Shown here: positions 1-64,000 of the stretch, piece after piece
How positions within the stretch are numbered: the stretch's first letter is position 1
Layout of the letters: every line of letters begins with the position of its first letter
From: Prorocentrum cordatum
Lineage: Eukaryota
NCBI GenBank assembly: GCA_963575745.1
Contig: CAUYUJ010000325.1
Coordinates: 434,001-498,000, forward strand
Direction: 5' to 3'
Length of the DNA: 64,000 nucleotides
Translations under genes and position numbers: made by a program
Notes under the pieces: generated by a model
The model's input: the letters and a program-made list of their open reading frames with translations, nothing else
The model's database searches: none
What the model was told of the DNA's origin: nothing

Positions 1-789
1 AGTTCATGGCGTTCTCCGAATATTCCTGGCACCTCAGACAGCGTCGTACCATACATGCACTTGCGGCGCCTCTGCTGCAACACCATATCGCCCCTTGTCA
101 GAGACGTGAAGCTTTGATGTATCCGCGGGCCTCCTCCTCCACAATGGGGTTCTTCTTGGAAATCCAAGCCGTAGGATACTCGTCATGCATGTGCGGCCAT
201 GGTGCAGATGCGAGCGGCATGTTCAAGAACGCATCCTCGTCGGCACGCGTGCCTATCTGGCCATCTGTGTTTACCATTAAAACAGTGTGTAGCATGTCGC
301 GCTCGGGCATCGCACTGATGCCGCTGCGCGCGCTCACTGGGCCCTCCTTCGTGCGCTGGCTGCGCAGGCGGGTGTCTCGCCCATATGGCATGTAGGTATG
401 TGGAGATTGAAGCCGCTGCGCGCTCCTCTCGGTGGCTCTCCCCATGCGCCTCGGCCACATGTCGATGGCCGGCAACGCGGCAGGTGCAGTCGTAGCAAGT
501 GCCCCTGCATGGTTGGATGTTTCCGCTATTAATGGCATAGGCGCATCCAGAGCAAGCACGGTAGCTTCCGTCGCCTGCACCGCATTGGACGATGAAGCGG
601 GTTGCCCCGCAGGTGTTGTTGGAAGGACTGCCGCGCTACTCTGCATCATCGCCGCGACGCGGTTAAGCTCTTCGCGAAGGTCCCTGAGTTCTTTAGCCCC
701 TCGGAGCATTCTCCACGACGATCGGCTGCATCCTGATCTCCAACAAGGGCATCATATAATGGAGCTCAGCTGTGATTATACCAACGCCC

Positions 790-965
790 CTGCAAATAAC
801 GCAGGGTGCCTCAGTTGCAGCACCTTTCATAGTTCCAGCCAACGATCCGTCCACATCAGCGCGTGCAGCTCGGCCCCAGCACTGCGCATGGAAAATGTGA
901 CCACACTGAAGCCTCCAGACCTTGTCGCGATGCATGAAGTGGTCCAGGCATACGGCACACTTGTT
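790..965 (-). pseudogene. RING-H2 zinc finger in the element A polyprotein
   Basis: Translates as CAVCLDHF...RLQCGHIFHAQCW...PCVICR, followed by AKELRDLREE (element B has ARELRDLRS). Confidence 0.8.
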
Positions 966-2279
966 AAAGCCACCGTCGCTGATGACTGGCGGTGTTGCCG
1001 ATGGCCTGATGCGCGTCTGGCGCTCCAGAGCAGATGCGCCAACCTCATACTGAATCGGAAGACCGACGGTTGCTGCATGGCTGCACGTGCTGCCGGTATG
1101 AATGCAGGTGCCCCTGCTGCGATTCGAATAGCAGGTTGCCCCGCGCGACCCAGCACCTTCTTTGCCTGACGCTCATGATTGCGACGCCGGCGGGCCACTT
1201 GCATTGAGAGATTGGCCTGCTGCGCGTCGTGAATGGCAAGAATCTCTGGGCGCAATTCCCCCATGGATGATTGCACTGCCAGGCCTGGGGCCTGTTGAGT
1301 CACATCTGAATCCATAGGGGTAGCCAAATATCCACGATGAGGAATCTGACCCGGCACACCTGACGCGCAACCAGAGCCGCGTGTCAACTGAGACTGATAG
1401 AAATCGTCGGCTGTCGCCCGTGCATACGGGTTCTCCGGCTGCGTTCCCACGAGGGATACCAGTCACCTAAGCAAAATAGCCAGGATACAATGGGAAGTCC
1501 ATCGGTGGTGCTGTAGGGCGCTCTGCAGCTGTCGGCCCGCATGTCGGATGATTGAAAGATGCTGGCACGTATTCGTACCTATTGGGGTTGTCCGGTGAAG
1601 GATTTGAGTCCGGGACATACTCCCAGGGAGGCGTCCGTCTAGCGCTAGGGATGTCGATGCCGCCCCTGCGCAAGCTCTGTCCGACTTAGCGAATTGGCCG
1701 GTACATCCACTCTTGCTGACCAACTGGACGCGGCGATGCGAACGGCGATGTCGCCTACAAAGCCTGGTAGAGCTCCGGGTCCATCCGAATGCTGTGGAGC
1801 CTCGCCTGTAGGCTATTGGTGCCCCCAGCACTCTGTGGAGCCCCAAATGGAGTTGTGGCCCTGCTCATGTGCAAACGACGCAGGTTTCCCTGCAGGACTG
1901 GCAGCTGCTGCGTCTGGACACGCCACGGATCGATGGCGCACAGCATATCGGTGGAAGTAATTCCACTCGATGTCATACCACTCACGTCCGCACTCTGGGC
2001 CTGCATCCATGATCCGTCAGATCCCCCTGCAGGTGCCCCCGCATGATGCACGTCTTGCAGCATAAATACTATAGAGAACTCGACCCCCTGGATGGGCGTC
2101 GGTTCGGGACACTTCAACTTGTAGGGGGAATAAACCAGTACTTCAACGATGATGCATCATGGAAAGATCATTTCTCGGATGCTTCTGACCGCTGTCCCAC
2201 AGGTACAAGGGATTGATTCATACATTCCCACGCGGTTATACCTGCACTTTTCGTTGGGCAGAATGCTTATAAGCTGGGC

Positions 2280-2945
2280 GATATGAGTCGGAGGAATTCT
2301 GCCGTTCCGGTCTGCCGACATTTAGATGTCATTTGCTGAGCACCACATAGCCATAGTAGCACGACGCAAATTCTTCAGACTAGCCATAATCAATACTTCG
2401 GAGTCGACGCGCAAGCCGGACTGGATTCTGCTGCCACCCTGTGAGTATGGGCAAGCATGAACAAACTGTCTGCCATGTCTCTCGACGGTGTCGTCGGCGC
2501 GGCATGACAGCCCTATGCGAAGTATATTCTGTATATTTTCCCACTAGGTACCGTGAGTGTAAAAAAGACAAAGTGCACCTGGAATAGTCAAGTCTGTTAT
2601 CCTCATATACAGTGATTCAGGGCACGTTATCCCAGGACTGATGCGTCCATTACTTGGACGTGTGAAATACGTCTCGTACATCTCAGTAGCGAACTTGCAC
2701 TTCTTGATATGGGGCCTGTTTACTTCATCCCAGCGCTGTCGACCATGCCGATCAAGTTCAGCACAGTTGGCATGCCCAATGGCGGCTGCTGAGATAACGC
2801 CGGACAGTCTCCAGGTGTTTGGGGCGGCAGCGATCGCATCCCTCAGGTGGCCATCGGTTGAGCAGCTCTGACAGCTCAGCTCCACCCATCCATCGAATTC
2901 GGCGAAAGACGGCACTGCTCGCAGAAACCTATGAGAGAAATGGCG
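2280..2945 (-). pseudogene. TPT1: Degenerate Tpt1/KptA RNA 2'-phosphotransferase domain in element A
   Basis: Manual translation through stops gives FSHRFLR...FDGWVEL...FTRPSNGR...SLY...THGT*WENIQNILRIGLSCR...GRQFVHAC...SGLRVDSEVLI...WCSANDI*MSADRNGRIPPTHI. This is colinear with the Tpt1 of element B. Confidence 0.75.
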
Positions 2946-5499
2946 GTTGTGAAATGGTTTGTGACGAGTAGCAATCGTGGGCCATTCTGAGCAGCAGCGC
3001 TGTTCCTCATAGGTGAAAAATGGACCAACAACTCCGTCTGCTTCAAGGGCCCCCATCAAGTCGGTCTTCTCGGACAGATGCGCGAGCGCCGGGCGTCTAC
3101 GCAGATATTGCGTCGTTATCGGCAGCGACGGCGGCGCCCTGAATGTCGCATTCCACCGCAATCCATCGATCGGACCCGGCATCATCATAGAGGTGATCTG
3201 CTGCGTTGATCTCCATGCGCCTGGTAGTGCGCACGCAGCCCCAATACTTTCGGCATTCAACGGGCATTTCCAAAGTAAGAGCAGGTTGCCCCGCATAACT
3301 CTGAGCTGCCGCCGACGCGGCGGGTGCACGGGCGCCCGCCGATGACGAGGCAGCGCCTGCAGATCCTCTGGGCGTCCGAGGGGTCCTTGGCGGAGTACTG
3401 ATGTCGAAATCCGGTCGTCTCGTCTCGTCGGTGTTGTAGTACTCGCACTTCTTGTCTTTGGGAGCTGCCCCTGATGCCTTTGACGCAGTTTCCAACGGTC
3501 TCTTATCGGCACCGCGCCATGACGAAGAGGCATCCTTTGATGATCCCTCCAGTGTCGGCGCCCAGCCAGTTCTGTGTGCCCTGCCAGGGGTGGGGCCGCG
3601 ACGTGGCACAGGATCCTTCGGAGTGGGAGTGCTGACGCCTTGAAATGCAGCTGCTGCGGCGACCGCAGCTGGCCCTCTGGATCGCCGTCGATCAGCAGGT
3701 TGCCCCGCAGGTCGTTGTTGCTTGCTCTCCAGGGCTGGGGTGATATGGGCTTTCCCTCTTCTTCTGTTTAGGCGGTGGTCTGAGCTGATCAAGTCCGAGT
3801 AACTTAGACTGACTCGACGATGCCGAAGATGGAGAAATATCAATAGGCGGATCTGTCTGCGGCTTCGGAGGAGGTGCTTTCGGCGTTGCCCCCGCGGGTA
3901 TCCATGGCCCACATCGCACGGGCCCTCTGCCAGGTCTGAGGCCCGCGCCATCAGACTTCCTGAATGCCACATTCCCGATGGTGGCCTTTTTTTTTTTTTC
4001 ATGATGGACAGGATATGATTTTGTAGCGCTAAGCCTTTGGCCAATACTAGTGTTTAATCAAACCTGCAGACCCAGCGCGGTAAGCGACCCTGCTTTCTGG
4101 GGAAAGATCCATGTCTTCAGTGACGACGCACCCTGGATCAGTAGGTGCGTCCGCATCGTAAGTGACGCCCGCGACAGCGGAGAGGGCGTCGGAGTAATCC
4201 GAGGAGGGGGTGCCCTGCAGGAGCTGCTGCCGTGGGGTCTACCGCTTCAGCCATATATTCAGCTTCATAATATCATGGTTGGTCGTCTTCTTCTGGCTTG
4301 GGCGAAGCATGTTTCCCCGCGTTGTAATCACAGTTGAATACCTTTAAACATGAACAGGTGAAAGGTTATTCCATATCTTGATAGATTGTGCTATTTCTTG
4401 AGCTGTAGCTTGTTCGCAGTCGTCTTCGTCCAACTGCTCGTTGCATGGCATTGTATTTGGATCGGTGCAGCAACCCCGACCATCACCGTGAGACCAGAGC
4501 CACGGTGTCTCGCGGAAGATAGGTTCCCTTGATGGGCGTCTCATGGGGCAGCCGAGCCCGTGGTCGGCATGCTCGAAGCATGCGCAAGCAACGCCTCTGT
4601 AAACTTCCGTTTCCTCGATGATGGCCCTCTTGCGCCGGCCCTTTTTGAGCGCGCAATCTCGCCTTTTTCTTTATCTTGATCAACCTTGCGGAGAGAGTGC
4701 CAGCGGCGAATACGGCGCTCAGTCCAGCCCTTGTCCAACCACTGTTGCACTGTCTATGGGTCTATGCGCTGGCGAGCCAACCCAGCGCCCAAATAGCCGC
4801 CAAGGCGCGGCATTTCGTCTTCTGGGCGTTCTTCGAGAGGTCGTTCCCCTCGAGGCGGGCGCCCCCGCAGACGCCCCCTCCTCGGGGGGGTGCCAGGTGC
4901 ATTGGCCTTCCAAGGAGGGGTCTTTGGTTTCCCCGCATCAAGAAGATGAGGGCCCTGAAGGCCGCTCTAGCGGGCGCCGCTGGAGCGCGCGCGCGCAGTC
5001 GGGCGAGCCGCCGTGGACCCGATCGCGACGCGCCAGACGAGCGTCATCTTCCCATTCTTCGTCATCGTCGTCGGCGCGATACTTGCGTCTCCAGGACTGG
5101 CGGCTTGCCGATCGCCCCCGGCGGCTCATGGAGCGGTCCGAAGCTGCGAATGTACATTGAAATCCTTCGTCGCGGCCGAGCTCGCACTGAACGCGTCCAG
5201 ACAGGTCGCAAAATCTCGCGGGTTTACCGGAGAGGGTCGTCATCACTCAGTTCCATGTTGGTCAGATTGCCAATAACAAGAGGATAAAGCACCAACTGTA
5301 TTTCCTCCTCTGCGGCAGGAATAGTGGCATCTGAATCCGCGGGTGCCCCCGCCATTTGTCAAGTTCTCGACTAATTCGATATCAGAGGTTGCCCCGCGAT
5401 GGGTATGCCCAGCCAGTCTGCCGGATCAGTTTCATTGTAGCCAGTGAATACCTCCTCGAACAGCCCGACGGCGCAATTCTCGAGGGACATATTGGCACT

Positions 5500-6230
5500 C
5501 AAATATCTGGCAACCATGAGGTTAACAAGTGCACCTGAGCTACCGGCAGGGTCGGCCAGGAGCGACTCCCGGTCAACAACCTGTATATCCGAGTCAGTTT
5601 GAGCCAGATGTTTCGACGGACATCTCCCTCGTGACCGAAAATACTACTAATATTGCCGGGGGTTCTCTCAGCAGTGCGCGAAAATGACATCATTCGTTCA
5701 AGTAGAGAGTCAAACTGTTGCTGGCCCCTCGGCATGTTGCGGTTAAGTGGCTGCAGGAGTTGCCGTGCACGCGGCGCCCCCACCCCAAGGGCTCCGAATG
5801 AATAAACTGTTAGAATTTGGAAGTTGGGGATGTTAAAGCCTGCCGCTCTAGCATCTTAGCGGGTTATCTCGAAGCGCGCCAAAGCCTGGTCGATCCGTTC
5901 TCCCGCATGGACTCGGAAGTCAATGAGAGCTGTTCCAGGCAGGGTCGAGTTGGCGTTCCTCTTCCAGATTCTCGAACTCCGTGCTTGAGAGGAACATGAT
6001 GTAGGTGGCGCCGTCGGTATGGCGGCCACGTATGTTAACACCAAAACTGATAACTGCTGGGGGGCCTATCATGGCTATGGTCCACGAGAGGCCTCGTCAG
6101 CCTCGCTGCAAAGCTGCAGCTTGTTGGGAGGGCGTCATGTTGCCTGTGGCCACGTTGATCCAGGCATGTACATCGCGGACGAATTCGCGGAAAGGTACTT
6201 GACCAGACGAGTCCCCATAGGGGCCGGTCG
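5500..6230 (-). pseudogene. Gag-like N-terminal region of element A (frameshifted)
   Basis: Peptide similarity to element B Gag at 20442-21050, read from ORFs 6097-6426 and 5499-5783. Confidence 0.7.
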
Positions 6231-6680
6231 TTCTTGTGTCGTCTCCACCACGCATACGCATGTCCCACCGCACGCCCGATCGCGACCCATGTGAGCCCAA
6301 GGAGAGCAATACCAATCCAATGGCTTCGCAGGTCGTGGTCGGATGTAGTCGGTTGGGGTTTTCAATCTGTGGTCGCAAGTCTGCGTGGGGGCGGGGGCGG
6401 CGCAAAGTCGCATCGCATGCTTCCATGCATTATGTATTCGAAGAACTCCCTCATTGGAGCAGGTGGGTGGACTTCAGGAGTGTAGTAGCGCAGGGATGTA
6501 GGACGCAAGTAAGAGGCCTCCGCGTAGGCCGAGGTGTCACTGCAAGTGTCCTCGCTTTGCTGCGTAAATGTATTCATTCCTCTGCGCAAACCCACTGCAC
6601 CCTGATGTTCCACCACGTCAGTGGTCCACCAGGTAGTGCCGTGGATGGTGAGGAGTAAAGCTAGAACTGACTTCCATAGG

Positions 6681-6695
6681 CCAGCTCCGCTACCA
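6681..6695 (-). promoter_or_regulatory. Primer-binding site, probably tRNA-iMet (TGGTAGCGGAGCTGG)
   Basis: Identical to 21466-21480. It is complementary to a tRNA 3' end ...CUCCGCU-A-CCA, with the A1:U72 pair typical of initiator tRNA. Confidence 0.75.
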
Positions 6696-6923
6696 AGATT
6701 GAAAGGGGTTGGGAGGCCCAACCAGCAACTTCGCCTTTTGTACCGTAGCAACGGTAGTCCCAGTAGTAGGGGGCGAACCATCTCAAGCAGTGATGGCATC
6801 GATCGCAAATGGTACACCTCGCGCTGGGTGTAGTCAGATCTGGGCGGCCGGCAGTTTTGAGCCAAGCAGCCGCGGATGCACGCTCGTTCCCACTCACATG
6901 CAACGCCCAGTTCACTTTAGAGT
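6696..6923 (-). repeat. Putative 5' LTR of element A (~228 bp)
   Basis: It abuts the PBS, shares the SL-like TTGGCTCAA motif, and has a similar outer end (+ strand ctttagagt versus cccttaaagt in B). The partner LTR is outside the window, so the outer boundary is inferred. Confidence 0.6.
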
Positions 6924-6969
6924 TGCATACCGCTGCCGCCAGATCCTCAGGTCCCCCATTGAACGGAGC

Positions 6970-7510
6970 ATAAGACCACACCACCGAGCAGAACATACCC
7001 GAGCATAACATACCATATCATGACACACCATATCGCAACATAGCGCACCATGACAGAGCAGTGCATACCATAGCACAGCATGACGGCACAGAAAATTCCA
7101 TGGCATGGCAAATTAAGCATACCACACCAAATCAACGCAGAACGGAACATGACAACAAAAAGCGTTCGTGCCACATTGTCACATAACTGGCATATCAGAC
7201 CACAATGCAAGACATCACATGTTGGAACCCGATATCACATGGTGGAGCATCCATAACGTAACAAGCCAAATCGTACCATACCATATGATGACATAAAAGA
7301 ACAACAACAACTAGACCATGGCATTTCAAATCACGCCATAACACAGCATCGAATCATTCGCCATTGCATACCACAACACAGCAATACATGACATAGTGTG
7401 GCACAACATGATACATCATAGCAAACCGTATGCTATCATGAGACCAAACGGTATGACAGAATTGGTCACACAGGACATAGCATAACACAACACCTCACAA
7501 CACACCCTAA
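6970..7510. repeat. Degenerate CATA/CATG/CACA-rich minisatellite
   Basis: Low-complexity acataccatatcatgacac-type runs. Confidence 0.7.
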
Positions 7511-7669
7511 CAGAGCCTACGATGACTCGCCATCTCAGAAGCCTCCAAGACGGCCCAAGACGGCCCAAGAGGCCCCCAAGAGGCCTCCCAGACGGCCCAA
7601 GTGGCCTCCAAGAGGTCCTGAAGGAAAGCCCGAAGGGGCCAAAATCATTGACTCTGCTGAGGCTGCTGA

Positions 7670-7935
7670 AGTCGAAAGTGAGCCTGGTAGGTCAAATCGC
7701 ATCCGATTCCGTAGACATCGGATGGCAAATAGCGTCCGGCATCGTACTGAGGCTGTTCAGTAAGAGGAATGGATGGATAAGATAAAATAAGATCGATGTA
7801 GTGATCTTTCCAGCATATAGCGAACACTCGCGGTGTCCGGGCAAATAGGGCGCGCGTGCCTTGAGCCAAAGGCAACGGCGCGCGAGCTATACTCCCGATT
7901 CTATACAACATCTCCCAAAGAGCTACCCTTAAAGT
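7670..7935 (-). repeat. 3' LTR of element B
   Basis: 266-bp copy of 21481-21746, with about 12 substitutions counted by eye. Confidence 0.92.
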
Positions 7936-8344
7936 CGGGAGGGGAGGAGACGGAGAGCATAGCCGCGCAGCCGTTAAGCTCTACAAAGGCCGCGCGCGCG
8001 ACTGTTTGCAAGAAAACAGTGTGTACACTCTGGCCTAACACCAGACTGTAAGGCGAGTTTCCTCGCAAAGCATTTCACGCAAATACGAGATAGCCCCTTC
8101 GGACGATGAAGGGCTATCGGCTCAGCTAGAGGTAAGCCAAGCGGGCCATGCCTCACCGAGCAAGCGGGTATTAAGGGAAAGAGCCTGAATCATATAAAGC
8201 CGGCTCGTTGCCAGGCGCGACATGTGAGGCTCGTTTCCGAGCAACTAGGAGGGCGCCTCTGTAGTAAGCGCCCATGCTGGCAAATTGGACCGCGGGGGGC
8301 AACAAGGACACACTAACATTGATTAGGCTTGGGTTTGTTTCTGT

Positions 8345-8444
8345 NNNNNNNNNNNNNNNNNNNNNNNNNNNNNNNNNNNNNNNNNNNNNNNNNNNNNNNN
8401 NNNNNNNNNNNNNNNNNNNNNNNNNNNNNNNNNNNNNNNNNNNN
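8345..8444. other. Assembly gap (100 N) at the position where RT/RNase H would be expected
   Basis: N run between the integrase C-terminal region and the 3' UTR/LTR. Confidence 0.95.
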
Positions 8445-8505
8445 CAGCATCATGGCTTCTATATCATGTTCCTCGTTTTCTTCGTAGATTGTAGACAGAC
8501 GGCCT

Positions 8506-9285
8506 TCACTTGGTGATGAAGCACCTGGGTGTCTGGTGGAGGCCTGTTTCCAGGCGGGTCGTGTTCTCCAGACGCGACGTGGTGCCCAAGTGCTGATACT
8601 TGGCCAGGTCGTCATGAAATCCTAAGGAAGGACCATTTGCGTCAAGCATTTGGAATGAGTCCCTGAGTGAGTGGCTACCAGTGACTTGAGAAATGTTCAG
8701 GCCAGTGCCCACACACTCATAGTAGTGGAAGGCTGGGCTGATATCGTTGTCGCAGTGGATCAGCGTAGACCCGGTGGCGTAATTTACTGCAGGTAGACTT
8801 GACACACTTTTGGCCCATCTAACTGCTACTACGTGTTCTACTCGGAAATAATTTCGCACGAGATACTGTAGTGCTAGATGCACGCGCGGGTGAAACTTGC
8901 TGTCGTCTGCAAGATTGAGGTTTCCCTTGTAGCCTGGGATGTAGCCGAAGACTTCGGCAGGTTTCCCTGCGCCGAGGTGTGCCACATACGTAAGGACGGT
9001 TTGCATGGCCACATTATCCATGCCAAGTTCCCGTGCGAGGAGACATTCAATGTATAGTGTGTGACGAGCATCAGGATACATCACAATTACCTCACGAGAT
9101 CCTGCCTTGACAACAATATGTCCTCTTTCAGGCACTTTACGGATCACAGGGAATGGGCCGTTCCAGCCTCCATGATCGTCCTTAGTGGCAGTGGGTCGAT
9201 GGTAGTCGACCAGATCCCCTGCCGAGTAAAGGCGAGCACCATCTGGGGCCGTTTTAGCCCTGAGAGCACGATTTGTCTTGGCCAC
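8506..9285 (-). CDS. Post-integrase segment of the element B polyprotein (frameshifted continuation)
   Basis: GDLVDYHRP...GGWNGPFPV resembles the GDxV...W.GP segment found after retroelement integrase cores. Confidence 0.6.
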   Translation of the reverse strand: MAKTNRALRAKTAPDGARLYSAGDLVDYHRPTATKDDHGGWNGPFPVIRKVPERGHIVVKAGSREVIVMYPDARHTLYIECLLARELGMDNVAMQTVLTYVAHLGAGKPAEVFGYIPGYKGNLNLADDSKFHPRVHLALQYLVRNYFRVEHVVAVRWAKSVSSLPAVNYATGSTLIHCDNDISPAFHYYECVGTGLNISQVTGSHSLRDSFQMLDANGPSLGFHDDLAKYQHLGTTSRLENTTRLETGLHQTPRCFITK

Positions 9286-12200
9286 AGCAGTGGCTTGAGT
9301 TATGGTTTCTAGGCTTAACTTCCCTCACACGACGTTCCCGTTCGTGTCCTGATGTCCCGGGTCCCTTGGGAAAGCCAAGGGTGTCGAGGCCAGGAAGAAA
9401 GGAGGGCTGACGTCCAGTGTGTGCTTGGTATGGCGATACTCCGTTGTAGAACGTGAAGGCGTTGGTAACGAAGATGCCTTCAGCCAATACTCTAGTGAAT
9501 ACAACAGGGATGTTGTGTCTATTCAGCTCTTCCTCAATCATGTGGAGGACGCCCCTGAGATTACCGTTCCGTGACTCAATTGAAGTCGCGTGTTGGCCAG
9601 GCGCTCGGATACGGAGTTCTGTACCCTTATTAGCCATCATGGCCTTAGCGGTATCATTGTTCAGGGCGCCTTCTCCGTCTGAGTATAAGACTTTGAGAGG
9701 TCCACGATAGGCAATCCAGCAGCAGTGGTAGGCGTCAAGTATAGCGTCACGTTCTCTGTCGGAGATTTCTTGGCCTGCTGCCAGGCGAATACAACGATCC
9801 ATAATGTGGAATATGGTTCGTTTCTTGTAAAACATGAGATCCATTTCGCCTTCATCGAGCCAATTACCAGGAAAGCTCACAGAAGGTAATGTTGAGTTTC
9901 CTGGACGTTCCCATGCTCTGCATTCCCGACAGGTATCGCAAACTTCTTTGATCATATTCAGTCGGGCATTGCCCAGTCCCACTTTGTCTAGGATTAGCCT
10001 CATCTTGGGTTCCTTCGCATGATGCCACCGTAGGTGCAATTTACGGAGTTCCTTTCTAACGACGCGAGGCTCATGACTACGGAGATTTTGCAGACTGCGT
10101 TGGATATCAAATCTCGTCCAGTCGGGTAGTCGTGCAGCCCCCGGGCCGGTGGAGGCAAGAGGGTTCCTTGTAGCTCTCCGCAGTCGGTCTCCTTCGTCAA
10201 CTGCATCTGGTGGTGGTGGTACGCCTTGTAGTCGGCCACGACGGGCCGCTACCTGTGGCGGTTCGCTAGAGGGCGCAGAAGGCGTGTTTCCACGCTCGGG
10301 GGCGTCTCCTAGCATGTCGTAACTGCTGGCACCAGATGTCGGATCAGCGTTCCCGAAGGATCGTGGTCGCGGTGGCCTGGCGCGTGCGCCTTGGCGGCCA
10401 CCTGGCGCTGAAGCTTGGCCCTCACCAGGTTTAGGTATGGGTTTCCACCAAGCTGGCACGGTTTTACCTTCGGGGTCGTGGTCATCTGGAAGTTTAAATG
10501 GTACAGCAAAACGACATTTACCAGGTTCGGTATCGAAGTGGTTATTAACACCTTTGCTCCTCGTAAGATCCCTCTGGCATGCGGGACATGGCCAATATAC
10601 AGAGATGGAGTCATGATACTTACACTGCGTAGGGTCTCTGTTATGGCTAGGACTGTCCTTTCGGACGTTGTCGATGCATGCCGGGCATGTAGCCACCTTT
10701 GGGATGATACGATCACCGATGCGTCTCATACCTTCGCCTAGTTCGGCTTGATCAGGAAGGTCTGCAGGGTAAGCATGTGCAGTACTTGTATGCGCGTTTC
10801 CGCGCGTAGTGTCAATGGCTTTCGCCGAATAGACGGCTTCCACAGAGGCAGACTGCAGTCGTCGAGTGTATGTTTGTGCCAGTGAAAGCTCTCTGTTGCA
10901 CGGTTGTGCGTGCACATGCTGACCGTTGCATTTGAGTCGCTCAAAGGGTTTAAGAGTCGTCTCGTCGTTGCTTGTGATACTACTCGTGTGTTTAATATAG
11001 TCACCAGCCGTACCTTTGAGTCCCGTCGCACACTGATCAATGCGTACGGTTGTAATGTGTGGTCGGTTGGCAAGTTTCTTCCATGGGGAAATATCATCCA
11101 CCCATGTTCCTGTAGGTTGTTCGCGCATAAACAACCTCCGTGCATCATCTTGAGCAACAGCAATTTTACCACAATAAGTAGTTTTGTGTGGAATATTTTC
11201 TTTGCGGTGCTGTTCCCAAGTGTTGTGAATGACTCTGTAGTTGTAGTAGGATGGTGGTCCTGTGGTGCGGCAACTGGGTTGTAGCATGGCAACTCGCACG
11301 TAGCAAATAGCGAAGTAGTGATCTACAACCCGCTGCACCGAGGGGTCTCCCAGGTCGACATATGTGGTTCTTTCTAGGTTGCCTCCTGAGGAGAGCCCCC
11401 TTGAGAAGGCAAGCTCTGAAATGCCACCCTCGCCGCCACAAAGATCCAACATATCCACGCAGTTGTCATGACCATAGCATAGTGTAGCAACTATGCTGTA
11501 TATGTCAGCGTGTGCGTCGGGCATAGATGTGGGGAGGGTAAGGAACAGGTCATCATCCTCATCGGAGCTTATCAGCTCAATAGGGACATCAGTACTCCAG
11601 GTCGCCATGAAATCCTGTCCGAGTCCTGACAAGTCGTCGCCGCAATCGTCGCTTCCGTCTTCAACGTGCTTTTTAATGCGACGAGGCTTGATGCCTGCTT
11701 CCTTTTCGGCTTTGAGCCTTTCCTTCTGCTTGATACGCGATTCTGTAGGTAAGACGTGCTCGTTTTGTTCGCCGGTCTGCGTGCCCATTGTCGCGGTTGA
11801 GTGGGTACATGCGTTAATCGCCAGAGTCGGGAGGGGGAGAGAACAGTCATCTATGATGACGCGTCTAGGTTTCTGTGGTGATTGAGTCGGCTCGTTTCCG
11901 AGCAAGACCGGTTCCTCGGGTTGCCAATACAACCGAGTGCTGATGTTGGCAACCCCTGCAGGTAGTGGCGCATGCCAATCATACCCTGTTGGTTGATCGG
12001 CTATTGCGATATCCTGGATGACCGCATTGGTATCCAGGTTAATTGTTACACGTCGGATAACATCAGACCACTTCGGTCCTCCCTTGTTGGTCGTCACGTA
12101 GTGATGGATGTTGTGGTCCTTGCGTGTGTAGGTGTTCATATATATAGGCACGTTTCCGTACGTGGTGGTGCTTCCCAGGATTTTGTCGTTCAGATGACGG

Positions 12201-12484
12201 ATGAGTGTAGTACGTGTCTGAGCTCGCCATTCAGCATGCCGTACTGCATGGCCATACCAATCCAACACATTCTGTGGCATCGCCTGTTTGCATGTACATG
12301 CCCACAGTTGCGAGCTAATCGGTATTGATGTCGCTACCTGCATATAAGTACCACTCGGTGTACTGTCTTGCATATTGAACCGAATACCAAAATGACACAA
12401 ACGCATCCGTATCACTGAACACTTAAGATCTTCCAGGGCATCACGTACTGGAGATAACTTCCAAACATATCCTGGGGGGACCAA
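9254..12484 (-). CDS. Element B Pol segment: C5-methyltransferase-like domain, tandem CxxC-H-C motifs, HHCC + DDE integrase
   Basis: Integrase zinc finger LHLRWHH...CDTCREC and core EMDLMF...LYSDGEGAL...IESRNGNLR (about 9410-10040). MTase-like motifs LDLCGGEGG, LQPSC, REQP, IDQCATG (about 10850-11460). Confidence 0.85.
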   Translation of the reverse strand: MVPPGYVWKLSPVRDALEDLKCSVIRMRLCHFGIRFNMQDSTPSGTYMQVATSIPISSQLWACTCKQAMPQNVLDWYGHAVRHAEWRAQTRTTLIRHLNDKILGSTTTYGNVPIYMNTYTRKDHNIHHYVTTNKGGPKWSDVIRRVTINLDTNAVIQDIAIADQPTGYDWHAPLPAGVANISTRLYWQPEEPVLLGNEPTQSPQKPRRVIIDDCSLPLPTLAINACTHSTATMGTQTGEQNEHVLPTESRIKQKERLKAEKEAGIKPRRIKKHVEDGSDDCGDDLSGLGQDFMATWSTDVPIELISSDEDDDLFLTLPTSMPDAHADIYSIVATLCYGHDNCVDMLDLCGGEGGISELAFSRGLSSGGNLERTTYVDLGDPSVQRVVDHYFAICYVRVAMLQPSCRTTGPPSYYNYRVIHNTWEQHRKENIPHKTTYCGKIAVAQDDARRLFMREQPTGTWVDDISPWKKLANRPHITTVRIDQCATGLKGTAGDYIKHTSSITSNDETTLKPFERLKCNGQHVHAQPCNRELSLAQTYTRRLQSASVEAVYSAKAIDTTRGNAHTSTAHAYPADLPDQAELGEGMRRIGDRIIPKVATCPACIDNVRKDSPSHNRDPTQCKYHDSISVYWPCPACQRDLTRSKGVNNHFDTEPGKCRFAVPFKLPDDHDPEGKTVPAWWKPIPKPGEGQASAPGGRQGARARPPRPRSFGNADPTSGASSYDMLGDAPERGNTPSAPSSEPPQVAARRGRLQGVPPPPDAVDEGDRLRRATRNPLASTGPGAARLPDWTRFDIQRSLQNLRSHEPRVVRKELRKLHLRWHHAKEPKMRLILDKVGLGNARLNMIKEVCDTCRECRAWERPGNSTLPSVSFPGNWLDEGEMDLMFYKKRTIFHIMDRCIRLAAGQEISDRERDAILDAYHCCWIAYRGPLKVLYSDGEGALNNDTAKAMMANKGTELRIRAPGQHATSIESRNGNLRGVLHMIEEELNRHNIPVVFTRVLAEGIFVTNAFTFYNGVSPYQAHTGRQPSFLPGLDTLGFPKGPGTSGHERERRVREVKPRNHNSSHCCGQDKSCSQG

Positions 12485-12809
12485 ATATTATGATTGTCAC
12501 ACGGAGTTTCCTGGCTTTTATCAAAAGGTTTTGGATACGTGACCAATGTGGGGCCACTCTCTTTCCTGGAGTTCGTACATGCCAGTCACCCGGGGTACTG
12601 ATCCATATGAGAGCGAAATCTCCACTGATCACCGCACCCAGGTAATCTGTGCCCACGCTCGTCATAAGCTCATTGTGGGAAATACGATCACAGATATAAC
12701 CACGGGCGCGGAGGTCGGCGCAAGCCTCTCTCGCATCTTCAATGACAAAAGCCCTTTTACTAAGGCAGGTTACCCCGCTGTCCTCGTTACCCCCCGGCTT
12801 TTCGGCCAA
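12441..12809 (-). CDS. Element B polyprotein fragment: first, more degenerate methyltransferase-like module
   Basis: DFALIWISTP...IIIFGPP continues after a frameshift into PPGYVW...RMRLCHFG, paralleling the motif spacing of the second module. Confidence 0.4.
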   Translation of the reverse strand: MAEKPGGNEDSGVTCLSKRAFVIEDAREACADLRARGYICDRISHNELMTSVGTDYLGAVISGDFALIWISTPGDWHVRTPGKRVAPHWSRIQNLLIKARKLRVTIIIFGPPRICLEVISST

Positions 12810-12848
12810 CAGGCAAGACGACGAGGGGGCGACGTCGCCCTGCCATCT

Positions 12849-15800
12849 TCAAGATAAAGAAGATGTGCCTGCAATGTCTGCCAGCATCTGGGCTTCCTTC
12901 AGATGCTGGAGCTCAGCACTGCAGCGCGCCGTGGCCTCAGAGGCGGATTGCTCCGCAAATGCTGTCAGCATGGATAGATTATCCATCAGCTGTTTCAGCA
13001 CGCCTTTGGACCTCGCGTCGCTGACTGTCTGCAGCTCACGGTTCGTGTACCCCATCACTATCTTCCGGCGGGACCGTGCAGAGTCCATGGGTACACTTCC
13101 ACCATGCTGGGCCAGTGTCCTGGCTACGAAGCAATCGAACGTCTCAAGATCGTCGATGCTGTCGCCTCTCATCGTAGCCTTGGCGAGCGTCTCCATCAAC
13201 CCCTGAGGCAGGTTTCCCTGCAATTGCTCGCGCTCCTGCGCCGGGGTCGGTTCGCCCGTCAGCACCGTCTGGAATGACGTGCTGCTTGAGCTCGAGGCGG
13301 GTTGCCCCGCAGCTCCAAATCGATCACACCTGATCGACAGATGCCCTGACGGCAACTTCGTCGTCGGCATGATCTTGGAGCCCTCGGGGAGCTCCATCTT
13401 GACCTGCCCCTTCCCAGGGAATATCAGCTTCTCCTGGCCTCGTTCAAGCACAATGATCGTGCGTTTGTCCTGCGTACTATCGAGGCCTAGGATGGCTGGC
13501 AGGTCTTTGCCACAGCCTGACACAATGTTCGTCTTGTACGAATCGAGCTGGGTCGACCCCTGGTACTCGCAGGCAATGCTGAATGTGCCTACGGTATCCG
13601 CTGGGGCCGACCCTTCGCCCACCCCGTTGATGTTCAAACGGGAACGGGGCTCGAACGTACAAGTACGGCCGTGCGCCTCAGCAGCCTGGACGAACTTGCG
13701 GCTCGTGTTCTCGCCCATGATGTTGATCTCCGAGCCTACATCGATGAGGATAGAGTTCCCACCATCGTCCAAGAACGTCTTACTCGGCTGCTTGACGCGC
13801 ACCGTTTCTGAAGTTTCGGCTATGCTGTTTGGCGGGTTTCCCCGCAGGTCATTTGTACTCCCTGGCGGGTTACCCCGCATGACGCTGGCATACGGCCTGC
13901 CTTCGGCCATACGTACCAGGTCGATGTACTGGAAATACGACACGTGCTGGACATGATCGCCACGCTCCTCCCGCCAGTTGGCATACTCATCACGTATGCT
14001 CTTATACTGCTCGCGGGTCGTGCGTCTCGTCAGCGTCAGATACGAGTGAAGGGCAATGTCCTGCAACCCCTCATTCGTGAGGTGATCCCTGTACTGCAGC
14101 CACTCCTCGAACTCCTCGTTCGTCGCTGTGATGTCGACGGCCCTGGCTGCTGTTGCTGCTGTTGCAACTGAGGAGTCTGAGAGGTCAAACGACGCACCAT
14201 CAGTCTCGGGATTGTCGGCATCCAGCATAAAGGTTGTGTGCGCATTTTCCATTTGATTCTGGAAATGCCGAACACGCAACTCACGCAGATGATCAGGGTC
14301 CAGTGCCAGCTCTGCCCCGCCCCCACTCTGGGGAGACATCTGAGGAGTGTTAGGCAGGTTTCCCTGCTGAGGCACCGTCATCGGGATAAGCTGATCGAAG
14401 TATCCCGTCTCCATTGGCGGCCTCACCTCCTCTGGCAGGTTTCCCTGCTGTTGGGGCTGAGCTGTCTGCCTGTCTAGCATCCTGGCCGTCATCTCCTCCA
14501 CCATGCTCCTCAAATCCCGCAGCTCCCTCGCTGCTTGCTCAGGAGTCTGAGTGAAAGAGCTGGTCCATGGGAATGATGACGCTATGATGCCAGGTGCTCG
14601 GCAGATAGCACATGGTGGCTGCTGAGGATCTCCCTCGCGCTGGTTTGCGACATGGCCCACCACGTTTGAATTCCAGCACCCCTCATGGAATAAGTGATTA
14701 CACCTCAAACGGTAAACGCTCTCCCTGGGCTGAAATTCTCCGAGGCATACCGCGCAGGTATCTTCCATCCCAGCGAACACTTCCACATCTGCTGCTCTGG
14801 GATATACCCGCCGCTGTCTCTCCAAGACCGTCCCGGAGGGCATGAAGGCTGCTGGGGGATCCCCTGATGGATCCAGCACCTCCGGCACTCCGGCAGCTGC
14901 AGCTGGAGGAGCTGCTGGCACGGAAGCTGTAGGCGCCACAGCGGGCGAGTTCCCTCGCATGGGTGAGCCTCTGTTCCTCACGACCTCAAGCGCGGCTGCA
15001 CGCGAATGATCACGCACGTTCTGCACGGTCTGTCTGCGCCTAAAGCATGCCTGTTGGGTGTGGCATGTCTGCCCGATATAATCAGGCACACCTCTACTGC
15101 CAGACGATATCGAATGGGCAGTGGGCTGGACAGCCACATCTGGCGTCGTCGGCGCAGGCATAAAGGCCATGTGCGGATACATGGACTGATCACTACAGCG
15201 CACGTGAGTGAGGCTGTGGAACTGATCCACCATTTCACGAACAAACTTGTTCGGGACTCTAGACCCATCAGGGTACAGTGGCGGATTCATGCGTGCTGGC
15301 GGTGGCCTCTGGCCCTGGGCCATGCTCGGGTGAGCATTGAAGGCTGGGATGAAGGCTCGTTGCCGAGCAGGATCCCTTGGATTGGGACCCTCTGGCTCCC
15401 AGGACCAGGCCGGCCTCCACCTCTGGCCACTCGGGTGAGGCAGGTTATGGCTCTGCACCTGTTGCACAGCAGCCGCCACTCTTGCACGGAAGTCATCAGG
15501 CACACCAGCGACTGTGGTTTGTTCAGCAAACGGTCGATGATGGCTTGGGGTGCCGGGCAGGTTTCCCTGCTGACTCGTTGGAGTGCCTGGCGGCATCATG
15601 TTCAGGAGAGCCGTGCCATGCTCGGCCCCGGCCGCTGCGATCCTCTCCATGAGGGTGCCGTTCGTGACAGGGCGGCCAGGAGTCCCGAACGGAGACTGTG
15701 CAGGTGGCGTAGCCATTAGGGTCACGACCCTCGGCGTGTGCATACTCTGCGAGGGGCTACCATGCATCTGCTCAAATCGAGCAGGCTCTCCAAAGATGCG

Positions 15801-15908
15801 GCCGAACGTCTGCGGGTCTCCCTGCGGCTCAGACATCTCAGCTCTGAGTCCATTTATAGGCAGGTTTCCCTGCATGGCCTGACGATTTCGCGTCGCAATG
15901 GCGGACAT
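12849..15908 (-). CDS. Element B polyprotein segment with RING-H2 finger (14599-14757) and retropepsin-like aspartic protease (about 13330-13760)
   Basis: RING: CAVCLGEF...LRCNHLFHEGCW...CAICR. Protease: ILIDVGSEINIMG...INGVG...LPAILGLD. Confidence 0.85.
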   Translation of the reverse strand: MSAIATRNRQAMQGNLPINGLRAEMSEPQGDPQTFGRIFGEPARFEQMHGSPSQSMHTPRVVTLMATPPAQSPFGTPGRPVTNGTLMERIAAAGAEHGTALLNMMPPGTPTSQQGNLPGTPSHHRPFAEQTTVAGVPDDFRARVAAAVQQVQSHNLPHPSGQRWRPAWSWEPEGPNPRDPARQRAFIPAFNAHPSMAQGQRPPPARMNPPLYPDGSRVPNKFVREMVDQFHSLTHVRCSDQSMYPHMAFMPAPTTPDVAVQPTAHSISSGSRGVPDYIGQTCHTQQACFRRRQTVQNVRDHSRAAALEVVRNRGSPMRGNSPAVAPTASVPAAPPAAAAGVPEVLDPSGDPPAAFMPSGTVLERQRRVYPRAADVEVFAGMEDTCAVCLGEFQPRESVYRLRCNHLFHEGCWNSNVVGHVANQREGDPQQPPCAICRAPGIIASSFPWTSSFTQTPEQAARELRDLRSMVEEMTARMLDRQTAQPQQQGNLPEEVRPPMETGYFDQLIPMTVPQQGNLPNTPQMSPQSGGGAELALDPDHLRELRVRHFQNQMENAHTTFMLDADNPETDGASFDLSDSSVATAATAARAVDITATNEEFEEWLQYRDHLTNEGLQDIALHSYLTLTRRTTREQYKSIRDEYANWREERGDHVQHVSYFQYIDLVRMAEGRPYASVMRGNPPGSTNDLRGNPPNSIAETSETVRVKQPSKTFLDDGGNSILIDVGSEINIMGENTSRKFVQAAEAHGRTCTFEPRSRLNINGVGEGSAPADTVGTFSIACEYQGSTQLDSYKTNIVSGCGKDLPAILGLDSTQDKRTIIVLERGQEKLIFPGKGQVKMELPEGSKIMPTTKLPSGHLSIRCDRFGAAGQPASSSSSTSFQTVLTGEPTPAQEREQLQGNLPQGLMETLAKATMRGDSIDDLETFDCFVARTLAQHGGSVPMDSARSRRKIVMGYTNRELQTVSDARSKGVLKQLMDNLSMLTAFAEQSASEATARCSAELQHLKEAQMLADIAGTSSLS

Positions 15909-16324
15909 TGCTCCCTGGCCAGCGGCCCAGGGGTCTTGTTGATATAGTTAACCTGTCCGCCAATTGCTCCACCTGTTCAGGGTTCAGAGCGGCCGCTATT
16001 TGGCCCAGGTCCGAGGTGCTGATGGCCTGCCAAGCTACGGCTTGGAGCCGCGCTTCCGGCCTCGCTCTCGGTGATCATGAAGATCTGGTGGACCTCAGGC
16101 TGGTTTCCCAGCGTGGCGGGACTGTAGTGGTCCCCAACCTCCCTGTGGAGGTAGACCATGGGAGGGTCGACGCCCTCTTGGTCGCGGGACCACTGGTATT
16201 TGACGCTGGCACTGCCAGCGTCAGCCCACCTGCCAGGGGCCGACGGCGCGGCGGGGGGGACACGCGCCCGGCGATCCCCCAGGTACTCTGGATTGCGCCA
16301 GTGCTTCCCCGTGGCAAGGTCCTC

Positions 16325-17075
16325 TACATGGTAAATGTAGTACGGTTCGATGATACCGTTATTTCCCTCGGGCAAAAGGACTCCGTTATCATACCAACAG
16401 AACTTCATACCATCTTGCATGGCCTTGTGCCAATCTACGAAGATGATGATGTCGGAGTCTGGGTCCCACCCGCTGTTCACGGCACGACGGCGGACCGTCG
16501 GCGCGAAGTGGATGCGCGACCGGCCTGTCCCTCGTTTCTTCGTGTTGTGTTCGGGTCTACAAGACAGGCCGTGCCACATAATGCCTTCGAAGGCATTCCA
16601 CCGAGTGCCATGCATGGCGACCTCGGGGCACGGGGCCGGTATCCCGGCAGGTTGGTCGCACAGTACAATATAATTGTACAGCGACCATGGAGCTTTCAAT
16701 GTCCACGAATGCCCCTGAGAGGCGCGGATGAAGATCTCGGGCTCGCCGGAGTCCCGCGCTAACACCTTGAACTGAAGGCGTTGTTTTTCTTCTCCGTTTG
16801 GTTCGCGGACATGAACCACTTCCATCATGATGGCCGCCAACTGGTCCACCGATCGACCATATAGGTTCGCGGTGATGACTTTGGCCTCATCATGTCTGGG
16901 ATTGTACCCATCATGCCTCGATCGCCCGGTTTTCCACGGATACTCATTTATGAGCTCTACGAGGTTAATCCAGCCATCATGATCATCGAATGTAGCCAGA
17001 CCCCACACAGGATTGTGTGCTTTGTCCGGCGCATGTCAGCATATCCTACTGAGAGCTTTGCTCAGTTGCTTGAGG
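16325..17075 (-). pseudogene. TPT1: Tpt1/KptA RNA 2'-phosphotransferase domain within the element B polyprotein (one in-frame stop)
   Basis: LSKALSRIC*H...DHDGWINL...KQRLQF...IRASQGHS...MHGT...GLS...RSRIHFA...IFVDWHKAMQDGMKF...NGVLLPEGNNGIIEP contains the Tpt1 hallmark motifs in order. ORFs 17036-18067 and 15977-17008 are in the same frame. Confidence 0.9.
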
Positions 17076-19109
17076 GTGTGGTTGGATCTCGGGATAATGT
17101 TTTCTTGCCTGCACTTTCTCACGAATTCCTCATCCACCGAGCGTATCGGCGGGGGCTTCCGCAGAGCAAGTCTATCCCTGATCACATTCGGAGTCCCACT
17201 GGTGAAGGACGCGTCTCCTGGGCGGCGCAGCTGATCCACGGGCGGGTTTCCCCGCGCAGGAGCCTCTGTCGCTGAAGAGGCTGCGGCTCCTGGAGAGGAG
17301 GAAGCTGCAGCAGCAGCGCCTGGCGGGTTTCCCCGCGGTGATCCGCGACTGGCGCTACCCCTAATCGTCGGCACCCAGGTGCCCCTAGACAGAGCACCTT
17401 CGTCGGACCTTTTGGAACGGGCCGCCACAGGCGAAGCTGGCGCAGGGGCGTACCCTGTGCGCTCGAAAGCCATCGCCTTCTGAGCAATGGAACTGCTGCG
17501 ACTAGGCGGGCGTCTCCGTTCCTCCACAGAGTCCTGAGGTTGCTGCTTGGGCTCAGATCCTTGTGCTGGAGTTGCGCCAATCGGTGATCTCGGCGTTACA
17601 GAGCGAGGCGCCTCCATCTGCACATCTGGCCCAGGATCCTCAGAGCGTGCCTTCGGCCTCATTTCCGAAGACGACTTCGGTGCTGGAGTTTCACTCTTAG
17701 CCTTCGATTGTAGTGGGAGCGGGGGCTTCTTAGCCCCCTTCATGTAAATCCTTTGGGAGTCCATCAGCATTTGGCGAGTTGCCTCGCGTGTGCGTTCTTC
17801 TGCTATTCGCATACGTTCCTCATCCGCCGCAACTCGCCGGGCCTTCTGTTCATCCTTGTTCGCTGGTTCTGGCTGTTGGGACTGGCTGGAAAAGCCGGGC
17901 GAGTTTCCTCGCATTCCAGGAAGACTAAAGAGCGCGTCTTTTTCTTCCTGGGTCATGGGCACCAGTCCCCTTGGAGCCGGAGGAGGCTGATCCTTTTTGT
18001 CTTTCGGCTCCATGTGACCCATGATCCCGAGACGACGATTGATCTCTGCGATCTTGTCCTGTGTCATCGGGATCAGTGGCGGATGGGCGCCTTCCTTATG
18101 AAGGGGTTTTGCCCCTGTTTGGGCTCAGACCTCCATTATTTCCTACGGGGCATCCCGGCCTGTGGTTCTGGAACGGCTCGGAACATGGTCCGCAAGCTGC
18201 TGGAGGCCTATGCAACTTGCGAGCCGCGATAACGTTTCGCAGCTGTGTCCGCACTTCTTCAATTTCAGGGCGGCGGATGTTTGTTGCGAGATGATAGCCT
18301 CCGCGGATGGCCTCACCCTGAGCGCCCCTATAGGCAGGGTTGCCCTTGCCGAAGGCCGAGTGTTCCCCTTTACGGCGTCTTGGGTCATTGTAAGGAAGTA
18401 GTTCACCTCCTCGCCAGAGAGCGTGTTCCTTTGGGCCAGCCTGCCTATACTCACGAGGAAGCCGGGCCTGTGGATGTGGCTCTCCTCTGACGCGCGGATG
18501 GGAACGAGACCTTCCTGCATTCTCATCAGAAGAGGCTGCCGACGCAGCCTGAGTGGAAGCTGGCGGAGGCGCCGGCGGAGGCCCCTGTGCGATCCCAGGT
18601 GGATCGGCTAGTAGAGGCGGGTTGCCCTGCTGACTGGAGCCTGGCGCACATGGCGCTTGTGCCGATGGTGATGGTGCATCAGGCTCGTCAGGATCAAAGT
18701 CCACCTCTTCCTCACCGGTGACCTCCATCATGAGGACTGTGGCTTCATCCTCGCATAGCCCGCAACCATCGCCCTCTTCTTCTTCTGATGTAGAACTGCC
18801 AATGATGATGGCCATTGGCGCAGCCGGGACAGGCAGGTCCCCCTGCATAACCGGCGTCTGTGCGTCGCTCGGCTGTCCCGGAGTAGGCGGCGCGGTTGTC
18901 GGCTCAGGCTCGTTGCCGAGCACAGGCTGCCCAGCAACGTTGCGCATGGCGGTGTGATTTGGCCATCGCCCCGCCGCCTGGAGACCCCATCCTGGCGGCG
19001 GAAGAGCCTGGCCGCGCATGGCGATGGCCCTTTCAAGGGCATCGCGCCATCTCCCTCGGGAGTACCACACATGTCTCTGCACGCCCTCAGGATGCACACT
19101 GTCAGTCAA
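17076..19109 (-). CDS. Pro/Ala/Ser-rich, probably disordered linker segments of the element B polyprotein
   Basis: Consecutive minus-strand ORFs 18096-19109 and 17036-18067 lie between Gag and Tpt1. No recognisable domain. Confidence 0.55.
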
Positions 19110-20253
19110 TAAGGGTCAAGGCTGCCAACACTAACTCCGAGTCGTCGCAGGCGTCAGTGTCCTGCAGCATCACGATGCCAGCTTCGATGCTTTCTTGACT
19201 CTCGGGATATGCGATGGTCAATACCTCGTGCATCCTCATGAGGGTTTGCAGTAGTGTGCGTGGTCCGCACTCGCCTGGAGCAAGCGAACCAGGGGGTACA
19301 AATGGGACCTCTGGTGCGCCTGCAACGAAAGCTTGAACGAACGCTTGAGACCCCATTTCTACAAGTTCATCATGATTTCGGGGATAGATAGGCCTGTTTC
19401 CAGGCGGGAGTTCGGGTGGAGGTTGGAGGTTGCGGCCAACCTCTGAAAGCGAGGCCTCTACAGTGACGTCCTCGTCACTGCTCTCGTAGGCCATGATGTT
19501 GCCTGGGTCCCCGAACATCCAGTCGAAGAAAGATAAAGGCTGGTTTCCCAGCGTTCCGTGTTCCACGGGAGTGAGCTCGTTGTCGCCAACAACGAACCTG
19601 CGGACGTACTCGAGATAGTACGCGTACAAGCCATGACCATACGCCTCGAGCTCGTCGACGTTGTCCATGCAACTGACCCAAGTGTAAAATATCTGTTCCA
19701 TGGCCTCAAAATCCTGGAGGCTCAGATATTCGATGAATGGTTCACTTGAGCCAAAATGGACTTCGGTCGATCTGCCCTTCCCGTTTCCCTTCGCTGGACG
19801 ATCTCTCACAAGATGGTCGGCACTGTCACACTCATGGCACTTTAGAACCTGGCCGTCTCTACCCCGCGGGTTTCCCCGCCTACCTTTGCCTTTTCCTGAG
19901 GTCTCTCTACGGCCTTTGCCGCGGCCCTTTCCCCCGAAGAATATCCCATCATACTGTTCATCTGAGAGCCTCTGGAGGAATGCCGTGACGCCTCGTCCAT
20001 TCAACCTCCGACGACCTCGTTTGCCTTTACCTTTTCCTTTGAAGCTCCTCCGTATCCTCCTCCTAACACGACGCGCTGGTTTTCGTGTGAATCTCCTCCA
20101 CCTCCGTTTAGCCTGTTGTAATAACCAAAACAAATGTTCAGTACGCTGATTGTCATTTTCCATATTCATGATATCTGACCAATCTAAGGCTTCAGCACCG
20201 TCTGATGATGTAGTATCTGTGTCGGTGCCGGAGTCGAAATCATCGTCTCCCAA
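19102..20253 (-). CDS. Gag C-terminus/nucleocapsid: basic KGKG repeats and degenerate CCHC knuckle
   Basis: AKRRWRRF...KGKGKG...NPRGRDGQVLKCHECDSADHLVRDRP; the last Cys has become Arg. Confidence 0.8.
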   Translation of the reverse strand: MGDDDFDSGTDTDTTSSDGAEALDWSDIMNMENDNQRTEHLFWLLQQAKRRWRRFTRKPARRVRRRIRRSFKGKGKGKRGRRRLNGRGVTAFLQRLSDEQYDGIFFGGKGRGKGRRETSGKGKGRRGNPRGRDGQVLKCHECDSADHLVRDRPAKGNGKGRSTEVHFGSSEPFIEYLSLQDFEAMEQIFYTWVSCMDNVDELEAYGHGLYAYYLEYVRRFVVGDNELTPVEHGTLGNQPLSFFDWMFGDPGNIMAYESSDEDVTVEASLSEVGRNLQPPPELPPGNRPIYPRNHDELVEMGSQAFVQAFVAGAPEVPFVPPGSLAPGECGPRTLLQTLMRMHEVLTIAYPESQESIEAGIVMLQDTDACDDSELVLAALTLID

Positions 20254-20441
20254 GTAGGTGGATACACCGTCGGTTAGGGGGTTTGATCCACCCCATAGAG
20301 AACGGTGTGGTTGAGGCTCTCTAGAAGGAGGGCTGGTTGCCCAGCTCGGTTGTGGTCGATCCCCTGCTAATAGAGCAGTGTATTCTCCAGGATCGTCGGC
20401 CCATATGCTTGAGGGCCCGTTTCCAGGCTGGGCTTCAGTGG

Positions 20442-21281
20442 TTAAGGTAGTGTAGAAATTCCCACAGCTGATCCCCTTCCCCTTCCAAACACAGATCCTA
20501 TGTTACCAGGAGACCGTTCTGATAGGTGACCTATCGAACGCACCCTCTCCAGCAACTCATCATATTGTTTCTGTGTTCGGGGCGTTTGGTGGTTGAGTGG
20601 CTGTAAGAGTTGCATAGTTCGCTGGTTGCCAACGCCCAAGGCGCGGAACAGGATCGTGGTTAGTAGTTGGAAGTTGGGAAGGTCAAATCCCACCGACTGT
20701 GCCTCAAGTCGGGCTTCGACTCGGGTAAGGGTGACATCAATTCGTTCTCCGTGAGGCACATGAAAATCGATGAGCTGCGTGCCGGAAGTGAGCTGGCGCT
20801 CATCTTCCAGGCGCTCGAACTTCATGCTTTGGAGGAACATGATGTAGGTCACTGGGTCGGTGTGGACCCCATCGATGTCAGCACCATAGTTTATAATGTC
20901 AGGCGGTACCCTCATGGCGTGTGTCCTCGCTAGGCCACCCAGGCCGCGTTGTCCGCTTGTGACGTTGAGCCACGCGTTGACCTCATAAACGTACTCGCGG
21001 AAAGGTACGTTGCCTTGAAGGTCCCAGTCTGGGCCATGTGTTTGCCCATCGGTGCTGTTGTCTCCACGACGCATGTGTCCGATTGCTGCCCCCAGCGCGA
21101 ACCATGTGATAGCGAAGATAACCAGCCCAAGGCTGTGTAGATAGGGGTGGTTATTAGGCGCGTTGCCGCGCTGGGGTAGCGCCTTGTCGAGTCTTCGAGG
21201 CGCTCTATCTGGCGGATCTCTCCACCCATGCTTCAAGTGCTGCGCTTTTGACTCGTTGCCGAGCGGTTGGTAGTAGCGCAA
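20442..21281 (-). CDS. Gag N-terminal region of element B
   Basis: GPDWDL...PFREYVYEVNAW at the first ORF after the PBS; homologous to element A. Confidence 0.7.
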   Translation of the reverse strand: MRYYQPLGNESKAQHLKHGWRDPPDRAPRRLDKALPQRGNAPNNHPYLHSLGLVIFAITWFALGAAIGHMRRGDNSTDGQTHGPDWDLQGNVPFREYVYEVNAWLNVTSGQRGLGGLARTHAMRVPPDIINYGADIDGVHTDPVTYIMFLQSMKFERLEDERQLTSGTQLIDFHVPHGERIDVTLTRVEARLEAQSVGFDLPNFQLLTTILFRALGVGNQRTMQLLQPLNHQTPRTQKQYDELLERVRSIGHLSERSPGNIGSVFGRGRGSAVGISTLP

Positions 21282-21465
21282 TGGTGAAACATATATGGTA
21301 CCAATGTTGCTGTCTAGACGTCGTACCTCTCGTGTTGCTTCTTGCTCTTGGATATATCCTCGTCAACGTACTGGGAGTGGTAGCGCAGGGTGGTAGGTGG
21401 TCACGAGGATCGTGCCGAAGAGTATGAGGATGAGAAGAGCAAGAGCTGACCACACGAGAGTGCGG

Positions 21466-21480
21466 CCAGCTCCGCTACCA
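21466..21480 (-). promoter_or_regulatory. Primer-binding site, probably tRNA-iMet
   Basis: TGGTAGCGGAGCTGG immediately 3' of the 5' LTR on the sense strand. Confidence 0.8.
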
Positions 21481-21746
21481 AGTCGAAAGTGAGCCTGGTA
21501 GGTCAAATCGCATCCGATTCCGTAGACATCGGATGGCAAATAGCGCCCGGTATCGTACTGAGGCTGTTCAGTAAGAGGAATGGACGGATAAGATAGGATA
21601 AGATCGATGTAGTGATCTTTCCAGCACATAGCGAACACTCGCGGTGTCCGGGCAAATAGGGCGCGCGTGCCTTGAGCCAAAGGCAACGGCGCGCGAACTG
21701 TACTCCCGATTCTATATAATATCTCCCAAGAAGCTACCCTTAAAGT
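21481..21746 (-). repeat. 5' LTR of element B
   Basis: Direct repeat of 7670-7935. Contains a TATA-like TATTATATAGA about 21 nt upstream of an SL-like motif. Confidence 0.92.
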
Positions 21747-22097
21747 GCTGAAAGATGTTGGAACTAGCTTCTTTTCGGTCTTCCGACGGCTCGAGGCGGC
21801 CCAAGAGTCCCCCAAGATCGCCCCCAGAGCGCCCCCGCCCCCCCATAACGGCCCAAAAAACCCCAATGACGGCCCCAAAAGGGTTCCACGACGGCCCAAA
21901 CGGCCTCCAGGACGCCCCAAATGGCATCCAAAACGGTCCTGGAGCACCCCAAGAGGGCCCCAAGTCGGTTCAGAGAGGCCCCCAAGACGGCTTCCGACTG
22001 CGTCAGACGGGTCAGGAAGGCCCTGGTCCCCAAAATGCATAAGGCTCCCAGCAAGCTGTCAAGAGGCCCGGAGAGCGCCCCCCGAGGCTCCCAAGAT

Positions 22098-22165
22098 GCC
22101 TCCTCCTCCTCCTCCTCCTCCTCCTCGTCCTCGTCCTCCTCCTCCTCCTCCTCCTCCTCCTCCTG
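22098..22165. repeat. (CCT)n microsatellite
   Basis: Direct reading. Confidence 0.95.
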
Positions 22166-23494
22166 AGCTTCCCCGCCATCCTCCCCCAAGCGTTCCCCAA
22201 AGGGTTTCCACAACGTTTGGGGGAACACATGGCCCGATAGCTCGACAGAACTCTTGCCACAACGCTCGGCCACATGGGCAATTCCAAAAAGCAGGGGGCG
22301 GCGGTGATTCGCCGTATGCGTTTTCGGTACAGGGCGGGTATGTCCCACCAAACTGCGGTGGACACAGCGACGCCGAAATGGGCGGCACTCGGCAGCAAAA
22401 TAACTTGACCAACAGGGCGAAAACTTCCGCCAGATTTGCAAAATCGCCAGGCAGGTGCGGCGGATCCGAAGGCACCGTTTGCGAAGCGGGAATGTTTTCA
22501 TATCGACCGCCTGGAAACCGACGCCCCCTGGGGACCCAGCGGGCGGTGGACATGGATATATGCTGGCCCCCAGGGGCCCGAACATATTCGGATACACCAC
22601 CTGTGGAAGTCTCCGAATACCGATCTCCCAGTCGGTGGTTATGGGTAAGCGGTAAGCCCCCCGCATCGGAGGGTTTGCGCTGCCCGTCCGACGTTCCTGC
22701 TCGGCCAGCGCGAGCCGCGCGGCTGCGCCGCCCGCCTTGGCAAGCAGCGCCGAGAGGCGGCGCGCCGAGCCGGCGGCAGCGAGCGCTGCCTCGGCGGGTG
22801 GCACGGGACGGCCCAGAACCCCTCGACTCACGATCTCGATGGCCTCGAAGGCCGCGATGGCCTCGAAAGCCTCGAATCACGAGCAGCGAGCGTATCCGTA
22901 ATGTCAGCTTGCGGTTAACCAATCCGTGGGGGCGCGCCTTTAAAACAAATCGTCCCCTTGTTCAGGGAAATCGCGGGGTGGCGCCCGCCAGATTGAAAAT
23001 CAACGGCGTCGACGCCCAGCCGCCAGCGAGAAGGCCACAAACAGCACAGACTGGGGGAAGGGAAGGGGGCGGGAGGCAAACGCGGCAAAAGCAGGGGCCG
23101 CCAGGGCGACACCCGTTCAAAATGAAAAAAAACTGTTGTCGGCGCTCGCCCCCGCACTTTCCGTTTTCGTTTCTGTCAAACTGGTGCGCTTCCTTTGCCC
23201 TGGCCGCAGCCACGGGGGGCGCCAGCTGCCCCGCGGGCCCGCGAGCAAGGCGGGCGGGACGAAAGGGGGCGTGGCCAAGCGGGGATGCGCCCAGCAGCTC
23301 ACAGTGCTGATTTTCCGAACGCGCCCTGGCGCCGAAGGCGGCCATGCATCGAGGACTGGCCCCTCGGCGGGGCGACCGAAACCATCTGTGCACAGCAGGT
23401 TTCGCAACCCCACCTTTCCTTCCCCAGCCTTTCGTCCGACAGGCGCAGAGCGGGCAGTCCTCCTCCCTCCCTCTGTCGTGGTCTCTGTAGTCGC

Positions 23495-23671
23495 CGACGA
23501 CGACGACGACGACGAAGACGAAGACGACGATGACGAGAACGAAGACGAGGACGATGACGAGGAGGACGAGGACGAGGAAGACGGACGGCGGAGACGACGA
23601 CGAACTGCGGATGCCCTAGGGGGGGAGGGGGTGCGCAGGCCCGCTGTAGTCGACGAGACGACGACGACGAC

Positions 23672-23715
<44 letters not shown>

Positions 23716-23855
23716 ACTGCACTGCGGATGCCCTATGAGTGGGGGGGCGCGGGCCTGGTGACGACGACGACGACCCGAGCAAGGCGGGCAGTCGTCCTCC
23801 GTAGTCGCCGACGACGACGACGGCGACGACCACGACCACGACGACGACGAAGACG
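23495..23855. repeat. (GAC)n microsatellite blocks
   Basis: Direct reading. Confidence 0.9.
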
Positions 23856-26800
23856 CCTGAGAGGGGGAACCAAATCGCCTCGGATGTGCACGTCCCCTAT
23901 AACAACTTATACGAAGGGCACTCGCGTTGAGGCTGTCACACGGGGGAATACACGATCCCCTCGGCGGCGCCAGAGACGACCCCCTGGCGCGCGCGATTCA
24001 AAAACATGTTTCGCGCCACGCGACGTCTATTCATCAGCCCTGGGGGCTGGGTCACGCATTTGCTAATCACAAACTGACATGCTCCGCGCCCTCCAAAAGA
24101 TGGATTCTGGGGCGCGATCCCACGCGGTCGCAAGGGTACATTCCGCGCAGGGAACCTGCCATCTGCACCCCGTATCCGCAGGGTCACGGCCCAAAGGGCC
24201 GGGCCTGCGAGGCTGCGGATACGGATGTGGCTTTCGCCAACGATCGATGTCCTCGATCTCTGGATCTAAAACGAAGCCAGAACAGGGACAACATCGGACC
24301 AGGATGAATCGGGGATCTCTGAGATCCGGCGGTTCTGGAGGAAGTATCGAAGTATCGGGCGCCGCGGCCATTCCCGAGCGCCCCAGGACGGAACGCTCTT
24401 GATCGATTTGGCCCCTGGGCTGGCCCCGCCCGATCGGCCCCGACCCTCGGGTATCCGAATCCACGACCTTTCGTGGTGGCTTACGCGGGCCGCCAGCGCG
24501 GCACGCTACATTGGAGACGAGGGCGCTTACGCGCGACCTTACGCGGGGAACTTACGCGCGAATGTCGGCGCAGTCGAAATCGGTGTTGTGCGTCGCCTAC
24601 GTTCCCTTGGCCTCAGGAGGCCCAGGGAAGCGCTTCAATCCCTCGATGGGCCAGCGCCCGAGATGAGCTCTCGGCGACGCGCATGGGTGTGGGGCGAGGC
24701 GCCCCCTGAGTACACGTTGCGCAGCCTCCATTAAAGCATACATATTTGAGGCGGCTCACCGTGTCAGCAAAATGTCTTGGGTTACGGGTCGTTCAGCCGT
24801 TCGCGCCAGGGCGCCGATGCGAGGCGGGGATTGATCCATATCCAGCCGCCTGGAAACCGACGTCCTGGGGACCCACCGGGCGGCGGATATCGATATATGT
24901 TGGCTCCCAGGGGCCTGAATGTATCCATATGCAAAACAACATATGCGAACGCACAACTTCTCGTTTTTCCGTGCTCCTGGAGCGAGCCAGATGCCAGGGG
25001 CCTGCCTCTCAGGAGAGCTCGGAGGCTTCTCTACGAGGCCGCACCCCCTCGCGACGTGAAAAAAACACAAAGCACGGCGGAAAGTGTTTGCCAATGACGG
25101 TCGGGCGTTGCCTAGCGGGGGGGGGGCAATAAATAGGATGGGGGGGAACATGCACCCTCCGTGCTTCTCTGTGGCCCCTGGGGGTCCCTTGAGGGCTGCA
25201 TTTGGGGCACAAAGGGTGCACCTTCCTTCACCAAGCAGCGCCCGATTCGGGCCTTGAGGGCCCTTGCTGGACCCCGGGGCCGTCGAAAGGAGGCTCGGGA
25301 TAAAAGGCCGGCCTCCGAGGAGGGGCCAGGTCCTTCGGGGGCTCAACGCCGTGAAAAAAAAGCACGGCACCCCTGCGGCAGAAGGCCCGGAACGGCTCAC
25401 AGTGGGGGCCACCATTGGGGGCCACCATTGGGGGGGTAGGGATAGGGGTAAGAATTCAGGACTGGTGATGCAGGGATATGGATGTGGGGACAGGCATAGG
25501 GATCGGGATGGGGACAGGTGGAAAGAATGCAGGATGGGGAACAGGATAAATGGTAATGATACGGAAAGGGATCGGGGCAGAGGTATAGGGATGGAGAGAG
25601 GCATTGAGGCAGGGATAGAATTAGAAAATGGGAGACAACGGGAGACAGCTGCAAACGACTGGAAAATCGCCCCACCGACTCTGGATCCGGCAATCCACCT
25701 ACAACTTGGATGGACTCCTTGCAGACACGCAGTTCAGCGAACGAAGTCGTGGGTCTAGGAGGGGGGGTAGACAGGACCTTGCCAAAAACGACCCGCAGGA
25801 CGGCCACGCTGCGAGTTCGGCGGCGGCGCCGACGCGACGAAGCTCCTGTGATGAAGGAGATGGCGCGCCAGGCTTGGCAAAGGGGTAGTAAAAGGATGGT
25901 TAGCGACTCAGCTCACGCAACTGATTTTGTCCGACGCCTGCTGGCGCCACAAGGCGCTAATTTAGCGAGACAAGGCGCTCGGCGTTTAGGCCGAAACCGG
26001 CTACATCCAGCAGATGTCATGAGGCGATTTCGCTTGGTCTGACACCGCGTGGACTTCTCTCCAAACGACACCAACATGGTACACGGCCACACCCAGCTAT
26101 AAACTGGGGCCCCGGCCGGATTGCACCGGTGCAGTCTCGGGGACATCACGTGGCTGCACGTGCGGGCCACGCGTTCGCGCGCACCCAGCACGCAAGGGAA
26201 GAGAGAGGAGAGAGGGCGGGAAGGAGGAAGAGGGAGAGGCGGCGGAGGGAACGAGAATCACATCAGAGGCGGCGCTCGAGCCAACCTGCGATAAGCGAGC
26301 CGTGGCGCGCGACCTGAACCTGAGAAAACAGGAGAAATCTAACATTCTGGATCCCTTATGGCTCAGAAGCCACTTCCCTGAGATCACCGCGACAGGACGG
26401 GCGAGAGAGGAGCTGAGCAAAAGGAGAAGGAGGAAGGAGGAAAAGAGAGGAGGGGAGGGATGATATGAACATGCCCAGATTCGTATCAGCTAGTTCCGTG
26501 CGTTGCACGCTGGAGAATAAATCGCCCCAACTGCGATGACATAGACGCAATCCAAGCGGTCGAAACCCACACGGGGCAGATCGACCAACAGACTGGCATC
26601 GGTGTGCTGAGCAGCGGGGAGGGGGAAGGAGGAGCAGGAGCAGGAGGACGAGGAGGACGCAGGCAAGGCCGACGGGTTGGCGTGCCCCTAATCAAACTGC
26701 TGCGGTCTGGGCGCAGGTAGCACGGGGAAAAACTACGATAACCCTGGGCGGCTTCTCGACCGCCGGATCGTTCCGTAGTGGCCGGTTCTGGGACCCTGGC

Positions 26801-26979
26801 GGCGTGAAACCTTGAACGCCTGCGGCGAGTCGTCGCCACGTCCGCACGACACGAACCTGCCGTACATTGAGATCCGATGGAGTGAGTTGTTCAATACGGG
26901 GTCACCAAAGTCCTGACTTTTACCCCCAGGACAGCTTTGCAAACTGAGCCGATAGGAGTCCGCTTCGGGAGTGGTCCGC

Positions 26980-27170
26980 TGCGGCAGACTCCTCTTCGGC
27001 AATCGCCTTCGGCAACTCCTCTTCGGCAATCCGGTTCGGCAGACCCGCATCTGCAGACCCCCTATTCGGCAGAGCCGCTTCGGCAGAGCCGCTTCGGCAG
27101 AGCCGCTTCGGCAGAGCCGCTTTTGCAGAGCCGCTTCGTGAGGACCTTTCGGCAGAGCCGACTCGGCAGC
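26980..27170. repeat. 14-bp minisatellite (ttcggcagagccgc)n
   Basis: Several perfect tandem copies at 27066-27135, with degenerate flanking copies. Confidence 0.9.
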
Positions 27171-27296
27171 CGGAGGGGGAGCGTGAGGAGGAGGATGGGG
27201 GCAGGGAGGGAGGCCTGAGGAGCAGCATCACAAGGATGAGCCGGAAGAGAGGAGGGCCTGCGCACCCCCCACCCCTCTCGTGCGGCCCAGGCCTCG

Positions 27297-27362
27297 GCGG
27301 GCTGCTGCGCGTCCTCCAGGGCCCTCGCCGCCGTTCCGAGGCTCGTAGCGTCCCAGGAGACC
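27297..27362 (-). CDS. Candidate small PPR-like exon
   Basis: CAG|G acceptor followed by VSWDATSLGTAARALEDAQQPAE. Confidence 0.35.
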
Positions 27363-28329
27363 TGCAGGGCTCGACCTAAACAGTGCTTCTGATTGCGTCT
27401 TGCTGTCGTTTTCCCTCGTATTGACTTCGTTTCGACTTTACTGCAAAACAAAATCAAAGCGAAAACGGCGCACGTGATCGCGGGCAGACGAGCGAGTCGG
27501 GCGGACCCCCGTGGGCGGGTCGGAGCAGGCGGAGCCTGTGGGGGGCAGGGCGGGAAAGCGGGCGGGCAGCGCAATGACCCGGGCGAAACGACCCCGGGCG
27601 AAAGGACACTGGGCGAAGCGACCCCAGGGAATCGGTCCCGCGCGAAACAACACTCTGGCAAAGCAACCTGGTCCAGGCGATCTGGGCAAAGCGACCTGCA
27701 CGTTGGGCGAAGCCCATCCCAGGCGAAAGGAACATGGACGAAGCGCAACTCTAGCAAACCGCCTCGGAGATCCAAGCAAAGGGAAAGCCTGGCGAAGCGA
27801 AGCTGGAGGAGCAGGAACAAATCACCAGGACTCAACCGACGCTGCGCTCTGCATGCGCGGTGGCGGATCGCCGTCATCGTGCTCATACGAATCGTCATTC
27901 TACCTGTATCCGCCACCGTGCACACCGGCGTGGAAGAATGCCAAGGTATGTCTGGTAGGGGTTCTGTCATAGTTATTTGAAGAGCTCTCCCCTCTACCCG
28001 CGGACTGGTGCGTGCCCCCCCCCATCTCCCGAGGCAACGGCCCTTTGCAAAAAAACAATAGAACCGCGCGCTGCCGGGGCCACGATCCCTCGCACAAAAA
28101 CAATGGACCCGAGCTCCCGAGCTTCAAAGACGGCCCAGGCAGGCAGCCAGGGCCGCAAAGATGGCCCACGATGCCTCCAAGACAGCCCATGATTGCCCCA
28201 AGGTGGTCCAAAATGGCCTCAGGCCGGCCAACTATGTCCCCAAGAACCACAAGAGGGCCCCCCAAACAGGATCCGAAGAAGCGGTTCTCCGATGGCATTT
28301 GAAAGATGTTTGTGTCCTCACCTTTTCGG

Positions 28330-28540
28330 GCTTCCCTCCTCCCTCCTCGCTCCTCTCACTTCCCCTCCCCTGCCCCCTCCTCCTCCTCCCCCTCCGCCTC
28401 CTCCTCCTCCTCCTGCTGCTTCTCCTCCTCCTCCTCCTCTTCCTCCTCCACCTCCACATCCTCCACCTCCACATCCTCCTCCTCCACCTCCTCCTCCTCC
28501 TTCTCCTCCTCCTCCTCCTCCTCCTCCTCCTCCTCCCCCG
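28330..28540. repeat. (CCT)n microsatellite
   Basis: Direct reading. Confidence 0.95.
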
Positions 28541-28749
28541 AAGCGAACAACTAACCCCTGACCAACGTGCGCGCGCCGGCACTGGGGAGACCAAACAAAA
28601 TCAATACCGCAACTCCATGGACCTCTCCTGTGGCGCGTTCTGACTAATACTTCGAAGCGAATCCAGCCGTGGCGACGAGGACCTCCCAGAAGGCTCCAAA
28701 AGGGGAAACAAGTTGGGGGTCCCGGTATCGGTGCCTTTTCCTGTTCCTG

Positions 28750-28880
28750 CTCTGAGGCAGCGGCCTGGCGGCCGCGCGCCAGTCCCAGCAGGCACAACAC
28801 TGACCGCCACTGCGCGCCCGGGCCGCATGCGGCGACGGCCGCGTCAAGCGCCGCGGCGTCTGCGACCCCAGCCCCTGGCA
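28750..28880 (-). CDS. PPR-like exon
   Basis: VADAAALDAAVAACGPGAQWRSVLCLLG fits the PPR pattern D...AA..AC...QW..AL.LL. Confidence 0.6.
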
Positions 28881-30076
28881 GGACCGAACGACACCAGGTC
28901 GGGAAATCGGCTCGGGCCTTAGGAGGTTTATCCTGACAGGTCTTCTCATAAAGACGATCATTCGGCGATCGACATTTCATCCATGCCCCTGCTCACGACC
29001 CCACGAGCAGCCAGAGCGGGGGTATGGATAAATTCCTGGCCTCCGAGGCCACACTCCTCCTGGCGCCCAGAGTGGAGTGCAGCAGCAGGGGTCTTAGGAG
29101 GCAACATCCGAAGCCTATCGCCACCAACCATCGATTCTCCTGCACCGATGGGAAGAAACATGGATAGGGCTCAGAGTTCGACACGTGCTCGGCGAATTCT
29201 GAACCCTACCCCCGACGCCCATCGAGTTGCCAGAAACATAAATCGGTGAGAGTAAGACTCGGCGCCGCCAACCTTAGAAGGAAGCTCCTGAGAGGTCTGT
29301 CTTGTAAGAACGATTGAAGGCTATGAAGCCAGATTAAAGGGCCATGAAGCTGAATTGGTCCAGATTGAGCCCAAGGATAAGCCCGATTGGGTCAGATTAA
29401 GCGGGATTAAGCGGACTGAAACAGGATTATGCAATAGTCGGCTGGTTCTCGACCACGATATGCCAGCGCCCATACTGAATTTAACCGCCCCCAGCCCCAG
29501 GCAGAATCGGGAGATCAGATCGGATCGGCGCGTACCCAGACCCAGGATAATTCTACACCCTGAAATCCAGGCATTCCATGATTTTCACACCAGGCATGTT
29601 CGCCCGGTTGCAGGCCCTGGAACCATCACAGGTCGATGTGGCTCGAAAAATGAAGCATAATGATGGGGTCTAGGGCTCCGGTCATGGCTTGTTCGAAAGA
29701 TTGTAACTTATGCGCGGCGTCGAATCTCATCGTGCGCAAGTCATTTGTCATTTTCGGCCGTTGGGAGACGATGCCGGACCCCAGAACCGTCGGAAGACAA
29801 CTCAGGCTGGGAAGGGGTCCAGACATCCGGGGGTCGAGAGTTCGGAAAAAAACATGACGTCAGAGGCCTGGGTACGGCAGACTCGTGTCTTGACGACTTG
29901 GGAGTTGGTCTCTGACAACGCGTGGACCTTTCAACAGCAAATGATCGGCGGCTTCCCGACACCGCGGATCGTTCCATTTCTGAGCCACTGGCGGCGCTCA
30001 ACCTCGAACTCCCGCGCTGGGGCCGCCGCTGCGCCGGCACGACACAAGCCTGGAGCGCGTTTCTCTATGTTCGGCG

Positions 30077-31429
30077 ATGACGGGCGTCATGGGGGGGGGG
30101 GGAGGGCGGGGTGGGGTATGACGTGACGCCCCCCCCCGCCGAGTGGCTCCGGCACCACAGCCGCGCCCGCGCGCACGACGCGACGAGCGACGAGCGACGA
30201 CGACGACGCGAGCATCATGTAAGTGGCGATCTGCCCATTGCGCCACCACTCCGCGCGTGTGCACCACAGCGCCTGCGTACACCGCAACAGCCGAGTGCAA
30301 CGCACCGCCCGTGTATACCACAATACTTGGGAGCACTGCAGCGCCGGTGTACATACACCGCAGCAGCCATTTGCAACACACCGTCTGTGTACACCACAGT
30401 GCTCGCGTGCACTGCAGCGCCTGTGCACGCCACAGCGCCTGTCTACACCACAGCATTCGCGTGCAACGCAGCGCTGGTGTACACCACAGTGCCTGCGTGC
30501 ACACGACAGGTAGAAGGAGCATGTACGTCAGGATCTGGTGCGGACAACTAAACGCCACGCCAGGAAAGTTCTGATTATCGAATGCGACGTTTTTCCCTCC
30601 TCCCACCTCCTCCTCCTCCACCTCCTCCTCCTCCTCCTCCTCCTTTTCATCCTTCTTACCCCCTGTCGTGCGGCTTAGCGTTACAACGCAAGTGCGCATC
30701 TCAGCGTGCACCGCAGAATGGTCGATTGAATCGGTCCACTTGGTTCTCGGACGGCCAATTTAGCTGGAGCCTCCTGGACGCAAATGGGCGTCAGGGTGAT
30801 GCGGGCGGACTCGGGGGACTCGTAGATTCCAGCGGCGCTCCTTTGTCCATGAGGATTTGTTTTCCATTGTTTTCTCTGGAATCCACACGCGCTCCATCTT
30901 GTCACAAAAATCCCTTCTGAAATTCTATACACAACAATGGTGCTGTGTTGCATACGGCTCATGTGGTGCACAAAGGAAGGCGCCGTGGCGTACACAGGCA
31001 CTGCAATGCACGCAGGCATTGTGGTGTCCTCAGGTGCTGTGTTGCACACGGCTGATGTGGGGTACGGAGGCGCTGTGGTGTACGCAAGAGCTGCTGTGCC
31101 CGCAGGCACGGTGGCACAAACTGACGCTGTGTTGCACGCGGCTGCTGTGGTGTACATCGGCGGTGTGGTGTACACAGGCGCTGCGGTGCACGCGGGCACT
31201 GTGATGTACACAGGCGTTGTGGTGCATATCGCCACCTACATTGTCGTGCTACCCGTCCTCCGTCATTCCTAAGCATTCCCAGACGCCGCCGGCGCGAAAC
31301 GTGACGTCATCGACCCCTCCCCCCCCAAATGATTGCCGTCATCGGCCCGGACTAAAAAACAGGCTCCAGCCGCGTCCGCGCGCACGACGACGATGAGCGA
31401 CGAGCGACGAACCACGAACGACGACGACG

Positions 31430-31463
<34 letters not shown>

Positions 31464-31604
31464 CCTGCGGACCAGACACCTATGCGGATTCCTACGTGGA
31501 CACCTACGCGGATCCCAATGCGCACGGCGGCAGTGCCCCGAACGCACTGGGGGGGGGAGCGTTACGTCATAGGGGGGGGGAGCAGGGGCCATGACGCCCG
31601 TCAT
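30077..31604. repeat. Foldback-like structure: inverted copies of an ~18-bp minisatellite plus inverted flanking motifs
   Basis: (tgtacaccacagcgcctg)n at 30260-30500 versus its reverse complement at 30940-31225. atgtaagtggcgatctgc versus gcatatcgccacctacat. atgacgggcgtcatgg versus ccatgacgcccgtcat. Confidence 0.7.
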
Positions 31605-32696
31605 GCCCCAAGCAATAAAGAAACGGAATCCTACCGCACACTGGATTGGCCAGCGTCCTCACGGGATCGAGATCGGATTGGACCAACCACGACAGGATCA
31701 GACCAACGGACCGAAACGGGATCAGAACTGGAGCGGATCGAGCCGGTCAGGTCAGGTCAGGTAGAGCATTGCACCAGACGGTGCGTGAGCAGAGGAAATG
31801 TGAATAAAAGAGGAATACCTTTAGCATCCTCTCTAGCTTCTGACAACCAGCTCCCGCTCGCGTGCTGCACCGCCCTCTGGGCGGAAGCAATCAGGGAGAC
31901 GGGCGCGCGAGACAGCAACTTCCATGTACTTGCGCACAACAAGAATACCCCCACGTCTTTCGAAGTCGGCCTCTCCTCCTTAGACCGGTCGGCTGGCGCA
32001 GCCGTATGGTGTATGGTTCAAACACCGAGCACCGCATTGGGTCGCCCGCTGGTCACCTGGCCAGCGGCGCCATGAAAAGCAGATGTCCTTCGGCAGTCCT
32101 TGGCTGAGCCGTGAGCAACGATTTCGACCACAGCAGCGTTGGACGCTCGACTAATGTATACTGGTGGTAACTGGCAAAGCCTCCTCAGGCAGCACTGTTG
32201 AAAAATATCGGACTCCACCGCTCTACTCTGTTCAAACGCGCAGCAAATACCGAGTGTGTCAGCTTCGAGACAACAAGCGCTACATGTGCAAGTCGTATGC
32301 TTCCTGCTGAGCCTGAAATGCGACCGAATCCGGAAAGAGAGCGCGTTTCACGGGGGCACGCCTTGGGAACATTCGGAGGCGCGTTTCGAGCCGGGAAGTA
32401 GGCCCCCCCCCCCACTCGGCGCCGTCGATCAAAACCAGGGGGACCCCCCTCTCCCCGAAAACCCCCCCCTTCCCGACCCTTCCCCCCCCCGGGGAGCTTC
32501 ACCCCCCCCCCGTCGGCGCCGGCGCCGGCGCTGGCGCTGGCGGCCGCCAGCAGCGCCGACGGCGTGGACGCATCGACAATGACCAGAGGCAGCCCAAGGG
32601 AGGGGGGGGTCCAAACCCCGCCCCACCCCCGCGCCGGCGCCGGCGCCAGCGCTGGCGGTGGCCAGCAGCGCCGACGGCGGAGACGCAGCGACGATC

Positions 32697-33180
32697 ACCA
32701 CCACTACCACCACCACCACCACCACAACCACTACCACCACCACTACAAAAACCCACCACCACTACCACCACAACCACCACCACCACCACCACCACAATCT
32801 ACCACACCACCACCACAACCACCACCACTACCAGCAGCACAACCCACCACCACCACCACCACTTCAAACCACCACACCACCACGACGACCGCCACCACCA
32901 CCACCACCACCATCTCCACAAACCACCGCCACCACCACAACCCACCAACACCACCACAAACCACCACCACCACACCACCAAACCACCACCACCACAACCC
33001 ACCACCACCACCACCACCAAACCACCACCACCACCACCACCCACCACCACAACCACCACCACCACAACAAACCACCAAACCACCACTACAACCACAACAA
33101 CCACAACAACCACCACCACCACCACCGCCAACCACACCACCAGCACCACCGCCACCACAACCCACCACCACCACCACCTC
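32697..33180. repeat. (CCA)n microsatellite
   Basis: Direct reading. Confidence 0.95.
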
Positions 33181-33721
33181 AGAGAGGCCCCGAGAGACGC
33201 CCAAGAGGCGCCCAGGAGCCTGCACAAATGCCCTGCAGAGACCCCCGACCCCCGAGAGCCCTCCGACGAGACCCCAAGAGGCATCCATTAGGGCTCTGAC
33301 CCAAAACCAAGGCACGGTTGCGGAGCGTCGTCGTCGTCATCGTCGTCGCCGTCGTCCTCGTCGACGTTCCCCGCCGCCGCCGCCCGCCGTCGCACGCGCC
33401 GGCGCCGGCCCAGAAAAGGAAATCGTCGTCCCCGCCGACGCCGCCAGCAGCCGACGACGCAGGCGCCTGCCCGAGGAGAGGGAGAGGAAGAGGGGGGAGA
33501 CAAGCTAGGTGCGCTCGCGTCATATCTGACATCCGACCCCTCCCTCCCATCCCTTACCATGGCGTATATCCCCTCTCTACTCGCACAGTCGGATGTCGAG
33601 CAGGGCAATGATCGCGAAAGGGTACGCGATGCTTTGTAGAGCACGGCATGGCATGGCGTAGAAGAGCACCGCAAAGCGTAGCATCAACCTAGCATTGCAT
33701 TGCATGCCGTGGCATGGCACA

Positions 33722-33900
33722 GGAAATGACGCCAGCGCTGCAGCGGGAGCACGAGTCGAAACGAACGGAAGCGCGGAAATGAGGCCAGCGCTGCAGCGGG
33801 AGCACGATTCGGAACGAGCGGAAGCACGGAAATGATGCCAGCGCTGCAGCGGGAGCACGATTCGGAACGAGCGGGGCCCGAAAATGAGGCCGGCGCCTCG
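33722..33900. repeat. ~54-bp tandem repeat (aaatgaggccagcgctgcagcgggagcacgattcggaacg...)
   Basis: Three or more copies read directly. Confidence 0.85.
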
Positions 33901-34319
33901 GCGAGAGCAGCATATTTCTTTAATGTAAAAAATGCAAGCGAAATACCAACTCCCGGGAATCCTGCATGTAAAAAACAATACGCGGGGGGGGGGGGGGGGG
34001 GGAACACTCCCAGCACGTCATCAGGGGAAGAGGGAGAGTAGTATTCATATTGAATACTCCGGATTTCGCAATAAAGGGAGGAGGGTCTCATTTCGGGGGG
34101 GGTCTCTTCCAAGCTATCTTGGAGGGCCTGGGGGGGTCTGGGGACGATGTTTTGGAGGGTTCTCCCATGGGGGGGTCTGAAATGGCTTGTCTTGGAGGGT
34201 CCAGACCCCCTCCCTTCTATTGCGAAATCTAAAGTACTTGTGAAGGGGGGTCCGGTTCCAAACCCCCCGCACCCCCCCGCCAAACGACCACGGAACGCGC
34301 TCTTTCAATCCGTGGGATG

Positions 34320-34850
34320 TCTTAATCGCAGCTGCCCCTAACCGACGGCTGAGTTTAGTCCCTGCCCGGCCGTCGGCAGACAGAGATGCACCAAGATATA
34401 CGTGCGATCGTCTCAGCACCCCGTCGCTGTTCAGAATGGTGGAACCAGATCTGACGCCATTGCAATCCTATTTCCTCCAATTGAACTACAATCAATAATG
34501 TGCTCCGCATTGCTCCTCGCTTTGCATCAACTCCTGAAACAAAGCCGGGCCGGTGTCGACGGGGAGAGAGTCATCAGCGTAAACGAGCTATCTGGCGAGT
34601 CGTTCAGCAAGGATGTATCCGTGCTTCTCGCGCCACGCAGTCAGGCGTCTGCCAGCAGACTGGACATTGCGATGTGATTCAAAAAAGGATCATGGGCATC
34701 CTTGGCGCATGCCGTAATGCTGCCGCTGCTCCGAAGATGTCTGCCCGAAATCGGCCACTACAAATGAGCGGTTCGCGCGCAAACTTGCCCGGCTGTCGAA
34801 CCTGAGAAGCGACGCCGCCAATGAGTCCAGAGAAACAGAATCGAGCCGGT
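34320..34850 (-). pseudogene. Degenerate non-LTR (LINE) reverse transcriptase fragment
   Basis: Manual translation: LDSVSLDSLAASLLRF...NRSFVVADFG...HYGMRQGCP*S...LVYADDSL...FNWRK...VYLGASLSADGRAGTKLSRRLGAA. This includes the QG and YADD motifs. Confidence 0.8.
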
Positions 34851-34915
34851 CGGAACCGATATCGACCATATTGAAAGCACGCCCCGCCTGGATCGGATCG
34901 CGCCGAATTACTTAC

Positions 34916-36638
34916 CCGTTACGGAAGTTATTCATCTTGAGCACTGACGACCAGGGCGTCTCCGAGTGGCCCCCTTTCCACCCGTAGACTCCTAGCACGG
35001 CAGTCTTCGGCCTGGCTTGGCGGGAGATTTCTGGGGTTCCCCCTGGTAGCACTAATAGTATATAACCAACTCAGGATAAAAATCTCTCCCCCCCCCCCCC
35101 CCCCCCCCGTAAATTCATGAGGGAGTAATCACTCCCGGTCACTTCCAGGCAACTCTGAATCTCTCCCCGTATGAAACCACAAGGAAGAATCACCCCCATA
35201 CCACTTCTCACCACGGCGCCCACACATGTCAATTTTAGCCAAGATGAATTAACTTTCGTAACGGGGATGAGGGCCCACGACTTTTTCACACGTCAATGTC
35301 AGCCAATGTCATGAGGAACCCAAATTCGAAATCCGAGCGGGGCCCAGCATCGCGCTCGATAGACACGTCGCCAGCATCATTGCCGCCGCTGCTTCGCTGC
35401 GACGACTTACTGCGCATCAGAGTTGTCCCGATTTCGAGCCCCGCCTTGGGCGGGGCCGACCGTCTATTGTTCGCGTGCGCGCTTGAGGCGGATACGGATT
35501 TCGCGCTCGCGTCGGGGCGGCGCCCTTGCGGCGTCGCCATCGGGCTTCCAGCGGCACTGCGTGCGCTCGGCGTGCCAACTCCTGCATGATTGCGTCTTTG
35601 CCCGGTGCGTGCTTGCGGTCTCGCATGACATTCGATTGACGTCACAATGGTGCTCTCGCCGCCCCACCCTTGTAGAAGTGCAGTGTAAGATGCCGCTGAC
35701 CCGTTACGAAAGTTATTCATCTTGAGCACTGACGACCAGGGCGTCTCCGAGTGGCCCCCCTTCCCCCCGCAGACTCCTAGCGCGGCAGTCTTCGGCCTGG
35801 CTTCGCGGGAGAGATTTCCGGGCTTCTCCCTGGTAGCACTAATAATATATAACCAATTCAAGAAAAAATCTCCCCCGTAAATTCATAGGGGGGCAATCAC
35901 TCCCGGTCACTTCCAGGCAACTCTGAATCTCTCCCCGCATGAAACCACAAGGGAGAATCACTCCCATACCACTTCTCACCACGGCGCCCAAACATGTCAA
36001 TTTTAGCCTAGATGAATTAACTTTCGCAATGGGGATGAGGACCCACGACTTTTCCACACGTCAATGTCAGCCAATGTTATGAGGAACCCAAATTCGAAAT
36101 CCGAGCGGGGCCCAGCATCGCGCTCGATAGACACGTCGCCAGCATCATTGCCGCCGCTGCTTCGCTGCGACGACTTACTGCGCATCAGAGTTGTCCCGAT
36201 TTCGAGCCCCGCCTTGGGCGGGGCCGACCGTCTATTGTTCGCGTGCGCGCTTGAGGCGGATACGGATTTCGCGCTCGCGTCGGGGCGGCGCCCTTGCGGC
36301 GTCGCCATCGGGCTTCCAGCGGCACTGCGTGCGCTCGGCGTGCCAACTCCTGCATGATTGCGTCTTTGCCCGTTGCGTGCCTGCGGTCTCGCATGACATT
36401 CGATTGACGTCACAATGGTGCTCTCGCCGCCCCACCCTTGTAGAAGTGCAGTGTAAGATGCCGCTGACCCGTTACGAAAGTTATTCATCTTGAGCACTGA
36501 CGACCAGGGCGTCTCCGAGTGGCCCCCTTCCCCCCGCAGACCCCTAGCGCGGCAGTCTTCGGCCTGGCTTCGCGGGAGAGATTTCCGGGCTTCCCCCCAG
36601 TAGCATTAATAGTATATAACCAATTCAAGATAAAATAT

Positions 36639-36670
<32 letters not shown>

Positions 36671-39135
36671 AAATTCATAAGGGGGCAATCACTCCCGGTC
36701 ACTTCCAGGCAACTCTGAATCTCTCCCCGTATGAAACCACAAGGAAGAATCACTCCCATACCACTTCTCACCACGGCGCCCACACATGTCAATTTTAGCC
36801 CAGATGAATTAACTTTCGCAACGGGGATGAGGACCCACGACTTTGTCACACGTCGATGTCAGCCAATGTCATGAGGAACCCAAATTCGAAATCCGAGCGG
36901 GGCCCAGCATCGCGCTCGATAGACACGTCGCCAGCATCATTGCCGCCGCTGCTTCGCTGCGACGACTTACTGCGCATCAGAGTTGTCCCGATGTCGAGCC
37001 CCGCCTTGGGCGGGGCCGACCGTCTGTTGTTTGCGTGCGCGCCTGGGGCGGATGCGGATTTCGCGCTCGCGTCGGGGCGGCGCCCTTGCGACGTCGCCAT
37101 CGGGCTTCCAGCGGTACTGTGTGCACTTGGCGTGCCAACTCCTGCGCGATTGCGTATTTGCCCGGTGCGTGCTTGCGGTCTCGCATGACATTGACGTCAG
37201 AATGGTGCTCTCGCCGTCTCACCCTTGTAGAAGTGCAATGTCATATACCGCTGGCCCGTTACGAAAGTTATTCATCTTGAGCACTGACGACCAGGGCGTC
37301 TCCGAGTGGCTCCCCTTCCCCCCGTAGACTCCTAGCACGGCAGTCTTCGGCCTGGCTTGGCGGGGGAGATTTCCGGGCTTCCCCCCGGTAGCATTAATGA
37401 TATATAACCAATTCAAGATAAAATCTCCCCCCCGGTAAGTTCATCAGGGAGTAATCACTCCCGGTCACTTCCAGGCAACTCTGAATCTCTCCCCGCATGA
37501 AACCACAAGGAAGAATCACTCCCATACCACTTCTCACCACGGCGCCCACACATGTCAATTTTAGCCAAGATGAGTTAACTTTCGCAACGGGGATGAGGAC
37601 CCACGGCTTTTTCACACGTCAATGTCAGCCAATGTCATGAGGAACCAAAATTCGAAATCCGAGCGGGGCCCAGCATCGCGCTCGATAGACACGTCGCCAG
37701 CATCATTGCCGCCGCTGCTTCGCTGCGACGACTTACTGCGCATCAGAATTGTCCCGATTTCGAGCCCCGCCTTGGGCGGGGCCGACCGTCTGTTGTTTGC
37801 GTGCGCGCCTGGGGCGGATACGGATTTCGCGCTCGCGTCGGGGCGGCGTCCTTTGCGGCGTCGCCATCGGGCTTCCAGCGGCACTGCGTGCACTCGGCGT
37901 GCCAAGTCCTGCATGATTGCGTATTTGCCCGTTGCGTGCGCGCGGTATCGCATGACATTCGATCGACGTCAGAATGGCGCTCTCGCCGTCTCACCCTTGT
38001 AGAAGTGCAATGTAAGATACCGCTGACCCGTTACGAAAGTTATTCATCTTGAGCACTGACGACCAGGGCGTCTCCGAGTGGCCCCCCTTCCCCCCGTAGA
38101 CTCCTAGCACGGCAGTATTCGGCATGGCTTGGCGGGAAAGATTTCCGGGGTTCTCCCTGGTAGCATTAATAGTATATAGCCAATTCAGGGTAAATCTCCC
38201 CCCCGTAAATTCATAAGGGAGTAATCACTCCCGGTCGCTTCCAGGCAACTCTGAATCTCGCCCCGTATGAAACCACAAGGAAGAATCACTCCCATACCAC
38301 TTCTCACCACGGCGCCCACACATGTCAATTTTAGCCAAGGTGAATTAACTTTCGTAACGGGGATGAGGACCCACGACTTTTTCACACGTCGATGTCAGCC
38401 AATGTCATGAGGAACCAAATTCGAAATCCGAGCGGGACCCAGCATCGCGCTCGATAGACACGTCGCCAGCATCATTGCCGCCGCTGCTTCGCTGCGACGA
38501 CTTACTGCGCATCAGAATTGTCCCGATTTCGAGCCCCGCCTTGGGCGGGGCCGACCGTCTGTTGTTTGCGTGCGCGCCTGGGGCGGATACGGATTTCGCG
38601 CTCGCGTCGGGGCGGCGTCTTTTGCGGCGTCGCCATCGGGCTTCCAGCGGTACTGTGTGCACTCGGCGTGCCAACTCCTGCATGATTGCGTATTTGCCCG
38701 TTGCGTGCGCGCGGTCTCGCATGACATTCGATTGACGTCAGAATGGTGCTCTCGCCGCCCCCCCTTGTGGAAATGCAATGTAAGATACCGCTGACCCGTT
38801 ACGAAAGTTATTCATCTTGAGCACTGACGACCAGGGCGTCTCCGAGTGGCCCCCCTTCCCCCCGTAGACTCCTAGCACGGCAGTCATCGGCCTGGCTTGG
38901 CGGGAGAGATTTCCGGGGTTCTCCCTGGTAGCATTAATAGTATATCACCAATTCAAGATAAAATCTCCCCCCCGTAAATGCATAAGGGAGTAATCACTCC
39001 CGGTCACTTCCAGGCAACTCTGAATCTTTCCCCGTATGAAACCACAAGGAATAATCACTCCCAGACCACTTCTCACCACGGCGCCCACACGTGTCAATTT
39101 TAGCCAAGATGGATTCACTTTCGTAACGGGGATGT
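34916..39135. repeat. Tandem array of ~770-785-bp units, about 5.5 copies
   Basis: Unit start ccgttacg(a/g)aagttattcatcttgagcac at 34916, 35701, 36469, 37256, 38028 and 38796. Length variation comes mostly from a poly-C tract. Confidence 0.95.
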
Positions 39136-39299
39136 ATGAGGAGAAGCAACAGCACAATCTGTCGGAGGTCCGCGAGGTTTCTTCGATATGCGCTGGGCCC
39201 CCTCCCTGGCGCGCGGAGCGCGCCAGGGGCGGCGCGGGAGCTGCCGCCAGGGGGTCCAGCGCCGATCCGAGAAACCCACGCGCAATTCCTGGAGTTTGT

Positions 39300-39480
39300 T
39301 GGATCGGAACAAATTGGACCGATGGGTTGGATCGGATCGGATCGGCTTAAATCGCATAGGATCGGATCGAATCGGATCGGATCGAACCGGCTCGATGGAC
39401 TGGATCGGATCGGATCGAATTGAATCGCATCGGATTGGATCGACTCGGATCGGATCGAATTTGATCGAATCGGATCGAAT
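39300..39480. repeat. (GGATC)n pentanucleotide repeat
   Basis: Direct reading. Confidence 0.9.
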
Positions 39481-42400
39481 GGTTTTGCGACTGCGTCTTC
39501 CTCGTCTTCCTCTTCTTCCTCTTCGCCAACATTGGTCGGAACTGACTAGGATCGATCAGATCAGACCGAGTCGGAGCGGTCGGGCCGTCACTGGAGAAAC
39601 TAAGACGTACGGACCCCGCTGCGTCCTGACCAGAATTCCGAGGCGCGCATCTGGCCGTGGCGACGAGGGTCTCCTGGGAGCCCAGAAATCCGAAAACGAG
39701 CCAAGGGTCGCAATATCAGTACCTTTTCCTTCTTTGCACTTCGGACCAGCGCGGTCGGGCCGACGCTGGACCAGACCGAATAGGACGCAGAAGATGATAC
39801 GGAGGGCTCGTGTCCTGACAACTTGCGCGGTGTGGTTTGTGAGACCGCGTGGATCGGTCCACTTTGAACGATCGCGTCTATTCGATCGCGCAGGATCTCT
39901 CGATGTCGGCCGATTCCAGGCCACTGGCGGCCTTCAACCTTAAACGCCCGAGCTGGGGTCGCCGCTGTGTCGAAACGACATATCGTACTAGTACGATGTG
40001 CTGATGTGAGAGGCGAACGTCCGACAATAACAAAAAACACACGAGTCTTACCCAATGTCGTTTCCCGTAGCGCTATGGCCAAACAACGACCGCCACGGAG
40101 CTCATACTATAAGACTTCTGAGCGTGCGAGTCACCCTTGCGGGGCTCACGCGCACATGGTGCAAACATGTTTGAGTGGTACCGGGCCGAATCGGACCGAC
40201 ATCGGGCCCGGAGCAAGTCAGTCAGGAAGGGGGAACAAAGACACATCCACTCGTATCCGTATCCGTTGTTGACGGTCCTGGTGCCCCGAAGACGGCTCCA
40301 GGAGGCCGAAAAAGGCAAGAAACCTCTTCGAACCAAACACCTCGAACGTCGCCCCCCTTCTTGCCCCCCAGAATCAGTGCTGGGCCACATCAGACCCCCA
40401 GCCGGCTCCAAGACCAGGAACGACGATAAGGCCAACCTGCGCTAGACGAACTCGCACGCCGAACCTTGGCTTTGGGGAAAACCAAAGCCGTGGTGCCGAA
40501 ACCTCCCGACTCCGTAAAGCTCCGTTGGTGGTGCCGGCCGAATCGGACGGACATCGGAACGAAATGGCAGCTTCGCTTTGGGAACAGCGCGGACATGTGT
40601 AAATATACACACAGAACAACGCGCGCGCGCGCTTCGCGCGCGCGTGGTTCTAGCAAGCTCTAGTTGTAGTTTGGAGTGTTCGGTATTGGAGGACAAAGAT
40701 TGTCACACGGGTCGTGCCCCTCAGGGAGTTGCACCTGCGGCCCCAGACACAGGCTTGGCTGGCGTTCGTTCCCACGCCATTGCCAGCATACCCCTCACAG
40801 GGATCACGCCCCACACGGAGCTCCACCTACGTCCCCATAGACACAGGTTCGCATACTGGCACGCCCCTCGCGCGGATCGTGCCCCGTAAATAGCTGCATT
40901 GCGGCACAATCTTCATGGCGTCGCCTCGCTCACTTCGGCACACCTGCCACACGGATCGAGGCCCGCATGGAATTCCACGGACGGCCCCTGAGAGAAGGTT
41001 CGCATCCCGCCCTCCCGTCTACTTCTGCGCACCTCTCACTCGGAACGTGGCCCACAAGGATCTCCACCTACGACCCCGAATGCAAGGTTCGCACTGCGCC
41101 CCCTCTGGCCATTCTAGCACACCCCATCACGCAGATCGCGCCACCGAAAGGCCCAGAGACCAGGTTCGTACAGCGCTCCCCCGCCCATGTCGGCAGACCC
41201 CGTCACGAAGACCATGCCCCAGATGGACCTCCACCTATGGCACCAGTGGCCAACTTCGCATGGCGTCCCCCCGCCCATTTCGAACATGCCTCGTACGGCT
41301 CGTGCCTGGAGGAGGTCTACCGGTGGCCTCAATGAGACGTTCGCGCGGAAGAATCCGAATTATGCGGCACACTTTCACGCGAATCGTGCCCTACAACTTC
41401 AAAATCAGCGCACTGTGCACGCGTGCTCCGTAGCAACCATGTTTCCGCAAAGTGTAAAGAAAGACCCGCACCCAGTGCTACACACAACTGCGCAGGGATG
41501 GGTCCGTCGCCAAACTTCGGCCCATACCGCTTTTGTACTAAGATGTTGATCCAAAGGATCATTGGATACCTGTGATCCGGGGTCTTTTGGCATGCATGTC
41601 GGGCGCCTCGTGGAACGAGTTTTGAAGCATCTTGTGGCCTCATGTGGGCCATGTAGGAGGCATGGTGGGGTATCTTTGGGGACCTTCGGGGGCCTCTCGG
41701 GTGCTTGCTGTAGCCTCGGGGGCCCCCATCGTGGCGGAGGGCTCGAAATCTCAGTTGGAGTTCTCTTCGTCGGGTTCCTGGGGGACGTCTTGGGCGCGTC
41801 TTGGACCTCAATTGGGCCGTCCTGGGGCTATCTTGGAGGTCTCTTGGGCCGTCTCGGGGCGATATGTGGGGCCTCTTTCGGTCGTGTCGAATGTTGTTAA
41901 GATGGTCGCAAGACGATCGGCCCCCGATACAAATAACCACAAATGGCCATGGTGGACATTCCGTATCAATTCTTGGACAGAGAACTTTTACGGAATGTCC
42001 AACACCGCCACTTGTTTTATCGCGAAGAAATTTCCAAGCAGCAACTTGCGAAGAAATGTCGCCCACGTCAAAGAATTTGCCGTTCGCCATGTCGTTTTGA
42101 TCTAGCGTCGCATGCGCCACCGATCAGGCGGTGGCGAGAAATAGAAGTAAAAGGAACAGCGATGAGGACTGGAAGGCCAATGCGGGGGATCCCGCGAGGA
42201 ACTTTCAAGACGAGCGCGCCGATGATGTCCATAATGTTTCTTCGGCTTGCGGGCGACTCTTTGGGCCTACGGCGAGTCACTGGACCCCGCGGCGCGGTGC
42301 ACTGGGAACTGCGACGCGAGCCCCCCGGGCCTGCGAGGCTGGACCCCGGGGCTTACGACACGAACACCGTCTACCTACGACTCGCGTCGCCAAGGCCTAC

Positions 42401-42944
42401 GATGCGTGATCCTGGGCGCCACGATGCCAATTCCTGGGCATGCCTGAAAATCTGCGAGGAGGCATCGACAGTCCTCGAAATTCGTGTTTGAAGCCTATTG
42501 GGCTGTACTGGGGCGATCCTAGGGGCATCTTGGGGGTCTTGCAGCGTCGGGAAGCGAAACAGGGCCCATCCATGATTGCTGCTCTCTTCGAGCTCTCTTG
42601 GGAGACCTCTTGCAGGCCTCTTGGGTAGATTGGGGGCCTCTTGGGCCGTCTGGAGGCCAGCTTCGGCGTCTTGTACCGTCTCGGGGGCCGATTGGGGCCC
42701 TCGTCCTGTTTTGGCACCCCCTTGGCCTTCCAGAGCCGCATCTGGGAAGCGTATCGGGGGGGTATCAAACAGCTTCCTGGATGGTTGCGGAGTGGCCGCC
42801 CCCAGGCGGGCTATCTATTCATCAGAGTGAGGGGGCCGAACGGTCATTCATTATCCCTGGGTGCGTGGCTGAAATGGGGATCCGTGGTGAGGATTCTGCT
42901 TGTTGCGTTGTTGCTTTGTTGCGTTAATGATGTTTGTTGTCGTC

Positions 42945-43310
42945 GTCCCACCCGCGACCCACCCGCAACCCACCCCGCGACCCCCCCCGCGACCCACCCC
43001 GCGACCCACCTGCGACCCACCCCGCGACCCACCAGCGACCCAACCCGCGACCCACCTGCGACCCAACCCGCGACCCACCTGCGACCCACCCGCGACCCAC
43101 CCCGCGAACCATCCCGCGACCCACCCCGCGACCCACCCCGCGAACCATCCGCGACCCACCCCGCGACCCACCCGCGACCCACTTGCGACCCACCCGCGAC
43201 CCACCCCGAGACCCACCCGCGACACACCCGCGACCCACCCGCGACCCAACAGCGACCCACCTGTGACCCACCCGCGACCAAGCTGCGACCCATTCTCGAC
43301 CCATTTGCGA
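42945..43310. repeat. 11-12-bp minisatellite (cccacccgcga)n
   Basis: Direct reading. Confidence 0.92.
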
Positions 43311-43899
43311 CCTACACACATTGGTTTAACGAAAAAATCGGCACCTTCGGCGGGCTCGTTGTACAATTTGTGAAACTCTGGCGCCTGCGGCGGGCTCCTC
43401 CGGAGTCTCGCAGACTGCCGACGTCCCCACCGCCCCCTCACTCTTATCTGCATCTGCGGGGTGCTACGTACGATTCATATTTACACACACTACGGCATCC
43501 TGGCCCTGTCCCGTGGGGCGTCGCAGAAACGCCACGGAACAACGGTAGTGTATAGCTGTCATGCCTGCTCTCCAGGCGACCGGTGTGGACGAAAATGCGC
43601 ATACCGTGCCAGGGCCGCCATCTGCCACGAGATGAGCAACGATCGAAAACGGGTTACGCGAGATAACATGGCTGCCTTACGCGGTGGCTTACGCGGGCCG
43701 CCAGCTCGGCACGCCACGTTGGAAGCGAGGGCGCTTACGCGCGACCTTACGCGGGCAGCTTACGCGCCAATGTCTGCAGTCGCATCGGTTCGTTTGGCGT
43801 CACTCAGGTGGCGGACTTACACACACACACACATACACACACACACACCACACACCACACACCACACACCACACACCACACCGCACAGAGTGGACATGC

Positions 43900-44150
43900 T
43901 CCTGGCCCCGATGCCTGGCCCGGCGGCCCACAGCAGCGCCAGCGCTGGCTCCCACAGCGCGGCGCGACAGCAGGCCGCCAGCGCCGCCCCGCGGCAGGCG
44001 GCGGCGCCGTCGTCGCCCCGCGGCGGGCTCGCCGCCAGGAGCCACAGAGCGGCCTCCCAGGCGTGGCCCACGCCGCAAGCGGCGATCGCCGCGCCCCGGC
44101 ACATGCCGCCGGCCGGAGGGCGCCCACTGACCTCCGAGATATGCTCGCGG
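43900..44150 (-). CDS. PPR-like exon (about 2 repeats)
   Basis: CRGAAIAACGVGHAWEAALWLL...CRGAALAACCRAALWEPALALL. Candidate acceptor ttttctcag|G near 44151. Confidence 0.7.
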
Positions 44151-44759
44151 CCTGAGAAAATCACGGCGGTAAGTTTTTGGCCGTGCTTGGCCTCTGGGTG
44201 CCCTCGACGCGCCCCGGGGCCGTCAGATAAGGACACGGGCCGAAGAACTGGCCCAGGGGAGAGGATTAGAGAAATCCGGGCATCGCACGTCTGGTCTCGC
44301 CTCGAGGCGCAACTCGTTGAAAGATCGCATCGATTTCTGGGACGGCTGGGGCAGTGCTTGGTTGAGGCCAGGGCATTATTTGGCGACGGCTGGCCGCCCA
44401 TCCAGGAAACACCGACCCAGCCGTTGGAAGCCCTGGCCAGACTAGCCCTTGGCCCAGGATTGGTGTGTGTGTGTGTGTTTTCCCTGCCAGGGCAGGAGGT
44501 ATACACATCGATCCTGGGCCCTAAGTGGGCCTGGCCAGGATCGGAGTACGGGAGGTTCGTGCCGTGACGACCTCGGCGTTGGTCTCTGACTTTGCGCGAC
44601 TGGTTCAACCAATGACGATCGCGGCTCTCCGAAAGGGCAGGCCGTTCAATGTTGAACGAATGGCTGCTGGCGGCGTTCAACCTCGAACGCTCGCTGTTTG
44701 GACATTGCACAAGTCGACACGGCACAAGAACCTATAGTAGTACCGGTATAGCTGGCGCC

Positions 44760-44850
44760 CTCCGAGCTGGGGCGCACCTGCGCAGCGCGCATCTCCTCGA
44801 GCAGGGCCGCGACGAGGCGCCACTGGGACTTGGAGGCGGCTGGCGGTCTG
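44760..44850 (-). CDS. PPR-like exon
   Basis: Manual translation AASKSQWRLVAALLEEMRAAQVRPSSE, the classic PPR W..A..LL.EM....V.P pattern. Confidence 0.7.
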
Positions 44851-45629
44851 AGCTGTCTGAGCGAATTTTGTGCGATTCGCGAAAGCGGCCGTTACCTGGG
44901 ATGTTCCCCCCCCCCCACCCACACGATGAGCTGGCCCCTCTGGCACCTCCCATACATCCATCCTGTCCTTCTGGCACCTTCTGTGTGTCCCTCTTCTCCC
45001 TGCCATGCCTCTGCTCAGGCGTATCCCTCATATGCGGCATATCCCTCCTGTCCCTCTTAACCCTCGCATCCCTCCTATCCATGATATATCCCTTGTGCAT
45101 GATATCATATGTGCCTCCTACCCATCCTATCCCTCATATCCCGCATGTCCGCGTTATCCCTTATCCTTGAAATTCCCTTGTATCCATTTTACCCCTCTTA
45201 CCACTCTTACCCCGCTTACCCATCTTACCCGCTCTAAGCTTTGAATCCCTCCCCTCCCGGGGCATTGTGAAACCCCCTGGGACTTCTGGAACAGCACCCC
45301 GAATTCTGGGGAACAGCCGCTTTCGCGCCTTGTGGAACGATCTCCAGCGTATAAGAACAACGCTCTGAGGCAGGGGTATTTTTGTGGCACCGGCCTCGGG
45401 GGCTCGACGAACTGGGTCTCGAGGTCTCTGTGGGACGCGCTCGGGGGTTACAGAGGGGTGGTGGGAGAGCGGGAGGTGTCAAACGGCTCTGACGCTCTTC
45501 CTGACATACCTCCTCTCAGGCGTATCCTTCCTACCCCTCATCACTATCATACAGATCGCTCCATCATGGCATTGTCATCCCTCGTATCCCTCCTACCCAT
45601 CAAGCCGTTGTTTGCGCAATCGATGCGCG

Positions 45630-48495
45630 TGCCAGGTTTAGGCAACAACGAGGCCGAAACGCCCCCCCTCGCCCCCGAATTTCGAGGTTGCTAGGGAAGC
45701 GGTGGGCACTTCACAAGAAAAGGGCGTGAATTTCGCAACGTTGCGCGCTCCCTTCTGGCGCGGTCGTCCGCCAACTTCGAGATGCGGGGCGTCGAGACTG
45801 GAGAAGGTTCGTTCCACAAGTGATATAAACCATAAAAGAAACAACCAACCGACCGACGACCAACCGACGACCGCGATGGCGACGGACCGACCGACCGACA
45901 ACGACGACGACGACGACAACCTACCGATCGATCGACCGACCAACCAACTGGCCGACCGACTGACCGACCGACGACGGCGATGACCACGACCGCGCCGACC
46001 GCCGACGACCGGGACGGCGACGGACCGACCAATCGACCAACCGACCGACGACAACAACCTACCGACCGACCGACCGACCAACTGGCCGACAAACCGAATG
46101 ACGACGACGACAACGACTGCGCCGACCCGCGACGACGACGGACCAACAGATCGACGACGACCGACCGACCGATCGACGATGACGACCGACCGACTCGCCG
46201 ACCGACGCGCCGACCCACCGACAGGAGAGCCCCCCCGTAGAATCATAGCCTTCTTCTGAGGATCCAGTCCCGCGGGCCCCGTTTTCCTGCGAGCCATGGA
46301 AATTCATCGTTGCGTGGAAATTCATCGTTGCGTCGGCGCTCTAGAAATCTATTCCGCGACGCGAAGCACAGTTCCGCGCGGAGGCAGCGCGGCCGCGCGA
46401 CTGCAAGGTCACCGCACGAAGGAAGTCATGCAATAGCTCGGGCGCGAACGCTGACAAATCAGGAGCGCGCTCCAGACCGCCAGGAGCAGAAAAGTAGGAT
46501 CCGCGAGGCCCATTGCGGAAACCGTCGGATAGGGCCCGAAAGCACATATTCGACCATGTCCCGCGCAAGTGGGCCAGTTTTGATATCGCCGGTAAATATT
46601 TCAGCTCGTCGCGGAAACAAGCCCGATATGTTTTCTCTGAGGCAACCCGCTGCGGTTCGCTCATTACCGGGCCCGTGTGGAATGGCGGCCGAAACCCGGT
46701 TCCGGGCCAGAGGGCAAAAGGCTGCGTTCACGCGGTGCCGGGCACCTGCGGCCAAACGGAACGAGGCGCCAGCCTCGCCCCAGCCGCCGCCCTTGCCCCA
46801 GTCGCCGCCAGCGGCTACAAAAAAAACGCATTCATCAACAAGGGGCTACCAGACTTGCGAGAACGCCCTCGTTGCCGATCCCAGGGGGAGACACCTATCT
46901 CGAGAGCCGCCTCACAGCACAACTAGAGCACGACCTAGAGCACAACCGAGATCATTACGGAGAGCACAACTCAAAACATAGTAATATGGCACGTTTTTGC
47001 GCGCGCGGATTTACACATGGAAATGTGTTGCTTCGTCTTTTGGAGGATCCCGCTGCAAATTTTACCGGAGAGCAATATAACGCCGTGAGTTGTGTACTCG
47101 AAGTGTTGCGCCAGGATGTGCTCTAACTGTGCTTCTAGAGCTGCTCTAGATGGGCCGCAAGTCCTGGGCGCTGGTCGAAGTGGCAGGTCGCGCCCGCCGC
47201 CGATCGTGAGCCGAAACCACCTACGCAATCGTCATCGCGTGACTATTCAACGCCAGCGCGGGGCACCACTGTCTGCGAAAAAAACGCCCGTGCCAAGTCT
47301 AGGAAACAGCGCGTCGCAGCGCACCCCCTCGCCCCCGAGTTTCGAGTTTGACGGGAAAGCGGTGGGCCCTTCGCAAGACCGGGCGCAAAGTTTGCAAATC
47401 TGCGCGCTCCCTTGCAGCGCGGTCGTCCGCCAACGTCGAGAGGCGAAGTGTCGAGGGAACCTTGTCGGCGCGATGTTGGTGGGCGCTTGTTCCGCAAACG
47501 GCGGACTTGCCTGTCTTCTCTATTGAAGGGGGGCCCAGGGCGCCCGTCTTGCCACGCGCCCTGCAGACTGGAAAATTCTGTTCTACAGGTTGCACAACCA
47601 ATGCAAAACAATCAACCGACCGACGACCAACCGATGACCGCGACGGCGACGGACCGACGGACCGACCGACAACGATGACAACCTACCGATCGGTCGAACG
47701 ACCGACCACCCAGCCGACCGACCGACCGACGACGACGATGACCACGACAGCGCCGACCCACGACGACGACGGACCGACAGACCGAAAACAACCGATCGAC
47801 CGACCGATCGACGACGACGGCGACGACCAACTCGCCGACGGACGCACCAACCGACAGACAGACAGGAGAACCACCCCCCGTATAATCATCGCACTCGTCT
47901 GCAAGTCCACTGACCAGTGGGTTCCAAGTACTGCGGGCCCAAGACATGAACCATTCCATCGGCGCTCCCAGAGCTTATTCCGTTTTGCGACGCACGGCTC
48001 CGCGCGGAGGCAGCGCGGCCGCGCGACGGCAAGGTCGCCGCAAGACTGGGTTCGTCTGCCGACAGATCAGGCGCGCCGCCCCGACCGCCAGGCGAAAAAA
48101 AATGCCCGCCCTCGGGGAGCTCTGGGCGCGAGGATTTTCAAGCCCGTCGGACACGGCAGCCGAGCGCTTTTGCTTGCAAGAGTCCCGCGCAAGCGGGCCA
48201 CTACAAGGCTCGCTGGTAGAACTTCCGGGTCGCTTTGGGAGCAAACCCGATTTGCTTGGTTTCCTGAGAACGTCCGCGGCGGTTTCCTAGCGCCCAGGCC
48301 CATCTGGATCGGGGGCCGAATCCAGATTCCAGCCCGCAGGGCAAGGGGCTTCGTTTACACTGCGCCCGCCGGGCCCCCGCGGCCAAACGGGGCGGGGCGC
48401 CAATCCTGCCCAGGCCACCGCCCCTGCGCGAGCCTCCACCAGCGACTACCAAACAAGGGGCGCAATCCACCACAAGGGGCTACCAGACTTGCGCA
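45630..48495. repeat. Two diverged direct copies (about 45630-46860 and 47290-48495) of a ~1.2-kb repeat containing a (CCGA/GAC)n core
   Basis: Shared starts gtgcca(g/a)gt(t/c)tagg, shared middle ccgcgcggaggcagcgcggccgcgcgac and shared ends caaggggctaccagacttgcg. Confidence 0.8.
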
Positions 48496-48539
48496 CTGCT
48501 TCTCCCAGAATCCCCCGGCGCCTGGGTGACAACATGACG

Positions 48540-51500
48540 CTAGTTGCAGAGGGCGCCCTGGGTCGCGCATACCTGCCCAATTGTCGGGCCATGCTTCCCT
48601 AGGTAGTCTGGAGCATGCGCCTGGCCCGCATCAGCCTGTTGTATATCATGCCCAGGGAAGAGACCGAATGCATCGGCGGCCTTGCTCGCCTGCGTAGTCG
48701 CAGGGCAAGATGGGAGCTCTTGGAACAGGGCTGAATTCCTGTCTTGGTCAATGACGTCGGATCCGGACAAAAAAACGCACCTTTAACTTCCTGTCTGCAT
48801 GCCCCCCAGGTAGTTCGGCGTTCTTCTCAACGGGGATAGCAAAGAGCCTGCCAATATGAAAAGTACCCCTCCCATCATTTCCCGCACCTCACTCAGCCCC
48901 ATTACTTTGCTCTGGCCCCACGTTTTGATCTCGCGCAACCTGTCTCATTCATTCCTCGAAGCGGCGGCAGCACCTTCACTGTTCGCTGTCTCGGCCTCGG
49001 TAGCCGGCCTGGCAACACAAGCAGCGCTAAAGACATCCGCAACCCACTTAGACGGGATGACGAACATATTTGTCTCATCGCATCGCTCGCAGTTGTCCGG
49101 GAATTCAATATAGCGCGGTCGCATCCCCAGTTCCTTCTCCCAGTGCTGGTAACTGCTCGCATCTCGCAACCTCAAAAAACGCGCGAGGAACGCAGCGCCT
49201 TCCGGCAGCTGCCGCACGGGTCGAGCCCGTGGTGCCCCATGCAGTCTGAGCACCAAGGTTGGCGTCGAAGTCATCGCCCATGTCGTTCATTCCCGTCGCG
49301 ACCAATATTTAATCCAGTCTTCTCTCGCAGCTCCACTGGCACCATGTGGCGCGAAAAAGAATGGGCGCTCCTCGCCCACGGTCGACATGACGCACATGAC
49401 CGGGGGTCGCGGAATAGCGATACCTATCTCTTGAAGCAAGACAGCGTTTGGGCCTGGGTCTTCGAGCCCATGGAACCCCTTTCCCTCTGCTTTAAACACG
49501 GCCAGCGCCCTTGCCCTAGCTGGGCCTCCCATCTTCCACCGCCGATCTGGATGAATACCCGGATTCGTCGAATATTTCTGCGTCCTCTTCAGCCGAGCTT
49601 TGCCGAACACAGGGCCTTTCGTTTCCGCGGTATCTGGGGCCCGGTATCGCGGGCCAGAATAGAACACCACGCGCATATGTGTCCCCATGCTCCTGCCTGT
49701 TAGTGGCAGAGGCTGACTCAGCTCTTCGCGAGTTTCGCCGACAGTGACGACGCTGCGCTCAACGTTTTCGCCCGCGTGCAGATTCTGGGCGTCTCGGGCT
49801 ATGATATGTTCAAAATTTGGTTCGCCCCTGCCTGGGGCCGCAAGAACATTTGACCGTCTTGAAATTCTGCTCTCTCTCTCTCTCTGCCAATGAACCTCCC
49901 ATCGCGCCAGTATATCGCGCAGCTCTTCGCCTGGCCCCCGCGGGCCGCGGCGAGGATGGACGGGGCCCAGAGGCCCCTTCGTCGCCCGTCGGTTCCTCGC
50001 CCACTACACGGCCGCCCACCCCGCCCCCTCGCCACGGGCAAGAGGCGGCAGCATCTCAGCCGCAGCCTCGCCCCGCTTGACGACGCGCCCCCCCCCCCGC
50101 GGACGACTAACCACCGCCCCGGGGCTTCTTCTGCTTGCCTTCACGGACATTCCCCCCGGGTAACAGATCTCCCAAGTCGACCGATGGCATCGCCATAGAC
50201 GCAGTATCATAAGCCTGTCGCAGTGGGATATGGGCAGCAACTACCAGGGGCTCGTTATCCGCCACGCCGTCTTGGCCCGTCTCGGCAACCGCCTCGACGC
50301 CGATGTCGGTCCAAATAGGTCCCGATCTTTCTCCAACAGGCCTTCGCCCACTTTCTTCACTCCCGACATAAAGTTTAGTCTTCAAGCTGTTCCAGGGGCA
50401 TACAATAATGGTCGGGGCCCACCCGCCCCCCCACGTGATGAACATAGCCAACGCAAATACTCGCTCTAGTCCGACGGCCCGTCTTCGGCCGCCCCGCGCG
50501 CGAGACTCCGGGGGCGGAAGGCGCCCCGCGGCAGAGCTGGGCGGCGCCGAGGACCCGTCAAATCAAGTACCACATCTTTTTGTCCACGCAGAACCATCCG
50601 CATCCCTTTCCTGCCCGTTGTAACACAGGCTAAAGTAAGGTGCAGCGCATACCCAGTATGGGGCCGGTAGTCCTGCCGTCGTGAGAAAGGTTCTCGCCCC
50701 GCCCCGCACGATGGTGTCGGCCGTCTCAGCTACCCAGTCATGCCTCTTGTTCGCGGGCTGTGTGGAGCCGCGAACAGTCGCGGGCTCTCTCAGAGGACGC
50801 GCGTTCAGCGACTTGCATGCCCACTTCAATTCAGGGGCCACGCCCGCGCAGATGCACCCTTACCTCTCGGTGGGCGACCTCGAATTCACAGGAAAATCAA
50901 CCACGTGCTCAGCCGACTTGTCGCGGGTGCTCTGGCTCTGTGCACAGCGGTCGCGTAGCGTCGCGCATGAGGTCTCCCCATAGTGGCCTCGAGAGCTCAT
51001 CGGCCGCGAACCAGTGGTCCATGGTGCACAGGCCGCCAGACTTCTCCGGCTCCGAATATGGTCGCATCTGCTTGTGAGCCTCGTTTTTCGTCTGCCGCGG
51101 TTGCGTCCTCAACGTCTCTGCCCGCTGGCATGTAGAGCAGAACGGGTCTTTTGGCACATGAGTGAGCAGGTGCTAGCGTGATACGGCCTCCCGTTGAAGA
51201 CGTTCGTACATCGTCGCCCCCTTCAGGTCCTGCGTCCCCCATTGGGCCATCGCCAGGAACGTCAACTACCTCCGCGGCCCCTGGCCACCCAGGCACTGCA
51301 TCGTCGACTTAATCTTCTTCACCTGGCGCAGACACCACCATCGCGCGACAGGGCGCAGCCTGGCCCACGTCCCGGCCATAGCACCGTGCACATTCAACAT
51401 ACCTGCATCCCGGCACCAGCGCCTTGGTAGCTCTTCCGCTAACAAAACCTGTGTCCGTCTTCGTCCACCCTTGTTTCGCTGCTTCGTGGGGCTCATAGTA

Positions 51501-54400
51501 GATGTGGGTGAGCACATCAGACTGCGGCGCCAGTGCGCCGCCCGTGGCCAGAAGTCCCAAAGCGCCGTCCGTCTGGATGTCGATCTTGCCATTCGAGCCG
51601 GAATCTTCTGCCATCACCTTTCGCGAGCGCAACTCCAGGGTTGCGCGGTGCCTGAGCGCCTGGGGCCACCCAGCGCGCCAGGGTCATCCAGGCTAGACCT
51701 CGCACCGACCCCCACGCGCGCCCACCGCTCAGGCCCAGATGAGCTGGCGGGGGCTGCCTCGCCCACTCGACCCAAGGCCCCCCCTCTGCCATTCATGGCA
51801 CGGTAGGGAATCGCCCCCTCGACTGAGAGGTCCAACCGTCTTCCCTGTGGACTTAGTAGGCACGGCAATCTGCCATTCACCCAATAGAAGCGGCAACCGC
51901 GGCCCATGCAGAGGTCGCCAAATGACGTCGCGCATGGAGCTTCCGGCGTGACGATTGCTTCCATCCCCCCATTGTTCAGCTTGTCGCTGGCGACCTTGAT
52001 CGCGCCGAAGGCCCCAGACTGTCCGCCCGCCGCATTCAGGGCGATGGGGGCGACCAGTGGCGAGGTCCTGTCAACCACCCCTGCTTCTTGCAAGTACTTG
52101 ACGGAGATCAGGTTCGAACCGCGTCGACGATGAACCTCGCGGATCCAAGACGAACGGCGCCCGACTCATTGCCCCTCTCGGCCTTCCGCTGCCCCCTAGC
52201 AGGCACGGCAGCGACCTCGTCGCCATCGCGTCCACTGCTGGCGCCACTGAGCTCACCATCGAACTGCTGCCCCCAGCCAGTCCACATGCGCCAGACTTCT
52301 TGCTCTAGCGCCACAGTTTCATCGAATGCCAGCTGCGCGTGACTCCCCACCTTTCGCGTGCGCTTCTCAGCCCACTGAGGGTGACACTCAACAGGTTCCC
52401 CCCGCGTACTTTGCATCGACTCGGTTACCCTTGTCTTCGGTCGGAGGATCCAACTGGCTGGATGCGGCGATTTCTCGGGCGCTGCGCTGGATACGCCGCG
52501 CCAGCGCATGCGCGGCGATCTGCTGGATGCGCCGCGCATGCGCTGGCGCGGCCAGGCCACTGCGGGCGCGCCCATTCGCGCGGACGTCCGCACTCTGCCC
52601 ACCCACGCGAGAATATCGCCCGAAGGCTGGCACCCCGCCGATTGGCGGCGCTGGGGCTCCTGATCCAGCGCGGAAAACTGCGGGAGCGGCAGATATGGGC
52701 ACTCCCACCGTCAAGGCAAAACAGCAGCAATCAACTTCAGCCCGGCCCCGCCCAGGCCGACGCCGGCGACGCAGTCGCCGCGCGCCGGCCTTCGCGGTCA
52801 CGGGCGCCCAGGGGCGCCGCCCCTGCCCCACCAGCATTGGCGTGACTTTCTGGCCAAGTGCCTCCAGCATTGTTGCTTCTCCTTGGTTTTTTCGCGCCCC
52901 ATTCGCCGCGCCCTTGCCGCTGCCTTGCGCGGGCGCGGCGTTCTTCTTCGCATTCTGCGCCGCGGCTGACATCTGGCCCTCGCTGCGCTTGTCGGGGGGG
53001 GAGGGGGGGGGCATTGTCAATCTTGCCCACGCGCGCCTCGCACTTATCGCGCGAGAGCTTCTCCTTCGGCGTAGCTCGACGATGATAGCGAGAGCATTCC
53101 TCCGAAGACAAAGGGCAATATCCACGACCAAAATGCACGGCGCAAGCAAGTTTTCTTGGAGTTGACACTGGAGGCGCGGCCCTGTGAACGACAAGGGTCC
53201 ATGCCGCCACCTTGGGAGCGATCGGAATGGCGCTCTCGGCTCCTCCCGCGATCGCTGCCCTCGCCCCTTTCCACCGCCTGTCTCTGCATCCTTCTTCTCT
53301 GCGCCGCTCTTTCCGCCGCCCTTGCCCGACTGGGCGGGCGCGGCCTGGGCCAAGGCGGCGGGGCCCCCGCGCCCCTTCGGGCGCCGGTGCTGACGCCGCG
53401 CTCGAGTGCACGGGCATTTGCCCTTCAGAGACTGGTTGCATGGTACTGACTTATTGAGGCGACCGTCCTTCGCGCATAGATATTGGCCGCCTTCGCCCGC
53501 GCGCCCCCCCCCTTCGCCGCCCTTCTCGCCCCCCGCGGGAAGACCGCGGGAGTTCGACATTCCCCGCTGCTTTTCACGATTGATCTGCCCTCTTTCGTTG
53601 CGCATGAAACCACTGGCCCCCGACGGCAACCCTTCGTAGGTCTTCGCGCCGGCACCGCGATCATCGCTGCAATGGTCATTGAGCACAAGGGTGAACTGCA
53701 TGCGCGGGCACATCTGCATTTGGCGGTAGAAATGTTCTTGTATTTCGGGGCGTAAGGAGGCGTCCATTTCCACCATGCCGATGAGTGCCCTCGCCCATTT
53801 ATCGTAGAAATGGAACAAGTCGGCGCCCGCCTCCCTGCCCGCATTGCGGTTCTCTATTTCCATGAGATCCATGCACGTGCACACCTGACCCTGATCCTGG
53901 CGGGGTCACATGCACGGCAATGGTGCGCAATATTCTTGACACTCCATCATGCCCCTATCGCTTTGCGAGGCGATGTCCAGGCGTTCGATCTCAGTCGCAA
54001 GATAACGTACATGCAATGATGACTGCCGGCCAGTGACGACCATGTTAATCTTCGACATGAGGTCAGCTGCGATCGCCATGTCAAGCGGGATGAGATGGCC
54101 TGAGCCGCTCATCTCACATTCGCACGCACGTTTTAATGTCAGAAATGTCCGTTCTCCAACTAACAGCCCCCTCACAAGTCGGCGAAAAGGATACCACCGC
54201 CCCGGCGACATTGCGCCGCCACCGCTGGTAGTTGGCAACATCAAGCATCGCTTCCAAGCCTATCTTCTTTGTTCTGCCTGCGTCGTTCCAGCATTTCGCA
54301 GCGGCTGGGGCAAGGTCCATCAACGAGAATGGAGGGCCATCGCCGCCGCCGCCGCCCCCTGGCGGGCCACCTCCAGGCGGTCCTCCGCCACGCCGGCGCC
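48540..54400 (-). mobile_element. Heavily decayed Copia-type LTR retrotransposon (a different lineage from A/B), truncated in RT
   Basis: Gag-like QEHFYRQMQMCP (about 53700). Protease-region ALNAAGG...SFGDLCMGRGCRFYW...LSVEGAIPY (51800-52050). Integrase zinc finger HLLTHVPKDPFCSTCQRA (51120-51172) and core GARTFLTTAGLPAPYW. RT start ACVARP...E*DRLREIKTW...ALFQELPSCPAT...IQQADAGQA (48600-49030). Confidence 0.75.
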
Positions 54401-55830
54401 GGCAATCTGGATTGCCATGTCCTTGTCCGCCGGGCGCTGCATGCCCGTCGCCACGGGAGACGTCGCCATCATTCTCGATTGCCACATCACCATCATCTCC
54501 GCCGCCATCGCCAGGAGGGCCTGAACCAGGGTGCTACGGCATTGGCGCCTGCCTCGGGGGTGCCGCCTCATTATCCTTATCTTTCCGTTTGAATTTGGAT
54601 TCCAACGTGGGTCTGTTAGTATAGAGAGGGCCATGAAACAAACGTTGCAACACATATTCTGCGTATCTGTGCATACGCGGCCTGGCAAACCGGGGCGGCA
54701 TCATCGCGACGCCAAGGGGCGTCGCGGACTCGAGCCTTTGGCCTTGAAGCACGAAGCGCACGATTACCCATCTCATGAAGTTCTGCAACCAGTCACTGTG
54801 TTCTGGGGGTGCATTGACACGCAAAAACACTGTTCAACGAATCGTTAGCTGGCGCCCGCCTCGAACTCATGCCCCACCCCCCGCCTCTTCCAAATATCCC
54901 TTCGCTGTGGCCCCACCCTCCCCATGCCCCTCCGAATGCCCCGGTCCTCATCATGCGTCCTTCATCCACATTGCCCCCCCCCCCCATGCACCAATTCACG
55001 TCGTTCCTCGTCGTCCTCCTGCGCCAGATTTGTTCCCCCATCGCCCGCGTGCCTGCCCTCCTCCCATCCTCTACGCCCTAGTGCACATCATGCCCCTAAC
55101 TTCTGCCCCCCGCCCACCTCCCTCGCCCTCGTGATGCTGGCACCGATGGTGCAGATCCGCCTGGGCTCATTTCCTCCGCTCTCGCCCAGTCCCGTTCATC
55201 CTTGGCCCCTCGGCCACCCCTCCTATCGAACCGCCTCCCCACAGCCCACAACCCCCACCCCTCCGCGCCTTTGCGCGCCCAGACAACGGCCCCCTCCTGG
55301 GCCAGCCGGGAGACCCGCGGAACCCCCCGCCCACAGACCACTCCAGCGAACGGCGCGCAACACATGCACAGTTGGAGACACGCATTGCGCCCCCCTGTAC
55401 CAGCCGGAAGAGATACGCGAAAGTTCCCGCCCATTCAACACCACCCACGAGGGACACACTCCAAATGCACAGATGGGAACGAGATCTGCGCACACAGATC
55501 ACACCACGATCTGTGCAAACAGCGGGCCCACACACGAAAATACACAGTTGAAGACACAAGCTGTGTACACAGATCACACCTTGATCTGTGCATTTCGAAA
55601 AGGCAAGCGCTCGCCACCTCGAGGGCGCCCCGACTTTGCCAGCCCAGAACCGAGGTTGACGCGCCCAGCTGGGGAGGAATGCAAATGCGCACTTCCCCGG
55701 CCCAGGGCGCCCCCGAGAGAAACGCAAATGCACGCTTCCCTGGCCCAGGGCGGCCGCGGTGCAACGCGGCGCCAAGGCGGCCCCCAACGGCCCGAAGACG
55801 CCCCATAAGGCCGCGAAGGACCCCGAGGAA

Positions 55831-55831
<1 letters not shown>

Positions 55832-55870
<39 letters not shown>
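55832..55870 (+). repeat. Poly-A tract (~39 nt), possible retroposed 3' tail
   Basis: Direct reading. Confidence 0.7.
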
Positions 55871-55872
<2 letters not shown>

Positions 55873-58800
55873 AGAGATGCCGCGTGTCATGGACCTCTTA
55901 ACAGTCAAAGCTCCACGCGTCGCCACATAGACCACTGCTCTGGCGAGGGGGCGGGCCTTGCCGCAGGCGCCTATAATTTGCACGTTAGCGATGCGACTGT
56001 GCTCGGCGGCCGTGCCGCCCGCATTTTGGGTGCGCCCCGAACTCTCGCATAGGCAATCCCCTCTGTCTGGTTGCGCCGCTGTGCTCGGATATCGGAAAAG
56101 CATTCACCGCCGACGCGGGCACGCGGCGCCAGGGACTTCACTTCTCGAACAAGGAGGGCGGGCGAGGTAGGACGACGGACGGTGGAGCAGGGAGGCAAAG
56201 AGGAACGAGGAATAACAAGGGTGGTGGGAAGGGGCGCCCCCCCGCCCGAGCCGCGGGCGCTTTCGACGCCATCCAGAGGAGGGAAGACAAGAAAGGGAGC
56301 GGAGCAAGGGCGAGGACGACGACGGGGAGCAAAGTGTCCCGGGTCCGCACGCAGCCACGCGTCTGCGATTCGGGCGCGCGCGCTTTCTTCGAGGCATTTC
56401 AAGCCGGACCCATGCTAAATTCACGAATTCTTCAAAACTGTGTAAACACTCTGTCCTCTGTTCCCTCTCCTATACAACGGCCCCATAACAGAGGGGCAGT
56501 GGATTCCAAGTTGGAATGCGCCTGGCAAGCCCGCCGGCGCCGGAAGCGCGCATCTAGCCGCGCCGGCGCAAGCTGCCCCCGATTTGGAATTTGCCTGGGT
56601 GGCAGCCGCCTCGGCCCTTTCCTCGCGCATCTCCTGGAATTCCACCTTGCGTTGAACGCGCATCCTGGCGCTTTCCCCTTCCGCGCTGCATTGCCTGCGC
56701 GAGCTTTCCCATGGCCCCCCCATGATCGGCCCTCGCGGCTTCTTCAAACTCAGCCCCCTTCGACTCAACGCTCTCGGCCCGGCAACCATCGCTTCCCGAG
56801 GCGCGGCCCCAGGCGCGAGCGGGCCGAAGCGAGAGGTCGCGCGAGGCCGCCCTCGGCGCGCGCGCACCGGCACTTTGTTCCTGGAGTTTCTTCATTGTCT
56901 AACGTTCTTCGCTTTCTTGCCACAAAAATCCCTTTCGGATTCGTTCTTCCGAGCTGCCGAGCCCTTTCCGCGGCAACGCGCGCGCGTCTCTCCAGCCCGC
57001 GCGAGGTGGTCGCCACGCGCGCCTTCAGCGCACAGTGGGCAATCGCGGGTAGCCACAGTGGAACGCAGATAACGCCGCAGACCTCCCGTATGAAGATTCC
57101 GACCCGAGTTCCCCCGTGCGGCTGGTCGCCCGGCAACGGTCGGCGCCGACGAACGCTTCAGAATCCGCAGCCGCGCTCGCCTGGGTCGCCGACACGGCGC
57201 CTGGCGATGTCGCCGAAGAGGCTCCGATGGGATGCCGCTGAGTCTGGCGCTGATCAAGCTTGCGACACAGACTGCCCCGCCCTGCTTCCCGCCTCATCAC
57301 CGCGCGGGCAGCCTCCAACTCCGCCGATTGAGTCTGCGCCTCGGCTTTCTCCTCAGCGATCACCTCAACTCGTCGCATTTCCTCGCGAGCGCGCAGCATC
57401 TCGGCCTTGGAACGAGCGCGGCTCCCATCCGCGACGAGTCGTTTCGTCTGTCTGCTGAATAGCAGCGGCAGCCTCTGCACTCCTTCGCGGCTCGTGACAA
57501 ATTCGCCCGCTGAGCTTCACCGGGCCCCCGGGCGGCGCGCCTCGCCTTCTCTGCGAGATGCTTCTCCTGGAGATGGGCTTGGCGCTCGGAGGCCGCGGCG
57601 TGCTCTAGCCTATCGGCGAGCTCCCTCATTTCCTTTGTCGGGGCACAAGCCGCTGAACTGCCGTCGCCGCCTGTTGGCGCTCTCCCAGGCATCGCGAGGC
57701 GCTCGCCGTGGCCCCCCGGTCTCGCCCCAACTGTCTCTCGGCGCCCCTCTCGCGGGAAGAACGGGCGCGCGAATCAAGCGCCCCAGCGTCGAGGTCCACC
57801 GCGGGGGCCCCAGAGCAGCCCCCCGGCTATCTCCCTGGGGCGGACGCAGGGCGGTGCCCCGGGACGTCGCCAGATCTACTTCGTTTCCCGAGTGGCGAGG
57901 TCATCGAAAGACTAATAGGCTCTCAAGTCTACGCCTGCTCGTCGTCCATGCGGAGACACCCAAGAATTCCTCATCTATGATATCCTCCACATTCCGTTCC
58001 AGAGGATCAGCAGATGGCATCGCGGCATCTCCGCCGCGCGTGAACGGCACCTGCGCAAGGGGGTTGTTGGAGATCACCCACTGGATCGGGAGACTCTCGG
58101 TCATGGGCCTCGTCTCCCCCATCGTATGGCCCCTGATCATCATGGAAACCATTTGGCTTGGGCATTGACCTGCGTGAGAAATTCACCCGGTGAAATGGCC
58201 TCCACATCGTGGTCGCCGTCCGAGAGGCGCTTGGAAGCATCCGCCTGGTCGTAAAGCGGGGCTCAAGGCCCCCTTCATCATATCCGTCTCGGTCGTATCG
58301 AGTGGCGCCCTTGATCTTCGGAACACCAGGACGAGGCTCGTTATCGAACGAGAGATTCCAGCTGATCTTGGTAAATGAACGTTGGACTCATTTCCCGACA
58401 TAGTCACAAGAAACGTGCTCGGGAACATCCACGCGCAAGCCATGGCGTGATCCTTTCGTTAGGACGTACATCATCTTTGGATGGGTGGAACATAGTTCCC
58501 TCATCTGGTCCAACCACTTTCGTCGAAGACAGGGATTTCAGCTGATAGCCCGTATTTTGCACAGTCGTTGTTTAAATTATCTCTTTCTTGACCATGTAGA
58601 TAAGCCAACTATGATCATGCTCGTCTCGTAGTTATCCATCCGAATCTTCTTCAGGAAGCAGTCTCTTACCCTGGTTAATTTCCAACGTAGGCGATGTATC
58701 CCTCGATGCCATGGCCCAACGATTGTGGTAGTGTGTTCGTTAAACTTGGGCTAACAACGCAATAAAAGAGGGGCGGTAGGCAACGGAGAGCGCCCGGGAG

Positions 58801-58954
58801 GGCGCGCGCGCCAGGCGGGCGGGCCGCGATCCTTTTTATGTGGGCCAACCCACAACAGTTGCGTCGAGACTGTAGGTCAGAAGTGGGCACGGGGGGATGA
58901 TTAAATCAACTCCCCCCTTGTCCCAAGAGTCATCGTGAATTGGGGTCGGGGCTT

Positions 58955-59180
58955 TTGTGGAACGGAACCCTCTTTACCGAACGGAGGATTCGTAGAACGG
59001 GCCCGTTTGTGCATGGGCCAGGGGCCTTCGTAAAACGGGCCCCTCATGGAAGTTTTTGTGGAACGAGGCCCTTTTTGTGGGGCCTGTGGAACGGGCCCTC
59101 GTTGTGGAACGGGGCCTGTGGAAAGAGCCAAATTGTGAAATGAATGGCCGTTGTGGAACGAGGCCCTCTGTGGAACGGGC
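58955..59180. repeat. Degenerate (tgtggaacgggccc)n minisatellite
   Basis: About 7 copies of the gtggaacg core. Confidence 0.8.
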
Positions 59181-59519
59181 GCAGGTCCGCACAGGTCTGC
59201 GCAGATCTCCTGCCGCAATGGCAAATCCGTTCAGAATCGGTCCCCGAACCCCTGTCTCTCCCCCCCCCCTTCCTGCCATCCCTTTTCCTGCCCGCCGGAC
59301 CCGGCGGAACCGGTGCTTGGGCCACTTCGGCACCACTCGGGCGCACGCTAACATGGATTAGGGATCTGCGGATCTGGCGTGTGGTCGCCAGATTCGTGGA
59401 TCGGGGAAGGCAACACCGAAACATGGCGCCGATGCCGCCCGATTTGGTGGCGGAGCGCGCCAATTCAGTATGGAAGCGGACACCGTCGCTAATCCACGCG
59501 CCTGAATCCATGCTTGCGC

Positions 59520-59798
59520 TTCCTCGACCCACATCCGGCTCCAAGGCTGGGACCCCTGCAGCGCGCCAAGCGCGGCCCCGAAGCCGACGGCGTCGGGGCG
59601 GAGCCGGGCGCCGCGAGCGCGCTCGAGGCACCAGAGCGCGCCCGCCCAGTGGGCGCCCCGCTGGCAGGCGCCCGCGGCAACGTTGCAGGCGGCGGCGTCT
59701 GGCCGCACCCGGAGGCTTTCCAGGCGCGGCCCGAGCAGCTCCAGCGCCAGCGGCCACGCCGTGCCCCGGCCGCAGGCGTCGGCGGCGGCGCTCAGCGC
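59520..59798 (-). CDS. Pentatricopeptide-repeat (PPR) exon, about 2.5 repeats
   Basis: AG|G acceptor at 59799/59798. ALSAAADACGRGTAWPLALELL...VRPDAAACNVAAGACQRGAHWAGALWCLE...LRPDAVGFGAALGAL shows ~35-aa periodicity. The 3' boundary is approximate. Confidence 0.8.
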
Positions 59799-61369
59799 CT
59801 TGTGAGACGAAGCCAAAACAGATACTTAAGTCTGACCACAATAGCTCGGCGGCTCTAGACGATTTATCGGGCGCCGAAGCCGTTCAAGAGAGCTGCGAAA
59901 CGCTCGGACAGCGTCTAGAACGCTCCCAGAGCGATTTATCCGTCCTAGCCCCGCCTGACCTTCAGGTCCGGCGACCGCAGTCTGTCGAAACCGCCATCGG
60001 CCGCAGCTCGTTGCGGCCGACCCCAGGCGCGGGAGGACGAACGGCGGCGGAAACAACGGCGACGGCGGAAAGCGGCGCCGACGGCGGCGGCGGCGCCAGC
60101 GGCGACGACGGCGGATGGGCGGTGGAGACGGCGATTTTTGTCCGTCCTCTCCTTCCTCCTGCGGCTACGACAGAGGATGGGTGACGGCGACGGCGACTCA
60201 CTCCTCCTTTTCCTCCTCCTCCTCCTCCTCCTCCTCCTCCTCCTCCTCCACCTCCTCCTTTCCTCCTTCTCCCCCTCCTCTCATGAAAACAACACCCCCT
60301 TGTCGCACCCCAATCCGGCCAGAAGGGCGGGCTGGGCGTTCCGCCTTAGACTTCCGTGCCACTTACGAACCTGCAATTTATGTGGCCACTGGCAACTGGC
60401 AGCAGTTTCACACATGGAGGGCGGGTGGTTTGCAAAATGTGGGTCTCGCTGTAGCGCCGCGCGCTTTCACTTCAAACATTTGCAACAGCTTCAAGGATTG
60501 AAGGCGGGTGGCATTCAAAATGTGGTTATCGCCTTTGCGCCGCGAGCATTTGATGTACCAAACTGCAGGGGTTTTGCGGATTGAGGGAGGATGGTTTTCA
60601 AAATGTGGCTCTCGCTTAAATGCCACGCACATTCGTTTTAAACATGTGCAAACACTTCACGGATCGAGGGCGGTTCCGTTTTCACTGCTGTTTTCGCCCA
60701 AACTCCGCGCACATTCGTTTTCAACGTATGCCAAAGACTTGCGGATTCGAAAGGTTTGCCGTGCTCTAGCGAATCAAGACTGTCGAGGCGCAGCACTTAC
60801 AGTGATTCTCGGTGTTGAATCCCAAAAGTGATGTTCCAGCTCGCCAAGACGCAACAGGTCAGGTTGACCCATGGCGTCGAAGTCCAAACAATGGTGCTTT
60901 GGCACGTTTCATAATTGTCGCACGGTTGTCTCTATACGAGGCTCGTCCCTAAGTGGAGATGGGCCCTTGTATGGGGCATATGAAGATAGAGCTCGGAAAA
61001 AGTGTGTCCCAACACTGGTGATGTGCCCTGGGTCTACGCTGGTCATCCTCCTCCTCGTCCTCCTCTGCCTCCTCCTGTTTTCCTCCTCTTCCTCTCATGT
61101 TCCTCCTCCTCCTTTTCCTGCTCCTTTTCCTCCTCCTCCTCCTCCGCCCATTTCTTCCTCACCCCATCCACCATTCCCTCGGGGCCGCGGAGCCGCCGCC
61201 GAAGGCGCACCCCACAGTTCCACCGACCACGCCCACTCGGACGCGTGGCCTCGGAGCGCGCGACGCGCGACGGGCGCCACCACGTGCGACTGCGCAACGG
61301 CGATCGGCGGCGACCCGGCGGCGATTCACACCGCTGGGCGGCTGGGAGGGGGAGCGGGGGGGGGAGTGG

Positions 61370-61590
61370 GAAGAGGAGGAGGAGGAGGAGGAGGAGGAGG
61401 AGGAGGAGGAGGACGAGGAGGAGGAGGAGGCGGGAGAGGAGGAGGAGGAGGCGGGAGAGGAGGAGGAGGGGAAGAAGGAAAAGGAGGAGGAGGAGGATGA
61501 AAAGGGAGGTGGAGGAGGAGGAGGAGGAGGAGGAGCAGGAGGAGGAGCAGGAGGAGAAGGAGGAGGAGGAGGAGGGAAGGAGGAGGATCC
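61370..61590. repeat. (GGA)n microsatellite
   Basis: Direct reading. Confidence 0.95.
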
Positions 61591-62922
61591 TGGCAACGGC
61601 TAGACAGATGCACCATTTTGACATGTTCACAACCCGAACCCCAGAGGAGTTAGGATCCAAAACATCGTGGGTCGGCGCGAGCTGCCGACGGCGCCCCCGC
61701 GCCCGAGCCCAACGAGAACCAGACCCACCCCGAGAATTACAACCGAACCGCTCAAGGCCACGCTGAAAGTCGAACCTGGTCCCAACCCAGCACATCCCAC
61801 ACACGCCCTTCGCTTCTGCCCATCCCTTAGCCACCATCCGTTGGCACTAGCCACAGGCGCCGCGAACCCTGTAAACCTCCCCAAAATCGGCTGCGCTACT
61901 ACGGCCACTAGTTTCGTGTCAGAGCACCAACCCGCACCGCCAGGAAGTGATGCGGCGCGTGCCCCCCCCCTCCGAAACGTATAATGGTGGGCAAGAAGAT
62001 CGTCGCGGCCCGCGACCGTAATGCGATCCCCAGACGATTTTGACATGACACGTCGGTCCTTGGATGGCCCTACGACCCTCGCGCGACAACAGGATGACCC
62101 CGCGACAATAACATGATTCACTGCGCGACGCCGCGACGGCTCCAAGACGACCCTAACGAGACCCCATGATGACTGCATCGCGATTTCGTGGGCCTGGACC
62201 GAATACGATCCCCAAGCGAAGCCATCACTCCAAGATGCTCCCAAAATGGCCCAACGACCCCCCACATGCCCATAATAAGGCCCCCATCTCGCCGTTGGGC
62301 GGAGCCGCCGAAGCCAGATTGCTGGGCGACCCCTCGATCATCTGCCAAAAGCACCGCAGATATGACCCGTCACACGCGCGAGCTGTGATGCGTTGGCTTG
62401 GCACGCCACGCTGTAGTGTTGCAAGGTCCTGGTCGGCGGCGCGTCGGACACTCCGGCCGCGCGCAAGAGGAGGAAGCTGCGACCCGAACGGCCGATCATG
62501 ACTTGACCAGCTTGCCAGGCGCGGTTGCAGAGGATGTCACAACGTGTGAGGAGGTAGTCCACGCGCTCCTGCGGCAATCAATCGAAGCCTATAAGCGCCG
62601 ACACTGCCGAGGCGCGCCCCCCCCCCGCCAGTTGGCCCCGCTGTTCGGCCAAACTGCGCATTCGGAAAGTCATCGGCGGAGCTGGGTCGCCGTTGATGGC
62701 ACCCCCAGCACCGGGGCAGCTGGCGGCGACTCCTCAGCGCATTCTCGGGTAGGCCGCCTTGCGAAACTCGCAGAGGTCCGAGACCGCCACTGACCACGTC
62801 ACCACCTCCCGCGCCGATCGTTTGAAGGGGGCCCGAGCTTAATCGCTGCTCGGGCCCCAAGATGCGGAGATGCCGCATGCCGCCGTGGCCGCCGTCTGAA
62901 CCCACGCGGGCGAGGCAACTGG

Positions 62923-63156
62923 TCAGGGCGAGCACTGTTCATACAGGTCGTCCACCAGGCTCATGTAGTAAAGCCCGCCGTCCGGAGACTCCTCCAGCTG
63001 GACCGGGATCCCCGGGGCCAGCTTCACGAACACCGCGACTCCGGTGTCGCAGTCGGTGACAGCTCCCAGCTTGGACACGAGGATCGGGACGTCCTTCGCG
63101 AAACCGTTGATGGCGATGTCGCCCTCCATGCCCCTGCCGGTGATGCCGAACTTCAC
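62923..63156 (-). CDS. Probable terminal exon of an upstream gene; beta-propeller-like motif
   Basis: CAG|G acceptor, 78 codons with strong GC3 bias, ending in TGA. PVQLEESPDGGLYYMS resembles propeller blades of glucose/sorbosone-dehydrogenase-like proteins (tentative). Confidence 0.6.
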   Translation of the reverse strand: MKFGITGRGMEGDIAINGFAKDVPILVSKLGAVTDCDTGVAVFVKLAPGIPVQLEESPDGGLYYMSLVDDLYEQCSP

Positions 63157-63764
63157 CTGGCCGTAGTGCAGCCGATGGGGCTTTCGTTGAGCCCCCATGG
63201 GGCCCCGAAACTTTCTCCTGGGCGCGGGGGGCGCATGGTGGAGGAGGGAGGACGGAGGAGGGGGACAAGGAGGAAAGGAGGAAGGAGCGCCGGGCACTGT
63301 CTCCTCAAAACGAGGGCCTAACACCACAGGATGGTTGGGAGAAACGAACGCGCACATTCGCATAACGAGACCCTATGCCCACTGCGGCCGCGAACGTTCT
63401 TCGGGGCGTGATCCACTCAGAGCAACCGCTCCGCTTTCGCATGCGCACAGTAAGACACCACTTCAGCACTCTTCTTGAGCGCTCGCTCTGGCAGAGAGTT
63501 CACCAGGGCACCGATCAGTGGCCCATGGCATCTAGAATGCCGCGCCCACCTTCGCCTCACCAGCGTCAGAAGCGCGGTTCATCTTGCTTGCAGGCCCCGC
63601 AGGGCTCTGGTCTTGCTGGCGAGTCGGTCTTTGGGCTATTCCCCAGAAAGGGCCGACTTGGCCGCTGGCAGCGATTCAATGGTTTGATGTCACGAAGCGT
63701 CTGTGCCGCAATATGGTACAATGGTGCGCGGTTGCGCAAGGACGTTTCGTGGCTCTGTAGGGGT

Positions 63765-64000
63765 CTCCGCCGAAGGCCCCAGTGGCTGCACTCGCATGCG
63801 GTCCCCCCGCCCAGGGCAGCGCTACGCGGTTTCATCGGGAGCTCCACCGAAGGCCCCAGTGGCTGCACTCGCATGCGGCTCCCCTTCTCAGGACAGCGCT
63901 TCGTGGCCTCATCGGGAGCTCCACCGAAGGCCCCAGTGGCTGCACTCGCATGTGGGTCCCCCACCGGGGACAGCGTTTCGTGGTCCCATACGGAGTTTCT
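63765..64000. repeat. ~78-bp tandem repeat (gggagctccaccgaaggccccagtggctgcactcgcatg...)
   Basis: Three copies, running to the window end. Confidence 0.9.

Follow-up and report, generated by a model that had tools for sequence, protein, structure and literature searches.

In the window, i.e., the complete 64,000-nt stretch of Prorocentrum cordatum contig CAUYUJ010000325.1 analyzed here, one small hairpin recurs dozens of times on the minus strand between positions 597 and 21171, overlaid on coding sequence. This raises the question of whether it is selected as a nucleic-acid structure or merely follows from the encoded peptides, and which role it might have. All hairpin coordinates given below refer to the minus strand.

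Two Ty1/copia-like retrotransposons carry the hairpins

The range 597–21171 holds not one but two adjacent, related Ty1/copia-like LTR retrotransposons, A and B, with coding sequence on the minus strand, which in element A applies to all of it. Element A, including both target site duplications (TSDs), spans 7665–21751 and is delimited by direct repeats of 95.5% identity, representing the 5′ LTR (21481–21746) and the 3′ LTR (7670–7935), with the 5-bp TSD TCAGC read from the flanks at 21751–21747 and 7669–7665. By regular expression, the hairpin motif is absent from both LTRs. Adjoining the 5′ LTR is a primer-binding-site-like 12-mer starting with TGG (21469–21480), which we take to resemble the 3′ end of initiator tRNA-Met. 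Element B is cut by the window start; its 5′ part from Gag to RING (1 to about 6700, minus strand) can be deduced from blastx/tblastx matches that run colinear with element A and with family proteins. The family consists of very large retrotransposons in marine microbes. The region that in aligned relatives codes for reverse transcriptase and RNase H is occupied here by an assembly gap of 100 N (8345–8444). The element is highly repeated, being found on thousands of contigs in four sequencing runs, and deletion variants among the other copies break at hairpins: the GAAA hairpin 15860–15873 adjoins such deletion joints, and another one (17899–17912) borders a 3-kb block replaced in other copies.

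Several minus-strand ORFs of element A can be assigned. ORF1 (20445–21362) bears a Gag-like helical domain by homology to N-terminal parts of family polyproteins; its fold model is weak, with capsid-type matches at E > 1 only. The translation of ORF2 (19105–20502) shows an Arg/Lys-rich stretch and a CCHC-like knuckle, the candidate RNA-binding part, the final Cys of the knuckle being replaced in this copy. ORF5 (15980–17035) encodes an RNA 2′-phosphotransferase (Tpt1/KptA) domain (PF01885, E = 3.6e-19) and ORF6 (12852–15947) a RING finger (zf-RING_11, E = 2.8e-8) plus a retropepsin-like domain, the latter having 873 relatives at E ≤ 1e-3 with the architecture CCHC, RING, protease. ORF8 (9257–12487) combines an N-terminal domain, a C5-methyltransferase-like domain (10385–11497), a zinc-finger linker and the integrase core (9317–9907).

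A recurrent hairpin concentrated on the sense strand

Searching both strands of the window with GCNNG-GNRA-CNNGC returned 40 minus-strand matches within 597–21158, among them all 35 starts listed in the initial annotation and five further ones (4307, 8203, 15812, 17774, and 20415). The proposed comparison by strand and by location inside or outside the elements confirms the pattern, which is even stronger than initially described, as the remaining minus strand holds only two matches (32048 and 57121) and the entire plus strand another two (11284 and 55305). The stem is complete in 36 of the 40 matches and in none of these four; G-U wobbles count as paired here. Likewise, all four outer pairs are formed at 39 of 103 GGNRAC cores on the sense strand of 1–21800 versus 0 of 26 on the antisense strand, and at 0 of 118 and 5 of 98 on the two strands of the remaining window. 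At minus-strand GNRA loops of 1–21200, stems of 5 bp (n = 42) prevail over those of 4 bp (n = 8) and 6 bp (n = 2). With the GCNNG/CNNGC stem fixed, the minus strand of 1–21800 holds 47 paired hairpins with 4-nt loops versus 1, 2, 1, and 2 with loops of 3, 5, 6, and 7 nt, respectively. The motif is hence a 5-bp, G-C-closed stem around a GNRA, rarely GNYA, tetraloop, occurring on the sense strand of both retrotransposons about once per 350–400 nt, for the most part within the polyprotein ORFs.

In element B, GCAA loops are found in the fully paired hairpin 597–610 and in three hairpins with one G-U (1131–1144, 3281–3294, and 3695–3708), and GAAA loops in the fully paired 1880–1893 and in 4307–4320, where one pair is mismatched. 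A search for non-GNRA loops added hairpins with GGCA (495–508, 1104–1117, 2029–2042, and 5339–5352) and GACA (6542–6555). In element A, the GAAA hairpins 8542–8555, 8957–8970, 10792–10805, and 11890–11903 are fully paired; the same loop is present at 14354–14367, 15557–15570, 16099–16112, 17242–17255, 17323–17336, 19392–19405, and 19539–19552, and at 20415–20428 with one U-G. Other loops are GCAA (18908–18921), GTAA (12765–12778, one G-U) and GGGA (18833–18846), the latter private to this copy, since all other contigs aligned at that site read differently. One A-C mismatch occurs at 15812–15825 (GAGA) and 18617–18630 (GCAA). GACA (13111–13124) and GATA (16635–16648) hairpins emerged from the non-GNRA search, and a stem-length scan identified near-motif hairpins at 12148–12161 (GAAA, second pair U-G) and 12943–12956 (GCAA, closing pair A-U).

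In isolation, the 36 fully paired hairpins have predicted stabilities of –7 to –9.3 kcal/mol, about 1.5 kcal/mol more stable than their antisense copies. Within a context of ±70 nt, P is predicted to exceed 0.5 for 23 of the 40 hairpins and to be ≤ 0.5 for 17.

Selection acts on the base-paired structure

The co-varying stems described initially are well corroborated. Across all 42 minus-strand matches, the two stem pairs left free by the search pattern are paired in 37 and 40 rows, and double changes number 18 and 15, respectively. Overall, 96.7% of cells are paired versus 79.2 ± 1.7% after shuffling, and the covariation score is 0.420 versus 0.081, neither value being reached in 500 shuffles; sliding the partner columns by 1–3 positions leaves at most 50.5% paired. 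The codon-preserving shuffles suggested earlier were applied to the eight ORFs on the minus strand of element A (12,642 nt). These contain 30 motifs, 28 of them paired, whereas 1000 synonymous-codon shuffles gave 3.5 ± 1.6 motifs (maximum 8), with 2.1 ± 1.25 paired (maximum 6), and 1000 codon permutations 0.24 motifs, with 0.03 paired. The antisense strand of these ORFs shows one motif, which is unpaired.

As previously noted, the motif is not bound to one reading frame. When each of the 40 motifs is read in its longest open frame, 29 encode x-G-N/D-x-(P), seven A-x-Q/K-x-A, and four are in the third phase; examples, all with GCAA loops, are 15355–15368 in a phase other than the prevailing one and 17774–17787 and 20332–20345 in the third. 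Its presence in the non-coding 3′ region was also confirmed, with three matches downstream of the final long ORF, close to the 3′ LTR, i.e., the fully paired GAAA hairpins 8053–8066 and 8229–8242 and the GCAA match 8203–8216 with one mismatched pair. At the other end, the GCAA hairpin 21158–21171 and a near-motif GCAA hairpin in the 5′ leader with a G-U at its base (21251–21264, stem-length scan) both precede the first in-frame Met.

Conservation among relatives, lack of which would have spoken against the signal, was observed as well. Thirteen metagenome relatives (L001–L013; integrase 46–58% identical) carry a G-GNRA-C hairpin on the sense strand, with 34 of 184 sense GGNRAC cores fully paired versus 2 of 73 antisense. 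Stem sequences are lineage-specific, e.g., TCACG in L006, GCACG in L009 and GCGCG in L011, as opposed to GCNNG in the window. The relatives' hairpins occupy homologous inter-domain linkers, although the proteins as such are only 30–57% identical; a homologous case in element A is the GAAA hairpin 10282–10295 in the linker preceding the integrase. When 17 hairpins from two homologous linkers of eight elements were taken by position, 93.3% of cells were paired versus 75.8 ± 3.3%, with double changes at three pairs and a covariation score of 0.533 versus 0.196 shuffled (0 of 500).

Hairpin-coding pentapeptides at shared alignment sites are present in P0001, P0003, P0004, P0005, and P0023, with pair-consistent swaps such as QGNLP, RGDAP, RGNTP, and HGNVP. 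The GAAA hairpin 13208–13221 shares its site with HGNVP of P0003, 14435–14448 (GAAA) with RGDAP of P0001 and RGNTP of P0003, and 14945–14958 (GGAA), upstream of RING, with RGNAP of P0003. The GCAA hairpin 13297–13310 reads AGQPA; P0001 and P0004 have this peptide at the same site, and P0003 has AGKPA. Upstream of the protease, alignment shows two hairpins spaced 33 nt apart, first 13865–13878 (GTAA) and then 13832–13845 (GAAA). In the knuckle region, 19866–19879 (GAAA) overlaps a G-N-P that is conserved throughout the family.

Selection on the base-paired structure rather than the peptide is thus evident from codon usage, from compensation within the stems and from persistence in the same linkers, and the occurrence on the sense strand of homologous linkers in 13 relatives shows a conserved RNA-level signal. 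The hairpin is very probably a selected sense-strand signal, as the initial annotation had proposed.

Putative role in Gag binding and packaging

The most plausible job of the hairpin, at somewhat less than an even chance, is Gag binding and packaging of the genomic RNA. The hairpins would fold in the full-length genomic RNA or mRNA and serve as multi-copy binding sites for an element-encoded protein, most likely the part of Gag with the basic stretch and CCHC knuckle. Some 40 or more identical handles might label an RNA as belonging to the element and nucleate or complete the assembly of particles, acting as dispersed packaging signals. A candidate partner is available, as the basic stretch and knuckle of ORF2 recur, in the form C-x2-C-x4-H-x4-C, in the family consensus and 17 relatives among 161 proteins, in the latter as a single knuckle upstream of RING. 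Moreover, lineage-specific stems would be expected if the hairpin had co-evolved with a partner that reads its sequence. However, this module also occurs in distant family members with little enrichment of hairpin-type pentapeptides (overall, pair-consistent x-G-N/D-x in 65 of 511 versus 30–105 of 471–981 for control cores; background 7%), so that a protein other than Gag may be the partner. The deep positional conservation of many hairpins exceeds the requirements of a purely count-based packaging code, L004 has kept its proteins with only degenerate hairpins, and the 17 hairpins of low P in local context likewise weaken a packaging role.

A protein-binding signal in ssDNA is less likely because it is the coding strand that folds, and in LTR retrotransposons this strand is long-lived as single-stranded RNA; the lone non-Watson-Crick pairs on the sense strand also lean towards G-U over A-C (19 versus 11), albeit not significantly. 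RNA compaction by GNRA-receptor contacts, the other initial proposal, finds no support, as the sense strand of element A has no match to CCTAAG, which makes up half of the canonical 11-nt GAAA receptor.

A literature search found no published description of such hairpins in retrotransposon genes. Compared with the guanine-exposing loops preferred by retroviral zinc knuckles, compact GNRA loops are poorer ligands, which counts against Gag as partner. If Gag binding nevertheless holds true, very large retrotransposons tag their own RNA with dozens of copies of one hairpin inside coding sequence.

Carrier Elements of the Hairpin Series

The range 597-21171, in which the initial annotation noted hairpins overlaid on the coding sequence of the element strand, comprises two elements, both encoded on the minus strand. 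Element A (7665-21751) is a Ty1/copia-like LTR retrotransposon with LTRs of 266 nt that are 95.5% identical, a 5-bp target duplication (TCAGC) on both sides and, abutting the 5' LTR, a 12-mer starting with TGG that represents a putative primer-binding site. Just upstream of the 3' LTR (7936-7965, minus strand), the sense strand is pyrimidine-rich and has no obvious polypurine tract. Read 5' to 3' on the minus strand, the frames of element A encode a helical Gag-like domain followed by a region rich in Arg and Lys that includes a CCHC-like knuckle, two ORFs lacking any match, a domain of the Tpt1/KptA type (PF01885, 15977-17035, E 3.6e-19), a RING finger with a retropepsin-like domain and, finally, an N-terminal and a methyltransferase-like domain preceding an integrase core. 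Pfam searches with the Gag-side ORFs found only Tpt1 and RING. Integrase and protease are too divergent for Pfam, and a PDB sequence search with the methyltransferase-like/integrase frame (ORF8) gave no hits. The structural model of Gag is weak (pLDDT 57.6) and its Foldseek rows to Ty1, Arc, HIV, FIV and copia capsids all have E>1; hence, they are not used as evidence.

In relatives, the integrase ORF extends to a reverse transcriptase, probably of the RVT_2 type, and to RNase H, and an assembly gap of 100 N at 8345-8444 lies exactly where relatives encode these two domains. Because of this internal gap, the true length of element A is not fixed by its borders. RVT_2 scores of the relatives (E 1.7e-7 to 4.2e-5, 23.7-31.5 bits) are just under the cut-off of 31.6, and PF07727 is precomputed for four out of nine. 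The protease region has 873 relatives (E<=1e-3) among 1.84 billion representatives, the long ones showing the order CCHC, RING, protease. The window has its protease upstream, and in the protein relatives P0154, P0155, P0156 and P0158-P0161 the RVT_2 region comes after the integrase core; the family of element A has the Ty1/copia domain order protease - integrase - reverse transcriptase. The frames of element A are broken, with several ORF borders corresponding to sites where other copies vary by indels of 1-4 nt. Together with the LTR divergence of 4.5%, these breaks suggest an old insertion, derived from an element that would normally encode one giant polyprotein. A role of the hairpins in stimulating frameshifting was dropped for the same correspondence of ORF borders and indels, the breaks resembling decay.

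Element B (1 to about 6700) is a truncated relative adjacent to element A, representing the Gag-to-RING part and colinear with it (39% identity in the RING region). Thousands of contigs of the family are found in four sequencing runs, marine metagenomes included. Within the family, the block bearing Tpt1 is variable, with other copies swapping 14890-17895 for about 34 other bases. The flanking DNA contains a tandem array at 34911-39134 (unit of about 770 nt, copies 92-94% identical), and CCT, CGA and CAC trinucleotide as well as short-period repeats fill much of the GC-rich flank (22099-22164, 23495-23855, 32696-33178 and others). Pfam assigned no family to 16 ORFs from the flanking 24-64 kb.

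Number, Geometry and Covariation of the Hairpins

The minus strand of the 64-kb window contains 42 regex matches to GCNNG-GNRA-CNNGC, 40 of which lie within 597-21158, and the plus strand contains 2. All 35 starts listed in the initial annotation are recovered among the 40; its sites are thus real, and five further matches (4307, 8203, 15812, 17774 and 20415) extend its list. The single orientation is clear from the 40 matches in the range versus 2 on the opposite strand, and the remaining 42 kb of the window are devoid of the hairpin series.

Both free stem positions are paired in 36 of the 40 range matches versus none of the 4 matches outside the range or on the plus strand. In the 42 aligned minus-strand rows, the free pairs are formed in 37 and 40 cases, respectively, bearing out the claim that stems vary yet stay paired. 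G-C, C-G, A-U, U-A and G-U pairs all occur, and the two positions show 18 and 15 double changes, respectively. For covariation, these matches score 0.420 versus 0.081 +/- 0.021 in shuffled alignments, and neither this score nor the degree of pairing is equalled by any of 500 shuffles. Pairing drops from 96.7% to 24-50% when the partner columns are slid by 1-3.

Stem and loop lengths are strict. On the minus strand of 1-21200, GNRA loops are closed by stems of 5 bp in 42 cases, of 4 bp in 8 and of 6 bp in 2. With the stem frame fixed, paired hairpins have loops of 4 nt in 47 cases and of 3, 5, 6 and 7 nt in 1, 2, 1 and 2 cases, respectively. The 47 loops comprise 36 GNRA, 7 GNYA (four GGCA, two GACA and one GATA) and 4 others, GAAA being the commonest (22/47). 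In element A, a C directly follows the stem on its 3' side in 31 of 34 hairpins and the unit, therefore, is 15 nt or five codons long. Element B shows its own flavor of GCGGG..CCYGC stems followed by T, with GCAA and GGCA loops. At 495, 1104, 2029 and 5339 (minus strand), it has the same stems around a GGCA loop, which is of the G..A but not the GNRA type; therefore, the loop rule may be GNNA in some lineages.

When fully paired (36 cases), a hairpin has a predicted stability of -7 to -9.3 kcal/mol, exceeding that of its complement by about 1.5 kcal/mol, and 23 of the 40 hairpins are predicted with P>0.5 in context. By loop letters and covarying Watson-Crick helix, the hairpins belong to the GNRA-tetraloop class, their RNA form being predicted. 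Scanning the whole window, Rfam at gathering thresholds detected no family and ARAGORN no tRNA. CpG decay was rejected as a cause of the covariation; it could convert G-C to A-U via G-U or A-C, but not produce C-G, U-A or transversion-type swaps, and it is also contradicted by ten identical stems in one related metagenome locus (L006).

Codon-Level Analysis

Across its eight ORFs on the minus strand (12,642 nt), element A contains 30 motifs, 28 of them fully paired. Synonymous shuffling, which keeps every protein sequence and the codon usage, yields 3.5 +/- 1.6 motifs (maximum of 8 in 1000 runs); hence, almost nine in ten are lost with the peptides kept. Permutation of codons yields 0.24 motifs, and the antisense strand of these ORFs has only 1. 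The motif occurs in several reading frames, as had been noticed initially, with 29 of the 40 hairpins encoding x-G-N/D-x-(P), 7 encoding A-x-Q/K-x-A and 4 lying in the third phase. In the main phase, the amino acids at positions 1 and 4 covary in the combinations required by the paired stem (Q with L; R with P, S, A or T; L with E or Q; P with R; H with V). The hairpins reported for the non-coding 3' region were likewise found, three being situated in the 3' untranslated stretch before the LTR. Moreover, the hairpin at 21158 and a near-motif at 21251, which has G-U at its base and falls outside the strict regex, are both upstream of the first in-frame Met. Covariation, single orientation and the codon test back the nucleic-acid-level signal proposed in the initial annotation, and because of these three findings readings at the peptide or DNA level fit poorly. 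The hairpins are, consequently, very probably a selected signal of the sense strand.

Conservation in Related Loci

From a scan of metagenome contigs with a trimmed alignment of the integrase core, 13 loci (L001-L013) with 46-58% identity were obtained; scans of viral and of metagenome contigs with the protease alignment gave no match. The expected conservation in other family members is evident from sense-strand GGNRAC cores, which have all four outer pairs in 34 of 184 cases versus 2 of 73 on the antisense strand. Invariant across lineages is G-GNRA-C, the remaining stem being lineage-specific: TCACG..CGTGA in L006 (ten times), GCACG..CGTGC in L009, GCAYG or GCTTG in L001, TCGTG in L002, GCGCG in L011 and L003, where the loops are GAGA or GTGA, and mixed stems in L013, where they are GCGA. 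In L004, all versions are degenerate. Ungapped regexes miss a further variant, whose 3' arm contains one bulged T; it is present at 2245, 3932 and 4364 of L009 and at 428 of L012.

About 400 nt before the integrase core, in an otherwise unalignable linker, hairpins occupy a homologous site in the window, L001, L002 (two), L003, L005 and L011 (two), and decayed copies are found in L004, L009 and L012. A further homologous site is located about 1.6 kb past the start of the integrase core. In 17 hairpins chosen solely by position, 93.3% of the cells are paired versus 75.8 +/- 3.3 after shuffling, with a score of 0.533 versus 0.196 (0 of 500 shuffles) and double changes at three pairs. In the proteins, six sites in the RING/protease region have hairpin-type pentapeptides both in the window and in relatives of 30-43% identity, showing the pair-consistent swaps RGNSP/RGNAP, QGNLP/RGDAP/RGNTP, RGNPP/RGDTP/RGNTH, AGQPA/AGKPA and QGNLP/HGNVP. 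The main phase is used by 27 of the 33 hairpins of the relatives that lie in a long ORF. Pairs of hairpins spaced by exactly 33 nt are frequent (window 13832/13865, L002 3696/3729, L011 357/390 and L006 3115/3148), and those of the pre-integrase linker flank a conserved P-[EP]-A-Y-G-[ED] peptide. In more distant family members, hairpin-type pentapeptides are little enriched; thus, the code seems confined to a subclade.

Possible Function of the Hairpins

The many copies in one orientation, the exact size, the invariant loop-closing and basal part, the lineage-specific stems and the enrichment in untranslated and linker regions would together make up the anatomy of a multi-copy binding site for a sequence-reading partner co-evolving with the element, the obvious candidate for this putative reader being Gag. 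The coding strand of an LTR retrotransposon is single-stranded as genomic RNA and mRNA. A basic stretch conserved in the family precedes one CCHC knuckle, and in the window, the basic/CCHC frame (ORF2) contains a segment exceptionally rich in arginine. Where exactly one position of a family hairpin departs from Watson-Crick pairing, it is G-U in 19, A-C in 11 and another combination in 8 cases, a bias in the direction of sense folding that is not significant. The hairpins possibly serve as handles by which Gag packages the genomic RNA, an assignment that we favor tentatively. IRE1, Rnt1, Smaug, METTL16 and m6A-type sites were set aside as reader systems, since their loop size or sequence would not fit.

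Somewhat unlikely, albeit sharing all evidence for a selected sense-strand hairpin, is that the same hairpins are read by another protein of element or host that controls export of the RNA from the nucleus, its translation or stability, the formation of condensates or evasion of silencing, or that a C5-methyltransferase-like domain of the element marks the invariant loop-closing cytosine. A candidate for the latter is encoded between protease and integrase at 10385-11497 (minus strand). The domain is a family-wide feature, recurring in each of the five loci whose sequence extends far enough upstream (L001 4760-5437, L002 2593-3279, L004 1423-2097, L005 2577-3254 and L009 3234-3899). Its predicted fold consistently resembles that of C5-cytosine methyltransferases. 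In searches with this low-confidence model (pLDDT 51.9), the top rows of Foldseek are DNMT1, DNMT3, DNMT2 and HhaI (E 7e-3 to 7e-2), and all 50 rows of VIA are C5-cytosine methyltransferases (Z 7.8-9.1, 152-205 residues aligned, rmsd 3.9-5.2). The Atlas lead for the domain is PF00145 (0.84), and there are conserved G-G-x-G-like and P-x-C-R stretches, the latter differing from the canonical P-C. The RING and Tpt1 domains could also be considered. However, nothing ties any of these proteins to RNA hairpins, the best matches of the poorly modeled domain are DNA enzymes, and 7 pair-consistent pentapeptides are found in P0155, where the methyltransferase core is missing. According to PMC5890265, Symbiodinium Copia elements, possibly of another lineage than this family, are without DNMT domains.

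Alternatively, the hairpins might pause reverse transcriptase, with the identical 15-mers letting the enzyme jump, and be kept for recombination or repair; such jumps would delete, duplicate or swap protein modules in frame. This was assessed by comparing contigs of four runs (X1, X2, X3 and X7) with element A over 8445-21479 at a likeness threshold of 80%, considering the best-supported joints only. Among these, 16 of 36 endpoints are within 10 nt of a hairpin versus 2.9 +/- 1.6 for random positions, and 7 of 18 joints have both ends at hairpins, although some may stem from other family members at 80% likeness. In a widespread variant found in three runs, about 3 kb with the Tpt1 ORF are replaced, one edge being at the hairpin at 17899. 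The repeated units of L001 and L006 reach past the stem. Jumps from one hairpin to another preserve the reading frame, since most of them are in the same codon phase and are located between domains. On the other hand, breakage at short repeats is an expected side effect that needs no selection, selection for evolvability is weak, and such a role requires neither a GNRA loop nor exactly 5 bp. Accordingly, maintenance of the hairpins for copy choice is unlikely, and the link between hairpins and joints may be a mere side effect of short repeats pausing reverse transcriptase. We are equally doubtful that the identical structured pads at domain borders are phase-locked joints for template switching, by which RING, Tpt1 and methyltransferase-like domains would be gained, lost and exchanged in frame. 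The clustering of joints at hairpins lends support to this reading, too. If true, these module joints would represent an RNA-level analogue of exon shuffling, compatible with a function as Gag handles. Copy-to-copy differences in 8445-21479 are dominated by transitions.

Distinctly improbable is a neutral passenger, i.e., a module of 15 nt (5 codons) or 33 nt spread by replication slippage or template jumping and harmless in disordered linkers. It would be in line with a unit of exactly five codons when counting the usual 3' C, with the recurring 33-nt pairs and with stems being homogeneous inside a lineage, but not with compensatory double changes, persistence at homologous sites amid unalignable linkers, the strict loop and stem length and a codon choice far from synonymous expectation.

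Compaction of the RNA by docking of GNRA loops into receptors of the same molecule, as the initial annotation had considered, would suit the dominance of GAAA. However, on the sense strand of element A, the canonical 11-nt receptor (TATGG ... CCTAAG) is absent: the CCTAAG half occurs 0 times and there is no TATGG..CCTAAG pair within 60 nt. Judged by this canonical receptor, compaction is very unlikely. Just as little probability is given to a DNA-level signal, in which a protein would bind cruciforms or ssDNA hairpins, or a DNA-binding dimer would recognize the sites as duplex. In its favor are the near-perfect palindromic sequences and a fold of the element predicted to be DNA-methyltransferase-like, but a duplex-binding dimer leaves the complementarity of unspecified positions unexplained, the loop is asymmetric and occurs in a single orientation, and sense-strand G-T pairs would be A-C mismatches on the opposite strand. 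In the established replication scheme, moreover, LTR elements have single-stranded sense DNA only briefly. Finally, x-G-N-x-P as a short linear protein motif, such as a protease target at domain borders, has next to no probability and as sole explanation is already contradicted, since despite the prevalent main phase and the position in inter-domain linkers, residues 1 and 4 co-change only as base pairing dictates, hairpins are also present in two further phases and untranslated parts, and most motifs disappear on synonymous shuffling with peptides intact.

Comparison With Known Systems

Like Ty1/copia elements (Pseudoviridae), element A has LTRs, a 5-bp target duplication, a putative primer-binding site next to the 5' LTR and, in relatives, the order Gag - protease - integrase - reverse transcriptase, the last probably of the RVT_2 type; it differs by being much larger and by carrying RING, Tpt1 and methyltransferase-like inserts. 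No copia-type element is known to carry a comparable run of hairpins. Cis-acting RNA signals of LTR retrotransposons are generally regarded as a few leader elements, namely the primer-binding site, a dimerisation/packaging region and the polypurine tract. Here, one minimal hairpin is found about 40 times through ORFs and is kept by compensatory evolution over 30-57% protein identity. Full-text literature searches and passages of PMC5890265 and PMC9998398 yielded no account of repeated GNRA hairpins in retrotransposon ORFs.

Phage lambda N protein reads boxB, a hairpin with a 5-bp stem and a pentaloop of GNRA-type fold that is present once or twice per operon and functions in antitermination, and phage lineages have their own variants of boxB stem and loop. 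Element A resembles this system in the 5-bp stem, the GNRA-type fold and the arginine-rich candidate reader in ORF2, without homology. The retroviral psi signal (SL2-SL4 of HIV-1) consists of tetraloop hairpins bound by nucleocapsid zinc knuckles, clustered once in the 5' leader. Genomic RNA of a retroelement, tetraloop hairpins and a basic Gag with CCHC knuckle are common to both cases, whereas element A and its neighbor have about 40 copies over at least 13 kb including ORFs. Zinc knuckles favor loops with an exposed G over compact GNRA loops.

Like the dispersed packaging signals of ssRNA viruses (PMC6281560), the series represents many short stem-loops with a shared loop and variable stems on the packaged strand, mostly in coding sequence. 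In contrast to the viral signals, it is carried by an LTR retrotransposon, its motif is far more uniform (a stem of exactly 5 bp, a GNRA loop, invariant closing and basal pairs) and bound to mainly one codon phase and conserved linker positions, and binding by a coat or Gag protein is putative. The series is a candidate, open to direct testing, for a Gag protein that recognizes its genome at many sites outside RNA viruses. It also provides a very clear natural example of one sequence encoding both protein and RNA structure, with synonymous sites as internal control, and G-GNRA-C on the sense strand in the x-G-N-x phase is a signature for finding and orienting members of a poorly annotated but very abundant marine family. 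The link between hairpins and joints, furthermore, bears on the gain of accessory domains by giant elements. Taken together, the hairpins probably represent multi-copy cis-acting stem-loops inside coding sequence.

Follow-up and report, generated by a model that had tools for sequence, protein, structure and literature searches.

Organization of the element

The DNA analyzed, hereafter called the window, is a stretch of 64,000 nucleotides, and its minus strand carries a 14-kb element with 267-nt long terminal repeats (LTRs) and a 4-bp target-site duplication, within which lies a domain of the Tpt1/KptA RNA 2'-phosphotransferase type (Table 1). The two LTRs are identical at 255 of 267 positions, and all 12 differences are transitions. 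The TGG-starting word TGGTAGCGGAGCTG adjoins the LTR end. Of 28 related loci from metagenomes, 14 share this word, as do both elements of the window, while its flanks diverge; in the 14 loci, the 11-mer occurs singly, on the coding strand, between the end of pol and gag. This candidate primer-binding site (PBS) presumably resembles the initiator-tRNA sites of other copia elements, and ARAGORN detected no tRNA genes over the window. Besides, a dinoflagellate spliced-leader-like word lies within the 5' LTR (21671-21685), and a spliced-leader-like 23-mer lies in the Gag-like region (19767-19745). The presence of such relics inside the element indicates that recombination with pieces of host mRNA has taken place.

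Table 1. Features of the two elements found in the window
Feature	Position	Strand	Basis
Second element (other subfamily, more decayed, cut by the window start)	644..6695	minus	Gag-Tpt1-RING order, PBS word
Second element, RING	1058-644	minus	
Second element, Tpt1-like	3008-2250	minus	
Second element, Gag-like	6372-5634	minus	
Second element, PBS word	about 6695-6685	minus	
3' LTR, followed by CAGC (4-bp target-site duplication)	7669..7935	minus	Direct repeat, flanks
Short 3' region; RT-RNase H continuation of relatives missing	7936..8590	minus	tblastn of 20 relatives
30 perfect hairpins, GCNN(G/A)-GNRA-(C/T)NNGC	8053..21171	minus	Coding strand of element
Integrase: HHCC 10033-9911; DD35E D 9841, D 9679, E 9577; SH3-like end 9231-9061	9061..10033	minus	Alignment
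Putative cryptic C5-DNA-methyltransferase-like domain (DLCGGEGG, P-x-C, and EQP words)	10592..11599	minus	Conserved in integrase relatives
Protease-like motif ILIDVGSEINIMG, D-V-G-S instead of D-T/S-G	13713..13751	minus	Direct reading
RING-H2 zinc finger	14589..14756	minus	PF17123 E 2.8e-08, PF13639 E 1e-05
Private 4-nt insertion that puts the RING-protease part out of frame with the Tpt1 part	15945..15948	minus	Contig alignments
Tpt1/KptA RNA 2'-phosphotransferase domain, both lobes	16295..17092	minus	Own HMM placement, PF01885, fold model
Basic, Pro/Ser-rich linker of low complexity joining Gag to Tpt1 (frames 17036-18124 and 18096-19115)	17093..19115	minus	ORFs, no Pfam match
Gag-like region, two frames (20442-21362 and 19102-20502)	19102..21362	minus	ORFs, homology to the Gag part of L024
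PBS word TGGTAGCGGAG, abuts the 5' LTR end	21470..21480	minus	Recurrence in relatives
5' LTR, 267 nt, CAGC upstream	21480..21746	minus	Direct repeat of 7669-7935

The Gag-like region contains a degenerate CCHC knuckle (19839-19801) whose last Cys is missing; the knuckle of the related sequence L024 is intact (CX2CX4HX4C). The end of the linker is colinear with residues 49-227 of the related protein P0173, and both the RING-H2 finger and the protease-like motif are kept in P0173, L024, and L018, the latter motif being D-V-G-S or D-I-G-S in every copy inspected. Pfam, even at an E value of ≤5, gave no matches for the Gag, linker, protease, or pol segments of the window.

For the integrase we found 20 relatives with 35 to 63% identity, one of them from Symbiodinium sp. 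CCMP2592, and the HHCC residues as well as D883, D937, and E971 were nearly invariant across the 20-sequence alignment; in the window, the SH3-like end lies in a different frame after a shift near 9317. The rve matches of these relatives were below the Pfam cut-off (two of the 20 at E ≤ 0.001, and four at E ≤ 1), and PDB sequence and profile searches with the pol ORF and the integrase alignment yielded no matches. Downstream of the integrase, RVT_2 was detected in 7 of the 20 relatives and in L018, with E values between 1.7e-07 and 6e-04 that at best reach the curated cut-off. As judged from these sequences, the lineage probably consists of divergent Ty1/copia-like LTR retrotransposons, and probably belongs to dinoflagellates, an assignment based on the spliced-leader-like words and on one named relative with 38% identity. 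Its layout would be LTR, PBS, Gag (CCHC), linker, Tpt1, RING, protease, methyltransferase-like domain, integrase, RT, RNase H, and LTR. A DNA transposon or Polinton-like element was rejected on account of the LTRs and candidate PBS found here and the RT found in relatives.

Identity and fold of the Tpt1 domain

The initial annotation had placed a Tpt1 domain at 16325-17075, which fits the domain that our own HMM search puts at 17092-16295. The profile PF01885 (curated cut-off, 26 bits), suggested there as a check, matched the stop-to-stop ORF 15977-17035 with an E value of 3.8e-19 (69.9 bits, profile positions 59-177 of 177) and, with the in-frame TGA read as X, matched with an E value of 1.2e-22 (81.2 bits, positions 4-177 of 177), well over the cut-off. 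All seven motifs named in the annotation were located in order on the minus strand, i.e., LSKALSRIC-TGA-H (17065-17033), DGW, KQR (16792-16766), IRASQGHS (16732-16706), HGT (16618-16598), RSRIHFAP (16522-16499), and NGVLL (16390-16364). The first of these had been read with a bracketed Arg before its His; the motif itself is present, but the position of the Arg is occupied by a TGA stop codon (17038-17036).

An AlphaFold2 model of the domain (pLDDT 86.2, pTM 0.83) was compared with known structures by Foldseek, and all matches listed to rank 22 (E ≤ 0.001) were Tpt1/KptA proteins, with human TRPT1 (7yw3) at the top (E value of 2.9e-13, TM score of 0.72 on the target, 262 alignment columns). 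According to the model and Foldseek, both lobes of the fold are present, the N-terminal RNA lobe and the C-terminal NAD+/ADP-ribosyltransferase lobe. The Pfam family and the two-lobe fold are thus common to the element domain and cellular Tpt1/TRPT1/KptA (human 7yw3, mouse 7yw2, and bacterial or archaeal 6e3a, 8tg3, and 9ld6), of which the mammalian enzymes are the closest matches in both sequence and fold, and the tetrad (Arg-His-Arg-Arg), HGT, and R-x-x-I-H of the cellular enzymes also occur in intact element copies. Cellular Tpt1 is, however, a free protein of about 180 to 250 residues, whereas element Tpt1 is a domain in a polyprotein of more than 2600 residues, shows about 24% identity with 7yw3 in the fold alignment, and has its own branch and a clade-specific insert. 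A word-indexed protein search with the Tpt1 part returned a single protein among those of near length and nothing among longer ones, and a scan of metagenome contigs with a single protein gave nine pattern matches and no relatives.

Profile, motifs, and predicted structure confirm that this is a genuine Tpt1/KptA domain. The setting proposed in the annotation, a polyprotein of a retrotransposon with Gag on one side of the domain and protease on the other, is supported by the LTRs, target duplication, candidate PBS, and integrase, by RVT_2 in relatives, and by the order of Gag knuckle, Tpt1, RING, and protease-like motif.

Decay of the window copy

The TGA codon stands at the first catalytic Arg of the domain, where relatives have Arg, and the catalytic His and the second and third Arg are kept. 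A CGA-to-TGA type change probably removed the first Arg, and several frameshifts split the frame of this copy. We rejected a programmed read-through or selenocysteine codon in view of the Arg in relatives, the CpG-type transition, and the other defects in the copy. The 4-nt insertion downstream of the domain is absent from contigs worth 686.5 of 714.1 depth units in sequencing run X1, 62.4 of 135.1 in run X2, and 63.9 of 73.9 in run X3. Besides, all tblastn matches of 20 relatives to the window end near 8590, and residues 1067-1812 of P0156, with RVT_2 at 1278-1495, are without counterpart in the window; Pfam found no RT or RNase H in the window, and the RT parts of relatives match nothing there. 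With a TGA at a catalytic Arg, frameshifts, and RT-RNase H gone, the window element is a dead, deleted, and nonautonomous member of its family. Intact natural copies of the domain do exist, which makes the repaired consensus suggested in the annotation unnecessary, and since the tetrad is complete in L024, P0173, P0064, and P0080, the family is a Tpt1 member and the window copy is an inactivated one.

Conservation of the domain across subfamilies

The defects of the window copy, with its stop at a catalytic residue and its broken frames, would suit a neutral passenger, i.e., a host fragment captured once by this copy or by a young subfamily, or a host gene interrupted by transposons. Retroelements do capture pieces of host mRNA, as the spliced-leader relics in the element also suggest, and deletion variants without the module exist: contig L018 extends from the Gag knuckle to RT without any Tpt1, and in rare copies a stretch of about 3 kb that contains the domain is skipped, implying that Tpt1 is not indispensable to every relative. 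Against such a reading stands, in the first place, the conserved order of domains. In L024, a single open frame extends over 2653 codons and contains Gag, Tpt1, RING, and protease in the same order as in the window, and the Tpt1 of L024 (PF01885 E value of 1.1e-16, 61.8 bits) is 27% identical to that of the window. P0173, a single protein of 1379 aa, contains Tpt1, RING, and protease colinear with the window at 33 to 34% identity (PF01885, 51.4 bits), and these two long uninterrupted frames come from independent assemblies. The second element of the window has the same Gag-Tpt1-RING order as the main one, although its Tpt1 is interrupted by stops after HGT and within the NDI motif. The order Gag-Tpt1-RING-protease is found in three subfamilies at 27 to 44% identity.

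The catalytic residues were maintained over the same range of identity, which speaks against the neutral evolution of element-borne copies that the annotation had considered. Among element-type sequences covering each position, the first Arg was present in 9 of 10, the His in 9 of 10, the second Arg in 13 of 13, and the third Arg in 14 of 14, the sole miss at the first Arg being the window TGA; dS was saturated, and dN/dS was therefore undefined, for Tpt1 of the second and of the main copy against L024. Copy numbers of the family are high in at least two organisms and in a marine metagenome. No RNA run was among the sequencing runs listed as containing it, a blank that says nothing about expression. 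Contigs that aligned at ≥85% across the full element, Tpt1 part included, numbered 8200 (X1), 15554 (X2), and 2447 (X3), so that the region is covered by thousands of contigs in three runs; the depth of X1 over the Tpt1 part was about half of that over the integrase part, contig depth being a poor measure of copy number.

Based on phylogenetic analysis of Tpt1, with free and quick searches giving unrooted trees with long branches, seven element-type sequences were found on one side of a branch (SH-aLRT 97) and 71 others, including two Symbiodinium Trpt1 gene models, on the other side. The fragmentary long sequences P0012 and P0015 had been left out of this tree, and the same split was obtained in another tree (SH-aLRT 98), in which both of these sat with P0080 on the element side. 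The Tpt1 of the second element groups with P0017, P0064, and L024, and the element-type clade carries its own insert, GLSC(R/L)xEHN, after the HGT helix. In these trees, the element copies do not nest beside the Symbiodinium Trpt1 gene models; nesting as recent single captures of the host gene had been named in the annotation as refuting its proposal. We also considered the Symbiodinium model P0109, which combines Tpt1, endonuclease, and RVT_1, as a second Tpt1-bearing retroelement; it was set aside because its Tpt1 shares 81% identity with the Trpt1 model P0026 and more than 800 residues separate its parts, so that a merged gene model is as likely.

The order in subfamilies, open frames, catalytic residues, tree, and contigs already contradict the neutral-passenger reading, which we regard as very improbable. 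It is instead likely, in our judgment, that Tpt1 is a built-in and vertically inherited part of Gag-Pol in a divergent Ty1/copia-like LTR lineage whose host is probably a dinoflagellate.

Methyltransferase-like domain and hairpins

For a cryptic C5-methyltransferase-like fold in these elements, there is weak evidence. The 10 best named matches in Atlas were all PF00145, at scores of only 0.75 to 0.78, and the top 14 rows of VIA-align with the predicted model (pLDDT 76) were all C5-cytosine methyltransferases (Z scores of 7.5 to 5.8). Foldseek E values for this model were, however, at least 0.011, and PF00145 at E ≤ 1 had no matches in 20 members.

The coding strand of the element also carries 30 perfect GNRA hairpins, compared with 1 on the other strand and with a mean of 0.42 and a maximum of 3 in 200 shuffles; those nearest Tpt1 on either side are at 17255-17242 and 16112-16099. 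Nine stem variants pair through compensatory changes. The 5-bp hairpin appeared in the minimum-energy fold of five of six 45-nt windows, with unexceptional z-scores of -1.7 to 0.04, and the case for these hairpins is accordingly made by recurrence, strand bias, and covariation.

Possible functions of the element-borne Tpt1

Tpt1 shares its frame with Gag and lies upstream of the protease, so that it would be produced along with the proteins of the particle and set free within the virus-like particle. The likeliest mechanism, though still short of being probable, is that it may there use NAD+ to strip internal or terminal 2'-phosphates from the tRNA primer or the element RNA, as such 2'-phosphates would otherwise halt primer extension or reverse transcription. 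We know of no source of RNA 2'-phosphates in the probable dinoflagellate host of the element. Rfam at E ≤ 1 gave no families over 6500-23000, implying that the element has no known ribozyme. We consider it unlikely that Tpt1 is a replication enzyme erasing RT-blocking 2'-phosphate or phospho-ribosyl marks that would be left on the primer tRNA or element RNA by a tRNA-ligase-type cut-and-join at the GNRA hairpins, or by a host barrier. As for the enzyme itself, one report describes the Tpt1 tetrad as essential and as contacting the 2'- and 3'-phosphates, and terminal 2'-phosphates as also being removed (PMC10622864).

The same domain in the same element might instead have been selected for the capping of 5'-phosphate ends, the cap protecting them from exonucleases or from joining into dead-end circles, which appears to us unlikely. 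Linear retroelement cDNA does have 5'-phosphate ends after primer removal, the unexplained 2'-phosphate source is not needed here, and KptA complexes with 5'-p-ADPR-DNA (9lda and others) were among the fold matches. On the other hand, the RNA lobe and the full tetrad, tuned to the 2'-/3'-phosphate pair, are retained in full. In vitro, both DNA and RNA receive 5'-phospho-ADP-ribose caps from Tpt1 enzymes, although no role in vivo is established for such caps in any Tpt1 (PMC10622864). Since one active site serves both, sequence cannot separate capping from 2'-phosphate removal.

Improbable as well is a target other than the nucleic acids of the element (host RNA, a metabolite such as the 2'-phosphate of NADP(H), a counter to host defense, or NAD+ consumption), or a role mainly as an RNA-binding module. 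Archaeal Tpt1s move the 2'-phosphate of NADP(H) onto NAD+ (PMC10622864); the element-type clade is very divergent (52 to 81 bits, versus 150 to 195 for ordinary Tpt1) and has its own insert, and the RING and methyltransferase-like domains of the polyprotein look like host-interaction modules. Yet nothing speaks specifically for such a target, and binding alone would not require the whole tetrad and the HGT and R-x-x-I-H motifs of the NAD lobe to be kept at 27% identity.

Relation to known elements and implications

Accessory enzymes and domains picked up by retrotransposons include dUTPase, chromodomains, and DNA methyltransferases. In a literature search, we came across no description of an RNA 2'-phosphotransferase within a Gag-Pol polyprotein. 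SmTCL1-4 of Symbiodinium, which are Ty1-copia-like LTR elements of about 10 kb (Chen et al. 2018, PMC5776459), share with the Tpt1 lineage the copia order, with integrase upstream of RT, and probably the dinoflagellate host; the features described in the main text of that paper are limited to LTR, integrase, RT, and RNase H, with no mention of Tpt1, RING, or methyltransferase. Closer in principle are SymbioLINE-DNMT and SymbioDIRS-DNMT3, retrotransposons with captured host enzymes (de Mendoza et al. 2018, PMC5890265), which come from the same host group and likewise carry a host-type nucleic-acid-modifying enzyme in the coding region, kept over time. They differ in that the enzyme is a DNMT, whereas here it is Tpt1 and the element class is LTR/copia. 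That paper gives Symbiodinium Copia elements as having no DNMT domain, in contrast to the cryptic C5-methyltransferase-like fold that weak evidence suggests here.

A Tpt1 built into Gag-Pol gives a hint that 2'-modification of RNA is of importance to reverse transcription, and if the erasing of RT-blocking marks were true, retroelement biology would include a new step or restriction that depends on RNA 2'-phosphates. A loose parallel is yeast Ty1 and its dependence on Dbr1, a debranching enzyme. The physiological substrate of Tpt1 beyond the splicing of tRNAs by fungi and plants is a long-standing open question (PMC10622864). A lineage that keeps Tpt1 through deep divergence offers a narrow and testable context for this question, as the only obvious nucleic acids in the element are the tRNA primer, genomic RNA, and cDNA. 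Furthermore, dinoflagellate genomes are very rich in copia-like elements, and heat activates such elements in a coral symbiont (PMC5776459); the extra enzymes of this lineage (Tpt1, RING, and the methyltransferase-like domain) may thus bear on dinoflagellate genome biology.

Identity of the Tpt1/KptA domain

The initial annotation placed a Tpt1/KptA domain in this element on the strength of a motif series. We recovered all seven motifs in the order described (LSKALSRIC-stop-H, DGW, KQR, IRASQGHS, HGT, RSRIHFAP, and NGVLL) in the minus-strand translation from 17200 to 15977, whereas the residue read there as Arg in the first motif is a stop codon (TGA at 17038-17036). The match to PF01885 that it proposed to look for was found in the stop-to-stop ORF 15977-17035 (E 3.8e-19; 69.9 bits against a curated cut-off of 26), and with the TGA read as X the whole profile was covered (4-177 of 177; E 1.2e-22). 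The nearest solved proteins by sequence were human (E 2e-10) and mouse (E 3.4e-09) TRPT1. Besides, an AlphaFold2 model built from a 67-row alignment (pLDDT 86.2; pTM 0.83) matched exclusively Tpt1/KptA chains in the PDB at E <= 0.001, with 7yw3 as the top match (E 2.9e-13; TM 0.72 on target), and PARP and toxin folds matched no better than E ~0.01. The presence of a Tpt1/KptA domain at this place is confirmed, far beyond chance.

Tpt1 as an inherited part of the lineage

Scanned in full with HMMER, 1.84 billion representatives yielded 507 proteins at E <= 0.001, among which short fragments (51 to 82% identity) and one protein of 239 aa (44%) matched best. P0173 belongs to the same 90% cluster as this 239-aa protein; it is a 1,379-aa protein from an independent assembly, in which a basic linker, Tpt1 (PF01885, E 1.7e-13), a RING finger, and a protease motif follow in this order, colinear with window 17488-16280 and 15947-13722 at 33 to 34% identity. 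When an integrase-RT relative was used to search metagenomes, 28 loci were found. In the locus L024, the end of the pol frame and the primer binding site (PBS) word are followed by an unbroken 2,653-codon frame that runs to the contig edge and encodes, in order, Gag (CCHC knuckle intact), Tpt1 (full PF01885 profile, E 1.1e-16), RING, and a protease motif; its Tpt1 shares just 27% identity with that of the window (E 6e-22). The second element in the window, on the same strand as the main element and more decayed, belongs to the L024 subfamily.

The catalytic tetrad, as defined in excerpts from PMC10622864, was then scored in the element-type sequences covering each site. Arg1 was present in 9 of 10, the sole miss being the TGA of the window, and His in 9 of 10 (the protein P0008 has Tyr); Arg2 (13/13) and Arg3 (14/14) were invariant, L024 counted. 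P0006 was excluded from the motif 1 count because its N-terminus is a different element part: it is a rearranged copy with a post-integrase peptide (window ~9000-8940) fused directly to the Tpt1 N-lobe.

Two quick maximum-likelihood trees (78 rows) supplied the comparison with host-type Tpt1 that the initial annotation had called for. Element-type Tpt1s, with P0080 inside, formed one side of a branch in the first tree (SH-aLRT 98), and the same branch appeared in the second (SH-aLRT 97), from which two long fragments were removed and to which L024 and P0064 were added. Separate from it, the Symbiodinium canonical-Tpt1 gene models P0026 (named Trpt1) and P0109 were placed among 71 ordinary sequences in the second tree. 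P0109, a 2,131-aa model from Symbiodinium sp. CCMP2592, combines canonical Tpt1 with an endonuclease and a LINE-type RVT_1; since its Tpt1 is 81% identical to that of P0026, true fusion and merged gene model are equally likely.

Thousands of contig pieces from three public runs, at 85 to 99% likeness, span the whole element including the Tpt1 part, implying that at least two organisms carry the family in high copy number. Several observations temper the link with Tpt1. L018, a related locus with Gag knuckle, RING, protease, integrase, and RT, has no Tpt1 by Pfam or by an element-type HMM, and in rare contigs 15572 or 15879 is joined directly to about 18853, so that roughly 3 kb with Tpt1 in it is missing. 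The summed contig depth of the Tpt1 part in run X1 is about half that of the integrase part, contig depth being a poor measure of copy number, and dS is saturated in the Tpt1 dN/dS comparison. Five lines of sequence evidence (P0173, L024, the second element, the tetrad, and the trees) show that Tpt1 belongs to the element lineage, and it is very unlikely that the domain is a neutral passenger.

Organization of the element

Features of the two window elements and their relatives
Feature	Position	Strand	Remark
Direct repeats (LTRs), 267 nt each	21746-21480 and 7935-7669	-	bound Tpt1-bearing element
Gag-like region, degenerate CCHC knuckle	knuckle 19839-19801	-
Basic, low-complexity linker, ~2 kb	between Gag-like region and Tpt1	-
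Tpt1	17092-16295	-
RING-H2 finger	14756-14589	-	PF17123, E 2.8e-08
Protease-like ILIDVGSEINIMG	13751-13713	-
Conserved domain	about 11599-10592	-	methyltransferase-like words
Integrase	D 9841, D 9679, E 9577	-	H-H/C-x2-C zinc site, D-D-35-E triad
Hairpins	8053-21171, e.g., 15873-15860, 17336-17323, 18846-18833; also 1893 and 610	-
Second element, PBS word	near 6695	-
Second element, Gag-like part	6372-5634	-
Second element, Tpt1-like part	3008-2250	-	stops inside
Second element, RING	1058-644	-
RING-H2 in relatives	P0173 990-1044; L024 frame 2130-2184; L018 ORF 1670-3592
Spliced-leader-like words	L024 ~2787-2812; metagenome locus L019 ~391-414		nearly identical to 22-nt leader

The order of parts, read downstream, bears out the proposed position of Tpt1 between Gag and protease in a retrotransposon. 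The two LTRs differ at 12 positions, all of them transitions, and CAGC stands on the outer side of both. Immediately 3' of the 5' repeat lies TGGTAGCGGAGCTG. The 11-mer TGGTAGCGGAG occurs once, on the coding strand between the pol end and the gag start, in 14 of the 28 related metagenome loci and is found in both window elements as well. A conserved LTR end (..CTTTCGACT) stands before it, and the sequence after it is unrelated; from this pattern we infer a tRNA primer binding site. The word presumably resembles the initiator-tRNA sites of other copia elements. Before the 3' LTR (window 7936-8000, minus strand) the coding strand is pyrimidine-rich (CTCTCCGTCTCCTCCCCTCCC), where a polypurine tract would be expected.

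All relatives seen have a RING-H2 finger between the Gag/Tpt1 side and the protease, and it is present even in L018, which has no Tpt1. With it, the Tpt1-bearing lineage has a second unusual accessory domain. When the window's own ORFs were compared with Pfam, PF01885 and RING models alone reached significance; the retrotransposon family is very divergent.

The integrase part retrieved 20 related proteins (35 to 63% identity), one of them named from Symbiodinium sp. CCMP2592, and its zinc site and triad are nearly invariant across 20 aligned sequences. A copia-type RT (RVT_2, E 1.7e-07 to 6e-04) follows the integrase in 7 of the 20, and this order, integrase before RT, makes the family Ty1/copia-like. 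All tblastn matches of these relatives on the window were confined to about 12758 to about 8590, with no counterpart of their RT-RNase H parts; thus, the window copy has lost RT-RNase H.

The 4-nt insertion at 15945, which puts Tpt1 and RING-protease in separate frames, is private damage of the window copy, being missing from contigs worth 686.5 of 714.1 depth units in X1. One-base frame shifts at 12474 (protease part/pol) and 9317 (within the integrase end) are common to many other copies: the base is missing from contigs with about 39 to 43% of depth at 12474 (runs X1 and X2) and about 18% at 9317 (X1), and the related proteins P0153 and P0156 read straight through. These shifts are either programmed or defects passed on within a successful non-autonomous subfamily.

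Hairpins, spliced-leader relics, and a methyltransferase-like domain

Perfect 5-bp hairpins of the form GCNN(G/A)-GNRA-(C/T)NNGC number 30 on the coding strand of the element versus 1 on the other strand (shuffled-sequence control: mean 0.42, maximum 3). They occur in several reading frames and in nine stem variants, with pairing kept by compensatory changes. Relatives carry hairpins with their own stems, again on the coding strand (10 versus 1 in L004, 7 versus 1 in L021, and 8 versus 1 in L024), and lineage-specific stems include TCACG, GCACG, and GCGCG; L003 is also a hairpin locus, and none were found in L002 and L006. The hairpins matched no Rfam family, and our literature search found no paper on them. 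Deletion and duplication breakpoints of modules in other copies lie a few bases from hairpins, and contigs contain back-joints at 17337>13829, 18606>14352, and 18820>15858, so that the hairpins behave as recombination joints between modules. Possible functions are packaging signals, RT pause or template-switch sites, and processing sites.

Judged against the 22-nt dinoflagellate leader printed in PMC5029490, spliced-leader-like words occur in both LTRs (21671-21685 and 7860-7874) and in gag (19767-19745), and in L024, as in the window, a near-complete leader follows the Gag knuckle in frame. Such words point to trans-spliced element mRNAs that returned to the element by recombination. Together with the Symbiodinium integrase relative, the words also suggest a dinoflagellate host. 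As regards P0005/P0174, the EukProt record of P0005, an N-lobe fragment with 62% identity to the window, is labelled Pyramimonas sp. CCMP1952, a green alga; the label is due either to contamination or to a broader range of hosts.

The conserved domain 5' of the integrase contains the words DLCGGEGG, P-x-C, and EQP. Pfam gave no match for it. In VIA-align, the best 14 rows for its model were all C5-cytosine methyltransferases with middling Z values (7.5 to 5.8), and 10 of the 10 best named Atlas matches were PF00145 at low scores. The model thus gives a weak to middling indication of a C5-cytosine methyltransferase-like fold. According to excerpts from PMC5890265, DNMT domains are absent from the Copia elements of Symbiodinium.

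Putative role of Tpt1 and comparison with known elements

In intact copies, the encoded Tpt1 is complete, with both lobes and every catalytic residue, and it shares its reading frame with Gag, 5' of the protease. The enzyme would be translated together with the particle proteins and freed by the protease inside the virus-like particle, where the tRNA primer, genomic RNA, and cDNA would be available to it. A 2'-phosphate on the terminal or an internal nucleotide of the primer, or in the template, would impede priming or copying, and clearing such groups is therefore, tentatively, the likeliest putative role. We identified no known source of 2'-phosphates in the host and found no ribozyme in the element. 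The main alternative, that Tpt1 might cap 5'-phosphates on cDNA or RNA ends, seems rather improbable, and other substrates or a host-directed role would be somewhat less probable still.

The initial annotation was not aware of Tpt1 as a retrotransposon domain, and our full-text searches combining Tpt1, KptA, or 2'-phosphotransferase with retrotransposon or transposon likewise returned unrelated papers only. Tpt1 is also absent from excerpts of a review of retrotransposon accessory domains and of a 2026 preprint on methyltransferase-bearing retrotransposons. As a precedent for the capture of an enzyme, the DNMT-bearing LINE and DIRS elements of Symbiodinium (excerpts from PMC5890265) come closest. 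For the Ty1-copia-like elements of Symbiodinium, the main text of PMC5776459 reports no parts other than LTR, integrase, RT, and RNase H. Thus, within the literature searched, this family represents a copia-like LTR lineage with a previously unreported accessory enzyme.
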